A DNA stretch of 64,000 nucleotides. It comes from Ferruginibacter sp. (GTDB lineage Bacteria; Bacteroidota; Bacteroidia; Chitinophagales; Chitinophagaceae). Shown piece after piece: positions 1 to 64,000 of this stretch. The notes below the pieces were generated by a model. It had not been told where the DNA came from and searched no databases. It was given only the letters and a program-made list of their open reading frames with translations. Positions within the stretch are counted from its first letter, which is position 1. Each line of letters begins with the position of its first letter. A program made the position numbers and the translations under genes. The stretch is from positions 27,036 to 91,035 of the forward strand of contig JBDSEE010000120.1 of NCBI GenBank assembly GCA_039920245.1. The letters run 5' to 3'.

Positions 1-1
1 T

Positions 2-499
2 CATGTTATAAATGCGATGAGAAAATGTAATAAACTGATCATTGCACGTGTGCAAGGCAAGTGTGTGGGCGGAGGCGTAGGGCTTGTATGTGCAGCAGAT
101 TATGCCATTGCAACCGACAAAGCGGAAGTGAAGCTTAGTGAATTAGCCGTGGGTATCGGGCCATTTGTTGTAGGGCCGGCAGTAGAAAGAAAAATAGGTA
201 CAGCCGCCTTTAGCGCACTGGCTATTGATGCTAATATGTGGCGCAATAGTGACTGGGCACGCAAAAAAGGAATGTTTGCTGAAGTGCATGAATCAATTGA
301 AAATATGGATGAGTCGGTTCAGCGCCTGGCCGACACTCTTGCACATTCCAATCCATTGGCAATGGCAGCGCTGAAGAAAATTTTCTGGAAGGATACAGAT
401 CATTGGGATTCCCTGCTTCATGAGCGGGCAGCCATCAGCGGTAAACTTATCCTGAGTAGTTTTTCAAAAGATGCCATTCAAAAATTTAAGAGCCGCTAA
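2..499 (+). CDS. Enoyl-CoA hydratase/isomerase (crotonase) family protein, 5'-truncated by the window edge
   Basis: Frame is open from base 2 (HVINAM...). Crotonase motifs GKCVGGGVGLVCAADY and LSELAVGIGP. Confidence 0.9.
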   Translation, partial: HVINAMRKCNKLIIARVQGKCVGGGVGLVCAADYAIATDKAEVKLSELAVGIGPFVVGPAVERKIGTAAFSALAIDANMWRNSDWARKKGMFAEVHESIENMDESVQRLADTLAHSNPLAMAALKKIFWKDTDHWDSLLHERAAISGKLILSSFSKDAIQKFKSR

Positions 500-504
500 A
501 AGCA

Positions 505-526
505 AATCCCCTCAAGAGAGGGGATT
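505..526. terminator. Hairpin between convergent genes
   Basis: AATCCCCTC-AAGA-GAGGGGATT, a perfect 9-bp stem just after the stop at 499. Confidence 0.7.
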
Positions 527-600
527 ATATATCTATTTTTTCCATTGGTTTATCTAATGATTCGTAGGTCCAGGCGATAGTTTAATTATATGATGAATGA

Positions 601-1077
601 TTAGTTGAAGTCATATATCCTATGTGCAGGTGCGAAAAAGAGATTGTTAAAAGCATACAGGATCTTGTTCTTCAATCCCATAGTTTCAACAGGTTTATTC
701 TCAAAGTACTCAGCCTGCATAATTTTCATCTTTACCAATACTAACCTGTTAGCGGTACTCTTGCTATAGTTACTCATATCCAAAAACTTGTCTTCTTCGT
801 CTTCAATAATTACAGCTCGTCCTCCCAGTTGCAAACGACAATCAGTCCCTTTTTTGTAGTAATCAAGATAAGCGTAAAACGATTTATCGATCTGTTGTTT
901 GTAATCACCTGTGCATGAAGTCAGGAACCAAATATTTCCTTCATCATCCACCTTTAATGTTTGAATTATATTATTTGGTAGTTGTAACTCAGAGTTGATT
1001 TCTGATTTAAACAATGCTACTTTAATATCATCAATTTTTGATTTAAGGAATCCCAGGTTTTCGTCGAAGTGTTGCAT
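601..1077 (-). CDS. Pyridoxamine 5'-phosphate oxidase-like / general stress protein 26-like FMN-binding split barrel
   Basis: LKSKIDDIKVALF...TLKVDDEGNIWFLT...LQLGGRAVI pattern; 158 aa. Confidence 0.7.
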   Translation of the reverse strand: MQHFDENLGFLKSKIDDIKVALFKSEINSELQLPNNIIQTLKVDDEGNIWFLTSCTGDYKQQIDKSFYAYLDYYKKGTDCRLQLGGRAVIIEDEEDKFLDMSNYSKSTANRLVLVKMKIMQAEYFENKPVETMGLKNKILYAFNNLFFAPAHRIYDFN

Positions 1078-1106
1078 AAGGCGTGTTTTTAATTACAGAT
1101 TAAAAT

Positions 1107-1121
1107 TCAAAGCATGTACCA
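1107..1121 (-). promoter_or_regulatory. Sigma54-like -24/-12 element (TGGTACATGCTTTGA)
   Basis: GG-N10-GA, 30 nt upstream of the ATG at 1077; one of about 10 similar elements in the island. Confidence 0.5.
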
Positions 1122-1160
1122 ATTCTTTTGATGAGTTTTTATAAAGTTTTTTTGATTCTT

Positions 1161-1178
1161 TGTAGAAGCTTTTCCTCA
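1161..1178. promoter_or_regulatory. Palindromic candidate enhancer (UAS) TGTAGA-AGCTTT-TCCTCA
   Basis: Same 18-bp motif recurs at 6099, 15476, 19150 and 25272. Confidence 0.55.
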
Positions 1179-1398
1179 TGCTGTGTATTATGAATAGTTA
1201 AAAGCCAATACCAGTTCACGTTTCGGGCAATTAAAAAGAAAATAAGATTCAAAAGATGATGATTTCAGGAAAATGGAAGTGAGGTTTTATTAAGGATAGG
1301 ATGCCTGTTATATTTTTCCAAGAGTTATTTATTCCAGGTTTCGCTGCTTTAGGAATGATTATTAATCATTTGTTCATTTTAGGTTGCGCAAATAAATA

Positions 1399-1413
1399 AG
1401 GCATAGAACTTTC
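1399..1413 (+). promoter_or_regulatory. Sigma54-like element (AGGCATAGAACTTTC) upstream of the topoisomerase IB-Ku-LigD operon
   Basis: Nearly identical to AGGCATAAAAATTTC at 6177; the -12 is non-canonical. Confidence 0.4.
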
Positions 1414-1465
1414 TATACAAAAAAGAAAAGTTTTTAAAAAGCTGGCGCAATAATAAACTTGTAAT

Positions 1466-2554
1466 ATGACAACAACCGAAATAGTAGAAAGCCTGTCACC
1501 AAAAGCAATAGAGAAAATTGTGGATGATCCTGAAAAAACAGCCAGGGCAATAAAACTTGTTTATGTTAATGATGGCGATCCCGGAATTACCCGTGAAAAA
1601 AAGTGGAGCGGCTTCACATATTTTGATGGCGAAAATAAAGTAACCGATGAAGCGACCCTTGCCCGTATAAAAAGCCTTGTATTGCCTCCGGCATGGGAGG
1701 CTGTGTGGATATGTAAAAAAGAAAATGGTCATTTGCAGGCGACTGGTTTGGATATTAAAAAAAGAAAACAATACCGGTATCATCCTTCATGGAATGCATT
1801 ACGGAGTCATACAAAATTTTTTAGAATGCAGAAGTTCGGCACTTTGTTGCCAGCTATCCGTACACAACTGGAAAAAGATCTTTCGCTCCAGGATATGCCA
1901 CAGGACAAGATTATGGCTGCTATTGTTTCGCTGATGGAACGAACCAATATAAGAGTAGGAAATAATGTTTATGAAAAATTATACGGTTCCTTCGGGCTCA
2001 CGACTTTGAAAAACAAGCATGTTGCTGTTAACGGCACCGCTATTCAATTTTCTTTCAAAGGCAAGAAGGGCGTGCAACATAGCATTGAACTCAAAAGTAA
2101 AAGACTGGCTAATATCGTAAACAAATGCCGGGAGATACCAGGAAAAGAATTATTTCAATATATAGATGAAAACGGCGAAAAGCATGCGGTGGATTCTGGT
2201 ATGGTAAATGAATACATTAAAAATATATGTGAGGAGAATTTCACTGCAAAGGATTTTAGAACTTGGGCTGGCACCGTTCATGCATTTTTAGCTTTAAAAG
2301 AAAAAGGATTTGCAGAAACAGAAACAGGCGCAAAAAAAATAATGGTGGAAGCATTGGATAGCGTGGCAAAAAACCTGGGAAACACCCGAACAGTTTGTAA
2401 AAAATATTATGTGCATCCAAGCCTGATGAATTTATACGAGACTGGGGACCTGAAAAAATATTTTAATCAATTGGATGAAATTGAGACTACTCAAGAAAAG
2501 ACCGGCCTTACTTCGGAAGAAAAAATTATCATGAAAATATTAGAAAAACACTAA
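1466..2554 (+). CDS. DNA topoisomerase IB (bacterial, poxvirus-like)
   Basis: RKQYRYH, IRVGN, KDFRTW, LGNT and VCKKYYVHP catalytic motifs; 362 aa. Confidence 0.95.
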   Translation: MTTTEIVESLSPKAIEKIVDDPEKTARAIKLVYVNDGDPGITREKKWSGFTYFDGENKVTDEATLARIKSLVLPPAWEAVWICKKENGHLQATGLDIKKRKQYRYHPSWNALRSHTKFFRMQKFGTLLPAIRTQLEKDLSLQDMPQDKIMAAIVSLMERTNIRVGNNVYEKLYGSFGLTTLKNKHVAVNGTAIQFSFKGKKGVQHSIELKSKRLANIVNKCREIPGKELFQYIDENGEKHAVDSGMVNEYIKNICEENFTAKDFRTWAGTVHAFLALKEKGFAETETGAKKIMVEALDSVAKNLGNTRTVCKKYYVHPSLMNLYETGDLKKYFNQLDEIETTQEKTGLTSEEKIIMKILEKH

Positions 2555-2565
2555 CCATTAACAGC

Positions 2566-2817
2566 ATGGAAAACATAGAAATAACATTAAACTACCGGGG
2601 AGCAGATATCGATATCTTAATAACAGCAGAAGAATATTGTAAGGGCAATATTTATCCCGTAGAAATGAATGGCAGATATGCATGTACGATTTGTATGGAT
2701 GAAAATGAAGATTGGACCATCATGCGTGAAGCAGATGGAACCACACCGTTTATAGAAGGAGATCTTTTAAAACCGCTCTTGAAAAAACTGCAATATGAAT
2801 TACAATATGCAGCTTAA
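2566..2817 (+). CDS. Small acidic hypothetical protein between topoisomerase IB and Ku
   Basis: 83-aa ORF with 11- and 10-nt gaps to its neighbours; resembles the C-terminal half of ORF 24659-25144. Confidence 0.75.
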   Translation: MENIEITLNYRGADIDILITAEEYCKGNIYPVEMNGRYACTICMDENEDWTIMREADGTTPFIEGDLLKPLLKKLQYELQYAA

Positions 2818-2827
2818 ATAAAATATT

Positions 2828-3604
2828 ATGAGACCATTATGGACAGGTGCAATAGGTTTTGGACTGGTTAATATACCCGTCAAACTTTATAGCGCTACAG
2901 AATCAAGCAATCTTGACCTGGATATGCTGGACAAAAAAGATCACAGCAATATAAAATTTAAAAGGGTAAATGAAAAGACAGGCCAGGAAGTAAAATTTGA
3001 AAATATTGTAAAGGGATACATGATCGGCAGCAAGTATGTAGTGCTGGATGACAAGGATTTTGAAAAAGCAAATGCCGTAAAAACAAAGCTGATAGAAATA
3101 AGTGATTTTGTAAATGAATCAGAGATTGACAGTATGTACTATGAAACACCTTATTACCTGGCTCCCGACAAATCCGGAATGAGGCCGTATGCATTATTGA
3201 GGGAAGCATTGATAAAAACAAAAAAAGCCGGCGTGGCAAGTTTTGTAATGAGAAACAGAGAGAACCTGGCGATATTAAGAGCGTCGGGCGATGCAATAGT
3301 TCTTAACAGGATAAGATTTGAGGAAGAGATACGGGAAACAAAAGATCTGGAACTTCCCAAAAAGACGGAAGTGAAACCTGCAGAATTAAAAATGGCTGTA
3401 AGCCTTATTGATCAACTGACAGCGAAATTTGATATTTCAAAATATAAAGATACCTATACCGAAGCGCTGTTGAAACTGATACAGGCAAAATCGAAAGGTA
3501 AAAAAATTGCAACGCCTACTTTAAAGGTTGTGCACAGCAAAACGCAGGATCTTATGGAACAATTAAAAGCAAGTCTTACAACAAAGCGTAAAAAAGCATC
3601 CTGA
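2828..3604 (+). CDS. ku: Non-homologous end-joining protein Ku
   Basis: [31 protein letters not shown] and [10 protein letters not shown] motifs with a basic tail. Confidence 0.97.
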
Positions 3605-3606
3605 TC

Positions 3607-4224
3607 ATGAGCCTGGCAAAGTATAAAGAAAAAAGAAATTTTAAAGTTACCCCGGAGCCATCTTCGGTTAAGAAAGTTGCGACAAAAAAACTTTCTTTTG
3701 TTGTGCAAAGGCACAAAGCTTCGCACCTGCATTATGATTTCAGGTTAGAGATGGATGGGGTTCTTAAAAGTTGGGCGGTACCAAAAGGTCCCTCTTTAAA
3801 TCCTGCTGATAAGCGGCTCGCCATGATGGTAGAGGATCATCCATACGATTATAAAGATTTTACAGGCATTATTCCTGAAGGCAATTACGGCGCAGGCATC
3901 GTGGAGATTTGGGACAAAGGAAGTTATACGGCATTAACAGACGATGCTAAAGCAGATGATGAAAAATTATTGAAAGCCGGTCTGAAAGCAGGCAGCCTGA
4001 AATTTGTATTGAAAGGTAAAAAGCTAAAAGGCGAGTTTGCCCTTGTAAAACTAAAGAACAATAAGGCAGGAGATAATTCCTGGTTACTGATAAAACATAA
4101 CGATGCATTCGCCGTGCAGGATGAATATAATAGTGAAGAAGAAACTCCCGCCAGTTCTCCCATAAATAAATGGCTTGCTGAAAATAAGAAACCTGCAAAA
4201 AAAAAAGCTTCTTCACAGCAGTAA
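3607..4224 (+). CDS. ligD: LigD 3'-phosphoesterase (PE) domain protein, possibly the N-terminal part of a frameshifted LigD
   Basis: FVVQRHKASHLHYDFRLE, LKSWAVPKGPS, EDHPYDY and GNYGAG. Confidence 0.93.
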   Translation: MSLAKYKEKRNFKVTPEPSSVKKVATKKLSFVVQRHKASHLHYDFRLEMDGVLKSWAVPKGPSLNPADKRLAMMVEDHPYDYKDFTGIIPEGNYGAGIVEIWDKGSYTALTDDAKADDEKLLKAGLKAGSLKFVLKGKKLKGEFALVKLKNNKAGDNSWLLIKHNDAFAVQDEYNSEEETPASSPINKWLAENKKPAKKKASSQQ

Positions 4225-4259
4225 AATCTAGTCGGAAACTTACATCATATATTAAACCA

Positions 4260-6095
4260 ATGCTTGCCAAAGAAACGGACAAGCCATTTGATAATGAAGA
4301 ATGGATATATGAAATAAAATGGGATGGTTATCGAGCCATAAGTGAAATAAATAATAATGCCGTAAAACTCTATTCACGCAATGGCAATGATTTTTCTGGC
4401 AAGTTCCCTCTTATAATAAATGATTTAAAAAAAATAAAACATGATGCTGTTTTAGATGGAGAAATCGTTGTGCTAAATGAAGAAGGTTTTCCTGATTTTC
4501 AGAAAATACAGGATTATGAATCAAACACCCATTTTCCCCTGATCTATAATGTATTTGATCTATTGTCGCTGGACGGAAATGATTTGTACCATATCCCATT
4601 AATTGAACGTAAGGCCCTCTTAGAAAAATTACTGAAGAAAAATGAAGTAATCAAATACTCAGATCATGTAACGGGAAACGGTAAAATCTTTTTTGATGCG
4701 GCTGCGGAAAAAAACCTGGAAGGAATAATGGCTAAAAAAGCTGACAGTGAATATCATCCGGGTGCAAGGTCAAATGATTGGTTAAAAATAAAAAACCATA
4801 AAACTGCAGATGTAATTATAGCAGGTTATACTGAGCCAGGCGGATCGAGGGAATATTTTGGGTCGCTTGTATTGGGCATGATGAAAAAGGGTAAATTGGT
4901 TTATGCCGGCAATGCAGGAACTGGCTATAATGAAAAGACACTTGCAGACCTTCATGGGTTGATGCAGAAAAGAATTATCAAGCAGTCTCCATTCACCGAA
5001 AAAATTCCAGGCAGTCAATACATCAGCTGGGTAAAACCGGAGTTGGTTTGCGAAGTTAAATTCACTGATTGGACAAAAGATGAAAAATTAAGGCACCCTG
5101 TTTTTTTGCAATTAAGAAATGATAAACCCATAAAAGAAACTGACATGGAAAAGCAAAAGCCCGTTAAGCTAAAGAAAGAGCCATCATCTGAATTAATCAT
5201 TACGCAAGGGAAAATAAAAGTACCTGTTTCCAATCCGGGCAAATTATATTGGCCTGAAGAAGGGATTACAAAAAAAATGCTGGTGGAATATTACCAGGAG
5301 ATTGCTTCATATATTTTACCATTTTTGAAAAACAGGCCGCAGTCATTAAAGCGAAATCCGAACGGAATAATTGACAATGGATTCTTTCATAAAGATGCAG
5401 GAGAAAAAGCACCTGAATTTGTAAAATCATTTCCTGTGCAATCAGGATCAGCTGATAAAATAATTGACTATATCATTTGTAATGATAAAGCAACTCTTGC
5501 ATATTTAAATAATCTTGGTTGTATAGAACTTAATCCATGGCATAGCACGATTAAATATCCTGGCAAACCAGATTACATGATTATTGATATTGATCCTTCT
5601 GATGAAAATACTTTTGACCAGGTAATTGAGTCTGCTTTAGTATTTAAAAAATATTTAGACAAGGCTGGTGTGAAATCATTTTGTAAAACTTCGGGCGCAA
5701 CCGGCTTACATATTTATGTTCCGATGGCACACAAATATGAATATGAAGAAGTAAAGAATTTTGCACAGATTTTATGCATGATCGTAAGTGAAGAACTTTC
5801 TTCTTTCACCACAGTTGTTAGAAATTTAAAGAAGCGTGGTAATGATAAAATCTATTTAGATTTTCTACAAAACAGGAGCGGGCAAACCATATCTTCAGTT
5901 TATAGCGTGAGGCCAAAACCGGGTGCAACTGTTTCAATGCCGTTGGCCTGGAAAGATATAAAAGAAGGACTTTCCCCTCAGCAATTTACCATACATAATG
6001 CAGCAAAAATTATCAAAAAAAGACCTGATATTTTTAAGGGTATCCTGGGTCCTGGAGTTAGCATCAATAACTGCCTGAAAAAGCTAAATGCCTGA
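4260..6095 (+). CDS. ligD: DNA ligase D, ligase plus primase-polymerase domains
   Basis: EIKWDGYR adenylation motif, EGIMAK, WLKIK, then a POL domain (SNPGKLYWP, IDIDP, KTSGATGLHIY). The frame is open upstream to 4188. Confidence 0.96.
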   Translation: MLAKETDKPFDNEEWIYEIKWDGYRAISEINNNAVKLYSRNGNDFSGKFPLIINDLKKIKHDAVLDGEIVVLNEEGFPDFQKIQDYESNTHFPLIYNVFDLLSLDGNDLYHIPLIERKALLEKLLKKNEVIKYSDHVTGNGKIFFDAAAEKNLEGIMAKKADSEYHPGARSNDWLKIKNHKTADVIIAGYTEPGGSREYFGSLVLGMMKKGKLVYAGNAGTGYNEKTLADLHGLMQKRIIKQSPFTEKIPGSQYISWVKPELVCEVKFTDWTKDEKLRHPVFLQLRNDKPIKETDMEKQKPVKLKKEPSSELIITQGKIKVPVSNPGKLYWPEEGITKKMLVEYYQEIASYILPFLKNRPQSLKRNPNGIIDNGFFHKDAGEKAPEFVKSFPVQSGSADKIIDYIICNDKATLAYLNNLGCIELNPWHSTIKYPGKPDYMIIDIDPSDENTFDQVIESALVFKKYLDKAGVKSFCKTSGATGLHIYVPMAHKYEYEEVKNFAQILCMIVSEELSSFTTVVRNLKKRGNDKIYLDFLQNRSGQTISSVYSVRPKPGATVSMPLAWKDIKEGLSPQQFTIHNAAKIIKKRPDIFKGILGPGVSINNCLKKLNA

Positions 6096-6098
6096 CAC

Positions 6099-6116
6099 TG
6101 TGGAATTATGTCCACA
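6099..6116. promoter_or_regulatory. Palindromic candidate enhancer TGTGGA-ATTATG-TCCACA
   Basis: Perfect 6-bp arms, about 70 bp upstream of the sigma54-like box at 6177. Confidence 0.6.
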
Positions 6117-6176
6117 TTCAATTTCCGGGTCTAATATTTTGAAAGCCTGGAAGCTATGTGCAGTAAGGGCTAAAAA

Positions 6177-6191
6177 AGGCATAAAAATTTC
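6177..6191 (+). promoter_or_regulatory. Sigma54-like element (AGGCATAAAAATTTC) upstream of tamB
   Basis: 60 nt before the ATG at 6251. Confidence 0.4.
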
Positions 6192-6250
6192 TTATTATTA
6201 CACAACCTGTTGAATATTAATCATTGAGCAATTCACAGGGATTCATTTTC

Positions 6251-9200
6251 ATGGCAAATACGAAGCTTATTTTACGCAAGACCGGAAGGGTGTTTTTATA
6301 CATCCTGTTATGCGTTTTCATGCTTGTACTCCTTGCATATATTTTTATAAATCTCCCTGTTGGTAAAAGAGTAGTTAGAAATAAGGTTCAAAGTTTTTTG
6401 CAGGAAAAACTGCATACAAAGGTGGCGATTGGCAGTGTTGATTACAGCCTTCCTCAATGGCTAAAGATAAAAGGAGTTTATATTGAAGATCAGCAAAAAG
6501 ATACCCTTGCTTATGGTGAAGAAATTTCTGCCGATCTTGATATGATCAAACTTATGTTTGGTTACACAGACATTGAGAAGTTATATTTTAAAAATATTTT
6601 GTTGAAAGTTAATCGGGGTGAAAATGATACTTCTTTCAATTATAGATTTGTGTTGGATGCATTCACGGGAAATAAGTCGACTACATCAATTCCTGATACA
6701 GCTGCTCTAAAACTTACATTAAATCACTTGGTCTTTGATAATGTTGCCTTGCATTTTTCTGACGAAAAAGTAGGAACAAATTTCAAAGCAAGTATAAAAG
6801 TGCTTAATGCAACGCTCACAAGATTTCAACCCGATCGTGTTCAATTTGGCCTGAGTGATTTTTATGCAAAGGGTATAAATTTCAAAATGAATTCATACAA
6901 GGAAATTATTCCAGACACAACTGTAATTGCTCCTCCAGATTCGATGACCTTACCGGCTTATGCCTTGTTTATTACGGCAAAGAAATTTAACCTGCAGGAT
7001 GTAAATGTTTCTGTAAGCAATTCTGTAAATGGAATGGATTATGGAAACAACATCAACCACCTTGGATTTAGTAATGTCATTTTTAGTTTGGGTCAGTCCA
7101 TTGCTATTGCAGATAGTGCAGTACTTGATAGTTCAATAATAAAGCTGGCGCTGCCCGTCACTGCAAAAAATAATAAAACAGATACGGTTGTTAGTCAGCC
7201 ATGGCTTATTAAACTTGGCCAATTAAATATGCGACAGAATGAAATTGCGTTTGATGATATTAATGAACCCAAGAAGGGTGGCTTCGATGCATTTCATATC
7301 GATCTGCAAAATGTAAATACGGATATTCAATCTTTTCTCTACAGTTACGATACTTTGAAAGGTACGGTACGTAATTTTTCCTTTAAAGAAAAAAATGGCT
7401 TTAGTGTAGACAGCCTGCATGTAAATTATTTACAAACTCCTACTCAACTTACTGCTACCGAATTATATTTTAAAACTCCCCAGACCCTGTTGCGTGATAA
7501 AATTGAATTAACTTTTGATACGGCATCTGCAACCAAAGCATTAAGAACAAAAAACAGTATTGTAGCAGCCACCATAAGTAATAGTGTAATTGCATTTAAT
7601 GACCTGTACCAGGTGATGCCATCCATAAGATCCAGTTTTCCACCTTCAAAATTTGCAAACCTTAGTCTTCATATCAACACAGAACTAAGAGGAAATCTTG
7701 AACATATTTATTTGCCATACCTGCAACTAAGCGGCCTTACAGGTAGCAGCCTGAGTGCCCACGGAAATCTATACAATGTTTCAGAACCCCGTTTCTTTTC
7801 TTACGATCTTATTATTGAGAAAAGCAGGATAACAAAATCTGACCTGCTCAAGTTTATACCGGCAGGAAATGCAGCTGCCATGCAAAAGATCCCTTCCGTA
7901 TTTTCATTAAGTGGTCATATAACCGGCAACTCGAATAACGTTGTTGCTGATGTAAAAACATCGGCCCAAGGTGCATCATTCAATGGCAGGATTGCTTTAC
8001 ATAATATTTCAAATCCTGCATTACTTACCTACGATTTGGATATCAGGTCGGCAGATATCAATAAGAATTTTATCATGGCATTTTTGCCTCCCGGATCAAT
8101 TCCTTCGCAAATAAACCTCCCGGAAAATATTAAGGCAACCGGTACTATAAAAGCAACGGATAACAGCGTAACGTTGAACACCAGGTTAAATACAAGTTAT
8201 GGCAAGGCAAATGTAAAAGGCTACCTGAATAATTATAAAAACCCTGAGCTGGTAAAATACGATCTTGATATGAATCTCGCAGGCTTTAATGTAGGAAGGC
8301 TGATAAGACAGGATAGTATACTTGGATTAGTGAGCGGTCATGTAAATGCAAAAGGCAGGGGATTCAATTATAAAACTATGGTATCGGATATTAATGGAAA
8401 CCTGGATGCATTGACATACAAAGGCTATACATACCATGATATTTTATTTACTTCCAGCTTTAAAAACGGAATTATTAATAGCGAAGGAAAAGTAAATGAT
8501 GATAATCTTCGCATGAAATATAATTTGCTGGCAAATGTACAAGGTGAATATCCTACAGTAGATGCTAAGGTAAGAATTGATACAGTACAGCTACAGGCAT
8601 TGCATTTTTACTCAGACACTTTGAATGCATCTTTTACTGCAGACATAAAAATGAATGATACGAGGCCAAGAAACCTTGATCTGCATGTAATCATCGACAG
8701 CACATTCCTTCAGTTAGGCACAGAAAAATCATTCTTGGATAGCATGGTGCTTGTGGGTACAAGCAGTGCAGGAATTGATGATATCAGGTTCACAGCTCCG
8801 TTTGCTGAAATTCATGCAAATGGTGCATTTGATTATGATAAGGTAGGCACATCGCTGGCACAATACATTAATAATTATTATAAATTCTCAAATACAAAAC
8901 CCGTTACTATTCCGGATCAGCAGTTAACTTTCGAGGCCAATATTCAACGCCACCCCATTGTATTGTATGTTGTACCTGGTTTGTACGATTATAAGGATAT
9001 AAATATCAAGGGAAGTTATTCATCAGCATTGCAGGATAGTGCATTGAATTTTACAGCTTCGCTGCCTTATGTTTTTTATGGCGATTACATTTTACGATCA
9101 GGAAGAATAAATGTTGCATCCAGGAATGAAAAATTGAATTACGATTTAAAATTGGACACGTTAAGTTTTTCTAAGTACACCTTTTATGGGAATTCGGTTA

Positions 9201-11479
9201 AAGGATATGCAGCGCATGATAGTCTTGCTATAAATGCATTAACACAGGATAATAAAGGAGTAGATTGGTTTGGGGCAAATGCATCAGTTGCAATTAAAGG
9301 AGATGAATACAACTTCAGGCTAAATGATAATTTATTATTGAACTATGAACGATGGAACGTAGCGCCGGATAACTTGATAAGTTATTCTCCACGTGGTTGG
9401 CTGGTAAACAATTTCAGGATGAATAGTGACACTGCAAGTATTACTATCAATAGCCGGCAGCAAGTGCCCAATAGCCCTATAGATGTTAAGATAGATAACT
9501 TCAACCTGAAAAGTTTAAGTGCATTGATAAGTAATGATACTCTATACACAAGCGGCATCATGGATGCCACATTAGTCGTGGATGAATTAGATAAGAGCAT
9601 ACCGGCATTTACAGGAAATGCAGAAATTACAAACTTTGCTATTAACCAACAACCTATTGGAAATATAAAAGCACTATTACAGAAGAAATCTGAAAATACA
9701 ATTACAGGTAGTATAACCCTTACCGGAAATGGGAACGATGTAGAAGCAACGGGTGATTATTTTCTAAATAATCCGGCTGAAGATTTTCGGGCAAATATAA
9801 ATATGCGAAAGATGAACCTTAAGACCCTCCAGAGTTTTACAGCGGGTTTAATACAAGATGCTTCAGGTTCTATCAATGGTAATATTGTATTGAATGGCAA
9901 GTTCTCAGAACCACATTGGCAGGGTCAATTGAATTTTGATACTGCCCGTTTTACTTTATCAGAGTATGGTTCTGTATTGCGATTAAACCAGCAGCACATC
10001 AACCTAAATTACCCCGATATCAGTTTTGATAATTTTATTATCCTGGATTCATTATCTCATGAGGCAAAGCTTAATGGAAAAATTACCGCACTTTCTTTAA
10101 ATGAGTATGACCTGAACCTTGATGTAAATGCTAAAAATTTCATTGTAATAAATACACCAAATGCCATCAACAACGAGATATATGGTTATGCTGCTGTAGA
10201 TGCAGATATGAGGATAACCGGAAATTCAATTTCTCCAAACCTGGATGGAAACGTATTAGTGAATGATGGAAGCAAAATAACGATTGTAATACCAGAACAA
10301 AGTTTTAATAAAGATGCAGCAAAAGCAGTGGTGCGTTTTATTGACAGGGATACCTTTGCGATAGACCCGCCTAAAACTGCATTTCAACCTGTAGCAGACC
10401 AGGCAGTAAATTTTGCACGGTACCTCAATTATAATTTTAATATCGAGGTACATAAGAATTCTACGTTTACAATTATAGTAGATCCTGCTACTGGAGATAA
10501 AGTGGTAGCACAGGGTGATGCACAATTAAATGCAGGCGTTGATCCCGGTGGTAATCTTGTACTGGCAGGAAATTATGAGCTGGATAAGGGAACCTATGAA
10601 TTAAACTACCAGTTCCTGCAACGAAAATTTAAATTGATGAAAGGTAGCAGTATTTCATTTGCTGGCGCACCTATGAATGCAAGAGTAAATATTACTGCTG
10701 AATACACAGCGCTAACTTCTTCCCGTGATCTATTAAGCAATGAAGTAACCGATGTGAGTCCAAGACTTGCCAACTCCTTTAACCAGAAAATTCCCTTCAG
10801 GGTTATTTTATATTTAACTGGCGAGCTTAGCAGGCCGGATATTAATTTTAATATTGAGTTGCCTGAAGAAAGCAACCTGCTCACCGGTGACCTGAGAACT
10901 ACTATAGAAAACAAGCTTGCCCAGTTGAGGAGTGACCAGGCAGCAACAAATAAGCAGGTATTTTCTTTGTTGCTTTTAGGCCGTTTTGTAGGTGAACAAA
11001 GCAGCGACTTTTTTAAAGGAAACGGAAGCGATTTCTCTGACCTTGCCCGGCAAAGTGTAAGCGAGTTTTTGTCAGCTGCATTAAATGAAATTGCCGCCAA
11101 TCTTTTTAAAGGAATAGATGTAGACCTGAATTTAAATACTTATCGTGATTTCAGTAATGGTGGAAATGCACAGCGTACGGATCTAAACGTTACCTTAAGC
11201 AAATCTTTCCTTGATGACAGACTTGTTATTAGTGTGGGTACAAACTTTGGGGTTGAAGGACAGGATCCTGCAAGAAAAGCAGGTACAAATAGTAATAGCT
11301 TTATGCCAGATGTTGCTGTTGCTTATAAACTTACCAAGGATGGCCGATATATGATAAGAGCCTATAGAAAAAATCAGTTTGAAGTCTTGTTAGATGGATA
11401 TGTGGTGGAAACCGGTATTTCATTCATAGTTACTATGGACTATGACAAATTCCATGAACTGTTCAGGAGAAAAAAATAA
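6251..11479 (+). CDS. tamB: Translocation/assembly module TamB (AsmA-like) protein
   Basis: About 1740 aa with an N-terminal TM anchor, repetitive beta-rich body and DUF490-like C-terminus (GNYELDKGTYELNY...YKLTKDGRYMIRAYR). ATG 6251 preferred over TTG 6224. Confidence 0.9.
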   Translation: MANTKLILRKTGRVFLYILLCVFMLVLLAYIFINLPVGKRVVRNKVQSFLQEKLHTKVAIGSVDYSLPQWLKIKGVYIEDQQKDTLAYGEEISADLDMIKLMFGYTDIEKLYFKNILLKVNRGENDTSFNYRFVLDAFTGNKSTTSIPDTAALKLTLNHLVFDNVALHFSDEKVGTNFKASIKVLNATLTRFQPDRVQFGLSDFYAKGINFKMNSYKEIIPDTTVIAPPDSMTLPAYALFITAKKFNLQDVNVSVSNSVNGMDYGNNINHLGFSNVIFSLGQSIAIADSAVLDSSIIKLALPVTAKNNKTDTVVSQPWLIKLGQLNMRQNEIAFDDINEPKKGGFDAFHIDLQNVNTDIQSFLYSYDTLKGTVRNFSFKEKNGFSVDSLHVNYLQTPTQLTATELYFKTPQTLLRDKIELTFDTASATKALRTKNSIVAATISNSVIAFNDLYQVMPSIRSSFPPSKFANLSLHINTELRGNLEHIYLPYLQLSGLTGSSLSAHGNLYNVSEPRFFSYDLIIEKSRITKSDLLKFIPAGNAAAMQKIPSVFSLSGHITGNSNNVVADVKTSAQGASFNGRIALHNISNPALLTYDLDIRSADINKNFIMAFLPPGSIPSQINLPENIKATGTIKATDNSVTLNTRLNTSYGKANVKGYLNNYKNPELVKYDLDMNLAGFNVGRLIRQDSILGLVSGHVNAKGRGFNYKTMVSDINGNLDALTYKGYTYHDILFTSSFKNGIINSEGKVNDDNLRMKYNLLANVQGEYPTVDAKVRIDTVQLQALHFYSDTLNASFTADIKMNDTRPRNLDLHVIIDSTFLQLGTEKSFLDSMVLVGTSSAGIDDIRFTAPFAEIHANGAFDYDKVGTSLAQYINNYYKFSNTKPVTIPDQQLTFEANIQRHPIVLYVVPGLYDYKDINIKGSYSSALQDSALNFTASLPYVFYGDYILRSGRINVASRNEKLNYDLKLDTLSFSKYTFYGNSVKGYAAHDSLAINALTQDNKGVDWFGANASVAIKGDEYNFRLNDNLLLNYERWNVAPDNLISYSPRGWLVNNFRMNSDTASITINSRQQVPNSPIDVKIDNFNLKSLSALISNDTLYTSGIMDATLVVDELDKSIPAFTGNAEITNFAINQQPIGNIKALLQKKSENTITGSITLTGNGNDVEATGDYFLNNPAEDFRANINMRKMNLKTLQSFTAGLIQDASGSINGNIVLNGKFSEPHWQGQLNFDTARFTLSEYGSVLRLNQQHINLNYPDISFDNFIILDSLSHEAKLNGKITALSLNEYDLNLDVNAKNFIVINTPNAINNEIYGYAAVDADMRITGNSISPNLDGNVLVNDGSKITIVIPEQSFNKDAAKAVVRFIDRDTFAIDPPKTAFQPVADQAVNFARYLNYNFNIEVHKNSTFTIIVDPATGDKVVAQGDAQLNAGVDPGGNLVLAGNYELDKGTYELNYQFLQRKFKLMKGSSISFAGAPMNARVNITAEYTALTSSRDLLSNEVTDVSPRLANSFNQKIPFRVILYLTGELSRPDINFNIELPEESNLLTGDLRTTIENKLAQLRSDQAATNKQVFSLLLLGRFVGEQSSDFFKGNGSDFSDLARQSVSEFLSAALNEIAANLFKGIDVDLNLNTYRDFSNGGNAQRTDLNVTLSKSFLDDRLVISVGTNFGVEGQDPARKAGTNSNSFMPDVAVAYKLTKDGRYMIRAYRKNQFEVLLDGYVVETGISFIVTMDYDKFHELFRRKK

Positions 11480-11480
11480 A

Positions 11481-13772
11481 ATGTTGATGAAAAGATATGG
11501 GATCATAATATTGTTTTCAATGCTGTGCATGGTTTCGTGCAGTGTTCAGAAATATCTGCCGCCGGGCGAAAGATTATATCGTGGTGCAACAGTGCATGTA
11601 GAAAAGAGCACAGAGGTAAAAACAAAATCCCGGCAGCTAAGAAACACCATAGCACTTGCTGCCAAGCCGAGAGCAAATAAATTTCTGCTGGGTCAGCCAT
11701 GGAAAGTCTGGTGGTATTTTAAATTGGGTGAGCCTGAACATGACCGGGGCCTAAGAAGATTTTTAAGAAATAAATTAGGTGAAGCACCTGTGCTAAGCAG
11801 TCGTGTGAATGCTGCTGCAACTGCAGAGAATATGCAGGCATTACTGGAAAACCTGGGATATTTTCACAGCACCGTTTCTGGTGATACTACAGATTATAGT
11901 TATTTCACAAAAGCAGTGTATACGGCAAAAGTGCAGCCTCAATATTATCTTAATGAAATTAAATGGGTAAATGATAGTTCCCAGTTAATGAAAATATTAC
12001 AAAGCACACAGGCCAGGAGCGTTTTGAAAAAAGGTAACCCTTACAGGTTGAGTGATATAACGGCTGAAAGAGACCGGCTGGATCTATTTTTAAAAACAAA
12101 GGGCTATTATTTTTTCAACCCTGATTATTTAATGGCTTACGCTGATAGTACCATTGGGGGCCGAAAGGTAGACTTGTTCCTGAATATCAAAACAACCACG
12201 CCGCCGGAAGCAAAACACGCCTACCGTATAAATAGCATTGTTGTTTTTCCAAATTATACACTTACATCTACCCAGTTAGACACTAGCCGGTATGGCGCTG
12301 AATATTATGAGGGCCTCTTAATTAAAGATACCATTCATAAATTCAAGAGTAGGTTATTTGCCACAACAATTACTTACAGGCCAGGATCTGTTTATAGCAG
12401 CCGGTCTCAGAATTCAACCCTTAACAGATTTATAAATCTCAATACTTTCAAGTTCGTTAAGAATCGTTTTGAACCTTTGCCTGCAACAGATACCAGCCAT
12501 GTTATGGATGTATATTATTATCTCACACCGGCCAAGAAAAAATCAATACAGGCGCAAGTAGATGCATTCACAAAAGAGAATAGCTATCTAGGTAGCCAGG
12601 CAAGCGTTTCCATAAGAAATAGGAATACGTTTAAAGGTGCAGAGCAAATGAGTTTAAAGGTTTATGGCGGATTTGAAACTTCTTATGCTGACTCACTAAA
12701 AAATAACAACTATCGCCTCGGCGCTGAAGCAACCCTGAAATTTCCCCGGTATGTGGTTCCTTTTTTTCATATAAAAGAAAATAATTTTTACCCTCCCAAT
12801 ACCAGTATGACCGCAGGTTATGAGTGGTTTAGAAAAGACTTACTGTATACAAAAAACTTTTTCCGTTTTCAGCATGAGTACAGTTGGAAACCAACTTACA
12901 GGGAACAGTATAATGTATCCCCGGTTTCTATCAGTTACCTGAATGCATCACAGGTTACAGATTCATTTTATAAGCAAGCATTAATTACGCCGGCAATTAT
13001 ATTGAATGTATATGATGAAGCAATCCTGGGATCATTTATCTCCTATACTTATAATACAATGCGGCCAAAGGCATTAGAAAAATGGTATTTCAATACGAGC
13101 CTCGATGTTTCCGGGAATGTGGCAGGACTGTTAACCGGTGCTAAACATTTCAGAGAAAAGAAAATTTTTGGAACCCCTTTCGCTCAATACCTGAAACTGG
13201 ATTTTGATGTGCATTATACAAGAAAACTTCCCGGCAATCTTGAGTGGGCAAACAGGGTACAAGTTGGTATTGGATTGCCATATAATAATTCAAACCTGCT
13301 GCCATTTGCAAAGCAATACATCATTGGCGGAAGCAATTCAATTCGTGGTTTCAGGGTAAGAAGTGTGGGGCCAGGAACGTACAAACCCACAGCTACAGAT
13401 CAACGTTTCTTCCAAATCATCGGGGGTGATTATAAATTTTTGGTGAATACCGAGCTAAGGATTCCTTTCACTCCTAAAATTTCATTCGCAACTTTTGTAG
13501 ATGCCGGAAATATATGGACAAAGGATACGTTACTTTTTGGAAAAGCGGGGCAATTAAGTAAAGAATGGATAAAAGAATTGGCTGTGGCTACTGGTGTGGG
13601 AATGAGGTTTGATGCAACTGTGATCTTGATTAGAGTAGACCTGGGAATACCATTGAGAAAACCTTACTTGCCCGATGGACAACGATGGGTATTGGATAAG
13701 ATCAACTTCGCCAGTGGGCCGTGGCGTGGTGAAAACCTCATTCTGAACATTGCGCTTGGCTTACCTTTTTAA
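11481..13772 (+). CDS. BamA/TamA-family Omp85 outer-membrane lipoprotein (TamL-like)
   Basis: Lipobox MVS-C, POTRA region, GGSNSIRGF, FVDAGNIW and C-terminal LALGLPF-type barrel end. Start set at the ATG just after the tamB stop. Confidence 0.9.
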   Translation: MLMKRYGIIILFSMLCMVSCSVQKYLPPGERLYRGATVHVEKSTEVKTKSRQLRNTIALAAKPRANKFLLGQPWKVWWYFKLGEPEHDRGLRRFLRNKLGEAPVLSSRVNAAATAENMQALLENLGYFHSTVSGDTTDYSYFTKAVYTAKVQPQYYLNEIKWVNDSSQLMKILQSTQARSVLKKGNPYRLSDITAERDRLDLFLKTKGYYFFNPDYLMAYADSTIGGRKVDLFLNIKTTTPPEAKHAYRINSIVVFPNYTLTSTQLDTSRYGAEYYEGLLIKDTIHKFKSRLFATTITYRPGSVYSSRSQNSTLNRFINLNTFKFVKNRFEPLPATDTSHVMDVYYYLTPAKKKSIQAQVDAFTKENSYLGSQASVSIRNRNTFKGAEQMSLKVYGGFETSYADSLKNNNYRLGAEATLKFPRYVVPFFHIKENNFYPPNTSMTAGYEWFRKDLLYTKNFFRFQHEYSWKPTYREQYNVSPVSISYLNASQVTDSFYKQALITPAIILNVYDEAILGSFISYTYNTMRPKALEKWYFNTSLDVSGNVAGLLTGAKHFREKKIFGTPFAQYLKLDFDVHYTRKLPGNLEWANRVQVGIGLPYNNSNLLPFAKQYIIGGSNSIRGFRVRSVGPGTYKPTATDQRFFQIIGGDYKFLVNTELRIPFTPKISFATFVDAGNIWTKDTLLFGKAGQLSKEWIKELAVATGVGMRFDATVILIRVDLGIPLRKPYLPDGQRWVLDKINFASGPWRGENLILNIALGLPF

Positions 13773-13822
13773 GTAGGGAAAAATAATTTTTAATTCCTTC
13801 AGCTTGTCTAAAATACCAGCAT

Positions 13823-13854
13823 AAAAAAGACCGGCTTAATAACCGGATCTTTTT
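13823..13854. terminator. Bidirectional intrinsic terminator
   Basis: AAAAAAGA-CCGG...CCGG-ATCTTTTT, between convergent genes. Confidence 0.6.
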
Positions 13855-13881
13855 CTAAAAATATAAATATATTTTATTCTT

Positions 13882-14202
13882 TTATTTCATTCGGGGAGTT
13901 TCCTGCTGTGTTTTCTCTGCATCTTCTTTTCCAATTTCAGGGGGATCCTGTGTATCACTATTATTTCCTATTCCTTCCTGGTAGCGTTTTTCACCCGTTT
14001 CGCCGTTATGAGAATCATCATAACGCTGGCTTCCGCCATTACTCATTTTAGGGACTGAGTCTGCATTAGTTGTTTCATTGCTCTCATCAGAATTTGTAAC
14101 ATGGTTTCCTTCCTGTTGATTTACAACTTCTTCTTCACGGCCCGGCAGTGAAGTATCTTTTGACCTATCAGTTCCTGATTGTGAATTTTGTGTCTGTTCC
14201 AC
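13882..14202 (-). CDS. Hydrophilic, acidic, probably disordered hypothetical protein
   Basis: 106 aa, GTG start, rich in E/D/Q/N/S/T/G and almost free of hydrophobic residues. Confidence 0.65.
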   Translation of the reverse strand: MEQTQNSQSGTDRSKDTSLPGREEEVVNQQEGNHVTNSDESNETTNADSVPKMSNGGSQRYDDSHNGETGEKRYQEGIGNNSDTQDPPEIGKEDAEKTQQETPRMK

Positions 14203-14264
14203 GCTATAAATTTTTTTATGTGAAGAAAAAAAATGCTGGAGAAGATGTGTGAATGAGAATATGA

Positions 14265-14657
14265 CTAAGCTGTCCTCTCTGACTTTTTAATAAGATTGTG
14301 GTAAATAGCAAGACCATATGCCTTCAGCCTTTCTGCCTGGCTAAATATTGTACCTGTAGTGGTTAAATTTAATGCAGTGCCTAATATCTTTTTAGGTAAT
14401 GAGTGTGCTTTTCCTAAAAGTAATTTTTGAGTTAGAAATCCCATACTTAATCCCCCTACTGCTTTCATTATCATTCCCAGTGGAGATTCAGGATCTGCTA
14501 TTTGGTGCACAGCATTCTTTAAAATATTTTTTGGCTTAAAGCTTTCCTTGGTTTCATGCCATTGAGATACGACAATAGTTTTTTGAATAACCAGCTTTTT
14601 CTCATACTCAATTATCGCAGCTTCCAGTTCATGTGAATTTGTTATTTGCATGGCCAT
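14265..14657 (-). CDS. Hypothetical membrane-associated protein (YqjK-like position)
   Basis: 130 aa; start abuts the stop of the upstream holin-like gene; amphipathic central segment. Confidence 0.7.
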   Translation of the reverse strand: MAMQITNSHELEAAIIEYEKKLVIQKTIVVSQWHETKESFKPKNILKNAVHQIADPESPLGMIMKAVGGLSMGFLTQKLLLGKAHSLPKKILGTALNLTTTGTIFSQAERLKAYGLAIYHNLIKKSERTA

Positions 14658-14998
14658 TAGCTATAAATTTTTTTGATGATAGCATGAGTTACAGGATCTT
14701 TAACCCATTTGTTTTTGAAAGCAGAAAAAATAAGTCCGGCGATAAGATAAAAACCAGCCAAAGCTAAAAATCCATAGTAGGGCTTTCCAAGCCATTCACC
14801 AAGGAGGAGCGCTATGCCAATATTTACTAGCATTACAAATAGCATCAATAAGCAAATCGAGATCAGCTTTGAAGCTATTGTCGAAACTATATCTGATGAT
14901 TTTTGCGTAGCTTTTAATTTCCACAGTTCAACCCTTGTTTCAAGGTAGTCCCCTGCTTTTTCGAATAAAGATTCAAAATTGTTTGGCTGATTATCCAT
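14657..14998 (-). CDS. Phage-holin-like (YqjE-type) two-TM membrane protein
   Basis: MDNQPNNFESLFEKAGDYLETRVELWKLK followed by two TM helices. Start reassigned to ATG 14998. Confidence 0.75.
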   Translation of the reverse strand: MDNQPNNFESLFEKAGDYLETRVELWKLKATQKSSDIVSTIASKLISICLLMLFVMLVNIGIALLLGEWLGKPYYGFLALAGFYLIAGLIFSAFKNKWVKDPVTHAIIKKIYS

Positions 14999-15053
14999 TA
15001 TGATAGTTTTATCCCCGGACTTTATTTTTTCTAAAACTGATATGCTGTGAGTA

Positions 15054-15365
15054 TTAAGCAAACGTACGCTTTGTTTCGTCTTTGAAATTCTGGCCGTTTC
15101 CTTTGGTTGCACCTGCAGCTGATTGAACTGCATCTTTTCCTTGGTCCATTATGTCTTTTGCCTCTCCACGAATGTTATCATATTTCTCCTGCAGTGCTTC
15201 TCCTAGCTCATTAAACTTGTTCTTTACAGAGTCGCTTAAATCGCCACCTTTTTGGGCTAATTTTTTTCTTGTTTCAGTTCCTTTTTCTGGTGCGAATAAT
15301 ACGCCTAATACAGCGCCGGCAGCAGCACCTAATAATATTCCGGATAATAATTTACTTGAGCTCAT
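15054..15365 (-). CDS. YtxH-domain general stress protein
   Basis: LLSGILLGAAAGAVLGVLFAPEKGTETRKKL signature. Confidence 0.9.
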   Translation of the reverse strand: MSSSKLLSGILLGAAAGAVLGVLFAPEKGTETRKKLAQKGGDLSDSVKNKFNELGEALQEKYDNIRGEAKDIMDQGKDAVQSAAGATKGNGQNFKDETKRTFA

Positions 15366-15409
15366 AGTTTTAATTTTTTTTATTTTATAAATAGTGTATA
15401 GATGTTATT

Positions 15410-15424
15410 GCTAAAATGCTGCCA
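15410..15424 (-). promoter_or_regulatory. Sigma54 -24/-12 promoter (TGGCAGCATTTTAGC)
   Basis: Canonical GG-N10-GC spacing, 45 nt upstream of the ytxH-like ATG. Confidence 0.65.
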
Positions 15425-15475
15425 ATTGCTAAAGCTGATGTATTCAGTAATTGCCCGATTTCCATACGAAATAGT

Positions 15476-15493
15476 TGAGTAATTATTTCTACA
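15476..15493. promoter_or_regulatory. Palindromic candidate enhancer TGAGTA-ATTATT-TCTACA
   Basis: Lies between two divergent sigma54-like boxes. Confidence 0.5.
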
Positions 15494-15556
15494 AAACAAT
15501 AAATAAAGGCCTTAAATATTCAAAAAATACTGTATGTGGTTAAACAATTGGCTAAC

Positions 15557-15571
15557 TGGCATGTTTATTTG
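15557..15571 (+). promoter_or_regulatory. Sigma54-like element (TGGCATGTTTATTTG)
   Basis: 58 nt upstream of the ATG at 15629; non-canonical -12. Confidence 0.35.
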
Positions 15572-15628
15572 ATTTCATTCCATATCATTTTTCCAGGCTC
15601 ATTTTGGAAACTCCTAAAAAAATATTTA

Positions 15629-16831
15629 ATGGACTTAACAGGTGGATATCCTTACTGGCTGATCAGATCAGGCCTGCCATTTGACTACAATGTTTTACAA
15701 AAAAATATCGAGGTAGATGTAGCAATAATTGGTGGTGGAATATCGGGTGCCCTGGCGGCCTATTTTCTCTCGGAAGCAGGAATTGAATGTGCTGTTTTTG
15801 ATAGACGTACTATTGGCCTTGGCAGTACTGCTGCAAGTACTTCGCTATTACAATATGAATTGGATATGGGCCTGAGTAAATTAAATAAAACTATTGGCCA
15901 ATTTAAGGCTGCACTTGCTTACAAATGTGGTGTGGAAGCGATTGCCAAACTGCAGGCTATAAGTAAAAAAATAAAATTTAATGAAATGGAGCTATGCAAA
16001 AGTCTCTATTTTTCTGCCACAAAAAAGGATGTTAGCTTTTTGGAAAAAGAATTTGAAGCCCGTAAGGAAATTGGGCTAAAGGTGAAGCTGTTAAAAGGGA
16101 GGGAGATTTATAAATATGCCGGATTTCATGCAGAGGCAGCAATATTATCTTCTACAGCTGCCCAGACAAATGCATATAAACTCACTCACCAGCTTTTACA
16201 ATACTGCATTGTAAAAGGCGTAAAAGTATATGATAGAACTAATGTAAAAAATATACAGCATGGAAAAAGCAAAGTACTTTTTGAAGCAGGAGAAGGCTTT
16301 AAAGTAAATGCTGGCTTTATTGTATATGCAACAGGATATGAAGCCATAGATTTTATTGAAAAAGGAATAGTAAAATTACAAAGTACCTATGCTTTAAGTA
16401 GCGAACAATTTATTAAGAATCCGCTCCCGCTACGGGAGCCAATGGTTATATGGAATACTGCAGATCCATACTTATATATGCGATGCACAAAAGACAACAG
16501 GATATTAGTAGGCGGCAGGGATGAGCCGTACTATGATCCTAAAAAAAGAGATGCATTGATGGAGAAAAAAACCAGGTTATTGTCCAGGGACTTTAAAAAA
16601 TTATTTCCTACAATCGAAATGAAGCCAGAGTTTTCCTGGTGCGGAACTTTTAATACTACCAAATATGCACTGCCACTTATTGGGAATTATAAAAAACTGC
16701 AGAATAGTTTTTTTGCGTTAGGTTATGGTGGTAATGGTATAACCTTCAGTTTAATTGCGGCAGAGATTTTGAAAGATAGCATAACTGGAAAAAAAAATAA
16801 ATACCAGTCGTTGTTTTCTTTTGATAGATGA
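15629..16831 (+). CDS. FAD-dependent oxidoreductase (DAO/PuuB-like)
   Basis: DVAIIGGGISG Rossmann motif, GSTAASTSLL and ALGYGGNGIT. Start reassigned from GTG 15536 to ATG 15629. Confidence 0.9.
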   Translation: MDLTGGYPYWLIRSGLPFDYNVLQKNIEVDVAIIGGGISGALAAYFLSEAGIECAVFDRRTIGLGSTAASTSLLQYELDMGLSKLNKTIGQFKAALAYKCGVEAIAKLQAISKKIKFNEMELCKSLYFSATKKDVSFLEKEFEARKEIGLKVKLLKGREIYKYAGFHAEAAILSSTAAQTNAYKLTHQLLQYCIVKGVKVYDRTNVKNIQHGKSKVLFEAGEGFKVNAGFIVYATGYEAIDFIEKGIVKLQSTYALSSEQFIKNPLPLREPMVIWNTADPYLYMRCTKDNRILVGGRDEPYYDPKKRDALMEKKTRLLSRDFKKLFPTIEMKPEFSWCGTFNTTKYALPLIGNYKKLQNSFFALGYGGNGITFSLIAAEILKDSITGKKNKYQSLFSFDR

Positions 16832-16878
16832 TAACTGGTGCACAAACAATTTTGACACATAAACCTAAATCAAAAAAC

Positions 16879-17055
16879 ATGAAACAGTTAACAAACATTT
16901 TCTACAGTATTATCATCTTATTAGCTATTACAGTGAGTATGACGAGTTGCGAAGCAATCGCAGGCATATTTAAAGCTGGTATGTGGAGTGGTATTATAAT
17001 AGTAGCTCTTATTGTAGGACTTATATTATATTTTGTAAGCAGGTCAAGAAAATAG
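16879..17055 (+). CDS. Small membrane lipoprotein-like protein (58 aa)
   Basis: Signal peptide with lipobox MTS-C, then EAIAGIFKAGMWSGIIIV TM helix and a basic tail. Confidence 0.75.
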   Translation: MKQLTNIFYSIIILLAITVSMTSCEAIAGIFKAGMWSGIIIVALIVGLILYFVSRSRK

Positions 17056-17072
17056 AAAAGGCGAATTACTCG

Positions 17073-18224
17073 CTATATTGTATCAGATGGAGTGTTAGAA
17101 ACGGTAGTCACTACCGTTTTTCTTTTTCGGGAAGCCAGCCTTTCAATACTCCTGGCAAGTTTTCCTTTTTGGCCGGCAGTATCATCTCCCATCAGCATGC
17201 CCCAGGGTTTAAGATCATCTATCCTGTCAAAAATTATTTTTAATATTGCAATAGTAGGAAGTGCCAGGAATACTCCAGACAAACCGATGAGAGTTCCACC
17301 AATCACTACTCCCACAATAGTCACGAGCGCATTTATTTGCACCTTACTTCCTACTATACGAGTCATCAGGAAATTACTATCAATAAAATGTATTATTTCA
17401 AAACTGAGAATGATCCATGCGATATCGCTTAGATGAGTAGAAGTAGTAAGCGTTACAAGAGAAGCGAAAACAATACCAGTAAGTATACCCACATATGGAA
17501 TGATATTTAAGATAGCAGTAAAAATTCCGAGAAAGATTGCATACTTCACTCCAATAATAAGCAGTACTGTGGAATTAGCTACTGCTACTATGGCCATTTC
17601 AGTAATAAGGCCCAGCATGTATTTTTGCACAATGCCCTTTGATTCCTGCAACACCTCATGTATCTGGGGTTCGTGCGCCTTATTAAAAACAGCGAGTAAA
17701 AACTTTCTTATCATATGCCTGTAATGCAAAATAAGGAAGGTGTATATGGCTACCATAATAATGTAGATCATAGTACGGGTGATAGTAAAGACAGTTTCAC
17801 CAAGGACTTCGGAGCCACTCTTTACATCAGCGGTGGCTGTTTCAATCATGGATGTCTGTTGTTTTGCAGTTACATTAAATTTCTGCTGGATCCATTCCTG
17901 TAGTGTGTTATAATGAGCGTGCAGGTGCCGGCGTATAGAAGGAATATCCTGTAAAAAACTGGCCATCTGGTGGGAGAAAAAATAAATTATACCACCAATG
18001 ACACATAAGGCAAAGATGATAGATACAAGGTTTGCGCCTGCTTTTGGAAAGCGTAATTTATTTTCCAGGAAATTTGTAACAGGTAATAATAATATAGAAA
18101 GCAAGATGGCAAATGCTAGCGGCACAAATACATTTTGTCCGTAGGTAATAAAGACTACCAACAGGGTAAGCATCAAAAGTTTAATAGTAAATTGGATGTA
18201 AAAAGGAAGCAGCTTAAAGTTCAT
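17073..18224 (-). CDS. AI-2E (PerM/YhhT) family transporter
   Basis: Multi-TM; VPLAFAILLSILLLP, LNIIPYVG and GVFLALP motifs. Confidence 0.92.
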   Translation of the reverse strand: MNFKLLPFYIQFTIKLLMLTLLVVFITYGQNVFVPLAFAILLSILLLPVTNFLENKLRFPKAGANLVSIIFALCVIGGIIYFFSHQMASFLQDIPSIRRHLHAHYNTLQEWIQQKFNVTAKQQTSMIETATADVKSGSEVLGETVFTITRTMIYIIMVAIYTFLILHYRHMIRKFLLAVFNKAHEPQIHEVLQESKGIVQKYMLGLITEMAIVAVANSTVLLIIGVKYAIFLGIFTAILNIIPYVGILTGIVFASLVTLTTSTHLSDIAWIILSFEIIHFIDSNFLMTRIVGSKVQINALVTIVGVVIGGTLIGLSGVFLALPTIAILKIIFDRIDDLKPWGMLMGDDTAGQKGKLARSIERLASRKRKTVVTTVSNTPSDTI

Positions 18225-18260
18225 CTCTATATTTCTTTTTTCTATTGTAAGAAATTATTA

Positions 18261-18503
18261 TCAATTAAGCAATGTACCTTTTAATCCATAATTACTTGCT
18301 TCTATTGCATAAAGAACTACATTTTTTTCTGGCTCGGTCCTGTTCTCATAGCGATATGCTTCCGTTATTTCCAGTTCATGAGTCTTGAAATTCAAGTCTT
18401 TTTCCGGGCAATGGAAATAGTTATTTTTTTTTATAAAATGGTGGGTATATCCTTCATTTTGTAAATGTTCCAATGCATTTTCTATACTGGTGTAATCGGT
18501 CAT
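18261..18503 (-). CDS. Small Bacteroidota-family hypothetical protein, short form (paralog of 22795-23148)
   Basis: MTDYTSIENALEHLQNEGYT...YRYENRTEPEKNVVLYAIE...GLKGTLLN, ending in TGA TAA TAA. Start set at ATG 18503. Confidence 0.7.
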   Translation of the reverse strand: MTDYTSIENALEHLQNEGYTHHFIKKNNYFHCPEKDLNFKTHELEITEAYRYENRTEPEKNVVLYAIEASNYGLKGTLLN

Positions 18504-18546
18504 ACTTCTATAATTAAAGAGAAGCCCAGCCTCGATAAATTTACTA

Positions 18547-19002
18547 TCAGGCGAAACGGGCATTATTTAGCATTTTAATTTTCATAAAAGAAATTCTCAA
18601 GGCGTTTAACTGGTACAGCATTATATTTCTAAGGTTTGCAAGAGGTAGGTATTCATTTAAAAGATCATTATAAGCATTAATAATGCTGTTTTCAGAATTG
18701 GTGCAAATATTAGTAAGCTCATTCCCTTTGCCGGGAATATATGATGGGCTGGTATTTTCAAATCTTTCGAAGTAATCCATGAGGATATCTGTATCAAGCC
18801 GGTATGGAATACCGTAGGTTTTAAGTTGCGCAGTGATTTCATCTGCATATTGAATGCTTTCTGCTGATAAGCCATATAGAGCTGTTCGAAGATTACAATC
18901 TTCAACTTCTTCTGCTACAATTTCAAATGCAGCCTTATTACTGCATAAAAATTTTAGAAGTCCGCATAACTTATCAGAAACGCTGTTGTTTAAAACTTCC
19001 AT
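18547..19002 (-). CDS. Divergent ferritin-like four-helix bundle (DUF2383/PA2169-like)
   Basis: AFEIVAEEVEDCNLRTAL and SENSIINAYNDLL helical pattern. Confidence 0.6.
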   Translation of the reverse strand: MEVLNNSVSDKLCGLLKFLCSNKAAFEIVAEEVEDCNLRTALYGLSAESIQYADEITAQLKTYGIPYRLDTDILMDYFERFENTSPSYIPGKGNELTNICTNSENSIINAYNDLLNEYLPLANLRNIMLYQLNALRISFMKIKMLNNARFA

Positions 19003-19064
19003 GTGGAATGGGGGAATTTATAGTTTACATATTCAATGGCAATCACTCTCCACTAAGATTCAAT

Positions 19065-19079
19065 GAATAAACTATGCCA
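19065..19079 (-). promoter_or_regulatory. Sigma54-like element (TGGCATAGTTTATTC)
   Basis: 63 nt upstream of the ATG at 19002. Confidence 0.4.
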
Positions 19080-19149
19080 CTATATTTAAGAGATACAAGT
19101 GGTTAATACTAAACAAAAAAAGGAATTTTTAAAAATAGGAGGAAGTGGA

Positions 19150-19167
19150 TGAGGAAATATTTCTACT
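19150..19167. promoter_or_regulatory. Palindromic candidate enhancer TGAGGA-AATATT-TCTACT
   Basis: About 80 bp upstream of the 19065 box. Confidence 0.55.
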
Positions 19168-19179
19168 TATTGAGGCGAT

Positions 19180-19584
19180 CTAATTTAGTAGCTGTTCTAC
19201 AGTTTTATAAATAACGTCCCTGGTAAAAGGTTTACCAATAAAATAGTCGGCACCTGCTTTCATTGCCTGGTTTCTGTCAGCGGCTGTGTCATGTGCAGTA
19301 ATCATAACAATTTTTACAGTTGGATAGTTGCTCTTGATAAACTGAATAAAGTTCATTCCCTGTCCATCAGGAAGGTGGTTATCAAGAAAAATTATTCCTG
19401 GTGTTTCGTTCTTCAATGCTACAGCAGCGTTAGATAGTGTAGTTACGTACTCGGCTTCTAAATTTTTTTGCTTTAAAAGGGTACTTAACAGATAGCATAT
19501 ATCCGTTTCGTCATCTATAATTAAGACTTTCAAAATATCATCTTTTATATAAGTGTGGGATTTTGTTGTTTCATTAGTTTTCAT
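19180..19584 (-). CDS. Single-domain response regulator (CheY-like receiver)
   Basis: VLIIDDE, IFLDNHLPDG, MITAH and FIGKPF. Confidence 0.93.
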   Translation of the reverse strand: MKTNETTKSHTYIKDDILKVLIIDDETDICYLLSTLLKQKNLEAEYVTTLSNAAVALKNETPGIIFLDNHLPDGQGMNFIQFIKSNYPTVKIVMITAHDTAADRNQAMKAGADYFIGKPFTRDVIYKTVEQLLN

Positions 19585-19597
19585 AAACTATAAAAAG

Positions 19598-19612
19598 TCA
19601 ATTTTATTGCCA
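19598..19612 (-). promoter_or_regulatory. Sigma54-like element (TGGCAATAAAATTGA)
   Basis: GG-N10-GA, only 14 nt from the ATG at 19584, so the leader would be very short. Confidence 0.45.
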
Positions 19613-19856
19613 ACGACATTTTTATAAATTTATAAATTATAGATATATCTTTATTCGGGTAAATTTAACAAAAAGCATACCCTGTCCAATGTCTGTATTA
19701 TATTGAACTTCAAACTTTAAACAATCTTCGTTACTTGTTATTAGGTAAAAGACGCTTTAAAATATTTACCCGTAAATATGAAAAAAGTAAAAAATTTTAC
19801 GTGATGGGAATCTTGATTGAGGAAAATATGACAGGTGATGTGAGGAATTTGTTACA

Positions 19857-19871
19857 TGGTACAATTATAGC
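19857..19871 (+). promoter_or_regulatory. Sigma54 -24/-12 promoter (TGGTACAATTATAGC)
   Basis: Canonical GG-N10-GC, 25 nt upstream of the yihY-like ATG; likely also drives the NtrC-type gene. Confidence 0.6.
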
Positions 19872-19895
19872 AATCAATGCATTGATTGGTTAAGA

Positions 19896-20822
19896 ATGAA
19901 AAAAAAAATTTGGTCTTTTTTCCGATTTAATAAGCAGGTATTTACAGAATTCATAGCAGACAATGTGCTTAAGTACAGTGCTTCTTTGGCCTATTATACA
20001 ATATTATCATTGGCTCCTCTGCTTATTATTATTCTATATATCTGTGGTTTATTGTTTGGAAAAGTGGCTATCTCAGGCGAATTATATAATCAGATGAAAG
20101 ACTTGGTAGGGAATTCTGCAGCACTTGAAGTCCAGTCCGCTATTCAGAACATTCATTTAAGTAAAGGGAATGTATTGGCAACATCGCTGGGTGCAATAAT
20201 ATTGTTTATAGGAGCTACGGGTATATTTGGTGAAATGCAGGATTCATTAAATAAGATTTGGGGATTGCGTACAAAAACCCGGAAAGTTTGGTGGAAATTA
20301 TTATTAGACAGAGCTATTTCATTCTCGTTAATTATTAGTCTCGGTTTTGTACTCATCGTTTCATTACTTATTAATGCGTTAGTTGCGGCTATAAGTACCA
20401 AAGTAGGAAGTATTTTCCTGGGCACCGGAGAAGAAGTTTTGATGATATTGGATAATATTACCTCTGTTGCCATCACAACTTTATTATTTGGTACTATTTT
20501 TAAAGTATTGCCTGATGCAAAAATAAAATGGAAAGATGTAATGATCGGTGCCCTGATTACATCATTGTTATTTATGCTGGGTAAATATGCAATAGGCTAT
20601 TACCTGGTCAAATCAAATCTTGCAGATATATACGGGGCAGCAGGATCTGTTATGATTATGATGATTTGGGTTTACTATAGTTCAGCTATTTTGTACCTTG
20701 GAGCAGTATTTACAAAAGTGTATGCAAGTAATTTCGGTGGCAAAATTTATCCGAGCGATTTTGCTGTATGGATAAAAATTGAAGAAGTGCCGGTACCTGA
20801 TGTTACTTTAAATGAAAAGTAA
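19896..20822 (+). CDS. YihY/virulence factor BrkB family membrane protein
   Basis: SASLAYYTILSLAPLL, LNKIW and YGAAGSVMIMMIWVYYS motifs. Confidence 0.93.
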   Translation: MKKKIWSFFRFNKQVFTEFIADNVLKYSASLAYYTILSLAPLLIIILYICGLLFGKVAISGELYNQMKDLVGNSAALEVQSAIQNIHLSKGNVLATSLGAIILFIGATGIFGEMQDSLNKIWGLRTKTRKVWWKLLLDRAISFSLIISLGFVLIVSLLINALVAAISTKVGSIFLGTGEEVLMILDNITSVAITTLLFGTIFKVLPDAKIKWKDVMIGALITSLLFMLGKYAIGYYLVKSNLADIYGAAGSVMIMMIWVYYSSAILYLGAVFTKVYASNFGGKIYPSDFAVWIKIEEVPVPDVTLNEK

Positions 20823-20854
20823 AAAATTACCCATATAAAAAATAAATAATAATT

Positions 20855-22303
20855 ATGAAGAAAAAGGTACTTATTATAGATGATGATCTGGATATGTGTA
20901 CACTTTTAAGTCGCTTTCTTACCCGTAATGGATACCAGGTTGACTCGGCACATTCAGGCGCAAAAGGGATTTTAAAATTTAAAGAAGAAAATTTTGATAT
21001 CGTGATATGCGATTATCGCCTGGGAGATAAAGAAGGCAAGGATGTACTCCAGGAAATTAAAGCTATTTCGCCACGAACTATTGTATTAATAATCACAGGA
21101 TATTCAGATATCAAAACAGCTGTAGATGTTATTAAAATGGGTGCATATGATTATATAACAAAGCCATTGGTGCCAGATGAAGTACTGACAGTTTTGAATA
21201 ATGCGCTGAATAGTGTTAATGACGGTGGTTCTGCATCTAATGCCGCATTAAATGCAAATATTAAAGGCATTACTTCAAAACTTTCCGGTGCAAAACATCT
21301 CACTATAAACAATGAGTTTCTGGTAGGAGAAGCGGGAACAACAAAGGATCTGTATAACCAGATAGAAATAGTTGCTCCAACTAATTACAGCATCATTTTA
21401 TATGGAGAGAGCGGCACCGGTAAAGAAGTTATTGCAAAAACAATCCATAGCCTTAGTGACCGGAGAGATAAACCATTTGTGGCAATGGATTGCGGTACGC
21501 TATCCAAAGAACTTTCGGGTAGCGAACTTTTTGGTCATGTGAAAGGAGCATTTACCGGAGCGCTTACAGACAAAGAAGGACATTTTGAACTTGCGAATGG
21601 AGGTACCTTATTTTTAGACGAAGTAGCAAATCTTTCTTATGAAATTCAGGCATCTCTGTTAAGGGTGATACAAGAACGAAAATTTAAAAGAGTTGGTGGC
21701 AATAAAGAAATGCCGGTGGATGTTCGCATCATTGTAGCCTCAAATGAAAACCTTCAGGAAGCTTACAGGAAAGGCAAGTTCAGGGAAGATCTTTATCATA
21801 GGTTCAATGAATTCTCCATTAATCTTCCGCCACTAAGAGAAAGAAAAAAAGACATTCCATTGTTTGCAAATTTCTTTTTGCAAAAAGCTAAGGCAGAATT
21901 AAACCGGGATATAGATGATTTTGATAATGAAGTAATGCAAATGTTTACAAGCTATTCATGGCCTGGAAACCTACGGGAGTTTAGGAATGTAGTTCGCAGG
22001 GCTGTTCTTCTTACACAGGAAGGAAAGATCAGTGCAAAAACACTTCCCTGGGAAATTACCAATCCATCAGATTCGCCGCTGTCTCATACACCTCACCCCG
22101 GTTCCATAGCCGAGGAACAACCCGTAATTTTTGTTAAAAAAGACTATGACCTTAAAGATGCTGCCAGCAAAGCAGAATACGAAGCCATCATGAATGTCCT
22201 GAAAGAAGTGAATTTTAATAAAACCAAGGCAGCAGAAATATTAAAGATCGACCGTAAAACACTTTATAATAAAATAAAAAGTTTTGAAGAATCGAATAAC
22301 TAG
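20855..22303 (+). CDS. Sigma54-dependent response regulator (REC-AAA+-Fis HTH, NtrC family)
   Basis: REC domain, GESGTGKE, intact GAFTGA, LFLDEV, WPGNLRE and a C-terminal KAAEILKIDRKTLYNK helix-turn-helix. Confidence 0.96.
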   Translation: MKKKVLIIDDDLDMCTLLSRFLTRNGYQVDSAHSGAKGILKFKEENFDIVICDYRLGDKEGKDVLQEIKAISPRTIVLIITGYSDIKTAVDVIKMGAYDYITKPLVPDEVLTVLNNALNSVNDGGSASNAALNANIKGITSKLSGAKHLTINNEFLVGEAGTTKDLYNQIEIVAPTNYSIILYGESGTGKEVIAKTIHSLSDRRDKPFVAMDCGTLSKELSGSELFGHVKGAFTGALTDKEGHFELANGGTLFLDEVANLSYEIQASLLRVIQERKFKRVGGNKEMPVDVRIIVASNENLQEAYRKGKFREDLYHRFNEFSINLPPLRERKKDIPLFANFFLQKAKAELNRDIDDFDNEVMQMFTSYSWPGNLREFRNVVRRAVLLTQEGKISAKTLPWEITNPSDSPLSHTPHPGSIAEEQPVIFVKKDYDLKDAASKAEYEAIMNVLKEVNFNKTKAAEILKIDRKTLYNKIKSFEESNN

Positions 22304-22324
22304 GCTTAATCATATATACGGTTA

Positions 22325-22465
22325 GCATCTTGCCTGGTTACACACGAGGAAAAGCCACTTTCTATTCTATGCATTAGTAATGATACAGGCCCCTCATTTT
22401 ATTAGTGGGGTCGTCGATGGTATTGTGATTTAATAAATAGCCAAGCTGTAACCAGGAGGGTAAGA
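22325..22465. ncRNA. Candidate structured non-coding RNA (6S-like rod)
   Basis: Perfect 10-bp closing helix CCTGGTTACA (22333-22342) / TGTAACCAGG (22447-22456), internal helices and an apical CCCC/GGGG stem. Strand not resolved. Confidence 0.45.
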
Positions 22466-22794
22466 AAGGAAAAATGTTATTGCGTTGAGATCCAATAATT
22501 TCTTTCATCATATTGCAGACAAGGTTGTATTATATCTGCAATCAATGCGGGTAAAAATTAATTGCTACAGTTTAAATTCATCAGTATGGTTTACCGCCTG
22601 TAAATTAGGATCTACCATTTTTTTTATTTGTGTAATCAAAGATGGTCCTTTACTGCTTTTAGGAGTTGTGTGCTCTTAATTTCTTATTTACAGCTATATT
22701 AAAATTTCGGGAAAACCATTACATAAAAAGCGGTATAAATTTGGATAATAAAGCGAAGTAACCCCGATTTCAGAACCAGATAAAATTATAAGTT

Positions 22795-23148
22795 ATGTCA
22801 AATACTTCTCATGATGAAATGGATACTCTAAGTACGGTTATGGAAAAACTGAGGCTTAAAAAACAAGACAATGAATTTCGAATGCTGGAAAAAGGATTTG
22901 GTAGCGGGAATGGAAAATATTATCAGCCCAACGAACTAAAAATAATTCGCACCTATCGTTTTGAAGGAGACTCAAATCCTGCAGATAATAGTATTCTTTA
23001 CCTTATCGAAGCAAACGATGGTAAAATAGGATATAGTATCGATGCCTATGGTGTATATAGTAACAACGATGATGAGCGATATGATGATTTTATCAGGAAA
23101 ATTCCTATGGAAGAAAGAGATGAGCAACAGATCTTTGGTGAAAATTAA
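22795..23148 (+). CDS. Conserved Bacteroidota hypothetical protein (YRFEGxSNP...DAYG family)
   Basis: TYRFEGDSNPADNSILYLIE...GYSIDAYGVYS; paralog of 18261-18503. Confidence 0.8.
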   Translation: MSNTSHDEMDTLSTVMEKLRLKKQDNEFRMLEKGFGSGNGKYYQPNELKIIRTYRFEGDSNPADNSILYLIEANDGKIGYSIDAYGVYSNNDDERYDDFIRKIPMEERDEQQIFGEN

Positions 23149-23219
23149 CATGGGGTTTAGCAAGATTTTATAGATACGTAAATTGCCAGTACCTTTTAAG
23201 TGGATAGAAATTAAGCAAT

Positions 23220-24674
23220 ATGCAAGCAACTGATTGGGCTTTAAAGATTTTGATAATAGATGATGATGAAGATGATTTTTTTATTACCAGCGAATATATC
23301 CGCAGCATACCAGGTAATAAATACAAGATAGACTGGTGTTATAAATATGATGAGGCGCTTGCACATGTACATAAGCGGCAATATGATCTTTACTTCGTAG
23401 ATTATCATCTTGGTGCCCGCACAGGATTGGATCTCATAAAAGAAGCTTCTCACCAAAAAATAGAAGAGCCTTTTATTTTGCTTACAGGAAAGGGTAATCA
23501 AAAAATTGACATTGAGGCTATGCAGGCAGGAGCTGTAGATTACCTGGTAAAATCTGAAATGGATACTGAAAAAATGGAACGCTGTATAAGGTATTCCATT
23601 GAGCGGTCCAGGGCAGTAAAGGCATTAAAGGCTAATGAACGAAAGTTTAGAAAGATATTTGAACGATCAACCGATGCAGTGTTTTTAATAGATGAAAATT
23701 TTGTTTTCGTTGATGTTAACGATGCTAGCACACGCCTGTTTGAATATAGCCATAAGGAAATTCATCAGCTGAACTTATTTACACTCTTTGATAATGAAGA
23801 GGACATTGCCTTAGTACAATCGCAATTGCAGTATTCAAAAGAGGTAGAAGATAAAGAAGTGCTGATGAAAACTAAAACGGGTAATTTAAGAAACTGCATA
23901 CTTTCTTTATCGCAGGAAAAAAATCAAAATGGGTTTTATTACCAGGGGTTAATACATGACATAACTAATCTGAAAAAAGCAGAGAAGGCAATGTTGCGTA
24001 CAGAAAAAAGAAATGTTGCAGACAGGCTTGTACACGTTCTGGCACATGAGGTTAGAAACCCCTTGAATAATATTAATCTGTCTCTTGAACAGTTATCCCC
24101 AGACGTTCTGGAATCTGACAATAGAATTTTCATAGACATCATACAACGGAATAGTAAGCGTATTGAGAGCCTGATAACGGAACTTTTAAATAGTAGCCGG
24201 CCTGCATCAATTAAGCTTGAAGAAATCTCTTTGCAATACATAGTAGAAGAAAGTTTAGCTGTGGCAAAAGACCGGCTTACGCTGAAGAAAATTTCATTAA
24301 TGAAAGTTTTCCCAGATGAAGATTATACCATAATGGCTGATGAAGAAAAACTGAAAATAGCAATACTTAATATTGTACTAAATGCTGTAGAGGCAATGAC
24401 AGAAGGGGATGGTAAACTTACGGTTGAAATAAGGAAGGAATCAGGAAAGATTCAGTTAACAATATCAGACAATGGGTGCGGTATAAGCGATGAAAATCTG
24501 CAGAGATTATTTGAGCCTTACTTTACAGCAAAAAGAAATGGTATGGGCCTGGGCCTGGCTACTACTATTAATATTTTGCAATCCCATAAAGCAGAAGTAG
24601 AAGTTAAATCTAAACTTGATGAAGGAACAAGCTTTATTTTAAGCTTTTTTGAAACAGATCAAATGAGCGAGTAA
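23220..24674 (+). CDS. Hybrid sensor histidine kinase (REC-PAS-HisKA-HATPase)
   Basis: ILIIDDDEDD REC, a PAS domain, LAHEVRNPL H-box, NAVEA and GMGLGLA. Confidence 0.95.
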   Translation: MQATDWALKILIIDDDEDDFFITSEYIRSIPGNKYKIDWCYKYDEALAHVHKRQYDLYFVDYHLGARTGLDLIKEASHQKIEEPFILLTGKGNQKIDIEAMQAGAVDYLVKSEMDTEKMERCIRYSIERSRAVKALKANERKFRKIFERSTDAVFLIDENFVFVDVNDASTRLFEYSHKEIHQLNLFTLFDNEEDIALVQSQLQYSKEVEDKEVLMKTKTGNLRNCILSLSQEKNQNGFYYQGLIHDITNLKKAEKAMLRTEKRNVADRLVHVLAHEVRNPLNNINLSLEQLSPDVLESDNRIFIDIIQRNSKRIESLITELLNSSRPASIKLEEISLQYIVEESLAVAKDRLTLKKISLMKVFPDEDYTIMADEEKLKIAILNIVLNAVEAMTEGDGKLTVEIRKESGKIQLTISDNGCGISDENLQRLFEPYFTAKRNGMGLGLATTINILQSHKAEVEVKSKLDEGTSFILSFFETDQMSE

Positions 24675-25144
24675 AGCGGCAATACTTCTACCACATGCTG
24701 AATAAATTTTGAATCCAAATTTTGAATATTCATTGAGCTGTTACCCATGATCTGCCATTCTTCATTTTCCATTTCTACCAGTGTGTATAAGTACTTTTTA
24801 TTTGAGTTATATATTTCGTACATCTTGTGATTTCCTTTTAGAAATCCAACAAATCCAAAAGATACTAATTTGCCCTGCATATGTTGTTTATGCCAGGTTA
24901 GCATTTTTGGTACGTGTACAGGCTGGCGCATAAACGGCCGGATACCTGATCCTATCATTTGTGCAAGCTCGGAAAACCCAAGATCTTCCTCAATCCATTT
25001 ACCTGTTTCCACATCTGTGAAAAATATATTTTCGTAACCATTCTCAAAAAATACCTTATACATACAATGATGTCTGTTAAAGATTTCTTCAAACCACGCA
25101 CGGGTTTCTATTTCCCCCATCTTGATTTTTAAAACTTTGTTCAT
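24659..25144 (-). CDS. Hypothetical protein, apparently two tandem small beta-meander/helix units
   Basis: 161-aa ORF; the C-terminal half resembles ORF 2566-2817. Confidence 0.7.
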   Translation of the reverse strand: MNKVLKIKMGEIETRAWFEEIFNRHHCMYKVFFENGYENIFFTDVETGKWIEEDLGFSELAQMIGSGIRPFMRQPVHVPKMLTWHKQHMQGKLVSFGFVGFLKGNHKMYEIYNSNKKYLYTLVEMENEEWQIMGNSSMNIQNLDSKFIQHVVEVLPLYSLI

Positions 25145-25166
25145 ATAATGGTTTATTAAAAATATT

Positions 25167-25181
25167 TCACAAATCCTGCCA
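25167..25181 (-). promoter_or_regulatory. Sigma54-like element (TGGCAGGATTTGTGA)
   Basis: GG-N10-GA, 23 nt upstream of the ATG at 25144. Confidence 0.5.
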
Positions 25182-25271
25182 ATAAATAGTTATAAAATTT
25201 TGTGTATTTCTTGTTTTTACAACCCAATTTTTCAGGATTTTTATTATAAATAGTTACTTATTTCCTTTGTT

Positions 25272-25289
25272 TGTAGAATTAATTTCCCA
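25272..25289. promoter_or_regulatory. Candidate enhancer TGTAGA-ATTAAT-TTCCCA
   Basis: Lies between divergent sigma54-like boxes; two mismatches in the right arm. Confidence 0.45.
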
Positions 25290-25330
25290 GTTCATTTTAC
25301 ATTTATTCAAGGTCAGCAATGAAATATGGT

Positions 25331-25345
25331 TGGCATAAAAGATGA
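25331..25345 (+). promoter_or_regulatory. Sigma54-like element (TGGCATAAAAGATGA)
   Basis: GG-N10-GA. No ORF follows, only a short terminator-ended segment. Confidence 0.5.
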
Positions 25346-25356
25346 ATTATGCCTAT

Positions 25357-25418
25357 TAGGTTTTTCATAGGATATTGGATTTAAAACGGGGCTTAATTTT
25401 TATTAGGGCCCCTTTTTT
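25357..25418 (+). ncRNA. Candidate ~60-nt small RNA
   Basis: Bounded by the sigma54-like box and a GC hairpin plus T6; the 5' end is inferred from promoter geometry. Confidence 0.5.
25388..25418 (+). terminator. Intrinsic terminator
   Basis: GGGGCTTAAT-TTTT-ATTAGGGCCCC followed by TTTTTT. Confidence 0.8.
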
Positions 25419-25556
25419 ATTTTATGGCTTAATAAAAAAATAGTGATTTGTCAGAACTCGTAATCAAAAAAAAAATTCATAACATGCCCTTACGTTGTAA
25501 TGTGAAGCCAACACTAGGTTTTTATGTTATTTACTTAATAAGTTTTCTTAAAAAAT

Positions 25557-25590
25557 GCTTTGATTAATGAAAATCTGCGTATTATTGCAG
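25557..25590 (+). promoter_or_regulatory. Probable housekeeping promoter of rho (-33 TTTG / -7 TAnnTTTG-like)
   Basis: TTTG...TATTATTGCAG, a near match to the Bacteroidota consensus. Confidence 0.45.
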
Positions 25591-25721
25591 TGGAATAGGT
25601 TGAGAAGCATATCCTAATTACATTACTTCAGCATTAACCATTTCCAATCAGATAAATTTTCAACTTCAATTTTTTATTACATCAGACCGGATTTTATTGG
25701 GAAACCATTTTCTAAGACTTT

Positions 25722-27347
25722 ATGTACGATATTTCACAACTAAACGATCTGCTCGTTCCTGAGCTCGTGGATATTGCAGAATCACTTCAGATTGACCACG
25801 CAAAAAAATTAAATAAACAGGATTTAATATACAAGATCCTGGATAAACAAGTAATTATGAACACAGAAAATAAGGGGCAGGATGCTGATAAGCCAAAACG
25901 CAAACGTATTGTAAAAGACTCCGCTGCGGAAGCAACTGCACCAGCAGAAAAACAGGAGGCTCCTAAAAAGGAGGGAATGGCCACCCGTCCAAAAAAGGCA
26001 GAGGCAGATAAAAAGCCATTGAAAAAAAATAAGCCTGAAGCGGAATCACAAATAGATGAGGAGGAAGAACTTCAGCCCATAACAAGCGAGCAAACTACCA
26101 TCCCGGCCGCTATTGCTCAAATGCTGCAAGAAGAAGATATACAACAGCCGGAAATTGAAATGGAAGAAGTGTCTTCACAACCAAACTTTCCCAAACCTCA
26201 AAGAAGAGAACAACCGGTTTTCAACATTGAATTTGATGGCGTAGTGCTGGGTGAGGGAGTTTTGGAAATGATGCCTGATGGATACGGTTTTTTACGCAGT
26301 AGTGATTACAATTATCTGTCTTCGCCCGATGATATATATGTATCTCCTTCTCAAATTAAATTATTCGGGTTAAAAACAGGCGATACTGTTTATGGGTCTG
26401 TTCGTCCGCCTAAGGAAGGGGAAAAATATTTTGCTTTATTGAAAGTAGAAACGATTAATGGCAAAAGCCCGGAAGAAGTTCGGGATCGTGTGCCCTTTGA
26501 TTATCTCACACCATTATTTCCATTTGAAAAATTGAATTTATGTACTAAAGGGGATAATTATAGTACCAGGATTATGGATCTTTTTACGCCAATAGGTAAA
26601 GGACAAAGAGGCCTGATCGTAGCACAACCTAAAACAGGTAAAACAATGTTACTGAAGGAGCTTGCAAATGCTATTGCCGAAAATCATCCGGAGTGCTACC
26701 TGATGATTGTGCTTGTTGATGAGCGCCCTGAGGAAGTTACTGATATGGAAAGAAGTGTAAGAGCTGAGGTAATTGCATCAACCTTTGATGAACCGGCTGA
26801 AAAGCATGTAAAGGTGAGTACGATAGCCTTGCAAAAAGCAAAACGTTTGGTAGAATGTGGTCATGATGTGGTGATACTTCTGGATTCAATTACCCGTCTT
26901 GCACGGGCACATAATACAGTTGCTCCATCTTCAGGAAAAGTATTGAGTGGTGGTGTGGAAGCGAATGCTATGCAAAAGCCAAAACAATTTTTTGGCGCTG
27001 CACGCAAAATTGAAAATGGTGGGTCGCTTACAATTATAGCAACAGCTCTTGTAGATACTGGTAGTAAAATGGATGAAGTTATTTTTGAAGAATTCAAAGG
27101 AACAGGTAACATGGAATTGCAATTAGAACGCAAGCTTTCTAATCGCCGTATCTATCCAGCTATCGATATTGTTTCTTCTTCTACTCGTAGAGATGATCTT
27201 TTGCTGGATAAAGATACTTTCCAGCGCATGTGGGTTTTAAGAAAACATATTGCAGATATGAATCCTGAAGAAGCAATTAATATGTTGCTAAAGAATATGA
27301 AGGGTACGAAAGATAATGCTGAGTTTCTTATAAGCATGAACAGTTAA
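25722..27347 (+). CDS. rho: Transcription termination factor Rho with N-terminal insertion
   Basis: [37 protein letters not shown] and FKGTGNME. Confidence 0.98.
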
Positions 27348-27370
27348 ATTTTCTAATTTTAAAATAATCT

Positions 27371-27402
27371 AAAGCACTGGTTTAATCGCCAGTGCTTTTT
27401 TT
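27371..27402 (+). terminator. Intrinsic terminator of rho
   Basis: AAAGCACTGG-N8-CCAGTGCTTT followed by a T tract. Confidence 0.85.
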
Positions 27403-27577
27403 ATAAATACTTTAATCCGCTGAAAGCCAGTGCCAGACTTAACTATAGCCTTATTCATCCTTAATAAAATCTGTTAAAGAAAAACAAATAAATTTTTTGT
27501 TTGATGGGCGGTAACATTTCAGTTGGCACCACGTTTACTTTCGTATAAGTATTTTTTATAGCCAAAAAAGTATAGCC

Positions 27578-29998
27578 ATGATTTTAAAACTCTTAACGGG
27601 TATGAGTATAATTATATGCTCAAACCTGCCGGTTTTTTCACAAACAACCGCCCCAAAAAAGTTAAACGCTCAGCGCCTGACTGGCACCATTAAGCTTGAT
27701 GGTAATCTTGATGAAACTGCCTGGAAAGATGCTCCTGTTGCAAATAATTTTGTTGAGTGGCGCCCAAGTGCGGGAACTGCAGAAGCTAATTCAAATCGTA
27801 CTGAAGTGTATGTACTTTATGATAATAATGCCATCTATGTAGGTGGATATTGTCATGAGCAAACAGGCGATAGTGTGTCAAGAGAATTGGTAGGCAGAGA
27901 CCAAGTAGGAGCCAATGATTTTGTAGGAATAATTTTCGATACCTATAACGACAAGATCAACGCTTCCGGGTTTTATGTAACTGCACTGGGAGAACAATAT
28001 GATGCAAAATATTCAAATACCGGCGGCGAAGACGGATCATGGAATGCAGTGTGGGATAGTAAAGCTCACATTGTGAAAGATGGTTGGACCTTCGAGATGC
28101 GAATTCCATACAGTGCTTTGCGATTCAGCAAGAACACTACAGAATGGGGAATGAATATAAGCCGTAAAAGAAATAAAGCGGGTAAACAATATATGTGGAA
28201 CCCGGTAGTGCCTACAATCAATGGCTTTGTGAACCAAGAGGGTTTATGGACGGGTATCAGTGATATTAAACCTCCAGTGAGACTAGCTTTTTCTCCCTAC
28301 TTGTCTTCTTATGTAAATCATTATCCTGCTAAAGGAGCAGCATCAAATGGAATCACAGCTTCGGTTAATGGTGGTATGGATGTTAAGTATGGTATAAACC
28401 AGAACTATACTTTGGATATGACACTGATCCCTGATTTCGGTCAAGTGCAAAGTGATAAGGAAGTTTTGAATCTCACGCCCTTTGAAGTAAAGTATAATGA
28501 GAACCGTGCATTTTTTACTGAAGGAACAGAACTATTCAATAAAGGAAACTTATTTTATTCAAGGCGAATAGGCGGCGCACCGATACATAAGTATGATGTG
28601 AACCCGGGGCCTAATGAAAAAATTACGGATAATCCTTCGGAAACAAAACTGATAAATGCTACTAAGATATCGGGCAGAAACCAAAAAGGACTTGGGATAG
28701 GATTGTTTAATGCCATTACAAAATCTATGTATGCTGAAGTGCAGGATATTACTACCAAAGAAATACATGAAGTGCAAACCAGTCCACAGACAAATTATAA
28801 TATCATAGTCTTTGACCTGACATTGAAAAATAATTCTTCGGTATCACTGGTTAACACTAACGTGTTGCGTGAGGGAAAAGATTATGATGCCAATGTAACA
28901 GCCTTCGTGTTTGATATTTATAACAAAAAAAATATTTACAACTGGTATGGACAAACAACGGTAAGTAATAAGAGTGCATCGGGAACTAATACCACGGGAT
29001 ATTCACATAGCTTGGGATTTGCAAAAACAGGGGGCCGGTTTAATTTTAATTTGAACCAGGATATGGCTAATATAAGATTTGATAAAAATGATATGGGAAT
29101 ACTTTTTAACAACAACTATATAGATCATTACCTGTGGCTTGGATATAAATGGATAAAACCTAAAAGCTTTTACAACAGGCTTTACCTCAATATAAATAAT
29201 AATCTCAGCCATCGCTTTGAAGACGGCGCTTACCAGAGTTTAAATGTAAATGCGAATATCAATGGCCAACTTAAAAACCTTTGGAATGCGGGCATTGAAG
29301 TATATCATAATTCAGTAGGACACGATTTTTACGAGCCAAGAAAGCAAGGCCGTGTATTTAATACTTCGCAAAGCACGGGAACTGGTTTCTGGATATACAG
29401 TAACACAGCAAAAAAATATTACTTAGGAGGTAACTTGTCTGGAACATTCAAAAAATTATTTGCAGGCAAGAATTATTATGCCGGCATTGAACAGCGATAC
29501 CGTTTCAATAATAAATTGTCAGTATCTCAAAATGTGTCTTACACACCGGCAATAAATGCTGTTGGTTTCGCAGGTTTCGAAGGAAATGAAGTTGTGTTTA
29601 ACAGGCGTAACCGTAACACAGTAGAAAATGGCCTGGGAATAAAATATAATTTCAGCACAAAGTCGGGCCTTACCTTAAATGCGAGGCACTACTGGAGTGC
29701 TGTAGAATCTCAGCAATATTATACCCTGCAGCCAGATGGAAGCCTTTCGGAAAATAATAGTTTCAATAAAAATTCAAATTATAATGTGAACCTTTTTAAT
29801 ATTGATATGGTATATACCTGGCAGTTTGCTACAGGCAGTTTTATGTACATCGTTTGGAAAAATAATATTCAGAATACTGAATCTGCAGATGGGTATTTTA
29901 AAAACTTGGGAAACACGCTGGGAACTATGCAAAACAATAATTTGTCGATTAAGATACTTTACTACCTGGACTATTTAAAAATAAGGAAAAGAGTATAA
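27578..29998 (+). CDS. DUF5916 outer-membrane protein with N-terminal CBM9-like domain
   Basis: Signal peptide, IKLDGNLDETAW, GGMDVKYG, PDFGQVQSD and ENRAFFTEG. Confidence 0.85.
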   Translation: MILKLLTGMSIIICSNLPVFSQTTAPKKLNAQRLTGTIKLDGNLDETAWKDAPVANNFVEWRPSAGTAEANSNRTEVYVLYDNNAIYVGGYCHEQTGDSVSRELVGRDQVGANDFVGIIFDTYNDKINASGFYVTALGEQYDAKYSNTGGEDGSWNAVWDSKAHIVKDGWTFEMRIPYSALRFSKNTTEWGMNISRKRNKAGKQYMWNPVVPTINGFVNQEGLWTGISDIKPPVRLAFSPYLSSYVNHYPAKGAASNGITASVNGGMDVKYGINQNYTLDMTLIPDFGQVQSDKEVLNLTPFEVKYNENRAFFTEGTELFNKGNLFYSRRIGGAPIHKYDVNPGPNEKITDNPSETKLINATKISGRNQKGLGIGLFNAITKSMYAEVQDITTKEIHEVQTSPQTNYNIIVFDLTLKNNSSVSLVNTNVLREGKDYDANVTAFVFDIYNKKNIYNWYGQTTVSNKSASGTNTTGYSHSLGFAKTGGRFNFNLNQDMANIRFDKNDMGILFNNNYIDHYLWLGYKWIKPKSFYNRLYLNINNNLSHRFEDGAYQSLNVNANINGQLKNLWNAGIEVYHNSVGHDFYEPRKQGRVFNTSQSTGTGFWIYSNTAKKYYLGGNLSGTFKKLFAGKNYYAGIEQRYRFNNKLSVSQNVSYTPAINAVGFAGFEGNEVVFNRRNRNTVENGLGIKYNFSTKSGLTLNARHYWSAVESQQYYTLQPDGSLSENNSFNKNSNYNVNLFNIDMVYTWQFATGSFMYIVWKNNIQNTESADGYFKNLGNTLGTMQNNNLSIKILYYLDYLKIRKRV

Positions 29999-30027
29999 GT
30001 TGCCCTGGAGACTAATTTTTATAAAAC

Positions 30028-30056
30028 AACAGCCATAGAGAATATGGCTGTTTTCT
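30028..30056 (+). terminator. Intrinsic terminator
   Basis: AACAGCCATA-GAGAA-TATGGCTGTT followed by a T-rich tail. Confidence 0.8.
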
Positions 30057-30162
30057 TTTAAGAAATCCCATCCATTTAAAGAAACTCCTGCGACAGGAAA
30101 TATGAAAAAATAAATTACTATCTTTCCTTTCCTGCAAAAACAAGTATATAAAACAAGTTACT

Positions 30163-30906
30163 ATGATCATAATAGCATTATACAATCTTAAAGGCGGGGT
30201 AGGTAAAACTGCTTCCTGTGTAAATTTTGCTTACCTGGCTGCAAAAGATGGATATAAAACCTTGCTCTGGGACATTGACCCACAGGGGTCCACTTCATTT
30301 TATTTTAAGGCGAAACCAAAAGTTCAGCCAGGGATAAAAAAAATGGTAAGTAAAGATGCAAATCTTGAGAACGTTATACTAGCTACAGATTATGAAAACC
30401 TGGACTTGATACCGGCAGATGGCTCAGCCAAAAGTCATGATATTATGATTGAAGAAATGAAAGGAAGTAAAACCAGGCTTAAGTCAGTTCTGAAACAATT
30501 TGACGGTGAATATGATTTTGTCTTTATTGATTGCCCACCAGGATTTTCAGCTTTGAGTGAAAATATTTTCAATGCCGCTGATATTGTACTTATGCCCATC
30601 ATCCCAACGACATTAAGCGTTCGCACTTATAATATGGTAAAAGATTATTTCAAAGAAAAAGAACTTGACAGTAATAAGATGATGTGTTTCTTTACCATGA
30701 CAGATCTGCGGAAAAACATGCATAATGAAATAATGGAGCAGCTTTATAAAGACAAGAAATTTTTCCAGAATTATATTCCCTATTTATCTGATGTGGAAAA
30801 AATGGGTGTTCACCGCATGCCTATTGAAGGATTTGCACGCAGCAGCTATGCGGCTAAGTCTTATCGTGAGCTATGGACAGAAATTACGGAAGGAGTATTG
30901 GAATGA
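30163..30906 (+). CDS. ParA/Soj-family ATPase (orphan)
   Basis: NLKGGVGKT deviant Walker A, DIDPQG and FIDCPP. Confidence 0.92.
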   Translation: MIIIALYNLKGGVGKTASCVNFAYLAAKDGYKTLLWDIDPQGSTSFYFKAKPKVQPGIKKMVSKDANLENVILATDYENLDLIPADGSAKSHDIMIEEMKGSKTRLKSVLKQFDGEYDFVFIDCPPGFSALSENIFNAADIVLMPIIPTTLSVRTYNMVKDYFKEKELDSNKMMCFFTMTDLRKNMHNEIMEQLYKDKKFFQNYIPYLSDVEKMGVHRMPIEGFARSSYAAKSYRELWTEITEGVLE

Positions 30907-31005
30907 GGAGTTTGGACGGTAATCCCGATAGCTACCGAAATATGAATTAAGAGTGATAAATTATGAATCGTAGTGTTTTAGTTTTACCACTTAATACTAT
31001 TAAAA

Positions 31006-31737
31006 ATGAATAGAGAATTATTTAGCTGGTATAGCCCGGCACTGGCCACAGACATGCCTATCGCAGCCTATGGAGACTACGGCTTTGCATTATTGCTGGT
31101 TCCTACTGCAGCAGCAGATTACCTGGAGTATGAGCGCTTCCAGCTTATGGAAACTTTAGCGCCGTATATCAATAGTGGTAAAGTGAGAATATTTTCCATA
31201 AACAGTATTAACAATGAAAGCTGGCTAAATAAAGAAATGGCCGGTGAGCACAAGGCAATCAGGCAAAACCAGTTTAATGATTATGTTTTTAATGAAGTAG
31301 TTCCTTTTATAAAAACGCATACATCTAATGAAACACCTATTATAACATGCGGCGCTTCTTTCGGTGCTTTGCACAGCATGAATTTATTTTTAAAACGTCC
31401 GGATTTAATAGACGGTGTAATTGCAATGAGCGGTGTGTATGATCTTACCGAGTATACCAAGAGCTTTTATGACGAGCAAGTTTATTTCAATTCTCCCATA
31501 CATTATCTTCCCAATCTTACAGATGAAGGGTATTTAAAAAATATTCGCAAGAGTAACCATATACACATACTTACCGGTAGTGGAGATTATGAAGATCCAC
31601 AGGCTTCACGAAACTTTTCAAAAGTGCTCTATGATAAATACATACAGCATGAACTTGATGTTTGGGATGAAAGCTGGAAACATGATTGGCCAACCTGGAG
31701 GGCAATGCTTCCTCTATACCTTGAACATAAATTTTAA
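31006..31737 (+). CDS. Putative esterase, alpha/beta-hydrolase fold
   Basis: GASFG nucleophile elbow, MSGVYD and HDWPTW. Confidence 0.85.
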   Translation: MNRELFSWYSPALATDMPIAAYGDYGFALLLVPTAAADYLEYERFQLMETLAPYINSGKVRIFSINSINNESWLNKEMAGEHKAIRQNQFNDYVFNEVVPFIKTHTSNETPIITCGASFGALHSMNLFLKRPDLIDGVIAMSGVYDLTEYTKSFYDEQVYFNSPIHYLPNLTDEGYLKNIRKSNHIHILTGSGDYEDPQASRNFSKVLYDKYIQHELDVWDESWKHDWPTWRAMLPLYLEHKF

Positions 31738-31762
31738 TTGCTGTCTTAGGTAAACCCAATAT

Positions 31763-33019
31763 TTACTTCGCTTCCTGGATAATTAGTTCCGTTTGCGAAC
31801 TCACATACATGGTAGGTGTACCATTAGTGTTTAAAACTTTCCCTTTTACACAAATTGTTTTTCCTTTCATTACTTCAATAAGATTGAAATTAAAATTTAC
31901 AATATCTTCTTTCTTTACAAATACTGTAAACACCTGGTTCGGAAACTGCTTGTCAAGGTTTATGAGGACGTTACCAGCTTTACTTATCCTTGCTCCTACT
32001 ACGGTGCCACACACATGTATCTCGTCATTTTTATTTACATAGTTTTTAGCAATGATGCTGTTAAAATAATTGCGGGGCATTAACTCCTGGCTCATTGGTT
32101 CTGCATCTGCAAGATTTTTTTCAGGCAGCCAGTAAGTTGCGTCATGCTGATTTTCTAATACTTCTTGTAAAGCAACCGGTAGTTTATTGAAAAAATCCAG
32201 GTTGGTTATTGCTTCTATGGTTTTGATATCAACTGCATAGCTTGCTAAAGGCTTTTCAATTGCTATATTGGGCATTAAAAAACCAATGGCTTTTTTTGAT
32301 TCAAGGTCCAGTGCTACTTTCCAGAATTGTTTGGGTATGGCTACTTTATGAATTCCTCTTTCAATTCGCAGTAAGCTGTCATTTAATAACGGCCCTGTAA
32401 CAACATATAATTGGGAACCTGGATGTGTATAAACATAAGCCCGTATGGCATCTTCCAAATCTCCCCAGCCACCACGATTAAAGTCTGCAACCTGTGGGCT
32501 CATGTTAGAATAAAAATAAGATTCCGAAAGAGCAGTTTTAGACCAGCGAAAATCAGCGGAAGGTGCCAGGTGGCCACGATCGTATCCAAATGCATCATAG
32601 CTAAAACTTCCATCGGCCTTTTTTATTTTCGTAAAGTAATCTGCTTCATCTGCGCTGCCGGTGCTTACCAGGCTATCGGCCCTGAAGTCGTTTGTCCTCG
32701 TGATAACGCCATTTAAAATGTCTGGAGAAATAATGTGGGCTACCCAGCGTGCCTGCTCATATTTTTCTACATAAGAAAGAGTATAGGCTGCATGTTGTAT
32801 CAATTGCTCGCCGGGCCGCACTGCTGGCAGGCCTATTTGTATTAAGTCAGCCTGGATCTTCTCAAGTTTATAAGCTTCTAAAAGTTCGGCAACCTGTTTT
32901 TTTTGAATATCCAGTTGGGTAAGCTGCAAGCTTGCAGCTTTTATTTTTTCACCCAGCGATTGCCCATAAAAAGTTACAGAGGCTATTGAAAGCAATAGGC
33001 CTAATACAATTTTTTTCAT
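31763..33019 (-). CDS. Secreted DNA/RNA non-specific endonuclease with C-terminal OB-fold-like domain
   Basis: Signal peptide, DRGHLAP, SNMSPQ, FNRGGW and a C-terminal CGTVVG...NLDKQFPNQVFT...VKGKV segment. Confidence 0.9.
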   Translation of the reverse strand: MKKIVLGLLLSIASVTFYGQSLGEKIKAASLQLTQLDIQKKQVAELLEAYKLEKIQADLIQIGLPAVRPGEQLIQHAAYTLSYVEKYEQARWVAHIISPDILNGVITRTNDFRADSLVSTGSADEADYFTKIKKADGSFSYDAFGYDRGHLAPSADFRWSKTALSESYFYSNMSPQVADFNRGGWGDLEDAIRAYVYTHPGSQLYVVTGPLLNDSLLRIERGIHKVAIPKQFWKVALDLESKKAIGFLMPNIAIEKPLASYAVDIKTIEAITNLDFFNKLPVALQEVLENQHDATYWLPEKNLADAEPMSQELMPRNYFNSIIAKNYVNKNDEIHVCGTVVGARISKAGNVLINLDKQFPNQVFTVFVKKEDIVNFNFNLIEVMKGKTICVKGKVLNTNGTPTMYVSSQTELIIQEAK

Positions 33020-33064
33020 GCTTGAAATTAGACCTGCAAGATAGAATTATTGTGGCTATGAATG

Positions 33065-34351
33065 TCAGGCGGCAATCTCTTTCAAAGCTTTGATCAATTT
33101 GTCCAGGTCACTGATGCGGGTGTAAACATGTGGGGTGATGCGAACACAACTTATATTTTCCCATACGATACCCACCGTATGTATTTTATATTTTGTAAAT
33201 AATGCGCTATCAAGTTCCGCCGGCGTCATTCCTTGTATGGTAACACCACATATTGCGCAGGAATATTTTGGATTTAATGAAGTATGTAACTTTATTTTTG
33301 GATTGTCCTTTACAGCAGAAGCCCAGTAATTTTTAAGGTAATGAATGCGTTGTTGTTTGCGTGCAGCACCGATAGCATTATGAAAATTAAGCGCTTCCCC
33401 AATGGCCTGTTCAATAGGAAAACTGCGGGTTCCAAGAGATTCAAACTTTCTTATGTCATCGCTTTCTGGTTTGTCATTACAGAGTAATGGCCATAGTTCG
33501 CTTATCTTATTTTTCTTAACCCAAAGCATTCCGCTTCCTACAGGTGCGCTTAGGAATTTATGCAAGCTTGCTCCAAAATAATCGGCACCAAGGTCAGGTA
33601 TTTTAAAATCCAGCAAGCCAAATGAATGTGCACCATCTACCAGCACTTCTATTCCTTTGCTATGGGCCATGTCAGCAATTTTTCTCACAGGCATGATCTG
33701 GCCGAGCCAGTTAATGATATGAGTTATATGAAGGAGTCTTGTTTTAGGCGATATAGCTTTTTCAAATGCACTTACAATAGCATCATCATCTTCTATAGGA
33801 AAATTAAAACTGAGTTGTTTATATACGATCCCATCCCTTTGTTGCCTTTGTTTCCATGCATTAATCATGTTTGGATAGTCCTGTTTGGTGCCAATCACTT
33901 CATCTCCACTTTTCAGGTGCAGGCCATAAATTACGGTATTCAAGGCTTCAGTAGAATTGCGGTTAATGGCGATCTCTTCTGCTGAAGCCCCGGCCAGCAA
34001 TGCCAGCTTTTCTCTTAAAGGTTCACGGCCCTGGTCCAGTATTCTCCACATAAAATAAGAGGGGCCTTCATTGGCCAGTTTGTTATACCGGTCCAATGCA
34101 TTTTGTACCACAAGAGGGGCAGGACTTACGCCTCCATTATTCAGGTTAATGATATTTGGATTTACAGTATAAGCATCCTGTATTATCGTCCAGTAATCTT
34201 CATCGGTTGTTATTTGTTCTGCTGTTTTACCGAGGATGTTTTTATTGGCTACATCAAACGATGCTGCATGCAGTTCATTAAAGATATTGCCAGCCGAAAA
34301 TGCACCGGTGAGTAATCCTAACTTTTGCAAAAATTCACGGCGATGTTGCAT
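33065..34351 (-). CDS. Aminotransferase class V PLP enzyme (isopenicillin N epimerase-like) with Tat signal
   Basis: RREFL twin-arginine motif, NLNNGG, DGAHS and SLHKFL PLP lysine. Confidence 0.88.
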   Translation of the reverse strand: MQHRREFLQKLGLLTGAFSAGNIFNELHAASFDVANKNILGKTAEQITTDEDYWTIIQDAYTVNPNIINLNNGGVSPAPLVVQNALDRYNKLANEGPSYFMWRILDQGREPLREKLALLAGASAEEIAINRNSTEALNTVIYGLHLKSGDEVIGTKQDYPNMINAWKQRQQRDGIVYKQLSFNFPIEDDDAIVSAFEKAISPKTRLLHITHIINWLGQIMPVRKIADMAHSKGIEVLVDGAHSFGLLDFKIPDLGADYFGASLHKFLSAPVGSGMLWVKKNKISELWPLLCNDKPESDDIRKFESLGTRSFPIEQAIGEALNFHNAIGAARKQQRIHYLKNYWASAVKDNPKIKLHTSLNPKYSCAICGVTIQGMTPAELDSALFTKYKIHTVGIVWENISCVRITPHVYTRISDLDKLIKALKEIAA

Positions 34352-34398
34352 AAAAAATGTTTTAAGAAAGGTAAAACAACAATTGCTATAAGTAATAA

Positions 34399-34429
34399 AA
34401 AAAGCTATCTCTTTTGAAGATAGCTTTTA
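34399..34429 (-). terminator. Intrinsic terminator after the M28 peptidase
   Basis: AAAAGCTATCT-N7-AGATAGCTTTT with an A tract on the plus strand. Confidence 0.8.
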
Positions 34430-34454
34430 ATTATTCCGGCAATGCAATTGGCAG

Positions 34455-36035
34455 TTACTTTGTCATAGTAGGGATCGGTTTGTCTCTGACAAGCATCTTA
34501 TCCCTGTTAGCCATATCCCATGCGGTGTAAAAAACCATTCTCGCTCTTTTTTCATAAAGACTAAAATTGATCTTATCCACTGTGTCAGTAGGTTTATGAT
34601 AATCAGCTTTCAGCATACCATCATAAAAGAACAAAACAGGCACGCCTTTTTTGGCAAAATTATAATGATCGCTGCGAAAATAAATTCTCTCCGGATCTGC
34701 AGGGTCATCAAATTTATAATCCAGTGTAAGGTTGGTATTTTTTGCATTTACTGCTTCATTTATCAGGGTAAGTTCACTGCTTAATTTATCATGCCCTACC
34801 ACATATACATAGTTAAGAGTGTCATCTTTTTTTCTTTCAGTATCTACACGACCTATCATGTCAATATTTAAGTCAACTGAAGTTTTGTCTAAAGGATACA
34901 CGGGATTGCTACCGTAATATTCGCTTCCCAGTAAGCCTTTTTCTTCACCACTAACGGTCATAAAAACCATTGTGCGTCTTGGGCCATGTCCTTCCTTTTT
35001 TGCTTTTGCAAATACTTCTGCCATTTGTAAAACTGCACAAGTACCACTGCCATCATCATCTGCACCAAAATAGATCAAGCCATTCCTCATACCAAGGTGA
35101 TCGTAATGACCTGTTACGAAAACATACTCGTCCTTTTTATCGGTGCCTTCTACTACTCCCAACACATTACTTGCGTTGGTAATGGTCCTGTATTTTTCGA
35201 ATTCAAATTTGGTCTCCGCTTTTTTATCGAAAAATAAAGTTGAATTAAATAACCTGCTTCCTTTAGCAATTGCGATAATACTATCAGCATTGGCACCCAA
35301 TATTTTTTTTGCAGACTCGTGAGTAAGAATAGCATAGTTTAATACTTTAGCTACCGGTGGCCTTGGGTAGTACATATTTGTTTTTCGGCTATTGTCTATG
35401 CTGCGCTGGTTAAATGTTTCCTGGTTTGGACTTACAACTAAAACTCCTACGGCTCCTTTGCTGGCAGCTAATGCCAGTTTTTTATTAAGCCCGGGAAAAG
35501 TCCAATCGCTGGTTTTCTCTGTACCAGATACCAGGTATTTTTTTTCAACCCTTGGTTCACCAAGAAATATTATTACGATCTTATTCTTTACATCCAGGTT
35601 GCTGTAGTCGTTGTAACTAGCATCTTCAATACCATAGCCTGCAAATACTAATTGTTTCCCTTTGAATTTTCCGCTCTCATTTGTGTTGGCTGGAGCAATA
35701 TAATCTGTTCCGTAAGTAAGCTTGTTGTCATCTATTTTCAGATCTACTGAAATCGTGCTATCTGTATATAACGGATAAAATTGCTGGTGGCCTTTTAATG
35801 CTGCCGGAAAAGTCAAGCCAGCACTTTTAAATTGTGATTCAATATATGCTGCAGCTTTTCGCTGTCCTTCTGTGCCAGTTTCACGGCCTTGCATTTCTGC
35901 ACTTGCGATTATTGTAAGGTGTTTTTTTAATGCATCGCCGGTTATCATACCGGCATAGTGGCTTGCATCAGATTGGGCATAAATACCCATTGATATTATT
36001 AAAAAAGGGAGAATTAAGAAAAGTTTCTTCGTCAT
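34455..36035 (-). CDS. M28-family metallopeptidase with PA domain
   Basis: GHYDHLG, GADDDGSG, GEEKGL, NIDMIGR, RSDH and DYHKPTD. Confidence 0.93.
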   Translation of the reverse strand: MTKKLFLILPFLIISMGIYAQSDASHYAGMITGDALKKHLTIIASAEMQGRETGTEGQRKAAAYIESQFKSAGLTFPAALKGHQQFYPLYTDSTISVDLKIDDNKLTYGTDYIAPANTNESGKFKGKQLVFAGYGIEDASYNDYSNLDVKNKIVIIFLGEPRVEKKYLVSGTEKTSDWTFPGLNKKLALAASKGAVGVLVVSPNQETFNQRSIDNSRKTNMYYPRPPVAKVLNYAILTHESAKKILGANADSIIAIAKGSRLFNSTLFFDKKAETKFEFEKYRTITNASNVLGVVEGTDKKDEYVFVTGHYDHLGMRNGLIYFGADDDGSGTCAVLQMAEVFAKAKKEGHGPRRTMVFMTVSGEEKGLLGSEYYGSNPVYPLDKTSVDLNIDMIGRVDTERKKDDTLNYVYVVGHDKLSSELTLINEAVNAKNTNLTLDYKFDDPADPERIYFRSDHYNFAKKGVPVLFFYDGMLKADYHKPTDTVDKINFSLYEKRARMVFYTAWDMANRDKMLVRDKPIPTMTK

Positions 36036-36182
36036 ATAAAAATAAATTTAGTAAGCTAAAATAACGGAAAGCATGACGCAGTATGCATCAAATTATACAA
36101 GTGGTAGTCAGCAGTGAAGTGATAATAATAAATAGGCAGCAATTTTTTCAACCTTGCTTGCATATCGGCTACCGGAAAAATA

Positions 36183-37460
36183 TTATTTCAACACGAAAAT
36201 TTCATTCCACCTGCTGGTATATCTTGGGCTGCGAAGTTCCTGCCGCATTTTCCAGTTTCGGGTAGTTCCTGAAGCTGCAAACTTTATAATGTCATCACGC
36301 ATGGCAAAATTCATATTGTCGATCATATCCATGAGGAGGCGATTACTGTTATGTAACTGCGGCGTAAATAAATTTGCCTGAATATTTTCATCTGGCACCA
36401 GCCCGCTAAGCATTACACCGGCTTTTTTATATATCCGTCCTTCTTCAAAAAGCTGTGCGGCCATTTGGGTAGCTGCCTTTATTAATACACTCGTATCGGA
36501 AGTTGCCATCGGAAGTATGCTGTATAAGCTTATGGTGGGGCCATGGCGAAAATGTTTTCCAGTACTTATTTCTTTGGGTACCACAAAGACATGAATAATA
36601 TTAGCAGCGCTTTGCTGTCGTCGCAATTTTTCTGCAGCCCGGGTAGTGTATGTTGCTACTGCTTCCTGAATATCCGAAAGCGTTTTGGCAGGCTTTCCAA
36701 ACATGCGGGTACTGGCGATCATTTTTTTGTTTACCAACTGATCCTGCAAATCAGTTGACGGTTCACTCTTGAGTTCCTTTAATAACCTCACTCCTGTTAC
36801 ACCACCAAGATTGGCCCGGGCCCAGGGCTCATTTTTTTTAACGAGATCAAAAGCTGTAAATACCGCAAACATTTCCACGAGTTTTTGTGCATACTGGCGA
36901 CCTATACCCCACACTTCGCCAATAGGAGTATGCTGTAATGCTTCCTGTATTTTTTCTTTTGTGTCAAGCACCACTACGCATTGTGTTTCCTGCTTATTTT
37001 TTTTTGCAAGATGATTGGCCACTTTGGAAAGCACCTTGGTAGGAGCTACACCAATGGACACTTTTATACCTGTCCACTGTTCAACCGTTTTTCTTATATG
37101 CATAGCGGTTGTATGAAAATCGTCGTTGTCACCAAGTTGGAGGAATGCTTCGTCAACGGAATAAACTTCTACCTTTTCAGCTCCAAGTATCATCCGCAGC
37201 GTTTCCATTACCCGCCAGCTCAGGTCGCCATAGAGATTATAGTTGGAAGAAAACGTAGCTACACCGAATTTTTCTATTAGGGGCCGGGCCATAAAATATG
37301 GACCAGCCATTGCCACGCCGAGTTGTTTTGCTTCATCGCTTCGGGATATGATGCAGCCATCATTATTGCTAAGCACTACCACCGGCTTATTATCCAGGTC
37401 CGGGCGAAATAGTCTCTCGCAGGAGCAGTAAAAGCTATTGCAATCTATTATGGCTATCAT
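36183..37460 (-). CDS. umuC: Y-family DNA polymerase V catalytic subunit (UmuC-like, C-terminal DUF4113)
   Basis: IDCNSFYCSCE, VVLSNNDGC, YSVDEAF and WKMRQELRSPRYTS. Confidence 0.93.
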   Translation of the reverse strand: MIAIIDCNSFYCSCERLFRPDLDNKPVVVLSNNDGCIISRSDEAKQLGVAMAGPYFMARPLIEKFGVATFSSNYNLYGDLSWRVMETLRMILGAEKVEVYSVDEAFLQLGDNDDFHTTAMHIRKTVEQWTGIKVSIGVAPTKVLSKVANHLAKKNKQETQCVVVLDTKEKIQEALQHTPIGEVWGIGRQYAQKLVEMFAVFTAFDLVKKNEPWARANLGGVTGVRLLKELKSEPSTDLQDQLVNKKMIASTRMFGKPAKTLSDIQEAVATYTTRAAEKLRRQQSAANIIHVFVVPKEISTGKHFRHGPTISLYSILPMATSDTSVLIKAATQMAAQLFEEGRIYKKAGVMLSGLVPDENIQANLFTPQLHNSNRLLMDMIDNMNFAMRDDIIKFAASGTTRNWKMRQELRSPRYTSRWNEIFVLK

Positions 37461-37494
37461 ATAAAAGAATTAGAGGATGACAGAATTTATAGAC

Positions 37495-37926
37495 CTAAAC
37501 CTGCTTTATTACATAAGTTACTACACCCCAGATCTTGAAATCATTAAATTCCGTGATGCTTATCGGCGATAGCCGTGGGGTTTCAGGTATCAAAGTAAGA
37601 CTGTTCATCGTTTTGTGGTAGCGGCGAATGAGCATCTCCCCATCAATGATAGCAATTACGATCTTGCCGTTTTGTGGTTTTATACTCCGGTCCACAATTA
37701 CAATATCGCCGTCGCTAATGCCGGCACCCACCATACTTTCGCCGCTTACCCGCATGAAAAAAGTAGCGGGCTTATTGGCTATTAATTGCTCATTCAGGTC
37801 AATACCCCGTTCCATATAATCATCTGCTGCTGCCCCAAAGCCGGTTGCGTTTGCATGGGGTACATCATGTTGGGTAAATCGTTTTGATCCACCATAGCTA
37901 CTGCCGAAAAAATTTTCCACCTCCAT
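37495..37926 (-). CDS. umuD: UmuD-like S24 family protein, catalytic Lys replaced by Arg
   Basis: DDYMERGIDLN, ATFFMRVSGESM, GDIVIVDRS and WGVVTY; directly upstream of umuC. Confidence 0.85.
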   Translation of the reverse strand: MEVENFFGSSYGGSKRFTQHDVPHANATGFGAAADDYMERGIDLNEQLIANKPATFFMRVSGESMVGAGISDGDIVIVDRSIKPQNGKIVIAIIDGEMLIRRYHKTMNSLTLIPETPRLSPISITEFNDFKIWGVVTYVIKQV

Positions 37927-37947
37927 AAAAAAAGAATTTGTACAAAA

Positions 37948-37983
37948 CTAAATAATTTAGTAATTTTATGCTAAATAATTTTG
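37948..37983. promoter_or_regulatory. Two tandem SOS-like operators (CTAA-N5-TTAG)
   Basis: CTAAATAATTTAG (37948-37960) and CTAAATAATTTTG (37971-37983), between divergent repair genes. Confidence 0.7.
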
Positions 37984-38069
37984 CATTATTTTATTAACAG
38001 CCCGTGTTTAACCGTACCTGCCATACTTAAGTTGTACAGTCTTTGTTTGAATGCTGTAAAAAAACCTTT

Positions 38070-38681
38070 ATGAAAAACAATACAATCATTCCGGGTTATA
38101 AAACATATGAGTACCTGCTTGTGTTAAATCCGCACGAAGAACTCCGTAATAAGATCATGCAGGTGAAAGAACAGTTTGCAAAGGATTTTCAAACCAGTTT
38201 TGCTGTACACAGTAAGCCACATATTGCGCTGGCTACATTTACACAATACGGCATGATAGAAGAAAGAATTATTAACCGCCTGCATGCAATCGCAATGGGA
38301 TTTCCGCCTATTAAAATTGAGTTGAAAGATTATGGCAGTTTTCCTACACACACTATTTTTATTAATGTATCATCAAAACTTACCGTCACAAACCTTGTGA
38401 AACAAATACGCACCTATGCACAGCGCCTGATGAAACTGGACGCAGACAACAAACCACATTTTCTGCTGGATCCTTTTATACCAATTGGCCGCAAACTTTT
38501 GCCATGGCAATATGAAAAGGCATGGCTGGAATATAGCCACAAACACTTCACGGGTAGATTTATAGCCGATGGAATGTTATTATTAAAAAGGCCGTCAGGA
38601 GAGTTGAATTACCAGATAGTGCAGCGATTTGAATTTCAAAACCTGCCGGTGAATACTGTACAAGCAAGTTTGTTCACTTAA
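38070..38681 (+). CDS. 2H phosphoesterase / 2'-5' RNA ligase-like protein with degenerate motifs
   Basis: YEYLLVL, KPHIALATF and GSFPTHTIFINV. Start reassigned to ATG 38070. Confidence 0.75.
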   Translation: MKNNTIIPGYKTYEYLLVLNPHEELRNKIMQVKEQFAKDFQTSFAVHSKPHIALATFTQYGMIEERIINRLHAIAMGFPPIKIELKDYGSFPTHTIFINVSSKLTVTNLVKQIRTYAQRLMKLDADNKPHFLLDPFIPIGRKLLPWQYEKAWLEYSHKHFTGRFIADGMLLLKRPSGELNYQIVQRFEFQNLPVNTVQASLFT

Positions 38682-38696
38682 AATCTACAGAAAAAA

Positions 38697-39806
38697 ATGC
38701 CAGAGAAGTTGAAACAGGATGCTGTGCCTGTAAGCACAAACACACAGCCGGAAACAGCACAATACCTGCAGGGAAGAGGTGCACAATTCAATACTAAAAA
38801 CAAGTTTATTAAAAATGAAATTGTAAAAGAACATATTGAATCTATTGATGATTGGGAAGAAGTGAATAGCCGCACTCAATATATTGAGATGGAATCAAAA
38901 ACCATAGTTAATAAGGTGGAGAGCCCGGATGTGGGAATGAGCTATAGTATGAATCCTTATGCAGGTTGCGAGCATGGTTGCATTTATTGTTATGCCCGAA
39001 ACGTACATGAATACTGGGGCTATAGTGCAGGTCTTGATTTTGAAAGAAAAATTTTGATTAAGAAAAATGCGCCGCAATTGTTGCGCAAGTTTTTGATGCA
39101 TCCTAAATGGATATGTGCGCCCATAATGCTAAGCGGTAATACAGATTGTTATCAGCCTGCAGAACAGCAATATCGTCTTACAAGAGGTCTGCTGGAAGTG
39201 TGCAATGAGTTTAACCAGCCGGTAGGAATACTTACCAAAAATTCATGGATTTTAAAGGACAAAGATGTGTTGCAGGAGATGGCCCGGAAAAATATTGTAT
39301 CGGCAATGGTAAGTATAACTTCTTTTAATGAAGACTTACGCAGAACTATGGAGCCGAGAACCACAACTGCCAGGCAAAAACTGAAAGTGATAGAAGAGCT
39401 GAGTAAAGCTGGCGTAAGAATGGGTGTTATGATGGGGCCAATGATCCCAGGTCTGAATGAACACGAAATGCAACGGATAATGAAAGCAGCCGCAGAAGCT
39501 GGTGCAACTTTTACTGCATATACTTTTATTAGGTTAAACGGGACGATAAAATTTTTATTCCAGGACTGGCTGTATAAAAATTTTCCTAACCAGGCTGATA
39601 AAGTATGGCATCTTATAGAGCAGAGTCATGATGGTAAAGTGAATGATAGCCGCTGGGGTGTGCGTATGCGTGGCGAAGGAAGCATTGCGCAGATGGTGGC
39701 ACAACAGTATAAAAAATATGGTAAGATATATAACATGAATGCTGAACGGTGGGACCTGGATTGTACAAAATTTAGAAGACCGGGTGGGCAGGGTAAACTG
39801 TTTTAG
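38697..39806 (+). CDS. PA0069-family (SplB-like) radical SAM protein
   Basis: NPYAGCEHGCIYCYAR CxxxCxxC motif, SGNTDCYQ and C-terminal QGKLF. Confidence 0.93.
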   Translation: MPEKLKQDAVPVSTNTQPETAQYLQGRGAQFNTKNKFIKNEIVKEHIESIDDWEEVNSRTQYIEMESKTIVNKVESPDVGMSYSMNPYAGCEHGCIYCYARNVHEYWGYSAGLDFERKILIKKNAPQLLRKFLMHPKWICAPIMLSGNTDCYQPAEQQYRLTRGLLEVCNEFNQPVGILTKNSWILKDKDVLQEMARKNIVSAMVSITSFNEDLRRTMEPRTTTARQKLKVIEELSKAGVRMGVMMGPMIPGLNEHEMQRIMKAAAEAGATFTAYTFIRLNGTIKFLFQDWLYKNFPNQADKVWHLIEQSHDGKVNDSRWGVRMRGEGSIAQMVAQQYKKYGKIYNMNAERWDLDCTKFRRPGGQGKLF

Positions 39807-39872
39807 TTGGTAATAGCATGACATATTTTTATAAAAAATGCAGATCATAAATTTTGAGTAATAAATTTGTTC

Positions 39873-41426
39873 ATGGCTGCTTTTAAAAACGGAATATATC
39901 AGCGCTACCCTGCGCTGATCCTCTTAGGTATTATCCTGCTGAAATTTATCTTTCAATATACCCTGCTCAATCCCGCATATGAACTGCAGAGGGACGAATA
40001 TTTACATCTTGACCAGGCCAATCATCTTGCATGGGGTTTTATTTCAGTGCCACCCTTTAGTTCCTGGATTGCATACATGATCAAACTCTTAGGAAATGGG
40101 ATTTTCTGGATCAGGTTCTTTCCGGCAGCATTTGGGGCATTGACAATTGTTTGCACCTGGCATATAGCAAAAAGATTGAAAGGAAGTTTATATGCTTGTG
40201 TACTGGCCGCAATTGCAGTCTGCTTTTCATCACTGGTGAGAATAAATACCTTATTTCAACCTAACTCTTTTGAAATCCTTGCCTGGACTTTTATTTTTTA
40301 CAGCCTGGTTAGTTTTGTCGAAACCGGTAAAAATAAATGGCTCTATTTTACAGCTATCACTATTGGAATTGGCTTTCTTAATAAATATAATATTGTTTTT
40401 CCATTGATAGGTTTGTTCGCAGGATTGCTTATTTCCTCACAACGAAAAGTGTTTTTTAATAAACATCTTTATGTTGCCTTAATAATTTTTATACTGATTA
40501 TTTTACCAAATATTGGCTGGCAGTTTTTTCATGGGTTTCCTGTTATACAACATATGAAAGAGCTTTCAGCAACACAGCTCGTAAATAATGAGCGTGGGAA
40601 TTTTATTAAAGAGCAACTACTTTTTTTTATCGGTTCAATAATCCTGATCATAATATCATTTTTTGGCTTTGCATTTTACAAGCCTTTCCACAAGCATCGC
40701 TTTTTATTTTACAGTTATATAATTACCATCGTCTTCTATATTTATTTGAAGGCAAAGGGCTACTATGCATTTGGGCTTTATCCAGCACTAATTGCATTCG
40801 GCACTGTATATTTTGAATATCTTTTTTCCGCAGGATGGAAAAGGCTGCTACGAGGGATAGCCATCGCTGTTGTAGTGTTGATGTTTATACCTTTTATAAA
40901 TATTGGAATGCCACTAAGCAGCCCCATGGAAATGAAAAAACATAACAAAGCATTAAAGGAGATGGGCCTATTGAGATGGGAAGATGGCAAAGATCATGAC
41001 CTGCCACAGGATTTTGCAGACATGCTTGGATGGAAAGAATTGGCGCTTAAGACAGATAGTATATATCAAACTTTAAAAGATAGAGATCACACTCTAATAC
41101 TCACAGATAATTATGGCCAGGCAGGTGCAATAAATTTCTATGCACCTCACATCAAGCATGCGGTTTCGTTCAACGCAGACTACGCTACCTGGTTTCCCGA
41201 CTTAGATAGTATTTCAGCTATCATTTTAATTAAAGAAGCCGGTGAACAGGCACTTTCTCCAGAAGAAGCTAAGCATTTTAAAAAAGTTATTACTGCAGGG
41301 ATAGTAACAAATCCCTTTGCAAGGGAGTATAAAACTACTATTAGTCTGTTATTAGGTGTAGATAGTACGATCCTGCCTTATTTAAAATTTAAGGCAATAC
41401 AAGAAAGGAAAAAATATATGCACTAA
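39873..41426 (+). CDS. Glycosyltransferase family 39 (ArnT/PMT-like) membrane protein
   Basis: YELQRDEYL, multi-TM, GFLNKY, KAKGYY and NYGQAGA. Confidence 0.85.
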   Translation: MAAFKNGIYQRYPALILLGIILLKFIFQYTLLNPAYELQRDEYLHLDQANHLAWGFISVPPFSSWIAYMIKLLGNGIFWIRFFPAAFGALTIVCTWHIAKRLKGSLYACVLAAIAVCFSSLVRINTLFQPNSFEILAWTFIFYSLVSFVETGKNKWLYFTAITIGIGFLNKYNIVFPLIGLFAGLLISSQRKVFFNKHLYVALIIFILIILPNIGWQFFHGFPVIQHMKELSATQLVNNERGNFIKEQLLFFIGSIILIIISFFGFAFYKPFHKHRFLFYSYIITIVFYIYLKAKGYYAFGLYPALIAFGTVYFEYLFSAGWKRLLRGIAIAVVVLMFIPFINIGMPLSSPMEMKKHNKALKEMGLLRWEDGKDHDLPQDFADMLGWKELALKTDSIYQTLKDRDHTLILTDNYGQAGAINFYAPHIKHAVSFNADYATWFPDLDSISAIILIKEAGEQALSPEEAKHFKKVITAGIVTNPFAREYKTTISLLLGVDSTILPYLKFKAIQERKKYMH

Positions 41427-41430
41427 CCTT

Positions 41431-42057
41431 TTACAAGTTGTACGAATTAGCCAGTTCCTTCAGTTCCAAAATATTGGTCACTTTCAGCTTATCAAAGATC
41501 CTTGCTTTATGCGTGCCAATAGTTGACACTTGTAAGTTCAATGTATGGGCAATAGAACTCAATGTTTGGCCACTCAATAGCAATGAAACAATCTCAAATT
41601 CCCTGGCCGAGAGGCTGTTCCATAGATTTCCATCTTTATCTTTTCCGCTGCTTTCTGCCAGCATATCTATCATTGCTTCGCTGATATATTTTCTGTCATT
41701 CAATACGAGGTCAATGGCTTTTTTTATTTCATCAAGCGGAGCATCTTTGCTGATAAAGCCACGGGCGCCAGCTTTTAAAAAACGTTTGGCATAAATATTT
41801 TCAGGGCTCATTGAAAATACCAGCACTTTAAGCTGCGGATACTTTACTTTAAAATATTCCATCAGGCCGAAAGTGTCCGTTTTAGGCATTTGAATATCCA
41901 GCATTACCAGGTCATATGTGTTTTCTTTCACTTTTGCCAATGCACTATCGCCATCCTGAGCCTCATCAATCACAGATGGTTTATATAATTCAGATAAAAG
42001 TATTTTGATGCCGGACCTTACTACAACGTGATCATCTATCAACAAAAATTTTTTCAT
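41431..42057 (-). CDS. NarL/FixJ-family response regulator
   Basis: IDDHVVVRSG REC plus LuxR HTH (LSAREFEI...TIGTHK). Confidence 0.95.
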   Translation of the reverse strand: MKKFLLIDDHVVVRSGIKILLSELYKPSVIDEAQDGDSALAKVKENTYDLVMLDIQMPKTDTFGLMEYFKVKYPQLKVLVFSMSPENIYAKRFLKAGARGFISKDAPLDEIKKAIDLVLNDRKYISEAMIDMLAESSGKDKDGNLWNSLSAREFEIVSLLLSGQTLSSIAHTLNLQVSTIGTHKARIFDKLKVTNILELKELANSYNL

Positions 42058-42236
42058 AGTAATTAAATAAGTGTTTAGAATTTATTCGATGGAATTAACT
42101 TATTGCTGCTACAAAAAATGCAAGTAAAGTTACTCAACTTTGCTCCTGTTCAGGAAACCATCTATAAGGTAACTAACTTATCTTCAATTTGCTTTATTTT
42201 TTTTAGATATTTCGTGTTCACAGCTATTATTAAAGG

Positions 42237-44162
42237 ATGAAAAATCATATAAGGAGTTTTAATCTATATAAAGAGAAATTAACTGATTCCGATGCTTCGG
42301 AATTCCTGATGCTGATCTTAGAGCATAGCCGGGAGTTATTAGTTATACTAGATGCAGACCTTAAAATTATAGCATTCAACAAAAAGGCTGCAGAACTATG
42401 TCCCCAAATATTTAATGCTAACCTTATTATTGGCCAATCGATTTGGGAATATGTAGCGGAGGAGCGGTTGGCTTTTGTATTACAGGTTGCTGAAAAACTA
42501 AAAAGTGGGCAGTTCATTGAATACACACATATTTTGCCAAACAAAGACAGAGATGCTTTTTATACCTATCAAATAAAATTTGTGCCTATTCTTGACCAGG
42601 CAAAAAAATTGAATAAAGTTATTTTTAGCGGGATTGATATATCCAAAGAAGCCAAACTAATGCAGGATGGTGAAGCAAGTAAAAATTTACTTCAGCATGC
42701 GGAAGCCATTGCCGGAATAGGAAGCTGGGAATGGGATATAATAAGCGATACCGTTTTGTGGAGTGATGAGTTCTGCCGTATATGCGGCGTAGTGCCAGGA
42801 AAGATAATCCCATCAAAAGAAAAAGGTTTTGCTTTTATACATCCTTCCGACCGGGAGATGGCAGAAAAAATATTAGAAAATAGTTTTAAAACGGGCAATC
42901 CTTATAGTGTACAATTAAGACTTATAACTAATGACGGAGCGCTTAAATATATTCATTCAAGGGGCATAATCATTCGAAATGAAGCGGGCAGGAATGAAAA
43001 ATTTATTGGTACTTTTCATGATATTACTGCGCTGAAGATGCTGGAAACTTCCATTGAGCAAACTCAATTAAAATTTCAACATCTGATTGAAAATAGTGTT
43101 GATGTTATGTTGCTTGTGAATGATAAAAGAGAAGTGATATTTGCCAGTCCTTCTGTACAAACCATGATGGGTTATCATCCCGAAGAAATTCTCGGCATAC
43201 GTTTAGCCCAATTAGCAGCAAAAGAAGATCTTCCTGAAATGCTTATTCATTTTGAAAAAATACTGTCTTCCCCATCCGTACCATATACTTTAGAATATCG
43301 GGTAAATACCAAGGAAGGCAATCTCAAATGGGTGGAAGGAACCATCAACAACCTTTTACATGTGGAAGGCGTTAATAGTATTGTTATCAATCAGCGGGAT
43401 ATTTCTAAACGGAAAGAAACCGAAAAACTCCTACAGCAACTTAATGAAAGTCTTGAAAAACAAGCAATCGAACTTTCTGCTTCAAATGTTGAACTGGAAA
43501 AATTTGCTTACATAGCTTCCCATGATCTTCAGCAGCCATTACGCATGGTAAATAGTTTTTTAAAATTACTGCAAAAAAAATATGAAGATCAGTTGGATGA
43601 AACGGCTCAGCAGTACATTAATTATGCAGTAGATGGTGGCGAAAGAATGAAAGAACTTATTAATGCGCTAATGGAATATTCCAGGCTGGGAACAAAGAAT
43701 CTTTCATGCGAACAAATTGATATGAATACTATTGCCCATTATGTTGTGAATTTATTCAGTAAGACCATTAAAGAATCTAATGCCTTGGTACAAATTCACA
43801 ATTTGCCCATACTTTATGCAGATAAAATTCGAATGCGGCAATTGTTGCAAAACCTTCTGGGTAATGCATTAAAATACAAAGCAGACAAATTTCCACAAAT
43901 TGATATTAGTGCAGAAAATAAAAATGGCTCTTGGGTATTCTGTGTTGCAGATAATGGTATTGGAATAAAGGAAAAAGACAGTTCTAAGATTTTCGAAATA
44001 TTTAGGCGACTGCATACCCAAACTGAATATGAAGGGACGGGTATTGGGCTCTCTATCTGTAAAAAAATTGTGGAAGCCCATGGAGGAAAAATATGGATAG
44101 AGCCAAATGAACCTATGGGAACCAAGTTCTTTTTTTCTATTAAAATATTAGGGGATGTATAA
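42237..44162 (+). CDS. PAS-domain sensor histidine kinase (3 PAS, ASHDL-type HisKA)
   Basis: FAYIASHDLQQPLR, NALKY, DNGIG and GTGIGL. Confidence 0.95.
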   Translation: MKNHIRSFNLYKEKLTDSDASEFLMLILEHSRELLVILDADLKIIAFNKKAAELCPQIFNANLIIGQSIWEYVAEERLAFVLQVAEKLKSGQFIEYTHILPNKDRDAFYTYQIKFVPILDQAKKLNKVIFSGIDISKEAKLMQDGEASKNLLQHAEAIAGIGSWEWDIISDTVLWSDEFCRICGVVPGKIIPSKEKGFAFIHPSDREMAEKILENSFKTGNPYSVQLRLITNDGALKYIHSRGIIIRNEAGRNEKFIGTFHDITALKMLETSIEQTQLKFQHLIENSVDVMLLVNDKREVIFASPSVQTMMGYHPEEILGIRLAQLAAKEDLPEMLIHFEKILSSPSVPYTLEYRVNTKEGNLKWVEGTINNLLHVEGVNSIVINQRDISKRKETEKLLQQLNESLEKQAIELSASNVELEKFAYIASHDLQQPLRMVNSFLKLLQKKYEDQLDETAQQYINYAVDGGERMKELINALMEYSRLGTKNLSCEQIDMNTIAHYVVNLFSKTIKESNALVQIHNLPILYADKIRMRQLLQNLLGNALKYKADKFPQIDISAENKNGSWVFCVADNGIGIKEKDSSKIFEIFRRLHTQTEYEGTGIGLSICKKIVEAHGGKIWIEPNEPMGTKFFFSIKILGDV

Positions 44163-46764
44163 AAGAAATCATGATGAAATAGACAATGCCGTAGAGGATA
44201 TACATAATCCTCCCATGGCCATCCTGATCATAGAAGACAACTTAGGGGATGTGGTTTTACTTAAAGAAACCATCAGTGAAACTTCTCTGAATATTGGTTC
44301 TATTGAACACACTCAAACCCTTGATCAGGCAATTCATTGTCTCAAAGAAAAAACGCCAGATATTATTTTTCTTGATCTATCGCTCCCTGATAGTTCGGGC
44401 CTTGAAAGTTTCAATCAATTACAACAATATAGCGGCGAAACTCCAATTATAATCCTTACAGGAATTAAAGATACCGGCATAGCACTGGAGGCAATAAATA
44501 AAGGAGCGCAGGATTTTTTATTGAAGAGTGATCTGGATGAAAACTTACTTGCCAAGACAATATTATATAGTATAGAAAGAAAGCGGATTTCTGAGTCATT
44601 ACGCAGAAGTAATGAGCGATACAACCTCGTGGAAAAAGCTACAAATGATATGGTGTGGGATTGGGATATGGTTAATAACAAGATATTTCGCAGCACTGCC
44701 GGATGGAACAGGATCATTGGCCCGGTTGATAATGAAGAATACAATTACCCGGATGCGATCTGGAATAGGATGCATCCTGATGATAAGGAAACGAACAATA
44801 AGGATATTGCCCGGTTACTTGCAGACCCGGCTACCACCAGGTTTGAAGTAGAATTTAAGGTGCATCGTACCAATAATACATATGCTAACATAGTAGATCG
44901 TGGTTATATAATTCGAGATGAAAATGGGGTTGCGGTCAGGCTCATTGGCGCCAGCCAGGATATAACAGAACAGAAAACAGCGGAGATAGAATTAAGAAGA
45001 CTTTCCCTAATCGCAAAAGAAACGGTTAATGCGATCATAATTACAAATGAAACCGGCATAGTACAATGGACAAATGAATCGTTTGAAAATATCACAGGGT
45101 ACAAAGCAAAGGAGATTGCTGGAAAATTGTTATATGATTTCCTGAAGCTGGTTCATGCAAGTGCAATATTAGTTCGATATGCCAGGATGAACCTAAAAGC
45201 GAAAAGATCCTTTGGGTGCGATATAAAAATGCGCAAAAAAAACGCAGAGGTATGTTGGCTTCGGCTCCAATGCCAGGTGCAACAAAACTCACGGCTGGAA
45301 GTAACAGGTTTTTTTGCAATAGCAACTGATATAAGTAAAGAAAAAATTGCGGAAGAAAAACTTGTGTTAAGCGAACAAAGATTTCGGTCTATTATTGAAA
45401 GCAGCAGTGAAGGAATAACCCTCATAAATAAAAATGGAGATGTAATTGAAACAAGTCCTGCTGCAAAGAAAATGCTTGGATATAGTTCTGAAGATTATGT
45501 GAGCCTTGAGAATAAGAATTTAATTCATCCTGAGGATAAAGAAAGAGTTGCGTTAGCATATGATGAAATAATTGCAAATGAAAACCATGTAAAGCAACTC
45601 GAATACCGGTTTAAAAAGCTTGATGGAAACTATATCTGGATAGAATCTACTTTTCATAATTTGCTTCATGAGCCTGCCATTGAAGCTGTAGTTATCCACT
45701 TCAGAGATATTTCTTCCCGAAAATCATTTGAAGAAATATTAAAAAGCTCCGAAGAAAAATACCGTAAATTTTTTAATAGCAATCCATCGGCTATTGTTAT
45801 ATGGAATCCACAAAGTTTTGAAATAATTGAAGTTAACGAGGCTGCAATTCATCAATATGGATATAGAAAAAATGAGTTCTTATCCTTAAGTTTTATTGAT
45901 CTGTTAACCACTGGCCAGGTAGGTTATTTTAAAGCGCTTTCCCAAAATATGTTGTTAAATGAAAACTTCAAAGCAAAAGCAATAGTTACACACAAGATAA
46001 AATCGGGTGAGATACTTTATATGGATATTGCTTACCAGGTAATAGATTATTATGGAAAAAAAGCTAGCCTTGCCATTGCAAATAATATAACAGATAAAAT
46101 AAACCTGGAGAAAAAGCTGGCCGAAGAACGCCAGAAAAAACAACAGCAGATAACAGCAGCTGTTATTACTGCACAAGAACAAGAACGGGAAGAATTAGGG
46201 AGAGAACTGCATGATAATATAAACCAGATATTAGCCACAACAAAACTATACGTGGAATATGCCATAACTAATGATGACATGAAGGAAACCTTGCTTAACA
46301 GTGCAAAGGATTTTATTATTTCCGCAGTAAGCGAGTTGAGAAGGCTCTCGCAAACCCTGTCTCCACCATCATTGGGTGAGGTAGGGATTGAAATGGCATT
46401 GAAGGAATTGGTTGAAAACCTGCAGGTGATCAATAAATTTAAATTTCACACGGATTGGCAGGAATTAGATAAGACAAGACTTTCAGAACAATTCCGGCTT
46501 ACGATTTTCAGGATAGTGCAGGAGCAATTAAATAATATTATCAAGCATGCAGATGCAAAAAATGTGTGGATTATAATAAAACTTAAAAATAAACGTTTGG
46601 CTATTACCATTAAAGATGATGGGAAAGGCTTTAAACTTAATGACAGAAGCAGAGGTGTTGGGTTGAAAAATATAGGAAGCAGGGCAGAGCTACATAATGG
46701 AACAATGCAGATTAAAACTGCTCCAGGAAAAGGATGCGAATTAAATGTGCTATTTAACTTATAA
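44155..46764 (+). CDS. Hybrid kinase REC-4xPAS-HisKA_3-HATPase
   Basis: ILIIEDNLGD REC, RELHDNINQ and DDGKGF. Confidence 0.93.
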   Translation: MYKRNHDEIDNAVEDIHNPPMAILIIEDNLGDVVLLKETISETSLNIGSIEHTQTLDQAIHCLKEKTPDIIFLDLSLPDSSGLESFNQLQQYSGETPIIILTGIKDTGIALEAINKGAQDFLLKSDLDENLLAKTILYSIERKRISESLRRSNERYNLVEKATNDMVWDWDMVNNKIFRSTAGWNRIIGPVDNEEYNYPDAIWNRMHPDDKETNNKDIARLLADPATTRFEVEFKVHRTNNTYANIVDRGYIIRDENGVAVRLIGASQDITEQKTAEIELRRLSLIAKETVNAIIITNETGIVQWTNESFENITGYKAKEIAGKLLYDFLKLVHASAILVRYARMNLKAKRSFGCDIKMRKKNAEVCWLRLQCQVQQNSRLEVTGFFAIATDISKEKIAEEKLVLSEQRFRSIIESSSEGITLINKNGDVIETSPAAKKMLGYSSEDYVSLENKNLIHPEDKERVALAYDEIIANENHVKQLEYRFKKLDGNYIWIESTFHNLLHEPAIEAVVIHFRDISSRKSFEEILKSSEEKYRKFFNSNPSAIVIWNPQSFEIIEVNEAAIHQYGYRKNEFLSLSFIDLLTTGQVGYFKALSQNMLLNENFKAKAIVTHKIKSGEILYMDIAYQVIDYYGKKASLAIANNITDKINLEKKLAEERQKKQQQITAAVITAQEQEREELGRELHDNINQILATTKLYVEYAITNDDMKETLLNSAKDFIISAVSELRRLSQTLSPPSLGEVGIEMALKELVENLQVINKFKFHTDWQELDKTRLSEQFRLTIFRIVQEQLNNIIKHADAKNVWIIIKLKNKRLAITIKDDGKGFKLNDRSRGVGLKNIGSRAELHNGTMQIKTAPGKGCELNVLFNL

Positions 46765-46780
46765 CACCTAGGATCAAGAC

Positions 46781-47410
46781 ATGGAAAAAATTTTATTGGT
46801 AGATGACCATACAATTATCAGGACAGGACTAAAAATTTTAATGGGCAGCGATCTTAAGAATTACAGTTTTGATGACGCTGAAAATGGTGAATCCGCCCTG
46901 GAACATGTAAAAAAAACTGAATACGCTCTGCTTGTCCTCGACGTAAATATTCCCGGTACAGATACGTTTGATTTAGCATCAGAATTACTTGCATTACAAC
47001 CAGATCTGAAAATTCTAGTTTTTAGTATGAATGAAGAAAACATTTATGCCAAGAAATTTTTTAAGATGGGGGTTAAAGGTTATGTGCGTAAAGACGAACC
47101 GGCAGAAGAAATCAAAAAAGCATTTTTTACTGTTTTAAATAACCGTAAGTATATAAGCAAATCTTTTAGCGAGTGTCTTGCTGAGACGATGTTTGATAAA
47201 AAATCTGATAACCCTTTTGAAAGGCTGTCTCCCCGGCAGTTTGAGATCACTCAATACCTTATGCAGGGAAAGTCAATAAGTGATATTTGTAATAAAATGA
47301 ACCTGCATAGTTCAACAGTCAGCACACAAAAGAACAGGATATTTGAGAAGCTAAAAGTCACAAGCCTGGTTGAATTATATTCAATGAAAAAAATGCATGG
47401 AGAAGCCTAA
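46781..47410 (+). CDS. NarL/FixJ-family response regulator
   Basis: VDDHTIIRTG plus LSPRQFEI...TVSTQK. Confidence 0.95.
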   Translation: MEKILLVDDHTIIRTGLKILMGSDLKNYSFDDAENGESALEHVKKTEYALLVLDVNIPGTDTFDLASELLALQPDLKILVFSMNEENIYAKKFFKMGVKGYVRKDEPAEEIKKAFFTVLNNRKYISKSFSECLAETMFDKKSDNPFERLSPRQFEITQYLMQGKSISDICNKMNLHSSTVSTQKNRIFEKLKVTSLVELYSMKKMHGEA

Positions 47411-47665
47411 TTAGTTTTTTTCTTTTGAATTATACTACCCTGCGGAAATGAAATATTTAGCCTGCATCCCTCCCCAGGCTGAGTGAAAAAAATTACTTCT
47501 CCTTTATATAATGCCGCCCGGCTGAAAATATTTCCAATACCCATTCCTTTACTATTTCTTTCAATAAAATCAAATCCTACTACATTATCTTCAATATTCA
47601 AGATTACCTGTCCTGTCTAGGTTTTTATTTCTATGATAACATTTCTGGCTGTACATGCCTTATTA
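47407..47665 (-). pseudogene. Remnant of a HisKA_3-type HATPase_c domain
   Basis: Reads ARNVIIEIKT*TGQVILNIEDNVVGFD...GMGIGNIFSRA, with an in-frame TAG at 47617-47619, DNG changed to DNV, and no H-box or sensor. Confidence 0.75.
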
Positions 47666-47813
47666 TGATGATAAGGCCAATTTAAATAATTACGCATTTT
47701 TATTGTTTTTACAACACTCAATATATTCCTGAATTAGTAAATATGTGCATGATTTTGGAACTGCCTTTTTTTTATTGTACTTTTTGTATTCTAAGCAGTC
47801 ATCTTTTACCTGC

Positions 47814-50800
47814 ATGAAAAATATTCAACAGAATAAAATAATAAGAATTGCTTTTGTAATAGCCATTTTCAGCATCAGCTACCTGGCCTATGCTACATAC
47901 GTGAATATGAAAAATGCTATTGTAGCAAACAATAATTTAAAAATATCTCTCGACACCCAATTTCATCTTGATTCAATCCTTACAGATATCCAGGAAATTG
48001 AATCTAATCAAAGGAGTTTTATTATTTCAGGGAATGAAAAATATGTGAATGATTATCACACCGGCCTGAATAAAATAAAGAAGGATACTGCATTTGATGA
48101 AACATTAAATTTCCATGAACAACAGTTTCAGGAATTATACGAACAGCTTGTCAGGCTTATTACACATAAAATAGAAAATATAAATTATACACTGGAGTTA
48201 AACAAGATATATGGGCTGGATTCCGCCCGCAGATATATAACCAGGGGTAAGGGAAAATTATTAATGGATTCAGTGAATGTTGCTATTGTAGCATTGAAAT
48301 ATAAAACGCAGCTCAAACTTACACAGGCAAATAATTATAAAAATAACTTCATCAGAGAAGCATTTTTCACTTTTTCAATGGTTTGTTTATTATTCATAAT
48401 CATTTTAGGGGTTAATTATTTTCTTAAAAGCCGGGATAATAAATTATTACTAGCCTCAGAAAAACGATTAAAATTTAATGCATCTCTTATCAGGAATATT
48501 TCTGATCCGATCATAACTACTGATGCCGCATTCAGGATTACAAACTGGAATAAGTATGCTGAAGAATTGTATGGTTATACAGAAGAAGAGGTAAGGGGCA
48601 AAGAGATAAATAAAATTTTAAAAATTGAATACCCAAAGCATAACCAGGACAAAATTCTTAAAAATTATAGCAAGGTTGATTACTGGAAAGGCGAAGTAAT
48701 TCATTATAATAAAAAAAATGATCCTTTAGATGTGGAGGTAACTACTTCTTCCATAAAGGATGAAAAAGGTGAAAAGGCCGGAACTGTAACGGTTATCAGA
48801 GATATTACCAGCCGTAAAAAGGCAGATGAGAAACTCAATAGACTAACGACAACCCTCCAGGAGCAGGTGGAATTGAAAACTGCAGAACTGAGCAAAGTGT
48901 TTGAAAGAATAACGGACGCATTTATCGCCCTGGATAATGACTGGAAATATACTTATGTAAACACCAGGGCAGCACAAATGCATGGAAAAATACCAGCGGA
49001 TCTTCTTGGAAAAAATATCTGGGATGAATTTCCAGATGTAGTGAACGAACCTTTTTATGAAGCATTGCACGAGGCAAAAAAAACACAGCAAGCATTAAAA
49101 CTTCAGCTCCCTTACTCAAAAACAGGCCGCTGGTTTGAAGATCTGATTTATCCTTCTGATGATGGTATATCAGTTTATTATCATGATATAACAGAAGAAA
49201 AGAGAGCTCAAATAGCATTGGAAATTGCACATGAGCGTCTGAATAATCACATTACAAATACTCCTCTTGCAGTGGTAGAATATGATGCTGATCTGGTAGT
49301 GCTTCAATGGAGTGAAAAAGCAGAGGAAATGTTTGGATGGAATAAAGAAGAAATTTTAAATAAACCATTAATACCTGAAGGGTTTGTACACCACGATGAT
49401 GTGGCAAAAGTAAAAGAGCAACTTGCCAGGTTAAACAACAAAGATGTTAAAAGCGGGACATTACATAACCGCAATATTACTAAGGACGGCAGGGTGATCT
49501 ACTGCGAATGGTATAACTCTGTATTGAAGGACGAAGAAGGAAATAGTATTGGGGTATTATCATTAGTTCAGGATGTAACAGGCCGCACGCTGGTAGAAAT
49601 AGAATTGCAGGAAGCAGAAGCTAAATTTAGAAACCTGGTTGAAAAATCCCTGGTAGGTGTGTACATTATACAGGACGGGAAATTTGTGTATGTCAACCCC
49701 ATGTTTGCTCAATTGTTTGGATATAAAATGGATGATATCCTTGATAAGGATGTCAATATCATTGTATATGAAAAAGATAAGGAACTGGTGGAAACAACTA
49801 TGCAAGATCGTTTTTCCGGTTTAAATAAAAGCAGCCATTACGAATTCAAAGGATTGCATGCTGCAGGTTATATTGTTGAAGTGGAAGTATATGGAACGCT
49901 TACTCAATACAAGGGCAACAAAGCCATCATCGGTACACTTATAAATATTACAGAAAGAAAAAAAGCATTGCAATTATTGGGAGATACTGCAAAAAAACTT
50001 GCTATCAGTAATGAACGGTTTAACCTGATAGCTAAAGCTACTAACGATGCCATCTGGGATTGGGATATGGAAACTAATAACATGTGGGGCAATGAAATTT
50101 TCCGGAACATTTTTTCACTTCATAAAGGCACAAAGCTTGCCTATGGAGATTTCCTTGAGCGCCTGCATCCGGATGACGCACCAATACTACTTGAAAATTT
50201 CAAAAATGCGCTGCGAAATAAAGTTACTTTTCTCTCAGAGGAATTCCGGTTTAAAATGGCCGATGGAAATTACCGGAGTTTGTATGACCGGGCATATATT
50301 GTTTATGATGAAAAAGGAAGAGCATATCGCATGGTGGGTGCAATGCAGGATGTAACTATACAAAAGCGCTTCCAGGAACAGATCATCCTGGAAAAAGAAT
50401 TATCCGATTCAATAATCAACAGCTTGCCTGGTATATTTTATTTATTTAATTCGCAAGGTAAGTTTAGCAGATGGAATGATAATTTTGAAAAGGTTTCAGG
50501 CTACTCATCTGAAGAAATAAACAACCTGAATCCACTCGAATTATTTGACGAAGAAGAAAAAGACCTGTTACAGCAAAAACTTGCAAATGTTTTTGTTGCA
50601 GGAGAAGATAATGTGGAGGCACATTTTCTAACAAAGTCAGGCGAAAAAATTCCTTATTATTTTAATGGGATGGTAATAAAATATGAAGGTGAAACCTGCC
50701 TGTTGGGAGTAGGTATCGATATTAGTGACCGGGTGATAGCCCAACAAAAAATTGAAGAGAGCGAAGAAAAATTCCGCATGCTTATTGACCAGGCATCGGA

Positions 50801-52145
50801 TGGCATTTTTATAAGCAGCCAGGCAGGTAATTATGAAGAGGTAAACAGAAATGCCACGGAGCTAACAGGTTATACGAGGGAAGAATTACTTAATATGACG
50901 ATGACCGACCTTGTGTTGAAAGAAGATTATGAAAGCAACCCATTCATGCTGGCAGAACTAATGAGGGGAGAATCGGTTATTAATGAGCGAACTTTTCTTA
51001 GGAAAGATGGCAGCTTATTAGATGTAGAGATCAGTGCCAAACAATTGCCCGATGGTAGATTTCAGGGTATTGTAAGAGATATTACAGAAAGGAAGAAAAC
51101 GGAAGAAGCATTAAAACTTTCGGAACATAAGTACAGGCTTTTGTTTGACCAAAACCCGATGCCCATGTGGATGATCTCTCTCCCGGAAAGAAGATTCCTG
51201 GATGTAAATACTGCTGCAATTGAGTTCTATGGTTATTCAAGAAAAGAGTTTTTGGAAATGACCGTAAAAGATATCAGACCGCCTGATGATATTCCAGAAT
51301 TTCAGTCACGGTTAAATACCTATCGTTCAGGGATAAACAATGCAGGGATCTGGAGACACAAAAAGAAAAATGGAAGTATTGTAAAAGTCAGTATCATAAC
51401 TCATGATGTGATCTTCGAGGGGCAGCACGCAAAACTGGTTTTGGGAACAGATGTTACTGAAAAACTGATTGCAGAAGAAAGCCTGAAAAAATCGCATGAG
51501 GAATACCGTCAATTGGCTACACACCTGGAAACAATCCGTGAAGCAGAGCGAACCCATATGGCTAGGGAAATACATGATGAACTAGGCCAGCAACTTACTG
51601 GTTTGAAAATGGATATATCCTGGATAAACAAACGCCTGAAATCGGAGGACAATGAAATAAAACAAAAGATAAAAGAAACTATACAACTAATAGATACTAC
51701 CGTAAAAACAGTTCGTAGAATAGCTACTGCACTAAGGCCAAGTATACTGGATGACCTTGGATTGATTGCTGCTATGGAATGGCAAAGTGAAGAGTTTGAG
51801 AAGCGCTCGGAGATCAAGTCTATGTTTAGCAGTAATGTGAATGTAGTAGAAATAAACAATGAAATTGCAACAGGTATATTCCGTATTTACCAGGAAAGCC
51901 TTACCAATGTGCTCAGGCATGCGGATGCAACCCAGGTAAATGCTTTTATGCAAATTAAGGACAACGTTCTTATTTTAAATATTTCAGATAATGGAAAGGG
52001 ATTTAACGCCGTAGAAATACAAAACAAAAAAACGCTTGGGCTCCTTGGTATGAAAGAAAGAACCATGCTGATGGGGGGAAGCTATGAGATAAACAGTAAA
52101 CCGGGCAAAGGAACGGCGGTGATTATTATTGTACCTTTAACCTAA
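47814..52145 (+). CDS. Membrane sensor kinase CHASE3-8xPAS-HisKA_3-HATPase
   Basis: Two TM helices flanking ESNQRSFIISG (CHASE3-like), eight PAS repeats and REIHDELGQQL. Start reassigned to ATG 47814. Confidence 0.93.
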   Translation: MKNIQQNKIIRIAFVIAIFSISYLAYATYVNMKNAIVANNNLKISLDTQFHLDSILTDIQEIESNQRSFIISGNEKYVNDYHTGLNKIKKDTAFDETLNFHEQQFQELYEQLVRLITHKIENINYTLELNKIYGLDSARRYITRGKGKLLMDSVNVAIVALKYKTQLKLTQANNYKNNFIREAFFTFSMVCLLFIIILGVNYFLKSRDNKLLLASEKRLKFNASLIRNISDPIITTDAAFRITNWNKYAEELYGYTEEEVRGKEINKILKIEYPKHNQDKILKNYSKVDYWKGEVIHYNKKNDPLDVEVTTSSIKDEKGEKAGTVTVIRDITSRKKADEKLNRLTTTLQEQVELKTAELSKVFERITDAFIALDNDWKYTYVNTRAAQMHGKIPADLLGKNIWDEFPDVVNEPFYEALHEAKKTQQALKLQLPYSKTGRWFEDLIYPSDDGISVYYHDITEEKRAQIALEIAHERLNNHITNTPLAVVEYDADLVVLQWSEKAEEMFGWNKEEILNKPLIPEGFVHHDDVAKVKEQLARLNNKDVKSGTLHNRNITKDGRVIYCEWYNSVLKDEEGNSIGVLSLVQDVTGRTLVEIELQEAEAKFRNLVEKSLVGVYIIQDGKFVYVNPMFAQLFGYKMDDILDKDVNIIVYEKDKELVETTMQDRFSGLNKSSHYEFKGLHAAGYIVEVEVYGTLTQYKGNKAIIGTLINITERKKALQLLGDTAKKLAISNERFNLIAKATNDAIWDWDMETNNMWGNEIFRNIFSLHKGTKLAYGDFLERLHPDDAPILLENFKNALRNKVTFLSEEFRFKMADGNYRSLYDRAYIVYDEKGRAYRMVGAMQDVTIQKRFQEQIILEKELSDSIINSLPGIFYLFNSQGKFSRWNDNFEKVSGYSSEEINNLNPLELFDEEEKDLLQQKLANVFVAGEDNVEAHFLTKSGEKIPYYFNGMVIKYEGETCLLGVGIDISDRVIAQQKIEESEEKFRMLIDQASDGIFISSQAGNYEEVNRNATELTGYTREELLNMTMTDLVLKEDYESNPFMLAELMRGESVINERTFLRKDGSLLDVEISAKQLPDGRFQGIVRDITERKKTEEALKLSEHKYRLLFDQNPMPMWMISLPERRFLDVNTAAIEFYGYSRKEFLEMTVKDIRPPDDIPEFQSRLNTYRSGINNAGIWRHKKKNGSIVKVSIITHDVIFEGQHAKLVLGTDVTEKLIAEESLKKSHEEYRQLATHLETIREAERTHMAREIHDELGQQLTGLKMDISWINKRLKSEDNEIKQKIKETIQLIDTTVKTVRRIATALRPSILDDLGLIAAMEWQSEEFEKRSEIKSMFSSNVNVVEINNEIATGIFRIYQESLTNVLRHADATQVNAFMQIKDNVLILNISDNGKGFNAVEIQNKKTLGLLGMKERTMLMGGSYEINSKPGKGTAVIIIVPLT

Positions 52146-52167
52146 CTTTTAAATATCTATTTTCAAT

Positions 52168-52797
52168 ATGGTTCGATTTTTAATTGCAGACGATCATACC
52201 ATTGTAAGAAGAGGGATACGCCAAATTCTTCTGGAGGGATTTCCGACTTCACACATTGAGGAAGTAGGAGATGCGGAAGATATGATAAAAAAAATCATAC
52301 AGGCAGAATGGGATGTAGTGATAAGCGATTTAAGTATGCCTGGCCGAAGTGGCCTGGAAGCATTGCAACAAATAAAACAAATTCGTCCTAAACTTCCTGT
52401 TCTTATTCTTAGTATTCATCCGGAAGAGCAATATGCGCTTAGGGTTTTAAAAGCGGGAGCAGCGGGGTACTTAAGTAAAGACCTTGCTCCGGACGAACTG
52501 GTGAACGCAGTTCAAAGAGTACTGCTCGGGAAAAAATATATAACGGCTAGCATTGCAGAAAAACTTGCTTCAGTTTTAGATAATGATAGCGATAAGCTTC
52601 CGCATGAGTATTTATCCGACAGGGAATTTAGTGTACTAAAACTACTGGCCTCCGGAAAATCAGTTTCAGATATTGCAGAAACGTTGTTTCTTAGTGTAAC
52701 TACTGTTAGTACATATAGGGCACGCATCATGGCGAAAATGAACATGAAAAGCAATGCAGATCTTACTTTGTATGCAATTGAAAACAAGTTATTGTAA
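52168..52797 (+). CDS. NarL/UvrY-family response regulator
   Basis: ADDHTIVRRG plus LSDREFSV...TVSTYR. Confidence 0.95.
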   Translation: MVRFLIADDHTIVRRGIRQILLEGFPTSHIEEVGDAEDMIKKIIQAEWDVVISDLSMPGRSGLEALQQIKQIRPKLPVLILSIHPEEQYALRVLKAGAAGYLSKDLAPDELVNAVQRVLLGKKYITASIAEKLASVLDNDSDKLPHEYLSDREFSVLKLLASGKSVSDIAETLFLSVTTVSTYRARIMAKMNMKSNADLTLYAIENKLL

Positions 52798-53063
52798 CGC
52801 CTTTTTATACCGATTTCATTTATAAAATAATCCAATACTTTTCTAGCAGCATTTACCCAACCCTTCCGCACAAAAAGCTATACGAAATTTCTGCCACCAC
52901 ACTTTTTCCTAAAATGCATTTCTATTTGGTATTATAACGCAAATTTCAGTTAATACCTTCAGTTTTATTAAATACAGTAGTACAAATTCTACAAAGGCTG
53001 CATACAAATCCTTACAAGACCCCCTTTATAACTACACTAATTTTACAGCAAGAAGATTACCGT

Positions 53064-53438
53064 ATGAATAATGGACGATTAAAAGTTTTAATAGTAGATG
53101 ATGCAGAACTTGTAATAAACAGGGTGATTGAATTATTGAAAGAAATGACGGTAATAGAAAATATTTTAGGTGTAGGGTCCTTCAACCAGGCAATACAGAG
53201 TTTATCTGTTGATGTACCCGACCTCGTTTTATTGGACATTCAACTTCCGGGAAAAAGTGGAATTGAATTGTTGACCCATGTAAAACAGCATTACCCAAAA
53301 ATAAAAATCATCATGCTTACTAATAAGGCTGGCCTTTATTATAAAGCCATTTGTGAAAAAGCCGGCTGTGATCATTTCATTGATAAATCGAGTGACTTTG
53401 AAAAAATACCAAACATTATAGAATCGTATGCCTGCTAA
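53064..53438 (+). CDS. Single-domain response regulator
   Basis: VLIVDD, LLDIQLPGKSG and FIDK. Confidence 0.92.
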   Translation: MNNGRLKVLIVDDAELVINRVIELLKEMTVIENILGVGSFNQAIQSLSVDVPDLVLLDIQLPGKSGIELLTHVKQHYPKIKIIMLTNKAGLYYKAICEKAGCDHFIDKSSDFEKIPNIIESYAC

Positions 53439-53530
53439 AGATATTTTACTATGAATTGTCCCTAAACGCTTAATGATAGAACCAAACTAACTGCTATTTT
53501 TTCAATTTTGTTCAAGTTTCAAGCATGAGA

Positions 53531-53555
53531 AGCCGGTGTGAAAACCGGTTTTTTT
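53531..53555 (+). terminator. Intrinsic terminator
   Basis: GCCGGT-GTGAAA-ACCGGT followed by a T tract. Confidence 0.7.
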
Positions 53556-55332
53556 ATTTGTAGATACGCCCAATAGCATGCTCGTATTTTTCCATTATCA
53601 CCTTGCGCTTTAGTTTTAATGTGGGTGTAAGCTCTCCTGTTTCAATGGTCCACTCCTGGGGGATAAGTTCAAATTTCTTTACCTGCTCCACATGGTTAAA
53701 GAATTTATTAAAAGACTCTATCAATTCTTTATAAAGCTCCAGCACTTTTGGATTATGCAATGCATCTTCAATAGTAATAAACGGAATTTCTTTAAGCCGC
53801 ATCCATTCTTTCAGGTTTGGAATGGACGGAACAATTAATGCTCCGACAAATTTCTGTTCGGCACCTATGATCATCATTTGTTCAACAAAGGGCGACTCCT
53901 TCATTTTATTCTCGATGGGTTGTGGTGCCACGTATTTGCCGCCGCTGGTCTTGAATAATTCTTTTTTACGATCCGTTATTTTTAAATACTTTCCTTCTTC
54001 AAATACACCGATATCACCAGTATGCAACCAACCATCAATTATTGTTTCAGCAGTTAGATCAGGTTTTTTATAATAACCTAACATAACGCTTGGCCCTTTC
54101 ACACAAATTTCACCATCAGCTTCCAGTTTCACATCCTGTCCGTCTATAACCAATCCTACCGTACCAAACTTAGTTCCTCCTTTCCGGCGGCAATTCACAC
54201 TTATTACCGGGCTGTTTTCTGTAGGTCCGTATCCTTCATAAATTGGTATGCCGGCAGCATTGAAGATGCGTAACAAACGTACCTGGCAGGCAGCACCGCC
54301 AGTAATGATACATTCAATATTATTTCCCAGCGCTTCTCTCCATTTATTAAAAATGAGTTTATTAGCAATGGCTAACTGAAGTTTATAAGTTGCACTCTTT
54401 CCCCGGTTATCATATTCATTTCCTAAGGCTACAGCCCAGTTGAAAAGCTTTCGTTTTATTCCGGATAGTTCTGCACCCTTTGCCATAATTTTTTCATATA
54501 CTTTTTCAAGCAGGCGGGGCACAGTACAAAATAGCGTTGGCTTTATTTCTTTCAGATCCTCTCCTATGCTGTCCAGGCTGTCGGCATAGTAGATGGATAT
54601 TCCGCTCACAATGTATATGTAGGAAACCATCCTTTCAAAAATATGGTTCAGGGGTAAAAAACTTAATGCCTTTGCTTTAGAGTTATCTTCAAATGGAAAT
54701 GTAGATTTTGAATTCATGACATTGCTTACAATATTTTTATGACTAAGCATTACTCCTTTTGGTAAGCCCGTAGTACCAGAAGTATAAATGATTGTTGCAC
54801 AATGCTGCGGCTGAATATTTTTTTTCAGCAGTTCAACTTTCGTTTTATTTTCAATGCTTACATTATTTAGTAACTCCTTCCAGTAAATACTTCCTTTCAT
54901 AGCATCAAATCCAAATACTCCCTGCAATGTTGGTATCCTTTCTTTTATGTCGTTCACTTTTGCCAGTATATCATCTCCACTCACAAATGCATATTTAATG
55001 CTTGCATCATTAAAGATAAATTCCAGCTCATTTACATTTGTAGTTGGATATATTGGGCAAAGTGCAGCACCTATTTGCTGGCATGCCATGTCTAAGATCA
55101 GCCACTCAGGCCGGTTGCGGGAGATTAAAGCAATCTTATCCTGGTTTTCAATCTGCATATCATTTCCACTAACACCTAATTGCAGTAAAGCTGCACTCAG
55201 TAAATTGACATGATCTATTACGGCATGGGTATTTAATGGTGTCCATACAGTATTCACTCTTCCTGTAAGCATATCGTCTTTTGGAAAATGCTCTTGCTGA
55301 TAATACAGGAAATCAAATATTCTTTCGATCAT
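53554..55332 (-). CDS. Long-chain fatty acid-CoA ligase (AMP-dependent synthetase)
   Basis: YTSGTTGLPKG, YEGYGPTE, WLHTGDIG and ITDRKKE. Confidence 0.94.
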   Translation of the reverse strand: MIERIFDFLYYQQEHFPKDDMLTGRVNTVWTPLNTHAVIDHVNLLSAALLQLGVSGNDMQIENQDKIALISRNRPEWLILDMACQQIGAALCPIYPTTNVNELEFIFNDASIKYAFVSGDDILAKVNDIKERIPTLQGVFGFDAMKGSIYWKELLNNVSIENKTKVELLKKNIQPQHCATIIYTSGTTGLPKGVMLSHKNIVSNVMNSKSTFPFEDNSKAKALSFLPLNHIFERMVSYIYIVSGISIYYADSLDSIGEDLKEIKPTLFCTVPRLLEKVYEKIMAKGAELSGIKRKLFNWAVALGNEYDNRGKSATYKLQLAIANKLIFNKWREALGNNIECIITGGAACQVRLLRIFNAAGIPIYEGYGPTENSPVISVNCRRKGGTKFGTVGLVIDGQDVKLEADGEICVKGPSVMLGYYKKPDLTAETIIDGWLHTGDIGVFEEGKYLKITDRKKELFKTSGGKYVAPQPIENKMKESPFVEQMMIIGAEQKFVGALIVPSIPNLKEWMRLKEIPFITIEDALHNPKVLELYKELIESFNKFFNHVEQVKKFELIPQEWTIETGELTPTLKLKRKVIMEKYEHAIGRIYK

Positions 55333-55416
55333 GAAGTTAGGTTTAGCAGGATTGCAGGCTTTTTGCCTCGTCAGTTTGGTTCATAAACAATCGCTTTAAT
55401 GCAAACTAAGGTATAT

Positions 55417-55448
55417 AAAAAAAGCCATCCACTAAAAAGCAGATGGCT
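55417..55448 (-). terminator. Intrinsic terminator after the yceI-like gene
   Basis: AGCCATC...GATGGCT stem with an A tract on the plus strand. Confidence 0.65.
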
Positions 55449-55468
55449 CTAAGGCATTTATTAAGAAT

Positions 55469-56119
55469 TTATTTTTTCGTAGCTTTTAAATTAAGCTTAA
55501 TATTTACTGTTTTGCTTATAAACCAATCTTGGGGATTATTAGGTCCTTTATAATTCATCCCCCAACTTGTTCTGTCAATATTAAAATCTGCAGAAGCTAC
55601 AAGAGACCGGGAATCTATAGTAACCTTTGCAGGGAATGAAATATTTTTTGTGCTGTCTTTTAATGTAAGATTTCCTTTTATTAAGTGGGTGTAACCAGAA
55701 GCCTGGTTAGTACTATCAGCAATATAGGGTTCAACAGAAGTGATAGAAAAATTTGCAGTTGGGTATTTAGTTATGTCAAAAAAATCGGGACTTTTCAAGT
55801 GGCCTTCCAGCTTTCCTTTATTTTCCGGATCGGAAGATAGATCCACATCTGTCAGGCTGGTTATATCAATAACAAAATTTCCTGCGCTGATAGTAGCATC
55901 ATTAACAACTACATTCCCTTCCTTGATATTAAAATTGCCGGTATGTTTCCCTGTAGGTTTGCTTGCGGTCCAGCTTAGTGAAGAACTGCTATCAACGATA
56001 TAATGTTGACCATTGGCGCTTAATACTGCTTGTTTATCTGCTGTTTCAGATTTACTGTCTTTGTTATTACATGAGCTCAATATCAATAAAGCCGATGCAA
56101 AAAAGAAAAGGTTTTTCAT
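55469..56119 (-). CDS. YceI-family lipoprotein
   Basis: Lipobox LSS-C, HLKSPDFFD, GNLTLK and IDRTSWG. Start reassigned to ATG 56119. Confidence 0.9.
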   Translation of the reverse strand: MKNLFFFASALLILSSCNNKDSKSETADKQAVLSANGQHYIVDSSSSLSWTASKPTGKHTGNFNIKEGNVVVNDATISAGNFVIDITSLTDVDLSSDPENKGKLEGHLKSPDFFDITKYPTANFSITSVEPYIADSTNQASGYTHLIKGNLTLKDSTKNISFPAKVTIDSRSLVASADFNIDRTSWGMNYKGPNNPQDWFISKTVNIKLNLKATKK

Positions 56120-56183
56120 TGAAAAAATTTTGAGAAGCAAAGATAAGGTAAAAGTTATTAATTAATGTTTAAACATTAAAAAT

Positions 56184-57185
56184 TTATTTATAATACTGGC
56201 CGGATGGTATTTTGAAGATACGGCCCGATTGGAATTTACTAAACGATTCTGCTTCCCTCGCATGCATATTTATCCATGACTGGTAAGCAGATAAATTCTG
56301 TGAGGCACCAAAAAGCCATTGATTATAAGCTTCAAACAAGCCTTCCCTAAGCAATTGCTGTTGCTGTTCAAAAAGCCGGTATGGATATTTAGCATTTGTT
56401 TTATCATTATACCAATTCAGTATGAAACGGGTTCTTATCATGGACAACGATTCTGCATTTATTCCCGTCTCTGCAATAGGCATTTGCTTGTTCATGCCCT
56501 GCAGGTATTTTTTTACAAAAGCATTTTTGTCTTTGTTGCCTTGTTCCATATCTGCATCTGTATATATTTTTTTGTAGCTGTCTAAAAGAATTTGTTTTAT
56601 CTCGGGTGTGCGGGAACTCAATGGCTCCATGTTGACAAAAATTTCGCCGTATAAAATACTCCATACTTTATCTGTTGTGAGAAAATAGTACCGGGAAGCA
56701 TTGTAATAATTCTTGGAGTATGATGGATCCTGTTCTATTCCTTTTTCCCATTGTTTGATGGCTTCAAAATTTTTTTGTGACCATAGTAATTCACCCAGGT
56801 CGTTGTATAAAGGACCATTGTCAGGGAATTTTTTCAGGGCCTTCTTATATATTTTTTCTGCCTCCTTAGGCTCATCAGATTGCTTATAGATATTTCCTGC
56901 GATCTGGTAAGCCTGGTCATCTGCATCATCACGGTCAAGTAATAGTTTGATCGTTTCGAGTGCTTTGCCATTATCCTTTTGTAAATAATAACTGAGTGCC
57001 AGGTCTTTTATTATGGCGGCATTTTTTGGGTCAGATTGCAACGCCCGGTTCAATACAAGGATTGCATTTGAATAATCACCTTGCCTCAGAAAAGTTTTGC
57101 CAGTCTCATGCAGTTGTTTATTATCCTGTGCAGTGGTAAAAACAAAAGCAAAAATTACAAAAGGGAGTAGAAAGATTTTTTTCAT
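56184..57185 (-). CDS. Exported tetratricopeptide repeat protein
   Basis: Signal peptide followed by several TPR-like helical repeats. Confidence 0.85.
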   Translation of the reverse strand: MKKIFLLPFVIFAFVFTTAQDNKQLHETGKTFLRQGDYSNAILVLNRALQSDPKNAAIIKDLALSYYLQKDNGKALETIKLLLDRDDADDQAYQIAGNIYKQSDEPKEAEKIYKKALKKFPDNGPLYNDLGELLWSQKNFEAIKQWEKGIEQDPSYSKNYYNASRYYFLTTDKVWSILYGEIFVNMEPLSSRTPEIKQILLDSYKKIYTDADMEQGNKDKNAFVKKYLQGMNKQMPIAETGINAESLSMIRTRFILNWYNDKTNAKYPYRLFEQQQQLLREGLFEAYNQWLFGASQNLSAYQSWINMHAREAESFSKFQSGRIFKIPSGQYYK

Positions 57186-57276
57186 TTGGAACTCATTTGT
57201 TTAACCTATGCTTTTTGCATGAAAAATAAATTGCCGTGTTTTCGTATTTCTCAATTTTTTAGAATGCTTAAAGATA

Positions 57277-57307
57277 AAAAAAGAGGCGATGTAACAACGG
57301 CCTCTTG
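57277..57307 (-). terminator. Intrinsic terminator after DUF1015
   Basis: AAGAGGC...GCCTCTT stem with an A tract on the plus strand. Confidence 0.6.
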
Positions 57308-57335
57308 AAAAAGAATATCTTAATTAAACATTAAA

Positions 57336-58565
57336 TTAATCTATAAGATGCGTAAGTAATCCATCTCTCAGCTTTGGTTCAAACCAGGTGCTTTTTGGCG
57401 GCATCACGTTTCCACTGTCTGCTACATCAAATAATTGTTGTATGCTCACGGGGTAAAGGCTAATTGCAAGTTTCATTTCTCCACTGTCCACTCTTTTCTC
57501 CAATTCTTCCATACCTCTAATGCCACCTACAAAATCAATCCGCTTATCTGTTCTTTGATCTTTAATATTCAAAACTGGTTCCAGTATCAGTTCCTGCAAA
57601 ATATTGATATCAAGCACACCTAAAACATCTTCCTTAAATGTGCCTGGCTTTGCCACAAGTTTATACCATTGCTTGTCCACATAAATACCGAACTCATGTA
57701 AGGATGCAGGTTTAAATGCATCAGCCTTTTTTTCAATTCGAAAATTTTGCTCAAGCGCTTTAATAAATTCTTCTGTTGATAATCCGTTCAGGTCTTTTAT
57801 TACCCTGTTGTAATCCATTATCTGCAATTGATTGCTGGGAAATAAAGTTGTTAGAAAATAATTACCATTTTCTGAAGTAACCATGCCGGATTCATTTCTA
57901 ACCTTAGCGGCCGAAGCTGCCCTGTGATGCCCGTCGGCAATAAAACTAGCCGGCACGTACTTTTTAAAGAGCTTGCTAATATTTTGTATCGCTTCGGCAT
58001 CACTTACGATCCAGATTGTATGTTGCACACCATCATCAGATATGAAATCATACTGGGGACTTTTTTGTTCGATCCAGTTATTGAAAAGATTGTCAATCTC
58101 AGGTACATTTTTATAAGCAAGAAATACATTGCCCGTTTGTGCGCCGGTCGTTTTAATATGATTAATGCGATCTAATTCTTTTTCCGGCCGGGTAAATTCA
58201 TGTTTCTTTATCAGGCCATTATCATAATCATCCAGCGAACTTACGCATACCAGCCCAGCCTGGCTACGACCGTTCATAGTGAGTCGGTAAATATAATAGC
58301 AAGGTTTATTTTCTCTGAATAAAATGTTGCGGCTTATAAATGCTGATAGATTTTCTTTTGCCTTTTCATAAACTTCCTGTGAATGAATATCGGTGTTTTC
58401 TGCTAAGCCAATTTCACTTTTCGTGATGTGTAAAAATGAACGGGGATTTCCCTGCGCTTCTACTCGTGCTTCTTTCCTATTAAGCACATCATAGGGTCTT
58501 GATGCAACTTCTTTTGCAAGTTGTGGCTCTGGCCTTAATGCTTTAAAGGGTTGTATTGTAATCAT
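57336..58565 (-). CDS. DUF1015 family protein
   Basis: SRPYDV, IKKHEFTRPEKE, IADGHHR and MPPKSTWFEPKL. Confidence 0.92.
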   Translation of the reverse strand: MITIQPFKALRPEPQLAKEVASRPYDVLNRKEARVEAQGNPRSFLHITKSEIGLAENTDIHSQEVYEKAKENLSAFISRNILFRENKPCYYIYRLTMNGRSQAGLVCVSSLDDYDNGLIKKHEFTRPEKELDRINHIKTTGAQTGNVFLAYKNVPEIDNLFNNWIEQKSPQYDFISDDGVQHTIWIVSDAEAIQNISKLFKKYVPASFIADGHHRAASAAKVRNESGMVTSENGNYFLTTLFPSNQLQIMDYNRVIKDLNGLSTEEFIKALEQNFRIEKKADAFKPASLHEFGIYVDKQWYKLVAKPGTFKEDVLGVLDINILQELILEPVLNIKDQRTDKRIDFVGGIRGMEELEKRVDSGEMKLAISLYPVSIQQLFDVADSGNVMPPKSTWFEPKLRDGLLTHLID

Positions 58566-58628
58566 AACTGCAAATTCATAAAAAGGGAGGCAAAGATACA
58601 GGCATCTAATCCACTTAACATGCTAAAT

Positions 58629-59687
58629 TCAATTATTAAAATCTCTCATCGCTTTCACCAATACCTCCACACTACTTAAAGGCAACGCGTTATATAAGGA
58701 TGCCCTGAAACCGCCAACACTGCGATGTCCTTTGATACCAACAATATTGTATTTTTTAGTGTGGGTAAGAAATTCTTTTTCAAGAGATTCATTTTCCATA
58801 ACAAAACAAACATTCATTTTACTTCGGTCCTTCGTTTCTACAGTGCCGGTAAATAAAGGGTTTCTATCTATTTCCTTATGGAGCATTTCTGCTTTTGCAT
58901 TATTTATTTTTTCTATTGCGGCAACGCCGCCTTGCTCCTTAAGCCACCTTAACGTAAGCATACACACGTACACAGCAAATACCGGCGGCGTATTCAGCAT
59001 ACTTCCTTCTTTAATATGGTTTCGATAATCCATTATAGTTGGTAAGACTCTTTTCACTTTGCCTAATATGTTTTTATTTACTACAACAAGGTTTACGCCA
59101 GCTGGTCCCATGTTTTTTTGCGCCCCGGCATATATCAGGTCAAACCTGTTAAAGTCCAGCTCCCTGCTGAAAATATCACTACTCATATCTGCAACCAACG
59201 GGATACTGCTATGCGGAATTTGTTGCCATTGACTACCATAAATGGTATTGTTGGTAGTAATGTGTAAATACTTTGCATCGTTTGGTATAGCAAAATCATT
59301 AGGGATATAGGTATAATTTTTATCGGCAGATGAACACACAATTTCTACCTTACCAAAAAGCTTTGCTTCTTTTATAGCTTTAATGCTCCACACGCCGGTA
59401 TCGGTATAGGCTGATGTTTCTTTGCTGTCCAGCAGATTCATAGGTACCTGCATGAATTGGGTAGATGCGCCGCCATGTAGAAATAAAACTTCATGATCAT
59501 GATCAAGTTGCATTAGGTCTCTCACCAGGTTCCTGGCTTCTTCCATTACTGCAGTAAACTCAGGCGTTCTGTGGCCGAACTCGAGAATAGATAGCCCTGT
59601 ATTGTCGAAGTTTAAGATTGAAGCTGCCGCCTGTTCAAAAACTGTTTTTGGCAGAATGGATGGGCCTGCATTAAAATTATGTATCAC
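58629..59687 (-). CDS. serC: Phosphoserine aminotransferase
   Basis: NFNAGPSILP, DMSSD, YAGAQKNMGPAG and GHRSVGGFRASLYNA; GTG start. Confidence 0.97.
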   Translation of the reverse strand: MIHNFNAGPSILPKTVFEQAAASILNFDNTGLSILEFGHRTPEFTAVMEEARNLVRDLMQLDHDHEVLFLHGGASTQFMQVPMNLLDSKETSAYTDTGVWSIKAIKEAKLFGKVEIVCSSADKNYTYIPNDFAIPNDAKYLHITTNNTIYGSQWQQIPHSSIPLVADMSSDIFSRELDFNRFDLIYAGAQKNMGPAGVNLVVVNKNILGKVKRVLPTIMDYRNHIKEGSMLNTPPVFAVYVCMLTLRWLKEQGGVAAIEKINNAKAEMLHKEIDRNPLFTGTVETKDRSKMNVCFVMENESLEKEFLTHTKKYNIVGIKGHRSVGGFRASLYNALPLSSVEVLVKAMRDFNN

Positions 59688-59795
59688 GTCTTTAGTTAGA
59701 TTTTTAAAAATTAAGTCTTTTAATAACCAAGGATCATTTTGTCAATAGTGAATGCCTGTTTCTTCCTGGTCAATTAACGCATTATCAATTATCCA

Positions 59796-60764
59796 TTATT
59801 CTTCCTCCCTTCCAATCATCTTTGCCCCTGCTTTCCATTTGCTATTTAGCGTTTCAAATTCTTTTGTATCTGCTTCAGAAAAACTTTGATTCACCAGGCC
59901 TTTCAAATCAGGCTGGCCGGCATTTATCCATGCTGTGTACCAGAATGATGCTATTGCCCCAATTGATTGACGCATTCTTCGCTCTATCATACCATCCAGC
60001 TTTTTGTTGAAGGCAATGGTAAAGGCAGATGAATATTGTCTTATAATAACCCCGTTCCTTTCTTCAAAAGAAAATTTCTGATCTGCCGGAAATTGTTTGC
60101 TGAGTTCTCTTTCAAAATTCAGTACGCTATCACTTGCCTTTGCACTTTCCAATACTCTTGCCCATATAAAGTCACCAGGATTTTTTATGTAAGTAGCCTT
60201 ACCAATAAAAAAGTCCCATTCTTTTTCTGCCAGCAATTCGGGCACCCGGCTTTCCCAGAATCCATGTATACCTTTCTGATTGGTAAATTGCCCGTTGTGA
60301 TTGCTGTTGGCGTGTAATGGCACATGTGCATCGGCAATATAATGGCCCAGTTCAGCGCTGTTTTTCATTATACGGCTAAAGTTCTTTTCCTTAAAAGCAC
60401 TTGTTAGCCTTGCCAGCATTACCTGCACATGCCAGGGAACAATTCCTTGTGACATTAAGGTATCTAAAGAATATTTGGCAACAGCACTATCCCATTTCCT
60501 TGGCAATGCATCAAAGGGGTATTTACCATAATAATCAATATCTATAAAATGACGTGGCCCTTCATCTTTTACTGCATATCGTCTTTTATCAGGGTCAATT
60601 GCATGCTCAGATATAAAACTGATATTAGGTTTATACAATGCCATCATCTCAGGTGGCAGCAGGAATACAGCATAATAATTAATTTTTTGGTGGGCATAAA
60701 ATCCCCAGCAAAAGCATTGAATGAAGCTGAGTAACAGAGCTGAAGTGATAAGTATTTTTTTCAA
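59796..60764 (-). CDS. Zn-dependent phospholipase C / S1-P1 nuclease family protein
   Basis: Signal peptide then WGFYAH, GHYIADAHVPLH and HGFWES. Confidence 0.85.
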   Translation of the reverse strand: MKKILITSALLLSFIQCFCWGFYAHQKINYYAVFLLPPEMMALYKPNISFISEHAIDPDKRRYAVKDEGPRHFIDIDYYGKYPFDALPRKWDSAVAKYSLDTLMSQGIVPWHVQVMLARLTSAFKEKNFSRIMKNSAELGHYIADAHVPLHANSNHNGQFTNQKGIHGFWESRVPELLAEKEWDFFIGKATYIKNPGDFIWARVLESAKASDSVLNFERELSKQFPADQKFSFEERNGVIIRQYSSAFTIAFNKKLDGMIERRMRQSIGAIASFWYTAWINAGQPDLKGLVNQSFSEADTKEFETLNSKWKAGAKMIGREEE

Positions 60765-60794
60765 AGTTGATTTTATATGCGTTAAAGATAACGA

Positions 60795-61406
60795 TCAATG
60801 GATATCTTCAGTTACATGAGTTACGCCGCCACTCACAGCAAATTTCATGGTCTGTGCACTGCTGATATGTTCAATTGGTTTCACCCTTTCTTTTGGGATC
60901 ACATATACATTACCTGCAACTGAATAAGCCATAGGAATATAAACTGCCACATAATCAGTTAAACCAAAATCACCCATATTTTCATTAGTAATAAAACCAA
61001 GACGCCATACATCATTATCATCTACATTGGCCAATACATTTTTTGTGAACTTTTTTTTATCCCCTGCAAAAGCTTCAAAAAAATCACGTGTGGTGGTATA
61101 TATATGCTTAATGCCTGGAGTTTTTTGCATGAGCCGATCCATAAAACTTACGATGCGGCTGGTGATAAAGAACGAGCTAAAATATCCCAGGATAATGATC
61201 GCAGCAATGATAATAATGAATCCAACGCCATAGTTCTGCACGTGAACCGTTCCTTTTTCATCTGCAAAAGTAAAAATTGGGATCCACCCATCAATTGTAG
61301 ATACTACAAAATAGAGAGCATAAACTGTAATAGTGATTGGTGCCAATATTAATAAGCCCTGCAGGAAATATTGTAAGAGCCTTTTATAATCAAATGGTTT
61401 TTCCAT
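60795..61406 (-). CDS. DUF502 family membrane protein
   Basis: FLQGLL..API.IT, VYIPMAY..AG and MKFAVSGG; ATG 61406 preferred. Confidence 0.88.
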   Translation of the reverse strand: MEKPFDYKRLLQYFLQGLLILAPITITVYALYFVVSTIDGWIPIFTFADEKGTVHVQNYGVGFIIIIAAIIILGYFSSFFITSRIVSFMDRLMQKTPGIKHIYTTTRDFFEAFAGDKKKFTKNVLANVDDNDVWRLGFITNENMGDFGLTDYVAVYIPMAYSVAGNVYVIPKERVKPIEHISSAQTMKFAVSGGVTHVTEDIH

Positions 61407-61510
61407 GACTAACAAATTTTAAAAACAAAGATAATTGAAGCGGGAACTTTACTCGGTCAAATCTTATACTCAGGGCCAGGTTTTCTTTAGGATGAATGGT
61501 AAAAAAACTT

Positions 61511-61550
61511 TATGGAAACTTTGGTCACATAAAAAGTTTCCGTAGTTTTG
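61511..61550 (+). promoter_or_regulatory. TetR operon promoter with overlapping inverted-repeat operator
   Basis: TATGGAAACTTT-N10-AAAGTTTCCGTA overlapping TTTG (-33) and TAGTTTTG (-7, exact TAnnTTTG). Confidence 0.75.
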
Positions 61551-61559
61551 CATCTCATC

Positions 61560-62198
61560 ATGGCAGAAATAGAAATCAAAGATCGGATACAATTAGCGGC
61601 ACATGATCTTGTAATGCAATACGGGATTCGTAGTGTGAGCATGGATGATATAGCTACCCAACTTGGTATGAGCAAAAAAACCATTTACCTGTATTTTAAG
61701 GATAAGGATGAGTTGGTAGAAGCGGTAGTGGTTGCGGTGCTTAATAAAAATCAACATGCCTGCACCCAGGACAGGGATAAAGCGGAAAATGCGGTTCATG
61801 AAGTTTTTCTCGCCATGGATATGATGGTTGAAATGTTCAGCTCTATGAATCCATCTATCATTTTTGACATGCAGAAATACCACCCGGCAGCTTTTCAAAA
61901 ATTCCTGGCGCATAAAAATGAATTCCTGTACAATACAATGAAACACAACCTTGAGAGAGGTGTGGCGGAAGAACTCTATCGCCCGGAGATCAATGTAGAA
62001 CTGATGGCAAGATTTAGGGTGGAAAGCATGTTGCTACCATTCAATCCTGAGTTTTTGCGTAAAGTAAAATGTAACCTGCTGGAAGTGGAGCAACAGGTCA
62101 TTACCCACTGGGTGTACGGCCTGGTTACCAGCAAAGGCTACAAAATGGTTTTAAAATATATTCAGCAAAGAGAAAAAGAACTTGCAGGCAAAAAGTAA
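61560..62198 (+). CDS. TetR/AcrR-family transcriptional regulator
   Basis: GIRSVSMDDIATQLGMSKKTIYLYFKDKDEL HTH; ATG 61560 preferred. Confidence 0.95.
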   Translation: MAEIEIKDRIQLAAHDLVMQYGIRSVSMDDIATQLGMSKKTIYLYFKDKDELVEAVVVAVLNKNQHACTQDRDKAENAVHEVFLAMDMMVEMFSSMNPSIIFDMQKYHPAAFQKFLAHKNEFLYNTMKHNLERGVAEELYRPEINVELMARFRVESMLLPFNPEFLRKVKCNLLEVEQQVITHWVYGLVTSKGYKMVLKYIQQREKELAGKK

Positions 62199-62225
62199 AA
62201 TATAAAGAGAACAGAAAAAATTATT

Positions 62226-63569
62226 ATGAAAACAGTTTTGAAAAGAGGTCTTGTTTTTACATGTCTCAGTTTGGTCACACAATTTATAGTTGCACAGTCG
62301 GTCAATGAATTTACTATACAACAGGCCGCAGATTATGCTATTAAAAATTCGGTGCAGGTGCGTAATGCTTTGCTGGATCTAAGAATTCAACAGCAGACAA
62401 ACAGGGAGATAACATCAGCAGCATTTCCTCAGATAAATGGCTCTGCCAATTTGAATGACTACCTGGAAATACCTACAAGCCTCATTCCGGCCGAATTTGC
62501 TGGTGGCGCTCCTGGTACTTACATTCCCCTGAAGTTTGGTACCAAGTATAATACCACTGCCGGTGTGGATATTTCCCAACTTTTATTTGATGGGCAAGTT
62601 TTTGTTGGCCTGCAGGCACGCAAGGCAGCCTTACAATTTTATACAAAGCAAGCAGATGTAACTGCAGAAATGATAAAGGTTAACGTGATGAAGATCTATT
62701 ATCAGTTGGTAGTAGGCAGGCAGCAAATGACGTCAATAGATGCTAACATAACCCGTTTTCAAAAATTATTGAATGACACAAAAGAGATTTACAAAAATGG
62801 CTTTGCAGAAAAACTGGATGTTGATAAAGTGAATGTACAGTTGAACAATTTACTCACCGAAAAAATAAAAATAGAAAATCAATTGGAAGCAGGCATGGCA
62901 GGATTAAAGTTTTTGATGAATATGCCACAGGCAGAAAAGCTTGTATTGAAAGATACCTTATCTGAGGACCAGGTAAAAAGCAATTTGCTCGATGCGTCAT
63001 ATCAGCATGAGAATCGTAAAGAATACCAGCTTTTGCAAATAGCACAGGAATTAAATAAATACAATATCAAAAGATATAAATTAAGTTACCTGCCAACCCT
63101 TTCTGTATTTGGAAATTATAGTAAAAATGCACAGCGCAAAGATTTCAGTTTTGCAAAAACCGGCAGTGATTATCCATGGTTCACCACGGCTCTTGTAGGC
63201 GTTCGATTGCAGGTGCCTATTTTCGATGGGTTTGCAAAAGCAGCCAGGATAAGCAAAGCAAAGCTAGAACTGGAGAAAACTACAAACAACATAGAACAAT
63301 TAAAATCATCTATTGACAATGATGTTGCACAAGCACGCCTGAAAATTTCATCGGCGCTGGCCACCATGGATAACCAAAGAAAGAATATGCAACTGGCAGA
63401 ACAGGTATTTAATTCAACCAAACTTAAATATGAACAGGGCCTTGGCAGCAACCAGGAAATATATAATGCACAGACAGAATTAAAGGTTGCACAAAACAAT
63501 TATTACAGTTCATTGTACGATGCTATTATCTCTAAAATTGATTTCCAGAAAGCCACCGGGACTTTATAA
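62226..63569 (+). CDS. TolC-family outer-membrane efflux protein
   Basis: Signal peptide, two OEP repeats, YLPTLS and VPIFDG. Confidence 0.93.
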   Translation: MKTVLKRGLVFTCLSLVTQFIVAQSVNEFTIQQAADYAIKNSVQVRNALLDLRIQQQTNREITSAAFPQINGSANLNDYLEIPTSLIPAEFAGGAPGTYIPLKFGTKYNTTAGVDISQLLFDGQVFVGLQARKAALQFYTKQADVTAEMIKVNVMKIYYQLVVGRQQMTSIDANITRFQKLLNDTKEIYKNGFAEKLDVDKVNVQLNNLLTEKIKIENQLEAGMAGLKFLMNMPQAEKLVLKDTLSEDQVKSNLLDASYQHENRKEYQLLQIAQELNKYNIKRYKLSYLPTLSVFGNYSKNAQRKDFSFAKTGSDYPWFTTALVGVRLQVPIFDGFAKAARISKAKLELEKTTNNIEQLKSSIDNDVAQARLKISSALATMDNQRKNMQLAEQVFNSTKLKYEQGLGSNQEIYNAQTELKVAQNNYYSSLYDAIISKIDFQKATGTL

Positions 63570-63638
63570 AAAATTAACCAACTAACATAAGGAATGAAAA
63601 GAGCCTTCATGGCGAATTCATAACAATAAAAAAGACAA

Positions 63639-64000
63639 ATGAAAAAGATAACCAAACTGTTTACGCTTAGTTCACTTGTGTTGTTACTGGCATCATGCAG
63701 TAACAGTAAGAAAGACAGCAATGCAGAACTGAATGATAAAAAAGTAAAGTTGGAAAAATTAAAGACAGAAAAAACCGGCCTTGATGAAAAGATTCAAACT
63801 TTGCAAGCAGAGATCGATAAAATTGATACGAGTGCAGCCAATGCTTCCAAGGTAAGGCTTGTAGCAGTTCAGCAAGTGAGTTCACAGAACTTCCAGCATT
63901 TTTTAGACCTGCAAGGAAAAGTTGATGCAGAAAATATTTCATACATATCACCACGTATGGGTCCTGCACAGGTAAAAGCTGTTTATGTAAAAGAAGGCCA
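63639..64000 (+). CDS. RND efflux periplasmic adaptor (MFP) lipoprotein, 3'-truncated by the window edge
   Basis: Own translation: MKKITKLFTLSSLVLLLAS-C, a coiled coil, then FQHFLDLQGKVDAEN...VKAVYVKEG. Not in the ORF track because it has no stop. Confidence 0.9.
   Translation, partial: MKKITKLFTLSSLVLLLASCSNSKKDSNAELNDKKVKLEKLKTEKTGLDEKIQTLQAEIDKIDTSAANASKVRLVAVQQVSSQNFQHFLDLQGKVDAENISYISPRMGPAQVKAVYVKEG

Follow-up and report, generated by a model that had tools for sequence, protein, structure and literature searches.

A conserved Ferruginibacter gene cluster in which stress-type genes appear to be driven from sigma-54 promoters via a neighbouring two-component activator

Guerin et al. (2021, PMC9723704) used 5'-end RNA-seq to map the sigma-54 (SM4) regulon of Flavobacterium psychrophilum, whose promoters are both start-site-mapped and tested by mutagenesis. 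At -12, these mapped promoters read TAGT, CTGA, TTGA or TTGT (PMC9723704, Table S2). Sigma-B of Bacillus, sigma-S of E. coli and EcfG/PhyR of the Alphaproteobacteria are sigma-70-family factors controlled by partner switching or proteolysis, whereas the promoter type described here is that of sigma-54. Since sigma-54 needs an ATP-driven activator, control would go via phosphorylation of an enhancer-binding protein. In Sinorhizobium, Ku/LigD is dependent on a stress sigma factor.

The window, the whole stretch of 64,000 nucleotides that was analysed, comes from a Ferruginibacter (Chitinophagaceae, Bacteroidota) of soil or freshwater habitat. Its positions 600-25400 probably represent a conserved chromosomal cluster of at least 11 transcription units with Bacteroidota-type sigma-54 (RpoN) promoters, operated by a kinase, an activator and a palindromic site (Table 1). 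DNA-end-joining repair and typical general-stress genes appear to be driven from these promoters via the neighbouring two-component activator, a wiring that appears to be kept in dozens of related genomes and to be so far undescribed. The output comprises TopIB-Ku-LigD NHEJ repair, YtxH and membrane proteins, TamB/Omp85, a PNPOx protein resembling Gsp26, an oxidoreductase, a candidate RNA of roughly 60 nt and small proteins whose function is unknown. The sequence-only reading had proposed a general-stress regulon run through sigma-54, and in silico the proposal holds: conserved and oriented boxes, rpoN, a GAFTGA activator, palindromes and stress-type genes together argue that a sigma-54/activator regulon is real and conserved. 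The label 'general stress / desiccation' is taken purely from gene content. That reading also spoke of an island, which in the sense of foreign DNA is rejected because composition is uniform and the gene order is kept across one family.

Table 1. Features of the cluster, with the distance from box end to start codon and the conservation of each box.
Feature	Positions	Strand	Gap to start (nt)	Support
PNPOx-like (Gsp26-type) gene, target	601..1077	-		Pfam Pyrid_ox_like, 28.3 bits, just below curated cut-off
-24/-12 box TGGTACATGCTTTGA	1107..1121	-	29	pnpox orthologues carry TGGTACAnnnnTTTGAA (3/4, and 2 further, L090 and L094)
Putative UAS palindrome TGAGGAAAAGCTTCTACA, between pnpox and topIB	1161..1178			also upstream of pnpox/topIB orthologues
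-24/-12 box AGGCATAGAACTTTC, T at -13, C at -12	1399..1413	+	52	4-5 loci among those with topIB as first gene; GGCAyAAnnnTTTC in G010, G012, G022, palindrome farther upstream in G010 and G012
Operon: topoisomerase IB, 83-aa protein, Ku, LigD phosphoesterase, LigD ligase-polymerase	1466..6095	+		Pfam; tight packing
Putative UAS TGTGGAATTATGTCCACA	6099..6116			GGGGAA-N4-TTCCCC or TGTGGAA-N4-TTCTACA upstream of most box-bearing tamB orthologues
-24/-12 box AGGCATAAAAATTTC	6177..6191	+	32	[A/T/C]GGCAyAATnnTTTC in 10/14 tamB orthologues
TamB-like (1751 aa) and Omp85-family genes	6224..13772	+		Pfam TamB, DUF748, Omp85
Operon: YtxH, holin-X-like membrane protein, 130-aa protein	14265..15365	-		Pfam YtxH; Phage_holin_3_6 at 25.6 bits, just short of 28.4-bit cut-off; gene order kept in 40/80 loci
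-24/-12 box TGGCAGCATTTTAGC, best-conserved site	15410..15424	-	44	PWM score 22.7
Putative UAS TGAGTAATTATTTCTACA, common to ytxH and dao	15476..15493
-24/-12 box TGGCATGTTTATTTG, divergent from ytxH	15557..15571	+	57 (ATG at 15629)	kept in some loci: TGGCATnnTTAT upstream of dao or h16828; moderate support
FAD oxidoreductase (DAO) and 75-aa protein	15629..17055	+		Pfam DAO; start inferred, placed where the domain begins
151-aa (weak DUF2383 match), 100-aa and AI-2E transporter genes	17073..19002	-		Pfam
-24/-12 box TGGCATAGTTTATTC, weakest of ten	19065..19079	-	62
Putative UAS TGAGGAAATATTTCTACT	19150..19167
Single-domain response regulator (rr19180)	19180..19584	-		Pfam Response_reg
-24/-12 box TGGCAATAAAATTGA	19598..19612	-	13	orthologues keep TGGCA-N5-ATTG[T/A/C]; 37/50 with PWM >= 10, about 45/50 by eye
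UAS-like TGAGGAATTTGTTACA, adjoins -24 element of activator operon	19841..19856			relatives: TGwGGAATTTGTTACA-TGGTA
-24/-12 box TGGTACAATTATAGC	19857..19871	+	24	TTACATGGTAyAATTATAG in about 25/31 brkB orthologues
Operon: BrkB/YihY-family membrane protein and activator (REC, AAA+ with GAFTGA, HTH_8)	19896..22303	+		Pfam
Eleventh box CGGTATAAATTTGGA	22731..22745	+		yGGTAyAAnnTTGG before 24/32 h22795 orthologues
117-aa protein and hybrid histidine kinase (REC-PAS-HisKA-HATPase)	22795..24674	+		Pfam
161-aa protein (h24659), target	24659..25144	-		no Pfam family; box conserved
-24/-12 box TGGCAGGATTTGTGA	25167..25181	-	22	TGGCAGGnTTTnTG in 10/13 orthologues (PWM >= 10); TGGCA word in 13/13 by eye
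Putative UAS TGTAGAATTAATTTCCCA, common to h24659 and candidate small RNA	25272..25289
-24/-12 box TGGCATAAAAGATGA	25331..25345	+		TGGCAy-N5-mwTGm in 9/14 loci
Candidate small RNA, ~60 nt: AGGUUUUUCAUAGGAUAUUGGAUUUAAAA, terminator hairpin and U-run	25358..25418	+

Ten -24/-12 boxes had been proposed, and each 15-mer was found exactly once, with its position and strand confirmed; nine lie close to a start codon as claimed, their gaps being 13-62 nt, and downstream of the tenth (25331) comes a hairpin terminator instead of an ORF. The eleventh box was absent from the original list. A loose [TA]GG[CT]A word occurs in 18.7% of upstream regions genome-wide over the same distance range, so that the bare box count is weak evidence; the strong evidence is conservation. 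In orthologous upstream regions from 13-80 other genomes, nine of the ten boxes keep their place and orientation, in up to about 50 genomes. The ytxH box has the consensus TTGGCArYATTTTrG about 40 nt ahead of the ATG. A first set has it in 12 of 13 regions (the window and 12 orthologous ones), another, independent set in 29/40 at PWM >= 10. By these properties the boxes qualify as conserved, oriented promoter-type elements with exact sigma-54 spacing, a reading supported at the level of sequence. The candidate small RNA, for which Rfam holds no match, forms a block kept in 9 loci whose conservation begins 13-16 nt past the -13 G, matching the expected sigma-54 start site.

The exception is the 19065 box, which is not conserved as such; its sole support is a palindrome of the activator type 70 nt upstream. 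Orthologues of h18547 are without a box of this type and have a DUF5670-type small gene upstream instead. The genes at 17073..19002 are probably a single transcript from this box. No own box was found for ai2e, hk, h18261, holX or omp85, and none lies before ai2e or h18261 in relatives.

Outside the cluster, the promoter type was counted with a first PWM built from non-window sites only. At a score of at least 14, tandem intergenic regions gave 13 forward and 4 reverse hits (1.4 shuffled), with 16 in divergent and none in convergent regions; a family-balanced PWM at 12 or above gave 28 forward, 6 reverse and 4.7 shuffled, with 34 divergent and 2 convergent. A promoter-oriented excess over shuffled DNA is thus present beyond the cluster. 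Genome-wide, stress-type genes with such a promoter in front are those for CsbD, DUF892 (box kept in 10/15 orthologues), YtxJ/BrxC, AHSA1, MsrB, DUF5670 and Gly-zipper proteins, and the heat-shock genes have it too.

An 18-bp palindrome, TGwGGAA-N4-TTCCwCA, which had escaped the original list, precedes the boxes by 27-146 nt. At 12 or more of 14 matches it is found upstream of 36/114 boxes and downstream of none (0/114), against 3/114 for shuffled DNA. The palindrome is probably the binding site of the REC-AAA+(GAFTGA)-HTH activator at 20855-22303. The activator had been said to carry an intact GAFTGA loop, and it is indeed of NtrC type, with GAFTGA at residue 231, Walker A GESGTGKE and Walker B LFLDE. 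In Chitinophagaceae the activator gene is syntenic with rr19180, ytxH-holX, brkB and h22795; in Pedobacter its syntenic partner is hk-ytxH. The rr19180 gene and the activator operon form a divergent pair in about 50/54 Chitinophagales-type loci, while Pedobacter/Mucilaginibacter loci lack rr19180; the pair of 117-aa protein and hybrid kinase is syntenic in 22-32 loci.

The scheme predicted from these elements begins with the hybrid histidine kinase (23220-24674), the probable sensor, which would perceive a stress or growth-arrest signal and phosphorylate the activator. The activator would then bind the palindromes upstream of the promoters and spend ATP to open sigma-54 closed complexes. Its own operon carries a box and an adjoining palindrome-like site, which implies that it would be under feedback, and rr19180, itself a target, probably modulates phosphate flow. 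Motifs with their conservation and orientation, synteny, domain content and the genome-wide excess are observed; dependence on sigma-54, the activator that binds the palindrome, the signal and the physiological role are inferred. The genome encodes one full-length rpoN with RpoN box and HTH intact, and three true sigma-54 activators.

With three activators, the sigma-54 boxes might be real and the palindrome nevertheless belong to one of the two other activators (C75, C101) or to some unrelated regulator that binds as a dimer, for instance a repressor; control by the local activator would then extend only to a subset, or to something else. A repressor would suit the palindrome-like site adjoining the -24 element of the activator operon, and the local assignment comes from co-location and phyletic co-occurrence only, the latter confounded by shared ancestry. 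We regard this as unlikely. The palindromes sit upstream of boxes and never downstream, and they are inverted repeats of the TGT type, as for NtrC-family HTH_8 proteins. In Ferruginibacter they cluster round the gene for the local activator; in Pedobacter one lies about 70 nt ahead of that gene. The ytxH box and palindrome also vanish from genomes lacking the local activator, the box being kept in 14/18 copies in activator-bearing genomes and 1/8 elsewhere (Fisher p = 0.003). The local activator is the probable binder. Strong palindromes are almost confined to the cluster and a few other loci, so that many of the remaining stress-type sigma-54 promoters may answer to the other two activators.

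The boxes have a -24 element of TGGCA or TGGTA and, as -12 element, a T-rich stretch with TTG or TAG at its end, in which the C at -12 is dispensable. Canonical GC at -12 is confined, as the sequence-only reading noted, to the 15410 and 19857 boxes, hence absent from 9 of 11, and the -13 G is also missing in the topIB, tamB and 19065 boxes. Balanced-PWM scores are modest for the topIB box (9.1) and the 19598 box (9.3), the latter being conserved by eye despite its score. Over 164 orthologous sites, T at -15 reaches 92%, G at -13 86% and C at -12 30%, figures that are partly circular because many sites were picked using the PWM. The relaxed -12 element first proposed as a trait of this lineage is real as a weakness but not peculiar to the lineage or the regulon, because the organism's own heat-shock genes (dnaK, lon, grpE and htpG, with TGGCAx-N5-TTGA boxes and TTGA at -12) and the mapped F. 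psychrophilum promoters show the same.

The unconserved -12 C, a hallmark in Proteobacteria, and a second RpoD-like sigma factor in the genome would fit a different reading, in which the TGGCA-N6-TTG elements are operators of another factor, or promoters of that second RpoD-like or an ECF sigma, and the -24/-12 resemblance is coincidental. This is very improbable: two conserved blocks one helical turn apart are a trait of sigma-54 promoters only, the elements keep a set orientation and distance relative to start codons, and the motif equals both that of the Ferruginibacter heat-shock genes and the mapped F. psychrophilum promoters, including groS, clpB and remF (PMC9723704), whereas Bacteroidota ECF and sigma-A promoters differ in geometry (-33 TTTG, -7 TAnnTTTG). 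Chance matches in AT-rich intergenic DNA, a reading favoured by the frequency of the loose word and by the post hoc choice of motif, distance range and start codons in the first reading, are ruled out by orthologue conservation, position-specific in dozens of genomes whose proteins are 40-80% identical and whose flanking intergenic DNA cannot be aligned, and by the orientation-specific genome-wide excess over reverse strand and shuffles.

The closest counterpart is F. psychrophilum SM4, of the same phylum, with TTGGCA-N6-T(T/A)G, a variable -12 base and three activators per genome. Its stress output includes groESL, dnaK, grpE, htpG, lon, clpB and an osmotic/low-nutrient cluster, and the Ferruginibacter heat-shock genes carry the same boxes; PMC9723704, however, lists no Ku/LigD, YtxH, CsbD or DUF892-type targets, and it gives no binding site for an activator and links none of the activators to a particular set of targets, whereas in Ferruginibacter a specific activator, a palindrome and a syntenic target cluster can be putatively defined. 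NtrC-family systems (NtrBC, ZraSR, GlrKR/QseEF; also PspF and RtcR) share the REC-AAA+(GAFTGA)-HTH_8 activator, the gene for a partner histidine kinase close by, upstream sites in the form of inverted repeats, promoters of the -24/-12 type and autoregulation, which is probable here. The Ferruginibacter regulon differs from them in its content (NHEJ, YtxH, TamB/Omp85, a Gsp26-like protein and a candidate small RNA), in a soluble hybrid REC-PAS kinase, in the extra single-domain response regulator as a conserved target and in a -12 element without conserved C. With the sigma-B, sigma-S and EcfG/PhyR regulons, the overlap lies in gene families: CsbD, YtxH, YtxJ, Gsp26/PNPOx-like proteins, YciE/F-type DUF892, OsmB-like Gly-zipper lipoprotein, MsrB and Ku/LigD.

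On sequence grounds, the cluster is best read as a sigma-54 regulon under a local two-component activator. The sequence-only reading had listed ten candidate -24/-12 boxes with the -24 GG in register, and each of these 15-mers occurs once, at the coordinate and on the strand assigned to it. Nine precede start codons, with gaps of 13-62 nt, and the tenth (25331) leads into a hairpin and T-run without an ORF; the canonical GC at the -12 end is present in boxes 15410 and 19857 only. The spacing between the -24 GG and the -12 element is exact in the ten boxes and in 164 orthologous sites, a set partly picked by matrix and therefore with an invariant GG by construction, and an N6 spacing fits better at a few sites (the DAO oxidoreductase gene dao, and groES). 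The bare word [TA]GG[CT]A is found in 18.7% of ~2100 upstream regions over the same distance range, and is so common that a mere count of boxes is weak evidence; the decision has to come from conservation and a genome-wide scan.

The conserved boxes (see table) stand out in upstream DNA that otherwise does not align. Conservation is moderate for the box before dao/h16828 (the latter, like h14265, h18261, h18547, h22795 and h24659, a gene named by coordinate), and relatives do not keep the 19065 box itself. In the orthologous upstream regions of the operon-internal genes holX (holin-X-like), h14265, omp85, hk (the hybrid kinase), ai2e (AI-2E transporter) and h18261, a box of their own is absent. 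A sigma-A -7 box (TAAATTTG) was considered for the element upstream of h22795 and dropped, as GGTA at -24 spacing is kept in 24/32 orthologs.

Features of the cluster and related sites, with positions in the window or on other contigs (C) of the host genome
Feature	Position	Strand	Motif	Remark
PNPOx-like (Gsp26-type) gene	601-1077	-		Pfam
TopIB, 83-aa protein, Ku, LigD-PE, LigD ligase/polymerase	1466-6095			Pfam
TamB-like and Omp85 genes	6224-13772			Pfam
YtxH, holin-X-like protein, 130-aa protein	14265-15365	-		Pfam
DAO oxidoreductase, AI-2E transporter, two small proteins				next after YtxH group; Pfam
Single-domain response regulator (rr19180)	19180-19584	-		Pfam
BrkB/YihY, REC-AAA+-HTH_8 activator	19896-22303			Pfam
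117-aa protein, hybrid REC-PAS histidine kinase	22795-24674			Pfam
161-aa protein	24659-25144	-		
Rho	25722			
ytxH box			TTGGCArYATTTTrG	~40 nt before ATG; 12/13 upstream regions including window; 29/40 with PWM >= 10
rr19180 box			TGGCA-N5-ATTG[T/A/C]	37/50 with PWM >= 10; ~45/50 by eye
brkB-activator box			TTACATGGTAyAATTATAG	~25/31
h24659 box			TGGCAGGnTTTnTG	10/13 with PWM >= 10
pnpox box			TGGTACAnnnnTTTGAA	3/4 and 2 more
tamB box			[A/T/C]GGCAyAATnnTTTC	10/14
topIB box			same type as tamB	4-5 loci with topIB as first gene
25331 box	25331		TGGCAy-N5-mwTGm	9/14
Eleventh box, before h22795	22731-22745		CGGTATAAATTTGGA	yGGTAyAAnnTTGG kept in 24/32 orthologs
Palindrome	1161-1178			
Palindrome	6099-6116		TGTGGAATTATGTCCACA	
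Palindrome	15476-15493			
Palindrome	19150-19167			
Palindrome, half-overlapping copy	19841-19856			adjoins -24 element of activator operon
Palindrome	25272-25289			
Candidate small RNA, ~60 nt	25358-25418	+		3' of 25331 box
dnaK box	C116:29101		TGGCATAATCATTGA	-12 TTGA
lon box	C209:29184		TGGCATTATACTTGA	-12 TTGA
grpE box	C49:1907		TGGCAGAACATTTGA	-12 TTGA
htpG box	C151:4651		TGGCATCTCATTTGA	-12 TTGA
groES box	C74:10283			better fit with N6

Several smaller features of the cluster can be recorded here. A box-like match (TTTGGCTGGTTTTTATCTTA, score 13; window 14743-14762, minus strand) lies inside holX, 85 nt before the 130-aa ORF; it could be an internal promoter or could match by chance. LigD is encoded in two parts, a phosphoesterase ORF (3607-4224) and a ligase-polymerase ORF (4260-6095), and in relatives too the phosphoesterase part is a tblastn match of its own. 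Between the activator gene and h22795 lies a non-coding stretch of ~490 nt (22304-22730) without an Rfam match. In the related loci L027, L033, L043, L046 and L054, a DUF5670-type small hydrophobic gene (MGNLLYIIAVILVI...) stands between the single-domain regulator and h18547; it is missing from that place in the window, and a copy with its own box is found on contig C116.

For the genome-wide scan, matrices built from non-window sites only were run over the host genome outside the cluster, by intergenic class. The first PWM, at a score of at least 14, gave 13 tandem forward, 4 tandem reverse, 16 divergent and 0 convergent matches, with 1.4 in shuffled DNA; it was dominated by ytxH sites, scored the conserved rr19180 box at only 6.4, and was replaced by a family-balanced matrix. 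At a score of at least 12, this matrix gave 28 tandem forward matches vs 6 tandem reverse and 4.7 shuffled, with 34 divergent and 2 convergent, so that the comparison with shuffled background called for by the sequence-only reading comes out in its favour. This oriented excess shows that the motif is a real oriented promoter class of roughly 50 members. Scanning for the canonical TGGCAC-N5-TTGC with up to one mismatch returned 101 matches, mostly coding, with ~8 plausible promoters, and was too strict for this genome. By Pfam, the genes behind the promoter class elsewhere include AHSA1/SRPBCC, BrxC/YtxJ, DUF5670, CsbD, DUF892 (YciE/F type; box kept in 10/15 orthologs), PhnB-like, MsrB, a Gly-zipper lipoprotein and a single-domain regulator, and by eye only, RecN and MoxR.

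As to the -12 element, T stands at -15 in 92% of the 164 orthologous sites and G at -13 in 86%; a conserved GC at -13/-12 is not seen, with C at -12 in 30% and T at -13 in the tamB/topIB type. In the host, TGGCAx-N5-TTGA boxes precede the starts of the heat-shock genes by 23-71 nt, and the same gene set is sigma-54 driven in F. psychrophilum. The mapped sigma-54 promoters of that species, of which remF was tested by mutagenesis, are likewise variable in the base at -12, as in remF (TTGGCACGATTTTAGTTGTG), groS (TTGGCATAATTTCTGAAAAG) and clpB (TTGGAATAACAATTGACGAT) of its Table S2 (PMC9723704). Since they show the same departure, the GC criterion seems inapplicable in Bacteroidota, a group outside the scope of Francke et al. 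2011 (PMC3162934). Thus the relaxed -12 described in the sequence-only reading is seen in the boxes, while its standing as a peculiarity of the lineage or regulon falls away: it looks, from these comparisons, like a trait of sigma-54 promoters in the phylum. Published work on Bacteroidota places chaperones and envelope functions under sigma-54 (PMC9723704; PMC12316311).

One rpoN (a single Sigma54_DBD match) and three true sigma-54 activators are encoded in the host genome (3.6 Mb, 221 contigs). RpoN is full length (493 aa); it can be aligned over its whole length with solved sigma-54 structures and keeps the RpoN box ARRTVAKYR and the HTH STVSRV. The local activator has the NtrC-type domain set (Response_reg 7.9e-26, Sigma54_activat 2.4e-65, HTH_8 6.4e-11; Pfam), with Walker A GESGTGKE, Walker B LFLDE and, as had been claimed, an intact GAFTGA, at residue 231. 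The genome further encodes two RpoD-like sigma factors that include region 3 (C70:10074-10949, 291 aa; C205:69128-69985, 285 aa); they are closely alike by eye, and one may be group-2-like.

Activator orthologs are found in 13/24 same-genus genomes and in one genome of another family, and in 80 further public loci, with 63-81% identity in Ferruginibacter, Terrimonas, Puia and Segetibacter and 55-58% in Pedobacter and Mucilaginibacter. Among named relatives, Ferruginibacter MAGs (Chitinophagaceae) stand nearest; cultured carriers of the system are Terrimonas ginsenosidimutans and species of Pedobacter and Mucilaginibacter. The single-domain regulator is divergent from the (brkB-)activator in ~50/54 Chitinophagales-type loci, and within 8 kb of the activator ytxH-holX is found in 40, h22795 in 32 and brkB in 30 of the 80 loci. 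Among ytxH copies from 40 relatives, the box is present in 14/18 with the activator vs 1/8 without it, absence meaning no match at E <= 1e-100 (Fisher p = 0.003, kinship ignored), and most boxed copies from activator-bearing genomes also carry a palindrome.

This palindrome is an imperfect 18-bp element, TGwGGAA-N4-TTCCwCA (in relatives, for example, GGGGAATTATTTCCCC), lying 27-146 nt upstream of the boxes, a layout that is that of a putative enhancer-binding-protein site. With at least 12/14 positions matched, 36/114 boxes have it in the 220 nt upstream, vs 0/114 for downstream DNA and 3/114 for shuffled DNA. The copy upstream of the otherwise weak 19065 box gives that candidate some support. 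In Pedobacter, the activator gene has a palindrome (TGTAGAAAAAAATTCCCA) ~70 nt upstream, and a box (TTGGAACAATATTTGT) is found directly behind the kinase gene, ahead of ytxH. Strong palindromes (at least 13/14) are almost confined to the cluster and one divergent pair on contig C112, with a weaker copy before the DUF5670 gene. The C112 pair (9629-10362) encodes two small proteins of 73 and 98 aa, membrane-bound or secreted, on either side of a common perfect palindrome (TGTGGAAAAAAATCCACA), with a box each side; it is the only strong palindrome-plus-box target found beyond the window. A common palindrome was sought upstream of the CsbD, DUF892, AHSA1, BrxC and MsrB promoters outside the cluster and, the DUF5670 gene and C112 pair excepted, was not found; control of the stress-type promoters outside the cluster may lie with the other two activators.

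The 25331 box precedes a candidate small RNA. A block (GGTTTTTCATAGGATATTGGATTTAAAA; AGGTTTTTCATAGGATATTGGATTTAAAA) with a GC hairpin and T-run is nearly identical in 9 related genomes. It starts 13-16 nt downstream of the -13 G, separated from it by variable DNA; this is where, judging by the spacing, a sigma-54 transcript should start. A search of window positions 1-27000 against Rfam (E <= 0.1) gave no match, the candidate included. A UUCAU in it could pair with a start-codon region.

By its output, the regulon resembles a programme for general stress or dormancy, with NHEJ added. The general-stress-type content recognised in the sequence-only reading is upheld by Pfam, hallmark families being YtxH, PNPOx-like, Ku and LigD in the cluster, and CsbD, DUF892, BrxC/YtxJ, AHSA1, MsrB, Gly-zipper and DUF5670 elsewhere. 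A sigma-70-type stress factor may also be involved, as the two RpoD-like sigma factors of the host would allow; a dedicated factor of the sigma-B, sigma-S or EcfG kind is not indicated, as the promoters are of -24/-12 type and an RpoD-like motif is not what is conserved. Foreign origin of the cluster, which had been termed an island, is ruled out by a GC content that stays at 0.32-0.39 and matches that of the remaining window, and by an arrangement syntenic across a family.

To our knowledge, Bacteroidota are without RpoS, SigB and EcfG/PhyR systems, and how their general stress response works has yet to be established; a literature search for links of sigma-54 to Ku/LigD, YtxH or CsbD-type genes in the phylum found none. 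The wider proposal, given somewhat less than an even chance, is that in Chitinophagales and Sphingobacteriales sigma-54, the REC-AAA+-HTH activator described here and its hybrid kinase would run a general stress or dormancy-type response, including NHEJ repair, YtxH/CsbD-type protectants and a dedicated sigma-54-dependent small RNA. The model is testable, with a promoter matrix, a candidate activator site of 18 bp, a target list and a named set of activator, kinase and single-domain regulator. Promoter scans for sigma-54 that were trained on Proteobacteria, and so give the -12 GC great weight, are likely to overlook a large part of the Bacteroidota regulon. If the proposal is true, stress-induced NHEJ would be tied to sigma-54, and an ATP-gated, phosphorylation-controlled switch would here do the work done in other phyla by sigma-S, sigma-B and EcfG through sigma-factor competition.

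Follow-up and report, generated by a model that had tools for sequence, protein, structure and literature searches.

The activators of sigma-54 promoters recognise short dyads lying upstream of these promoters, such as the NtrC site (TGCACC-N5-GGTGCA) and the NifA site (TGT-N10-ACA). The 18-bp dyad described here, which recurs in a 64,000-nucleotide stretch of a Ferruginibacter genome (hereinafter, the window), resembles them in its TG...CA ends, in its position upstream of putative -24/-12 promoters with a dependence on the helix face at short range, in being often common to divergent promoters, in the presence of autoregulatory sites before the regulator gene, and in its putative binder, the Fis-type HTH of a REC-AAA+-HTH activator. 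It differs from them in sequence and spacing (TGnGGAA-N4-TTCCnCA, that is, TG-N14-CA), in occurring once per promoter rather than in tandem, in the short distances (some 75-150 bp from the dyad centre down to the inferred start) and in its targets, which are stress and dormancy genes and not those of nitrogen metabolism.

The target genes overlap with the SigB regulon of Bacillus and the RpoS regulon of Escherichia coli (YtxH, CsbD, GSP26/PNPOx-like, Dps and YciE/F-like proteins), and Ku and LigD are encoded by stationary-phase genes in several bacteria. However, the SigB and RpoS regulons rely on a dedicated stress sigma factor of the sigma-70 family, whereas control here would combine sigma-54 with a phosphorylated enhancer-binding protein acting at a defined enhancer. 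One further target is a multicopy small RNA resembling the FopS/GibS-type small RNAs of Bacteroides. Within the same phylum, Flavobacterium psychrophilum possesses a single sigma-54 and three activators (Guerin et al. 2021, PMC9723704); its SM4 class of -24/-12 promoters, mapped by transcription-start sequencing, drives stress and protein-quality-control genes, and none of the activators was assigned an enhancer sequence (PMC9723704). The Ferruginibacter genome likewise harbors one rpoN and only three sigma-54 activators, but its gene set comprises YtxH, Dps, CsbD, Ku and LigD in place of the chaperones, Lon and gliding genes of F. psychrophilum, and the class of the phylum differs too. Elements of this kind are well known; the motif itself and its regulon appear undescribed.

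The preliminary description of the window had reported five 18-mers, starting at 1161, 6099, 15476, 19150 and 25272, each in an intergenic region holding a -24/-12 box. All five are present at these positions, and each region contains at least one GG-N10-type box. The distances between dyad centre and GG, once recomputed (50, 71, 62, 74, 81, 52 and 101 bp), coincide exactly with those listed. The dyads and boxes are the following, the scores (in bits) being those of a weight matrix trained on other genomes only and then applied to this 3.6-Mb genome:

1106..1121, minus strand: -24/-12-type box of the PNPOx-like (GSP26-like) gene 601-1077, TGGTACATGCTTTGAA; GG 50 bp from the centre of dyad 1
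1161..1178, no strand: dyad 1, TGTAGAAGCTTTTCCTCA, 15.8 bits, between the PNPOx-like gene (minus) and the TopIB-Ku-LigD operon (plus)
1399..1414, plus strand: candidate box before TopIB-(acidic 83 aa)-Ku-LigD (1466-6095), AGGCATAGAACTTTCT; 231 bp from the centre of dyad 1
6099..6116, no strand: dyad 2, TGTGGAATTATGTCCACA, 19.6 bits, between the LigD stop codon, which it closely follows, and the 1751-aa gene downstream
6177..6192, plus strand: box of the 1751-aa/Omp85 gene pair (6224-13772), AGGCATAAAAATTTCT; GG 71 bp from dyad 2
15409..15424, minus strand: box of the YtxH / holin-X-like / h130 / h106 operon (15365 down to 13882), TGGCAGCATTTTAGCA; GG 62 bp from dyad 3
15476..15493, no strand: dyad 3, TGAGTAATTATTTCTACA, 18.5 bits, common to two divergent promoters
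15557..15572, plus strand: box before the FAD oxidoreductase (DAO) gene, TGGCATGTTTATTTGA; GG 74 bp from dyad 3
19064..19079, minus strand: box of the h151-h100-AI-2E transporter operon (19002 down to 17073), TGGCATAGTTTATTCA; GG 81 bp from dyad 4
19150..19167, no strand: dyad 4, TGAGGAAATATTTCTACT, 17.2 bits, between the receiver gene 3' end and the h151 operon
25166..25181, minus strand: box of h161 (25144 down to 24659), TGGCAGGATTTGTGAA; GG 101 bp from dyad 5
25272..25289, no strand: dyad 5, TGTAGAATTAATTTCCCA, 20.2 bits, common to the h161 gene (minus) and a FopS-like small RNA (plus)
25331..25346, plus strand: box of the FopS-like small RNA gene, TGGCATAAAAGATGAA; GG 52 bp from dyad 5

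The consensus originally proposed, TGWRGA-N6-TCYWCA, holds for the sites at 1161 and 6099, which match it exactly (2 found vs 0.03 expected), and not for the other three, each of which departs from it at 1-2 positions; the preferred consensus is TGnGGAAwwwwTTCCnCA. Over the whole genome, the original pattern is not enriched (6 matches vs about 4 expected from a composition estimate); a relaxed dyad pattern gives 14 matches within the window vs 3.7 in shuffles. With the other-genome matrix, the five dyads rank 2, 4, 6, 10 and 13 genome-wide and represent five of the nine intergenic matches of at least 14 bits. Elsewhere in the genome, some strong intergenic matches (C205:21555 and C19:111084) have box-less surroundings, and two more copies of the small RNA carry the dyad. 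In 80 loci (1.35 Mb) surrounding orthologues of the activator encoded at 20855-22303, 98 matches of at least 14 bits were found vs 3 in shuffled sequence, about 12-fold above the G000 background rate (about 6 per Mb); similarly, G.RGAA-N4-TTCY.C occurs exactly 22 times in the intergenic DNA of these loci, but just once in that of G000, although the latter is 2.3 times larger. The conservation spans exactly 18 bp and the flanks are flat. The dyad is a real, conserved and non-random DNA site. A noisy comparison, that of exact dyads per genome between members of the genus with and without a detected activator orthologue, did not separate the counts.

The element had been called a palindrome; it is indeed a recurrent dyad, albeit an imperfect one, perfect 7+7 palindromes accounting for just seven of the 98 related sites. 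Since its halves do not covary and predicted folding is weak for four of the five window dyads, it consists of two independent half-sites and is no hairpin. A loose scan flags dyad 2 as terminator-like, yet it has no T-run and only a weak stem.

Conservation in orthologous promoters, on which the preliminary description had made its reading depend, is observed: the dyad occupies the same place in other genomes and recurs in many of them before the same families (PNPOx-like, YtxH, h151, h161, RR134, YihY, h117, Dps, CsbD and YciE/F-like). Orthologues of dyad 1 lie 50-51 bp from the upstream box of the PNPOx-like gene in three loci (G007, G022 and L081), the box being kept as TTGGTACAGGCTTTGAA in G007 and as GTGGTACACCATTTGAA in G022, and in G013 the dyad is retained next to a deviant box. 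The weakest link among the window features is the box at 1399..1414. Among relatives, the TopIB-Ku-LigD operon is preceded by a dyad at least once, and the SDR-TopIB-Ku-LigD operon of L057/G013 has a 20.9-bit dyad before it with a box of the 1399..1414 type (AGGCACAATACTTTCT) at a distance of 72 bp; the end-joining operon TopIB-Ku-LigD is probably a member of the regulon. The equivalent of dyad 2 in G010 is CGGGGAAATTATTCCCCG, at the same location, and the 1751-aa/Omp85 box is kept as GGCATAATTTTTCTT in G010 and TGGCATAATATTTCTT in G007. Orthologues of dyad 3 precede YtxH operons in more than 20 genomes. The box at 15557..15572 falls within the longest DAO ORF (GTG at 15536), so that the true start of this gene is probably the in-frame ATG at 15629, in agreement with the N-terminus of the L050 orthologue. 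Dyad 4 has an equivalent in about 20 of the 80 loci, some 1.65-1.7 kb ahead of the activator gene; the orthologous h151 operon boxes, TGGCA[AG]AGTTTTTTC, lie 65-99 bp from the dyad. As for dyad 5, the h161 gene of G010 is preceded by TGTGTAAATAATTCTACA, orthologous h161 boxes (TGGCAGGTTTTATGT and TGGCAGGTTTTGTGC) are found 104 or 124 bp from the dyad, and in another copy of the small RNA (C163) the offset between the RNA core and its box, TGGCATAAAAAATGCC, is identical.

The idea that dyads and boxes share roughly the same helix face finds support in a distance period of 10.5-10.75 bp. Within 180 bp of a dyad, 160 TGGYA elements face away from it and 44 towards it, with distance peaks at about 52, 62, 74, 84, 94 and 104 bp; across genomes, the dyad-to-GG distance of the YtxH promoter alone takes values of 51-52, 60-63, 73-74, 84, 107 or 110 bp. 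The periodogram peak (R 0.39, nominal p 3e-8) survives the collapse of orthologous promoters to unique family-distance pairs (n = 39; R 0.39-0.48, p 2.5e-3 to 1e-4), statistics in which shared ancestry is only partly corrected. Many -12 elements lack the canonical GC (TTGA, TAGC, TTTC), so that the use of the boxes by sigma-54 is to be regarded as putative. Genome-wide, the loose box pattern upstream of genes is only about 1.4-fold more frequent in sense than in antisense.

The regulatory genes of the island, with the remaining elements, are these:

19180..19584, minus strand: stand-alone receiver RR134, with its own box TGGCAATAAAATTGAC at 19597-19612 (minus)
19841..19872, plus strand: yihY-activator operon box TGGTACAATTATAGCA (19857-19872) with the half-site TGAGGAA (19841) directly adjoining it; 9.8 bits when scored as a dyad
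20855..22303, plus strand: NtrC-type activator, REC + AAA+ (GAFTGA) + Fis-type HTH, the proposed dyad binder
22731..22746, plus strand: box-like element before h117 (22795-23148), CGGTATAAATTTGGAT; no dyad nearby in this genome
23220..24674, plus strand: soluble hybrid kinase, REC-PAS-HisKA-HATPase, with synteny kept in 20 of 85 scanned loci

The GAFTGA loop of the activator is intact. Its best NCBIfam match is AtoC (384 bits vs a cut-off of 714), and it has no equivalog match to NtrC, AtoC, ZraR or any other named NCBIfam activator. No full-length orthologue (54-81% overall identity) deviates from its recognition helix, IDRKTLYNK, which differs from those of the other two sigma-54 activators of the genome. 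The half-sites indicated at 19818 and 19841 in the yihY/activator promoter are present, and half-sites are all that the activator's own promoter contains in this genome; the entire 32-bp block of half-site and box is kept in G007 and G010, whereas the remaining spacer is not. In relatives, complete dyads are found at this gene: directly upstream of it, 51 bp from a box, in Puia; about 70-85 bp before its start codon in some nine Pedobacter loci (Sphingobacteriaceae, a different family); and, as the variant TGTGTAAAAAATTACACA, about 90 bp before the start in two Mucilaginibacter loci of the same family. The RR134 box is kept in G011, G016b and the Puia and Terrimonas loci, and the h117 element in G007 and G010, while L066 combines its h117 box with a 20.4-bit dyad 94 bp away.

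On the basis of enrichment, phasing, gene linkage and the invariant helix, all of which speak for the binding by the local activator that had been suggested, we consider it quite likely that the dyad is a helically phased upstream activating sequence of the protein encoded at 20855-22303, the binder being inferred from sequence comparison. According to this model, a presumed inducing signal would reach the activator through phosphorylation, probably by the adjacent hybrid kinase, its likely signalling partner, the single-domain receiver serving as a branch or sink. Once phosphorylated, the activator would occupy both half-sites as a dimer and form its active oligomer, which, through DNA looping, would contact sigma-54 RNA polymerase at a TGGYA-N6/7-T(T/A)(G/T)(C/A) promoter 50-125 bp away, one dyad often serving two divergent promoters. 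So short a loop would require the dyad on one helix face, which would account for distances stepping by about 10.5 bp. The regulon, presumably activated and of a general stress and dormancy type, would here embed YtxH, holin-X-like and PNPOx/GSP26-like proteins, small membrane proteins, the AI-2E transporter, the giant secreted protein together with its Omp85 partner and some of the FopS-like small RNAs, and in relatives also Dps, CsbD, YciE/F-like ferritin, a cytoplasmic alpha-amylase and the activator itself. Binding of the activator to the dyad would then switch on stress, dormancy and DNA-break-repair genes in soil Bacteroidota.

A different, rather unlikely possibility is that the dyad is a genuine operator for another protein, that is, a Crp/Fnr-type or other dimeric regulator, one of the other two sigma-54 activators or a small uncharacterised protein of the island, for example h117, the local activator using a different site or none. 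The assignment to the activator does come from sequence, and phased sites at about -60 to -90 are typical also of class I activators such as CRP. Moreover, some good dyads have no sigma-54-type box nearby, and h117, which has no known fold, exceeds all other non-regulatory neighbours of the activator in conservation (35 of 85 loci). Nevertheless, in Pedobacter the dyad stays by the activator gene although h117 is absent and almost none of the island is syntenic; among the other island genes, none encodes a recognisable DNA-binding domain; and the other two activator genes (C75 and C101) have no high-scoring dyad nearby. CRP/FNR sites, in turn, have the spacing TG-N12-CA and not TG-N14-CA, and the partner of the dyad is an outward-facing TGGYA box rather than a TAnnTTTG sigma-A box.

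It is improbable that the dyad, bound by the local activator, works mainly as a repressor or anti-activation operator (for instance, keeping genes off until phosphorylation), the TGGYA boxes not being sigma-54 promoters. The non-canonical -12 elements would fit this, as would the half-site adjoining the yihY box and the Pedobacter dyad, whose location, some 13 nt upstream of a conserved TAtaTTTAG similar to the sigma-A -7 box of Bacteroidota, suggests occlusion. But autorepression at the own gene is compatible with activation elsewhere, as in classical NtrC, and an oriented box 50-125 bp away with helical periodicity fits looping activation and not occlusion, as does the intact GAFTGA loop an activating role. 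In addition, -24/-12 promoters have been mapped experimentally in Flavobacterium, another genus of Bacteroidota (PMC9723704). Finally, that the recurrence reflects chance, low-complexity AT-rich sequence, a dispersed repeat or terminator hairpins is highly improbable and, as far as computation can do so, refuted by the excess in independent genomes, the position kept in orthologous promoters, the unconserved flanks (which argue against a mobile repeat) and the non-covarying, weakly folding halves, against which stand the exact pattern at near-expected frequency genome-wide, the mismatches required for three of five sites and the flagged 6099 site after a stop codon.

Concerning the small RNA served by dyad 5, this genome harbors eight copies of it. 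Since only three of them (that of dyad 5 and two more) carry the dyad and most of the others show, by eye, TAnnTTTG-like sigma-A -7 elements, these paralogues seem to be wired to different regulators.

The preliminary description had pointed out five 18-bp dyads, and all of them were found at the positions proposed, each lying in an intergenic region that also holds one or two GG-N10-type boxes, i.e., promoter elements of the -24/-12 (sigma-54-like) type. The distances from dyad centre to the GG of the box, once recomputed, gave the same list as before (50, 52, 62, 71, 74, 81 and 101 bp). The window, at 27036-91035 of contig C120, derives from an assembly of 3.6 Mb, with 38% G+C and 221 contigs, and its first 26 kb contain the following features:

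1161 (dyad 1, between the PNPOx-like gene and the TopIB-Ku-LigD operon), 6099, 15476, 19150 and 25272: the five 18-bp dyads
Gene for a PNPOx/GSP26-like protein
Genes for TopIB, an acidic 83-aa protein, Ku and a split LigD
Genes for a 1751-aa protein and its Omp85 partner
Operon of YtxH, a holin-X-like protein and two unknowns
Gene for a FAD oxidoreductase
Operon of h151, h100 (18261-18563; both uncharacterised) and an AI-2E transporter
Gene for a stand-alone receiver
yihY and then, at 20855-22303 (+ strand), the gene for the NtrC-type activator (REC, AAA+ with GAFTGA, HTH_8)
h117 (22795-23148, uncharacterised), a soluble hybrid kinase (23220-24674) and h161 (uncharacterised)

The consensus first written for the dyad, TGWRGA-N6-TCYWCA, stood only in part. 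Two sites match it exactly in the window, where 0.03 would be expected, but the other three of the five deviate from it; it was too tight at some positions and too loose at others. Across the whole genome under study the exact pattern was not enriched (six occurrences found vs about four expected, according to our own estimate), so that a weight matrix was needed. In the window, a relaxed pattern gave 14 matches compared with 3.7 in shuffled sequences, and the first 25 kb hold ten of the 14. The profile of 98 sites collected from other genomes reads TGnGGAAwwwwTTCCnCA with flat flanks, and when the matrix was rebuilt from these foreign sites alone, the five window sites ranked 2, 4, 6, 10 and 13 genome-wide. 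The top-scoring dyad outside the window, TGTGGATTTTTTTCCACA (contig C112, 9928-9945), is intergenic too; it is flanked on one side by the gene for a small exported protein, with boxes at 40 and 51 bp, and on the other by a gene pair for a membrane protein and a DUF2383-like four-helix-bundle protein, with a box-like TGGCTT at 88 bp that is out of phase.

A search of 24 other genomes of the genus detected orthologues of the activator (53-80% identity) in 14, and these orthologues adjoin the same genes (receiver, yihY, h117, AI-2E transporter, YtxH operon, PNPOx-like gene and Ku/LigD/TopIB) despite a rearranged order; the activator proteins of the orthologous Ferruginibacter loci are 73-81% identical to that of the window. 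The dyad is kept in orthologous promoters, namely those of the PNPOx-like gene (four of four genomes), the YtxH operon and the 1751-aa gene. In the first of these it stands 50-51 bp from a TTGGTAC-N5-TTGAA box in the genome under study, in G007 and G022 (two other genomes of the genus) and at locus L081, the box of a further genome (G013) being deviant. The YtxH operon promoter combines the dyad with a TGGCAN-N5-TAG(A/C/T) box in every genome examined, and before the 1751-aa gene G010, another genome of the genus, has CGGGGAAATTATTCCCCG where the genome under study has TGTGGAATTATGTCCACA.

A scan of named genomes provided a further comparison set of 80 loci (1.35 Mb) from Ferruginibacter, Terrimonas, Puia, Segetibacter and Ginsengibacter, as well as from Pedobacter and Mucilaginibacter at about 57% identity. 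On these loci the weight matrix gave 98 matches of at least 14 bits vs three in block-shuffled sequence, the background of the genome under study being about 6 per Mb, and the pattern G.RGAA-N4-TTCY.C occurred 22 times in their intergenic DNA vs once in 2.3 times more intergenic DNA of that genome. An unbiased enumeration of exact 4- and 5-mer palindromes with spacers of 0-14 missed the motif in the same 80 loci, because its conserved positions are not contiguous, and was dominated by coding conservation and composition. Counted over 61 genomes of the genus, exact dyads were about four times as frequent in the forward pattern as in the reversed control. The counts did not set genomes with a detected orthologue apart from those without one, however; among the first 25 genomes, exact dyads numbered 2.4 per genome with a detected orthologue and 1.9 without, a comparison to which GAAGAA-like coding matches add noise and in which the orthologue candidates were only partly scored.

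The boxes are oriented and phased with respect to the dyad. Among the TGGYA elements located within 180 bp of the 98 dyads, 160 point away from the dyad and 44 towards it, and the distances from dyad centre to GG, which range overall from 50 to 125 bp, cluster at 51-52, 60-64, 73-76, 83-87, 93-96 and about 104 bp. Their periodogram peaks at 10.5-10.75 bp (R 0.39, nominal p 3e-8), and the reverse-orientation control is flat. Since spacing is inherited among orthologous promoters, each combination of downstream family and distance was then counted only once, and the period was kept (n = 39, noise boxes included; R 0.39-0.48, p 2.5e-3 to 1e-4). The seven window distances fall within +1 to -3.4 bp of the phase derived from the foreign sites (about 52, 62.4, 72.9, 83.4, 93.9 and 104.4 bp). 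Helical phasing had originally been proposed from these seven post hoc numbers, which by themselves give p of about 0.04 (our estimate), and it is now supported by the larger multi-genome set. At the YtxH promoter the distance varies with the genome (51.5, 61, 73.5, 84, 107 or 110 bp), and comparison of these sequences indicates that the spacer changed length repeatedly, mostly by approximately whole helical turns, which makes this promoter an unusually clean comparative case of face-of-helix constraint at enhancer-dependent promoters. The geometry as a whole is of the classical enhancer-binding-protein type, with an oriented -24/-12-type partner at 50-125 bp, in phase, and often with two divergent promoters.

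The -24 element (TGGCA/TGGTA) is conserved and oriented, and the -12 position reads T-(T/A)-(G/T)-(C/A/T), with GC in only part of the set. As many -12 elements lack GC, the use of the boxes by sigma-54 is something that we infer from the conserved -24 element, the spacing, the presence of rpoN and the -24/-12 promoters experimentally mapped in Flavobacterium (PMC9723704). A loose sigma-54 box pattern, run over all upstream regions of the genome under study, gave 20 sense vs 14 antisense matches and is too noisy alone to define a regulon. One subclass of boxes, conserved across genomes, carries TT(T)C in place of TTGC at -12 (AGGCAT-N5-TTTCT, TGGCARAGTTTTTTC; 1399-1414, 6177-6192, 19064-19079 and orthologues); either sigma-54 in these organisms tolerates TC at -12 or these promoters are weaker and more activator-dependent.

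A single Sigma54_DBD match, in a 493-aa ORF on contig C179, represents rpoN in this genome, which encodes three sigma-54 activators. The one in the window has an N-terminal Response_reg domain (residues 5-114), an AAA+ sigma-54 interaction domain (PF00158, E = 2.4e-65) whose GAFTGA loop is present and reads ELFGHVKGAFTGA, and a C-terminal Fis-type HTH_8 (residues 440-476). It is none of the named equivalogs (NtrC, AtoC, ZraR, LuxO, GlrR and others), falling below every curated NCBIfam equivalog cut-off (score/cut-off 384/714 for AtoC, the best, 371/760 for ZraR and 368/559 for NtrC). The second activator (contig C75, 4334-5572; 412 aa) consists of AAA+ and HTH only, without a receiver domain, and the third (contig C101, 28585-29946) is of the REC-AAA-HTH type and is followed by a 447-aa ORF; the scan of the genome gave no strong dyad match near either gene.

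Different lines of comparative evidence support the idea that the window activator binds the dyad, the binding itself being what we infer from them. In Puia the activator gene is directly preceded by a TTGGCAAGSCTTTAGA box with the dyad 51 bp away from it; at about nine Pedobacter loci, which share almost no other synteny with the island, the dyad precedes the start codon of the activator by 70-85 bp; and at two Mucilaginibacter loci a variant dyad, TGTGTAAAAAATTACACA, is found about 90 bp before that start. Dyad and activator gene thus stay together in two families. Moreover, all full-length orthologues share one HTH recognition helix, IDRKTLYNK, without any change, at overall identities down to 54%, and this helix differs from those of the other two activators of the genome (ISERTLYRK and ITRTALYRR). 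Among the remaining proteins of the island, none was found with a recognisable DNA-binding domain. The lack of a strong dyad near the other two activator genes and the enhancer-type geometry described above point the same way.

At eight of the Pedobacter loci (L093, L094, L097, L102, L104, L106, L109 and L111, at about 9915-9990) the dyad is followed, about 13 nt further downstream, by a conserved TAT(A/T)TTTAGC (TAtaTTTAG) that precedes the activator gene. This element looks like a sigma-A-type promoter that the operator would overlap, an arrangement suggestive of autorepression, in contrast with the sigma-54-type arrangement of Puia. In the window, the yihY-activator promoter has half-sites only, as had been noticed, i.e., TGAGGAA at 19818 and 19841, 23 bp apart. 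The second is fused to a -24 box (19841-19872, GRGGAATTTRTTRCA-TGGTAYAATTATMGCA), and this block is kept in G007 and G010, where the remaining spacer has diverged; autoregulation and an extended -24 element are candidate roles for it.

A protein of another kind might be considered as the binder. A CRP/FNR operator is a 16-bp dyad of the form TG-N12-CA (TGTGA-N6-TCACA or TTGAT-N4-ATCAA); the motif found here is instead 18 bp long, TG-N14-CA, with a GGAA-N4-TTCC core, and is not an operator of that type. The dyad symmetry could also reflect a structured RNA hairpin, yet the two halves show no covariation, their complementarity at variable positions equals that expected for independent halves, and only seven of the 98 sites are perfect palindromes. 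An intrinsic terminator is likewise rejected, as fold z-scores lie between -2.2 and +0.8 and four of the five window sites fold weakly, site 6099 alone forming a 6-bp stem, without a T-run. The lack of covariation and the weak folds fit a dimeric protein reading two half-sites. A mobile repeat is ruled out because the flanks are not conserved.

Under control of the dyad by the activator, the predicted regulon would include the families that recur across genomes downstream of dyad-plus-box pairs: YtxH and holin-X-like proteins, Dps, a DUF892/YciE-YciF-like ferritin, CsbD, a 50-aa lmo0937-like membrane protein, a cytoplasmic alpha-amylase, the PNPOx/GSP26-like protein, and h151, h161, h117, the receiver, yihY and the activator. 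The TopIB-Ku-LigD operon has a conserved AGGCAYA-N4-CTTTCT box, which in G013 lies 72 bp from a 20.9-bit dyad; in the genome under study the operon is a likely but weaker member, since its box is 231 bp from dyad 1. A FopS-like small RNA occurs in eight copies in this genome, three of which (C163:2742, C19:91054 and window 25272-25420) have a dyad 64-81 nt upstream of the conserved RNA core. Two of these three dyads were absent from the first matrix, and the chance of such matches, calculated by us from the genome match rate, is about 4e-5; the copy at C19:91054 keeps the dyad and has no box at the canonical spacing. Most of the other copies show, by eye, TAnnTTTG-like sigma-A -7 elements. Paralogous small RNAs would in this way be split between sigma-A-type and predicted enhancer-dependent control.

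To our knowledge, regulation in soil and freshwater Bacteroidota beyond Bacteroides and Flavobacterium is almost uncharted, and we know of no general stress regulator for them. With an 18-bp predicted enhancer, a partner promoter and a candidate activator, what was a loosely defined "stress island" becomes a regulon open to testing; hundreds of genomes can be searched for the motif, which predicts that genes for DNA end-joining, Dps, CsbD, YtxH and small RNAs are switched together. The gene content of the predicted regulon is similar to that of the SigB and RpoS general stress regulons, and the dyad is predicted to work like the NtrC/NifA upstream activating sequence, its own sequence being new. 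In the literature we found no description of this motif or regulon; the nearest published work concerns the sigma-54 (SM4) promoter class of F. psychrophilum, without an enhancer assigned (PMC9723704). We tentatively propose, as a possibility that we place a little short of probable, that in Chitinophagaceae/Sphingobacteriaceae, where no stress sigma factor of the RpoS or SigB type is present, sigma-54, this activator and the 18-bp enhancer form a master switch for general stress, dormancy and desiccation, including Ku/LigD end-joining, Dps and a dedicated subset of the FopS-like small RNAs. If this idea were correct, a single phosphorylation-controlled activator would be a functional analogue of the SigB/RpoS regulons, acting via enhancer-dependent transcription.

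Some minor observations concern single genes of the window. The longest ORF of the FAD oxidoreductase begins at a GTG (15536), and a TGGCAT-N5-TTTGA box (15557) falls within that ORF; translation more likely starts from an in-frame ATG at 15629, a start that agrees with an orthologue's N-terminus. By eye, h100 and h117 resemble paralogues with a common C-terminal ...YR(F/Y)E...LY.IEA..G... segment, and neither matches a Pfam or NCBIfam family. Finally, among the neighbours of the activator without a regulatory role, h117 is the best conserved (35 of 85 loci); it has a CGGTAYAA-N3-TTGG box of its own.

Follow-up and report, generated by a model that had tools for sequence, protein, structure and literature searches.

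A conserved frame break at a poly-A tract of the ku-ligD operon suggests recoding between free phosphoesterase and full-length LigD in Ferruginibacter and its relatives

The DNA analysed here, referred to as the window, is a stretch of 64,000 nucleotides from a draft genome of Ferruginibacter sp. that carries a ku-ligD operon on its forward strand. The features of this operon are as follows.

2828-3604, + strand: Ku gene, 258 aa, at the head of the ku-ligD operon (Pfam PF02735 Ku, E = 9e-51)
3607-4224, + strand: ORF1, LigD 3'-phosphoesterase (PE) domain, 205 aa (PF13298 LigD_N, E = 7e-43; TIGR02777, 213.9 bits, cut-off 144)
4188-4259, + strand: open -1 frame up to the ligase Met, encoding ...KKKSFFTAVKSSRKLTSYIKP, with no ATG, GTG or TTG
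4197-4206, + strand: A10 run, the proposed recoding site, by direct reading of the sequence (4190-4209 is aacctgcaaaaaaaaaagct)
4222-4224, + strand: TAA stop of the PE frame, 5 codons past the A10 run
4260-5141, + strand: ATP-dependent ligase (LIG) domain of ORF2 (PF01068, PF04679; TIGR02779, 317.8 bits, cut-off 227.75)
5220-6095 (to the stop), + strand: primase-polymerase (POL) domain of ORF2 (PF21686 LigD_Prim-Pol, E = 3e-80; TIGR02778, 231.9 bits, cut-off 214.7)

Ku lies directly upstream of ligD, its stop being separated from the PE start by a gap of 2 nt, and the order Ku-PE-LIG/POL is common to all close orthologous loci. ORF2 combines the Pfam domains DNA_ligase_A_M, DNA_ligase_A_C and LigD_Prim-Pol, and in the LigD profile test TIGR02776 scored 559 against a cut-off of 373.2. 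The domains, their order and the neighbouring Ku gene are those of Pseudomonas aeruginosa-type LigD, from which the locus differs in that no one frame encodes the whole polypeptide: the three LigD domains are split between two. Read in the PE frame, the run appears as GCA AAA AAA AAA GCT, with an in-phase A_AAA_AAA heptamer inside, and the ORF ends in ...KKPAKKKASSQQ*, free PE being the product of standard decoding. An AAG-interrupted version of the A10 tract would read AAGAAGAAA.

The ligase frame is -1 relative to that of PE, since 4260 - 3607 = 653 = 3x217+2. This frame contains stops up to 4187, thereafter reads ETCKKKSFFTAVKSSRKLTSYIKPMLAKE... and is open through to 6095; its portion past the PE stop, 4225-4259, is translatable only with a change of frame. 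The ATG at 4260 encodes the Met inside the conserved PMLA motif, and the LIG domain aligns to the ligase domain of Mycobacterium tuberculosis LigD (1VS0) with KPMLA against APMLAT at chain residue 10. Addition of a single A gives a conceptual PE-LIG-POL fusion of 829 aa, colinear with Pseudomonas-type LigD, which gives a single continuous match to NCBIfam PRK05972 (residues 2-828, profile positions 5-866) with a score of 801.8 bits, under the whole-protein cut-off of 895. A sequence-only reading of this stretch had described the A10 run within the PE ORF, the -1 frame open from 4188 into the ligase ORF, the ATG at 4260 as the only one of the ligase frame, and the 829-aa product of one extra A. 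All of this is borne out, and GTG and TTG are also lacking upstream in the open frame.

The comparison of junctions covered 25 loci from more than 20 genera showing the -1 relation (-1 loci), that of the window among them, and 40 fused orthologues. In the clade of the window (L001-L005 and L051; SH-aLRT 98; path lengths of 0.6-0.8 substitutions per site), an A9 or A10 run and the same -1 break are found in all six members, at protein identities of 57-66%. Here the run is the sole invariant block of the linker, located at the same place in L002-L005 and L051. Alignment of the orthologous junctions puts an A9/A10 run within the overlap in 23 of the 25 -1 loci. A second clade comprises nine -1 loci with A9 and two nested in-frame forms, also run-bearing, and the same arrangement is encountered beyond the family, in three species of family f21 and one of family f20. 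Among the carriers of the A9 form are cultured relatives whose genomes are complete, and the downstream ORFs of the -1 loci are intact (610 aa). In-frame fusions also occur among relatives, and the -1 state requires at least 8 changes on the tree, indicating that it was gained or lost repeatedly. None of the +1 loci has such a run at the junction. Two candidates for a +1 arrangement were rejected: L052, with an interrupted run and an ATG following the stop, is a genuinely split gene, and in L091 the A9 form is in frame, the shift being an accidental one at an A8 run within the PE domain.

The main alternative named in the sequence-only reading was an error of assembly at the homopolymer or a recent mutation, which, if inactivating, would make the locus a pseudogene. 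Homopolymers are error-prone, the genome is a 221-contig draft, and the frameshift in L091, a relative, is evidently of this accidental kind. Nevertheless, such an origin is extremely improbable for the window, given that dozens of species share the break while keeping the downstream ORF intact and that an independent Logan assembly (run SRR26386587) has the same A10. An A10 run is not rare by itself in this genome of 38% GC, which contains 214 A/T runs of at least nine; 68 of these lie inside intact ORFs, and none but that in ligD falls where two long ORFs meet, on which ground a systematic homopolymer error of the assembly was rejected. As far as sequence comparison reaches, error and recent mutation are excluded, and the frame break at A10 in ligD, kept across dozens of related species, appears not to be an error.

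The A-run is selected. Genome-wide, 75% of Lys codons are AAA, and all-A KKK accounts for 6 of 154 cases (3.9%) versus 42% expected. This approximately 11-fold avoidance of A9 in KKK codons led to rejection of a chance Lys-rich linker as a sufficient cause of the run. Even so, long in-frame A-runs are present in 11 of the 40 fused orthologues, so that the presence of the run could partly reflect a Lys-rich linker.

A further question is how the ligase frame is entered. In the -1 loci, residues of the ligase frame preceding the Met are conserved as in fused LigDs (P at -1 in 25/25, I at -3 in 20/25, F or Y at -4 in 19/25 and K at -8 in 19/25). Codon-position entropies in the linker are 1.14, 1.02 and 1.72, i.e. 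with third-position wobble, and the pattern also holds in the subset of ten loci without a start codon. These residues must therefore be translated. No ATG, GTG or TTG exists in the open ligase frame upstream of the motif in 10 of the 23 run-bearing loci, the window included, and an ATG between run and conserved motif was found in none of the 23. As in genes expressed by slippage, the downstream ORF thus lacks a start of its own and nevertheless shows coding selection beginning at the run.

These data bear on the view that no recoding takes place, PE and LIG-POL being two separately translated genes translation of the second beginning with ATG 4260 or with a near-cognate codon. In that case the A-run would be only a Lys-rich tail, an A-rich, Shine-Dalgarno-independent enhancer of initiation typical of Bacteroidota, or both; A-rich leaders do favour initiation in this phylum. 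An ATG is indeed present at 4260, and starting there loses just one Pfam profile position. GTG or TTG codons follow the run in 9 of the 23 loci, several of them overlapping or abutting the PE stop (GTGA in L005, L054, L063 and L070), and in four members of the window's clade the open ligase frame holds an ATG 30-49 codons further upstream. LIG-POL translation could therefore conceivably start by itself in all these loci, but not in the window. True splits with an ATG at the stop exist as well. Against separate translation stand the wobble-conserved residues -8 to -1, start-less loci included, and the internal position of the same Met in solved LigD ligase domains. Moreover, a distance of 53 nt separates the run of the window from the ATG downstream, more than a leader at -1 to -15 allows. 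On balance, we regard two separately translated genes as very unlikely.

The true splits are informative in themselves. In-frame fusions or splits lacking the run, if found in relatives, had been named beforehand as evidence that would speak against recoding. Both exist, but the run-less splits do not refute it. In L006, L052 and L064, which have no run of at least nine, an ATG abuts the PE stop, and the same holds for run-less split loci of other families. In loci with such a genuine ATG start, only A6-A7 is left of the run. That all run-less splits possess their own ATG at the PE stop strengthens the case for recoding instead of weakening it.

A tract of this length could also undergo slippage during replication, and the locus might be phase-variable, slipped-strand mispairing switching it in populations between A10 (out of frame, no LigD) and A11 (in frame). 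The in-frame A9/A10 forms L095 and L105, nested among -1 forms, indicate that heritable switches do happen, and selection for the run would be predicted for a contingency tract as well. In such a locus, however, length and ON/OFF state are expected to vary among close relatives, with both off-frames represented, and this is not what is observed. Deep clades keep both state and tract length (6/6 in that of the window; 9/11 all A9 in the other, where A9 is constant in 9/9 -1 members), close pairs are identical (L066/L067, L060/L070), and run-bearing breaks are without exception of the -1 kind (23 to 0), with no A8 or A11 off-states. The two assemblies of the window agree on A10, and a DNA-repair enzyme is atypical for phase variation, which commonly concerns surface functions. 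A contingency locus is thus highly improbable.

There remains the choice between slippage of RNA polymerase and programmed -1 ribosomal frameshifting, which would give the same products by a shift of the ribosome on A_AAA_AAA, or on A_AAA_AAG in most orthologues. The window contains an in-phase heptamer of the X_XXY_YYZ type, as does automatically any run of nine or more As, and for this reason the two mechanisms are inseparable by sequence alone. In favour of the ribosome, the zero-frame reading xxA AAA AAA AAG puts the dnaX-type heptamer A_AAA_AAG in phase in 15 of the 23 runs (that of the window being A_AAA_AAA), and G directly follows the run in 21 of the 23 loci. It does so in other phases too, and is therefore not tied to the heptamer. 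The tRNA-Lys(UUU) is the sole Lys tRNA found in the incomplete genome; with 28 tRNAs detected in the draft, the absence of tRNA-Lys(CUU) is uninformative in this respect. Stable structures downstream of the run are predicted in some orthologues (L055, L062, L068 and L069, z < -2). On the other hand, no shared fold was detected in the 60 nt past the run among the 23 loci (mean z -0.8), and in the window the minimum free energy of this segment is -2.4 kcal/mol (z = +1.1), in agreement with the sequence-only reading, which had seen no strong downstream hairpin. Frameshifting without stimulators is usually inefficient. Furthermore, all 23 loci have nine or ten As in the run, none of them depends on a bare heptamer, and the runs begin at all three codon positions (16, 4 and 3 loci).

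Terminator-like hairpins in the upstream nascent RNA boost slippage. None is conserved in these loci (mean z -0.16) or present in the window, and only a few loci have one (L060, L063 and L070). No conserved upstream structure would assist the ribosome either. A run never shorter than nine, in varying phase and without conserved RNA structure, favours transcriptional slippage over -1 ribosomal frameshifting, which we consider rather unlikely as the main mechanism. The preference for the polymerase expressed in the sequence-only reading thus fits the comparative data, from which the mechanism itself is inferred.

Comparable systems are known. Poly-A runs longer than seven are a known signal for transcriptional realignment (PMC3711429), tau and gamma of Thermus thermophilus dnaX arise by transcriptional slippage at an A9, and Chlorobi dnaX genes consist of two ORFs with an A10 (Antonov et al. 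2013, PMC3711429). The ligD loci resemble these dnaX genes in having an A9/A10 in a gene of DNA metabolism, a short and a long product (the latter putative in ligD) and no need for RNA structure. As in Thermus, a run of about nine or more lies at the junction, and run and break are conserved despite genome-wide avoidance of such runs; as in Chlorobi, two ORFs are present at the DNA level and only a slip could yield the long product. They differ in belonging to the LigD family of NHEJ ligases, in a putative short product that is a complete catalytic domain (PE) and not a truncated clamp-loader subunit, and in that the slip in ligD is a predicted one. With E. coli dnaX and orfA-orfB of IS3/IS911 they share the -1 relation, a fusion, predicted in ligD, made from two overlapping ORFs and, in most orthologues, an in-phase A_AAA_AAG. 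The sites of E. coli dnaX and IS3, however, are bare heptamers flanked by an SD-like element on the upstream side and by a hairpin or pseudoknot on the downstream side, whereas the runs in ligD always have at least nine As, vary in phase and lack a conserved stimulatory structure. Similarity is also evident with Mg-chelatase clusters, in which a cellular gene outside mobile elements has a conserved poly-A tract where two ORFs join with a -1 shift. Poly-A recoding verified in reporters, Mg-chelatase included, reached 10% with A7, 40% with A9 and 63% with A11 (Antonov et al. 2013, PMC3711429). As efficiency scales with tract length in these reporters, values in the tens of percent may be suggested for A9-A10.

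We propose that the tract is probably a programmed recoding site in the ku-ligD operon, giving free PE by default and full-length LigD after a slip of RNA polymerase; from the anatomy, the conservation and the coding signature of the linker we infer that slippage occurs, and likewise its level and efficiency. Standard transcription and translation of ligD would yield the free 205-aa 3'-phosphoesterase ending at 4224. In some mRNAs, RNA polymerase would slip at the A10 (T10 in the template), adding one A or removing two (A11 or A8). On such an mRNA the ribosome would pass from the PE frame into the ligase-polymerase frame and produce the 829-aa LigD (...KKPAKKK-SFFTAVKSSRKLTSYIKPMLAKE...). A -1 ribosomal slip on A_AAA_AAA would yield the same protein and may contribute. 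With both decodings from one gene, the ratio of free PE to full-length LigD would be set by slip frequency. The earlier suggestion that one locus yields both proteins is thus supported by the -1 break conserved at A9/A10 and by the coding-type linker. Stand-alone PE proteins occur elsewhere (L115, L118, L119, L124 and L125), and the locus of the window would combine that free-PE architecture with the fused one.

Bacterial NHEJ is usually pictured as Ku with a single multidomain LigD, or with separately encoded domains. If the proposed recoding is real, many Bacteroidota would set the ratio of end-cleaning enzyme to complete ligase by polymerase or ribosome slippage, a new regulatory layer of repair, and a rare cellular gene, neither mobile nor dnaX, would join the short list of programmed poly-A recoding cases. 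A full-text literature search that included PMC3711429 found no published description of LigD recoding; LigD is absent from the recoding clusters of that survey, which covered only 22 Bacteroidetes genomes. Annotation pipelines will label such loci as frameshifted pseudogenes or as two genes, leading to misclassification in comparative censuses of NHEJ. It may be added, with more doubt, that, with G following the run in 21 of the 23 run-bearing -1 loci, slippage could rise when GTP is scarce, as in stationary phase or the stringent response. Such GTP sensitivity, if true, would couple NHEJ capacity to growth state where NHEJ is needed.

It is tempting to go one step further and to see in the poly-A tract a family-wide "rheostat" of the LigD linker instead of a one-way rescue, although we consider this extension doubtful. 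In -1 genomes a slip would turn the default free PE into full-length LigD, and in fused orthologues with an in-frame A9/A10 it would conversely release free PE, evolution flipping between the two settings by single-A changes. The 11 of 40 fused orthologues with A9/A10 are far above genomic background, and in most of them both shifted frames stop within a few codons. The in-frame form L095, for its part, is nested among -1 forms with A9.

The ku-ligD operon of the window lies on the + strand and has the following parts.

2828-3604, + strand, Ku
3607-4224, + strand, LigD 3'-phosphoesterase (PE) ORF, complete domain, 205 aa
4197-4206, + strand, A10 run inside the 3' end of the PE ORF
4260 (ATG) to 6095, + strand, ligase-polymerase (LIG-POL) ORF, ATP-dependent ligase and primase-polymerase domains, 611 aa

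The 3' end of the PE ORF reads GCA AAA AAA AAA GCT TCT TCA CAG CAG TAA. The LIG frame, -1 relative to that of PE, is closed by stops until 4187 and open from 4188, where it reads ETCKKKSFFTAVKSSRKLTSYIKPMLAKE... and lacks any ATG, GTG or TTG upstream of 4260. An mRNA with one additional A, or ribosomal slippage by -1, is predicted to yield an 829-aa product, and this conceptual fusion matches PRK05972, the NCBIfam profile of PE-LIG-POL LigD, in a single stretch (residues 2-828 against profile positions 5-866). Aligned to the solved ligase domain of M. tuberculosis LigD (KPMLA versus APMLAT), Met-4260 falls at an internal residue. The sequence-only reading of this junction, from run and open frame to sole ATG and fusion length, was borne out in full on re-reading. 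A 1751-aa ORF, listed with a TTG start, follows ligD by about 130 nt (6224-11479, + strand).

The main alternative considered in that reading was an assembly error or recent mutation. The window's genome (38.3% GC) contains 214 A/T runs of at least 9, of which 68 sit within intact long ORFs and only one, the LigD run, where two long ORFs in different frames meet; homopolymer frameshifts are therefore not widespread in the assembly. The identical Ku-PE junction, A10 included, is present in an independent Logan assembly of run SRR26386587. Together with conservation in relatives and the coding signature described below, these observations contradict a homopolymer error or pseudogene, and a recent lesion is ruled out by the retention of the -1 break and an A9/A10 run across relatives.

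A search of 41 relatives yielded five same-genus orthologues (53-65% identity), all with Ku, then a PE ORF, then LIG-POL in the -1 frame, and each with an A-run in a short overlap. Their LIG frames are open for only about 635-662 aa.

PE/LIG junctions of the five same-genus orthologues (L002-L006)
L002: GTA AAA AAA AAG CCC
L003: TTA AAA AAA AAG TCT
L004: CAA AAA AAA AAT TCT
L005: AGT AAA AAA AAA GCC; TAA immediately 5' of the run in the LIG frame
L006: A7 only; ATGA stop/start overlap

A maximum-likelihood tree built from LIG-POL places the window's locus in one clade with L002-L005 and a further orthologue, L051, at path lengths of 0.6-0.8 substitutions per site (SH-aLRT 98). This clade of six is uniformly in the -1 state with A9/A10, and in its alignment no block of the linker from the PE domain end (SPINKWL) to the ligase motif is invariant except the run. 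The conserved PE residues NKW (AAA TGG) also yield a LIG-frame ATG (MAGRK.../MVGRK...) from which the frame is open in four of the six (L002-L004 and L051); the window has this ATG too, with stops closing the frame before the run, and in L005 the frame is likewise closed 5' of the run.

The family-wide search covered 401 genomes of 151 genera, from which 60 full loci were retrieved and classed by script. Of 25 '-1' loci, 23 carry A9 (19 loci) or A10 (four loci) inside the PE/LIG overlap, so that the alignment of orthologous junctions proposed with the sequence-only reading came out in its favour. No '+1' locus of this scripted set has an A9/A10 run at the junction. Fused relatives, or relatives split without a run, had been named as evidence against that reading; both exist (40 in-frame fusions; L006, L052 and L064), and the runless splits, each with its own ATG at the PE stop, count in its favour. 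The '-1' label is strongly clustered on the tree (0 of 500 shuffles) and requires at least eight changes. A second clade consists of nine '-1'/A9 loci, among which two in-frame forms with a run, L095 and L105, are nested; the run of L095 is A10, its sequence equalling that of its sister plus one A. Occasional heritable switches thus do happen, but DNA-level phase variation of the tract is contradicted by the exclusively -1 state, by tract lengths constant within clades and by the identical states of close pairs.

Two loci are evidently accidental. L056 (G300:C45) has a linker stop (TGR*NGK), a nonsense mutation or error unrelated to A-runs, at a point where the frame of the near-identical L081 (G382:C8; distance 0.03) continues. 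L091 (G392:C2) is an in-frame A9 form whose '+1' break lies at an A8 run (GAC GAA AAA AAA CTG G) within the PE domain (residues DEKKNWLLIK), some 150 nt 5' of the linker run; in contrast to the linker sites, this break appears to be a chance lesion or a sequencing error.

Sampling of the phylum with the PE protein as query recovered -1 junctions in three species of another family (GAA AAA AAA AGC) and one species of a third (TCA AAA AAA AAG TAA). In runless split loci of other families, a LIG-frame ATG lies no more than a few dozen bases from the PE stop.

In the 25 '-1' loci, LIG-frame residues before the Met are conserved as in fused proteins: P(-1) in 25/25 (39/39 in fused), I(-3) in 20/25, and F/Y(-4) and K(-8) in 19/25 each. 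Mean entropy at codon positions 1/2/3 of codons -9 to -1 is 1.14/1.02/1.72, a coding-type pattern, and each of the four bases is found at the third position of the Pro(-1) codon, CCN. This entropy pattern also holds in ten loci, including the window, whose upstream open LIG frame lacks ATG, GTG and TTG throughout. Such a signature in the absence of any start codon indicates that the residues before the Met are probably made into protein; ribosomes would then have to come in from the PE frame. Separate initiation of LIG-POL is contradicted by the coding signature before the Met and by the window, which has no such start; it is conceivable where a GTG or TTG follows the run, as in the GTGA overlaps of L005, L054, L063 and L070, or where an in-frame ATG lies upstream, as in L002-L004 and L051. 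A LIG-frame GTG overlaps or abuts the PE stop just 3' of the run in L005, L054, L057, L063 and L070 (for example AAA AAA AAG TGA, read AAA GTG A), as does a TTG in L055, and the GTG could serve as a termination-reinitiation back-up route. The three loci without a run of at least 9, '-1' or '+1', whose runs have decayed to A6-A7, all have an ATG at the PE stop (ATGA in L006, TAG-T-ATG in L052, TGATG in L064).

In long ORFs of the window's genome, Lys is encoded by AAA in 75% of cases, and KKK triplets read AAAAAAAAA in 6 of 154 (3.9% versus 42% expected), most being interrupted by AAG. Given this avoidance, the retention of A9-A10 over deep divergence argues against a by-product of a Lys-rich linker, and we infer from these comparisons that the run is under selection. 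Despite the avoidance, this genome's intact long ORFs contain 61 A/T9 and seven A/T10 runs (e.g. an A10 at C19:64139 within a 599-aa ORF), and some of these runs could be further slippage sites leading to truncated products.

Two decoding routes are known for such sites, transcriptional slippage and -1 ribosomal frameshifting on A_AAA_AAA or A_AAA_AAG. Standard decoding would give free PE of about 23 kDa. RNA polymerase on the T-run template would add an A, A11 (or A8) mRNA giving the 829-aa LigD, and A9 mRNA, as the sequence itself reads, would encode PE ending in AKKKLLHSSKI*, a short alternative tail. The conserved break and the coding signature before the Met make it likely that full-length LigD is produced by recoding at the run, as first proposed from the sequence. 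Transcriptional slippage is a fairly likely main route, in keeping with the original leaning, because all runs have at least nine A's, their phase varies (start at codon position 3, 2 and 1 in 16, 4 and 3 loci) and conserved RNA structure is absent. No such structure was found on either side of the run (mean z = -0.16 upstream; family mean z = -0.8 downstream), and folding of the sequence downstream of the window's run (MFE -2.4, z = +1.1) agrees with the lack of a strong hairpin first noted there. A ribosomal origin of full-length LigD is unlikely on the same grounds, a bare heptamer occurring at 0/23 sites, although A_AAA_AAG is in phase at 15/23 and a stable hairpin follows the site in a few orthologues. 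Poly-A of more than seven is a signal for transcriptional realignment, with reporter efficiencies of 10% for A7, 40% for A9 and 63% for A11 (PMC3711429). The base 3' of the run is G in 21/23 '-1' loci whatever the run phase, and in 6/11 fused loci with runs; the base 5' is usually T.

Among the genes listed in a large survey of conserved frame transitions are dnaX and Mg chelatase, with LigD missing from text and supplements (PMC3711429), and no report of LigD recoding (slippage, frameshift or realignment) was found in the full-text literature. The proposed mechanism is of the same known kind as the poly-A recoding of Thermus and Chlorobi dnaX, from which ligD differs in gene family and in biological outcome, free PE plus full LigD; these two aspects appear to be new.

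An in-frame A9/A10 run is present in the PE-LIG linker of 11 of the 40 fused orthologues, from at least eight lineages (L008, L074, L075, L079, L080, L083, L087, L095, L103, L104 and L105). In most, L074, L104 and L105 being the exceptions, a few codons bring both shifted frames to a stop; slippage there would free PE, opposite to what is proposed for the window. The window's genome also holds a second LigD paralogue (L018, G000:C19:111955-113910; 45% identical), which is LIG-POL only, with a 681-aa open frame; it lacks a PE domain, and no PE motif is present in the ORF upstream either (729-1406 of L018). This paralogue could draw in trans on free PE made at the window's locus.

Follow-up and report, generated by a model that had tools for sequence, protein, structure and literature searches.

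The plus-strand segment at 25359-25419 of the window (the whole stretch of 64,000 nt that was analysed, lying on contig C120 of a 3.6-Mb, 221-contig genome) is, judged by its sequence and that of its relatives, a real multicopy regulatory-RNA gene, far beyond chance. It is likely to encode a trans-acting sRNA of ~61 nt from a multicopy Chitinophagaceae family, distant sister of the Bacteroides FopS/GibS 'R1-seed' sRNAs, whose single-stranded 5' end would pair with translation initiation regions (TIRs) and block ribosome loading as FopS and GibS do. The unit is not unprecedented, since its seed class is already known from Bacteroides; no earlier description appears to exist of this branch of the class, of its group of sigma-54-type promoters or of the secretion-system target that is likely for it, and the mechanism appears to be of a known kind.

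The RNA unit sits in a 577-nt gap separating two divergent genes (Table 1), and no plus-strand ORF of at least 40 aa was found between 25145 and 25721. No stable fold is predicted for the 29 nt at 25359-25387, and the length of the RNA as deduced from sequence is 61-64 nt, with ~61 nt for the segment 25359-25419. The ~30 unstructured nucleotides, the hairpin, the T6 and the absence of a plus-strand ORF were all found where the original prediction had placed them, and its expected transcription start near 25357 agrees well with G25359, at which conservation across the family begins. Of the dyad that it reported at 25272, an A/T palindrome (AATTAATT, 25277-25284) is present and nothing more than that; the repeat finder did not pick it up.

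Table 1. Coordinates of the RNA unit, its candidate promoter and the neighbouring genes in the window
Feature	Position	Strand	Remarks
NtrC-type sigma-54 activator (Sigma54_activat response regulator)	20855..22303	+	context; ~3 kb upstream
Hybrid histidine kinase	23220-24674		upstream of the sRNA
161-aa ORF	24659..25144	-	divergent neighbour; no Pfam/NCBIfam match; outside the RNA
Sigma-54-like promoter	25331..25346	+	TGGCAT 25331-25336, spacer AAAAG, ATGAA 25342-25346 at the -12 position
7-bp inverted repeat	25332..25353	+	GGCATAA (25332-25338) / TTATGCC (25347-25353); overlaps the promoter, outside the conserved RNA
sRNA unit	25359-25419	+	23-nt single-stranded 5' segment, 6-nt linker, 10-bp hairpin, T-run; no ORF
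5' seed	25359..25381	+	GGUUUUUCAUAGGAUAUUGGAUU, 23 nt, invariant; inferred transcription start G25359
A-rich linker	25382..25387	+	UAAAAC; length varies between family copies
Terminator hairpin	25388..25412	+	GGGGCUUAAU-UUUU-AUUAG(G)GCCCC; 10 bp, one bulged G; covaries
T-run, RNA 3' end	25413..25423	+	TTTTTTATTTT; T6 at 25413-25418
rho	25722..27347	+	Rho_N, Rho_RNA_bind and ATPase domains; downstream gene on the same strand, ~300 nt away

The segment 25359-25423 is repeated 8 times in its own genome, which also holds two divergent siblings, and among 24 genomes belonging to its genus 23 carry 1-10 family copies each. Across the GTDB family, the 22-nt seed GGTTTTTCATAGGATATTGGAT, likewise present 8 times in the own genome, was found in 135 of 201 genomes (104 of 151 genera), most of the carriers having 1-10 copies, while the reversed seed pattern gave 0 matches in the same 201 genomes. 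At least 119 public genome stretches also contain the first 22 nt of the seed unchanged, and all the named carriers among them are Chitinophagaceae (e.g. Ferruginibacter, Flavisolibacter, Puia, Niastella, Flavihumibacter and Sediminibacterium); outside Chitinophagaceae and Bacteroidales, matches to the core seed pattern are gene starts at about chance level. In all own-genome and relative copies compared, GGTTTTTCATAGGATATTGGATT is identical, the upstream DNA is unrelated and the hairpin varies by compensating substitutions. A covariance model built from 90 family copies gives the window copy 83.5 bits (E = 1.8e-18) and full copies 62-89 bits, and among 401 Bacteroidota genomes it yields no match above 35 bits outside the GTDB family.

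The covariation of the hairpin was assessed in 103 copies aligned by the covariance model. A standard pair is formed in 95.3% of the hairpin cells, both sides have changed in 9 of the 10 pairs, and compensatory cells number 90 as compared with 13.3 in shuffles, the observed score being reached by 0 of 500 shuffles. In 77 of 101 sequences pair 45-60 is formed by U.G; on the opposite strand it would be C.A, which indicates a plus-strand RNA. The stand-alone sRNA gene put forward in the original prediction, with a length of ~60 nt, a seed at the 5' end and an intrinsic terminator, is thus supported.

Several related RNAs were observed alongside the family. The two divergent siblings of the own genome lie at G000:C184:6789-6847 (-) and G000:C86:56-115 (+); one of them, AGUUUUCAUAGGGUACGGAUU..., has one counterpart at ~40 bits in many related genomes, and the other, GGUAUUCUAAAAAUAUAGAUU..., stands behind CTGGCAC-N5-ATGTT. 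At least 5 genera share a second, conserved sibling sRNA of ~80 nt, which consists of (U)GAUUUUUCAUAGGAUAAGGUUUAAUGGUUAAUGGUAUUUGAUUAGUG and a terminator (L228:1436-1518 (-), L229:1498-1579 (+) and L230:1498-1576 (+), also L233 and L247); in L229 and L230 a type-1 copy precedes it on the same strand by ~230 nt. At L245:1000-1700 there is an array of short repeats, in each of which TAT(T/C)CTATGAAAAAC adjoins TTGGCACAGGTTACTAA, and these may represent additional seed-bearing units read antisense.

In B. thetaiotaomicron, FopS comprises 14 paralogous sRNAs of 65-70 nt. Their 5' nucleotides 1-21 anneal next to the start codon in susC-like mRNAs, which stops translation, the base pairing being proven by compensatory mutations, and the RRM-1 protein RbpB binds the 5' part of FopS and antagonises its repression (Ruettiger et al. 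2025, PMC11697453). GibS (Rfam RF04182) carries an R1 seed at its 5' end, and its pairing at the start codon has been shown experimentally (Ryan et al. 2020, PMC7366714). The T7 oligonucleotides and northern probe used in B. thetaiotaomicron give GUGUUUUUCAUAGUAUUAGAUUUAAGG as the FopS/GibS 5' end (PMC11697453), and the window RNA reads GGUUUUUCAUAG-GA-UAUUGGAUUUAAAA. The core UUUUUCAUAG is identical in both, and when the R1/R1' seed GUGUUUUUCAUAGUAUUAGAU, located at the extreme 5' end, is compared with the window GGUUUUUCAUAG-GA-UAUUGGAUUUAA, the two differ by a 2-nt insertion and one A/G change. The start-region pairing put forward in the original prediction would thus correspond, by analogy, to the proven mode of action of a homologous seed (PMC11697453, PMC7366714).

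The Rfam 15 model of FopS, RF04319 (gathering score 56 bits), scores 15.6 bits (E = 1.7) on the window copy, below its threshold, in an end-to-end alignment over 25358-25422 that places the window seed on model positions 1-27 and displays the 2-nt insertion and a deleted middle segment. The same model gives 28-35 bits on the ~80-nt Chitinophagaceae sibling and 60-81 bits on FopS-type loci of other families in the class; Rfam searches over 24000-27000 and over the unit itself produced no match near threshold. Moreover, the spacing between the -7 box and the seed is the same in the Chitinophagaceae family and in FopS, and this shared promoter-seed spacing together with the graded series of scores argues for common descent. 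As the curated threshold of RF04319 is not reached, the Chitinophagaceae family was filed as a sister of FopS and not as a member.

The likeness extends to multicopy occurrence, to a length of ~65-70 nt (61-64 nt here) in which a Rho-independent terminator comes after a conserved, single-stranded 5' end, to the UUUUUCAUAG...UAUU(A/G)GAUUUAA core at the very 5' end, to the equally spaced TAnnTTTG box (in 87 of 153 copies here, the window copy having none), to the predicted action at translation initiation regions of outer-membrane protein mRNAs, and to a host genome with RRM-1 proteins and without Hfq or ProQ. On the other hand, the Chitinophagaceae seed has the GA insertion and the A-to-G change, its RNA lacks the middle segment GGUUAAnAAAnGAUU, its copies typically number 1-10 per genome instead of 12-15 and occupy positions conserved across genera, one subclass has sigma-54-type promoters, and the hosts belong to Chitinophagales and not Bacteroidales. 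GibS shares the R1 seed at the 5' end but is a single-copy RNA of 145 nt that contains another seed, R2, and is transcribed from a non-canonical promoter; only about its first 25 nt are comparable. Since a sister family with the same seed occurs in Chitinophagales, the seed is old and widespread, FopS and GibS having been described so far only in Bacteroides and Bacteroidaceae.

Similar arrangements are known from more distant systems. The Qrr1-5 sRNAs of Vibrio are multicopy, Hfq-dependent RNAs that have an invariant pairing region common to the paralogues and sigma-54-dependent promoters; they resemble the present family in copy number, in the common pairing region and, for a subclass, in promoter type, but their sequence is unrelated and all Qrr copies are driven by sigma-54 as compared with ~9% here. 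In the enterobacterial RybB and OmrA/B, which repress outer-membrane protein mRNAs, a conserved 5' seed acts as an autonomous recognition domain and is followed by the terminator; these RNAs differ from the present one in their Hfq dependence, their much shorter seeds and their unrelated sequence. A search of the literature library for the seed sequence returned no relevant match.

Among the targets predicted from pairing, the best supported is a PorG-like gene of type IX secretion, which the seed would recognise through its leader. A total of 2,964 crude TIRs of the own genome, with the first ATG taken as gene start, were scanned for seed duplexes, and the TIR of the PorG-like gene ranks first among them at -22.3 kcal/mol; the encoded protein scores 77 bits against NF052316, below the curated cut-off of 130. 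In the ~40 nt after its -7 box this leader consists almost wholly of two sites, A (AAUCCAAUAGUAGAAAAACC) and B (AAAUCUGAUAUCU-AUG-AAC), with which the conserved blocks in aligned PorG-like leaders coincide. Site B resembles the reverse complement of the whole seed, so that the seed would pair with both sites and its CAU would lie opposite the start codon at site B. In the own-genome orthologue site A is strong and site B weak (-11.3 kcal/mol).

Orthologues of the PorG-like gene, a candidate chosen as the top match, were then compared from 30 genera (36-61% protein identity). Their leaders, which are related and not independent of one another, form seed duplexes with a median of -18.0 kcal/mol, and 28 of the 30 genera stand at -15 kcal/mol or better. 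At the same cut-off, each of 20 shuffled seeds reaches 0-5 of the 30 leaders, and 9.7% of 556 control TIR windows pass. Of 59 genomes that have a strong PorG-like orthologue 58 carry the seed, as do 15 of 38 without one, a co-occurrence whose p value (Fisher, 2.7e-11) is confounded by phylogeny and inflated by shared ancestry. A further 3 of the top ten predicted partners are type IX secretion cargo. As a difference from FopS, SusC TIRs are not enriched here: the TIRs of 17 SusC and other TonB-dependent receptors pair in silico no better than the rest of the genome (Mann-Whitney p = 0.16), the PorG-like leader being the best target.

A broader role had been foreseen in the original prediction, in which the RNA is a global repressor that pairs over AUG-AAA-AA(C) and blocks initiation on many mRNAs, especially those of exported Met-Lys-Lys proteins. 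Some of its premises were borne out: many window genes do begin with ATG AAA AA (ATGAAAAA starts 8 of the 55 window ORFs of at least 100 aa), and the 10-nt match announced for the gene near 38070 was located as TATGAAAAAC at 38069, where a 204-aa ORF begins. In the whole genome AUGAAAAA starts 205 of 2,964 genes, 76% of which are signal-peptide-like; signal-peptide-like proteins make up 44% of the top 50 partners, 12 shuffled seeds giving 6-28%; the AUG lies within 59 of the top 100 duplexes; and UUUUUCAUAG, the part of the seed common to all siblings, as well as the type IX secretion cargo among the top partners, would also fit such a role. However, strong duplexes between the seed and the 2,964 TIRs are no commoner than with shuffled seeds, and consequently the claim of many targets is unsupported. 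Across 201 genomes TATCCTATGAAAAAD gave 44 matches as compared with ~24-36 for a reversed control, which was not counted as enrichment, and 5 of the 30 matches examined are sibling sRNA genes read antisense; genome-wide complement scans of a single genome gave noisy matches. An A/U duplex of 8-10 nt is, in addition, weak, and invariance over 23 nt is more in keeping with an extended, specific site than with a short, general one. Repression of this general kind is therefore unlikely.

Other sequences complementary to the seed were noted. In a genome of another class of the phylum, a secreted-protein gene (L162:1501-1523, same site as L195) starts with AAUCCAAUAUGCU-AUG-AAA-AAC, 22 of 23 positions being complementary to the seed and the opposite strand lacking the sRNA terminator; by eye, the gene has a T9SS sorting tail and a FISUMP-like region. 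The own genome contains three paralogous CA-rich RNAs of ~120 nt with promoter and terminator and no ORF, located at L204:1501-1623 (G000:C46:2107-2229), L215 and L218 (the latter two on C16 and C169), each of which has the seed-complementary site CCAAUAUCCUA once or twice. Their role as a sponge was considered and is unsupported, as they are present in this genome only. Apart from these sites, the own genome has a structured repeat RNA of ~135 nt, closed by a long terminal stem, that contains UUUCCAAUAUCCUGAC (G000:C62:1-900 and C45:7200-8510), and one of its copies lies upstream of a gene named by eye as coding for a BtuF-like binding protein.

The invariance of 23 nt across more than 100 genera could also reflect a protein-binding site, with the RNA mainly binding or titrating a protein such as an RbpB-like RRM-1 protein. 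The seed has two GGAU motifs, the own genome encodes 3-4 RRM_1 genes, and RbpB does bind the 5' part of FopS (PMC11697453). Nevertheless, this reading leaves the conserved two-site complementary leader unexplained, the pairing of FopS is proven by compensatory mutations (PMC11697453), and neither Hfq, ProQ nor CsrA was found in the own genome, in agreement with the lack of Hfq assumed in the original prediction. A sponge of the CsrA type was rejected on the last of these grounds, and binding or titration of a protein as the main function is quite improbable. Under the preferred reading of a trans-acting, base-pairing sRNA, an RRM-type protein may still modulate the RNA, as RbpB does FopS.

The genomic setting argues against a role in cis. 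Autoregulation by attenuation in its own leader is known for E. coli rho, and the unit lies on the same strand 300 nt upstream of rho. But rho adjoins the sRNA at no other fetched locus than the window, the unit ends in a full terminator for which no alternative fold was found, and the downstream gene is convergent to the sRNA in 102 of 139 cases. Furthermore, several genomic positions are conserved across genera, with neighbours named by eye: a GldN-like gene -> sRNA <- uvrC at 25 loci, -> sRNA <- recQ at 18 loci, and PDH E1-beta -> sRNA <- sigma-54 activator at 11 loci. The mostly convergent downstream gene and these conserved positions argue that the sRNA is not a leader; a cis-acting attenuator of rho is thus very improbable, and rho is context only, probably with a promoter of its own. 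A repeat without transcription or an element acting at the DNA level is just as improbable, and so is a small minus-strand ORF or leader beginning AUG AAA AAC: the unit is multicopy and its minus strand reads AAUCCAAUAUCCU-AUG-AAA-AAC and holds a 21-codon ORF in the window copy, but the U.G pairs and the T-run fit the plus strand only, the promoter boxes stand at a fixed distance on that strand, the minus-strand ATG ORF has a median of 18 codons across the family with no conserved peptide, and neither terminal inverted repeats nor target-site duplications were found around family copies. A dCas12f guide RNA or 'hth-associated ncRNA' (PMC13472631) was also rejected, the unit having no variable guide and its recurrent neighbours including no HTH gene.

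Two types of promoter were observed upstream of the trans-acting sRNA and its paralogues. The Bacteroidota sigma-A -7 box, TAnnTT[TC][GA], accounts for the 87 copies mentioned above; in 78 of these exactly 4 nt separate its end from the GG, where 5.7 would be expected. TGG[CT]A[CT] stands at -27/-28, the sigma-54 position, in 13 of the 153 copies (the window copy and 12 others), none of which has the -7 box; this position takes 13 of the 23 occurrences of the motif in the 80-nt upstream regions. The -12 elements of this class include the canonical TTGCC of L089 (TGGCAC-N5-TTGCC) and TTGCA of L051, and TTGAA in four copies.

In the window copy TGGCAT begins 28 nt ahead of the conserved +1 G, no TAnnTTTG box is present (its -12..-5 reads TATGCCTA), and the -12 position is ATGAA, without GC. 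The sigma-54 promoter of the original prediction is plausible from the position of TGGCAT, and rpoN (in the own genome at C179:72156-72629) and the NtrC-type activator gene are present; the lack of GC at -12 weakens it. Because ATGAA replaces TTGC, sigma-54 dependence of the window copy is uncertain, and the chances for and against it appear about even; its promoter may be weak or dead. If sigma-54 does drive this copy, it could act via the activator 3 kb upstream, a possible candidate regulator by inference. No sigma-54 activator was seen adjoining sigma-54-type copies, activators flanking one sigma-A-type locus class only. The 7-bp inverted repeat probably arises only because the -24/-12 consensus is itself palindromic; a paralogue on C163 has TGGCAT-N5-ATGCC, including the repeat GGCAT-N5-ATGCC. 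A further dyad, ATACCC-N6-GGGTAT, occurs ~45-60 nt upstream of copies in the class flanked by the GldN-like gene and uvrC (L002:1440-1470, L005, L006, L010 and L011) and is probably an operator for some regulator.

As each copy has its own promoter, different signals would feed one seed. It can be proposed, tentatively and as a possibility well short of the family assignment, that UUUUUCAUAG-seed sRNAs form an ancient Bacteroidota-wide module in which, in Chitinophagaceae, sigma-A, operator-controlled and sigma-54 paralogues feed one invariant seed that shuts off translation of the PorG-like gene via its two-site leader. If this were true, the capacity for secretion and gliding would be tied to nitrogen, envelope or other signals. 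A link to type IX secretion, if there is one, would be new. A seed invariant in more than 100 genera and a leader with two sites provide a concrete, testable sRNA-target pair in a phylum without Hfq and without Shine-Dalgarno-led initiation, and sigma-A and sigma-54 promoters on one seed offer a natural case of signals converging on a single post-transcriptional output. With regard to neighbours of the sigma-54-type copies, a homologue of the 161-aa ORF (47.5% identity) was observed divergently beside the sigma-54-type copy of another genome of the same genus (L009).
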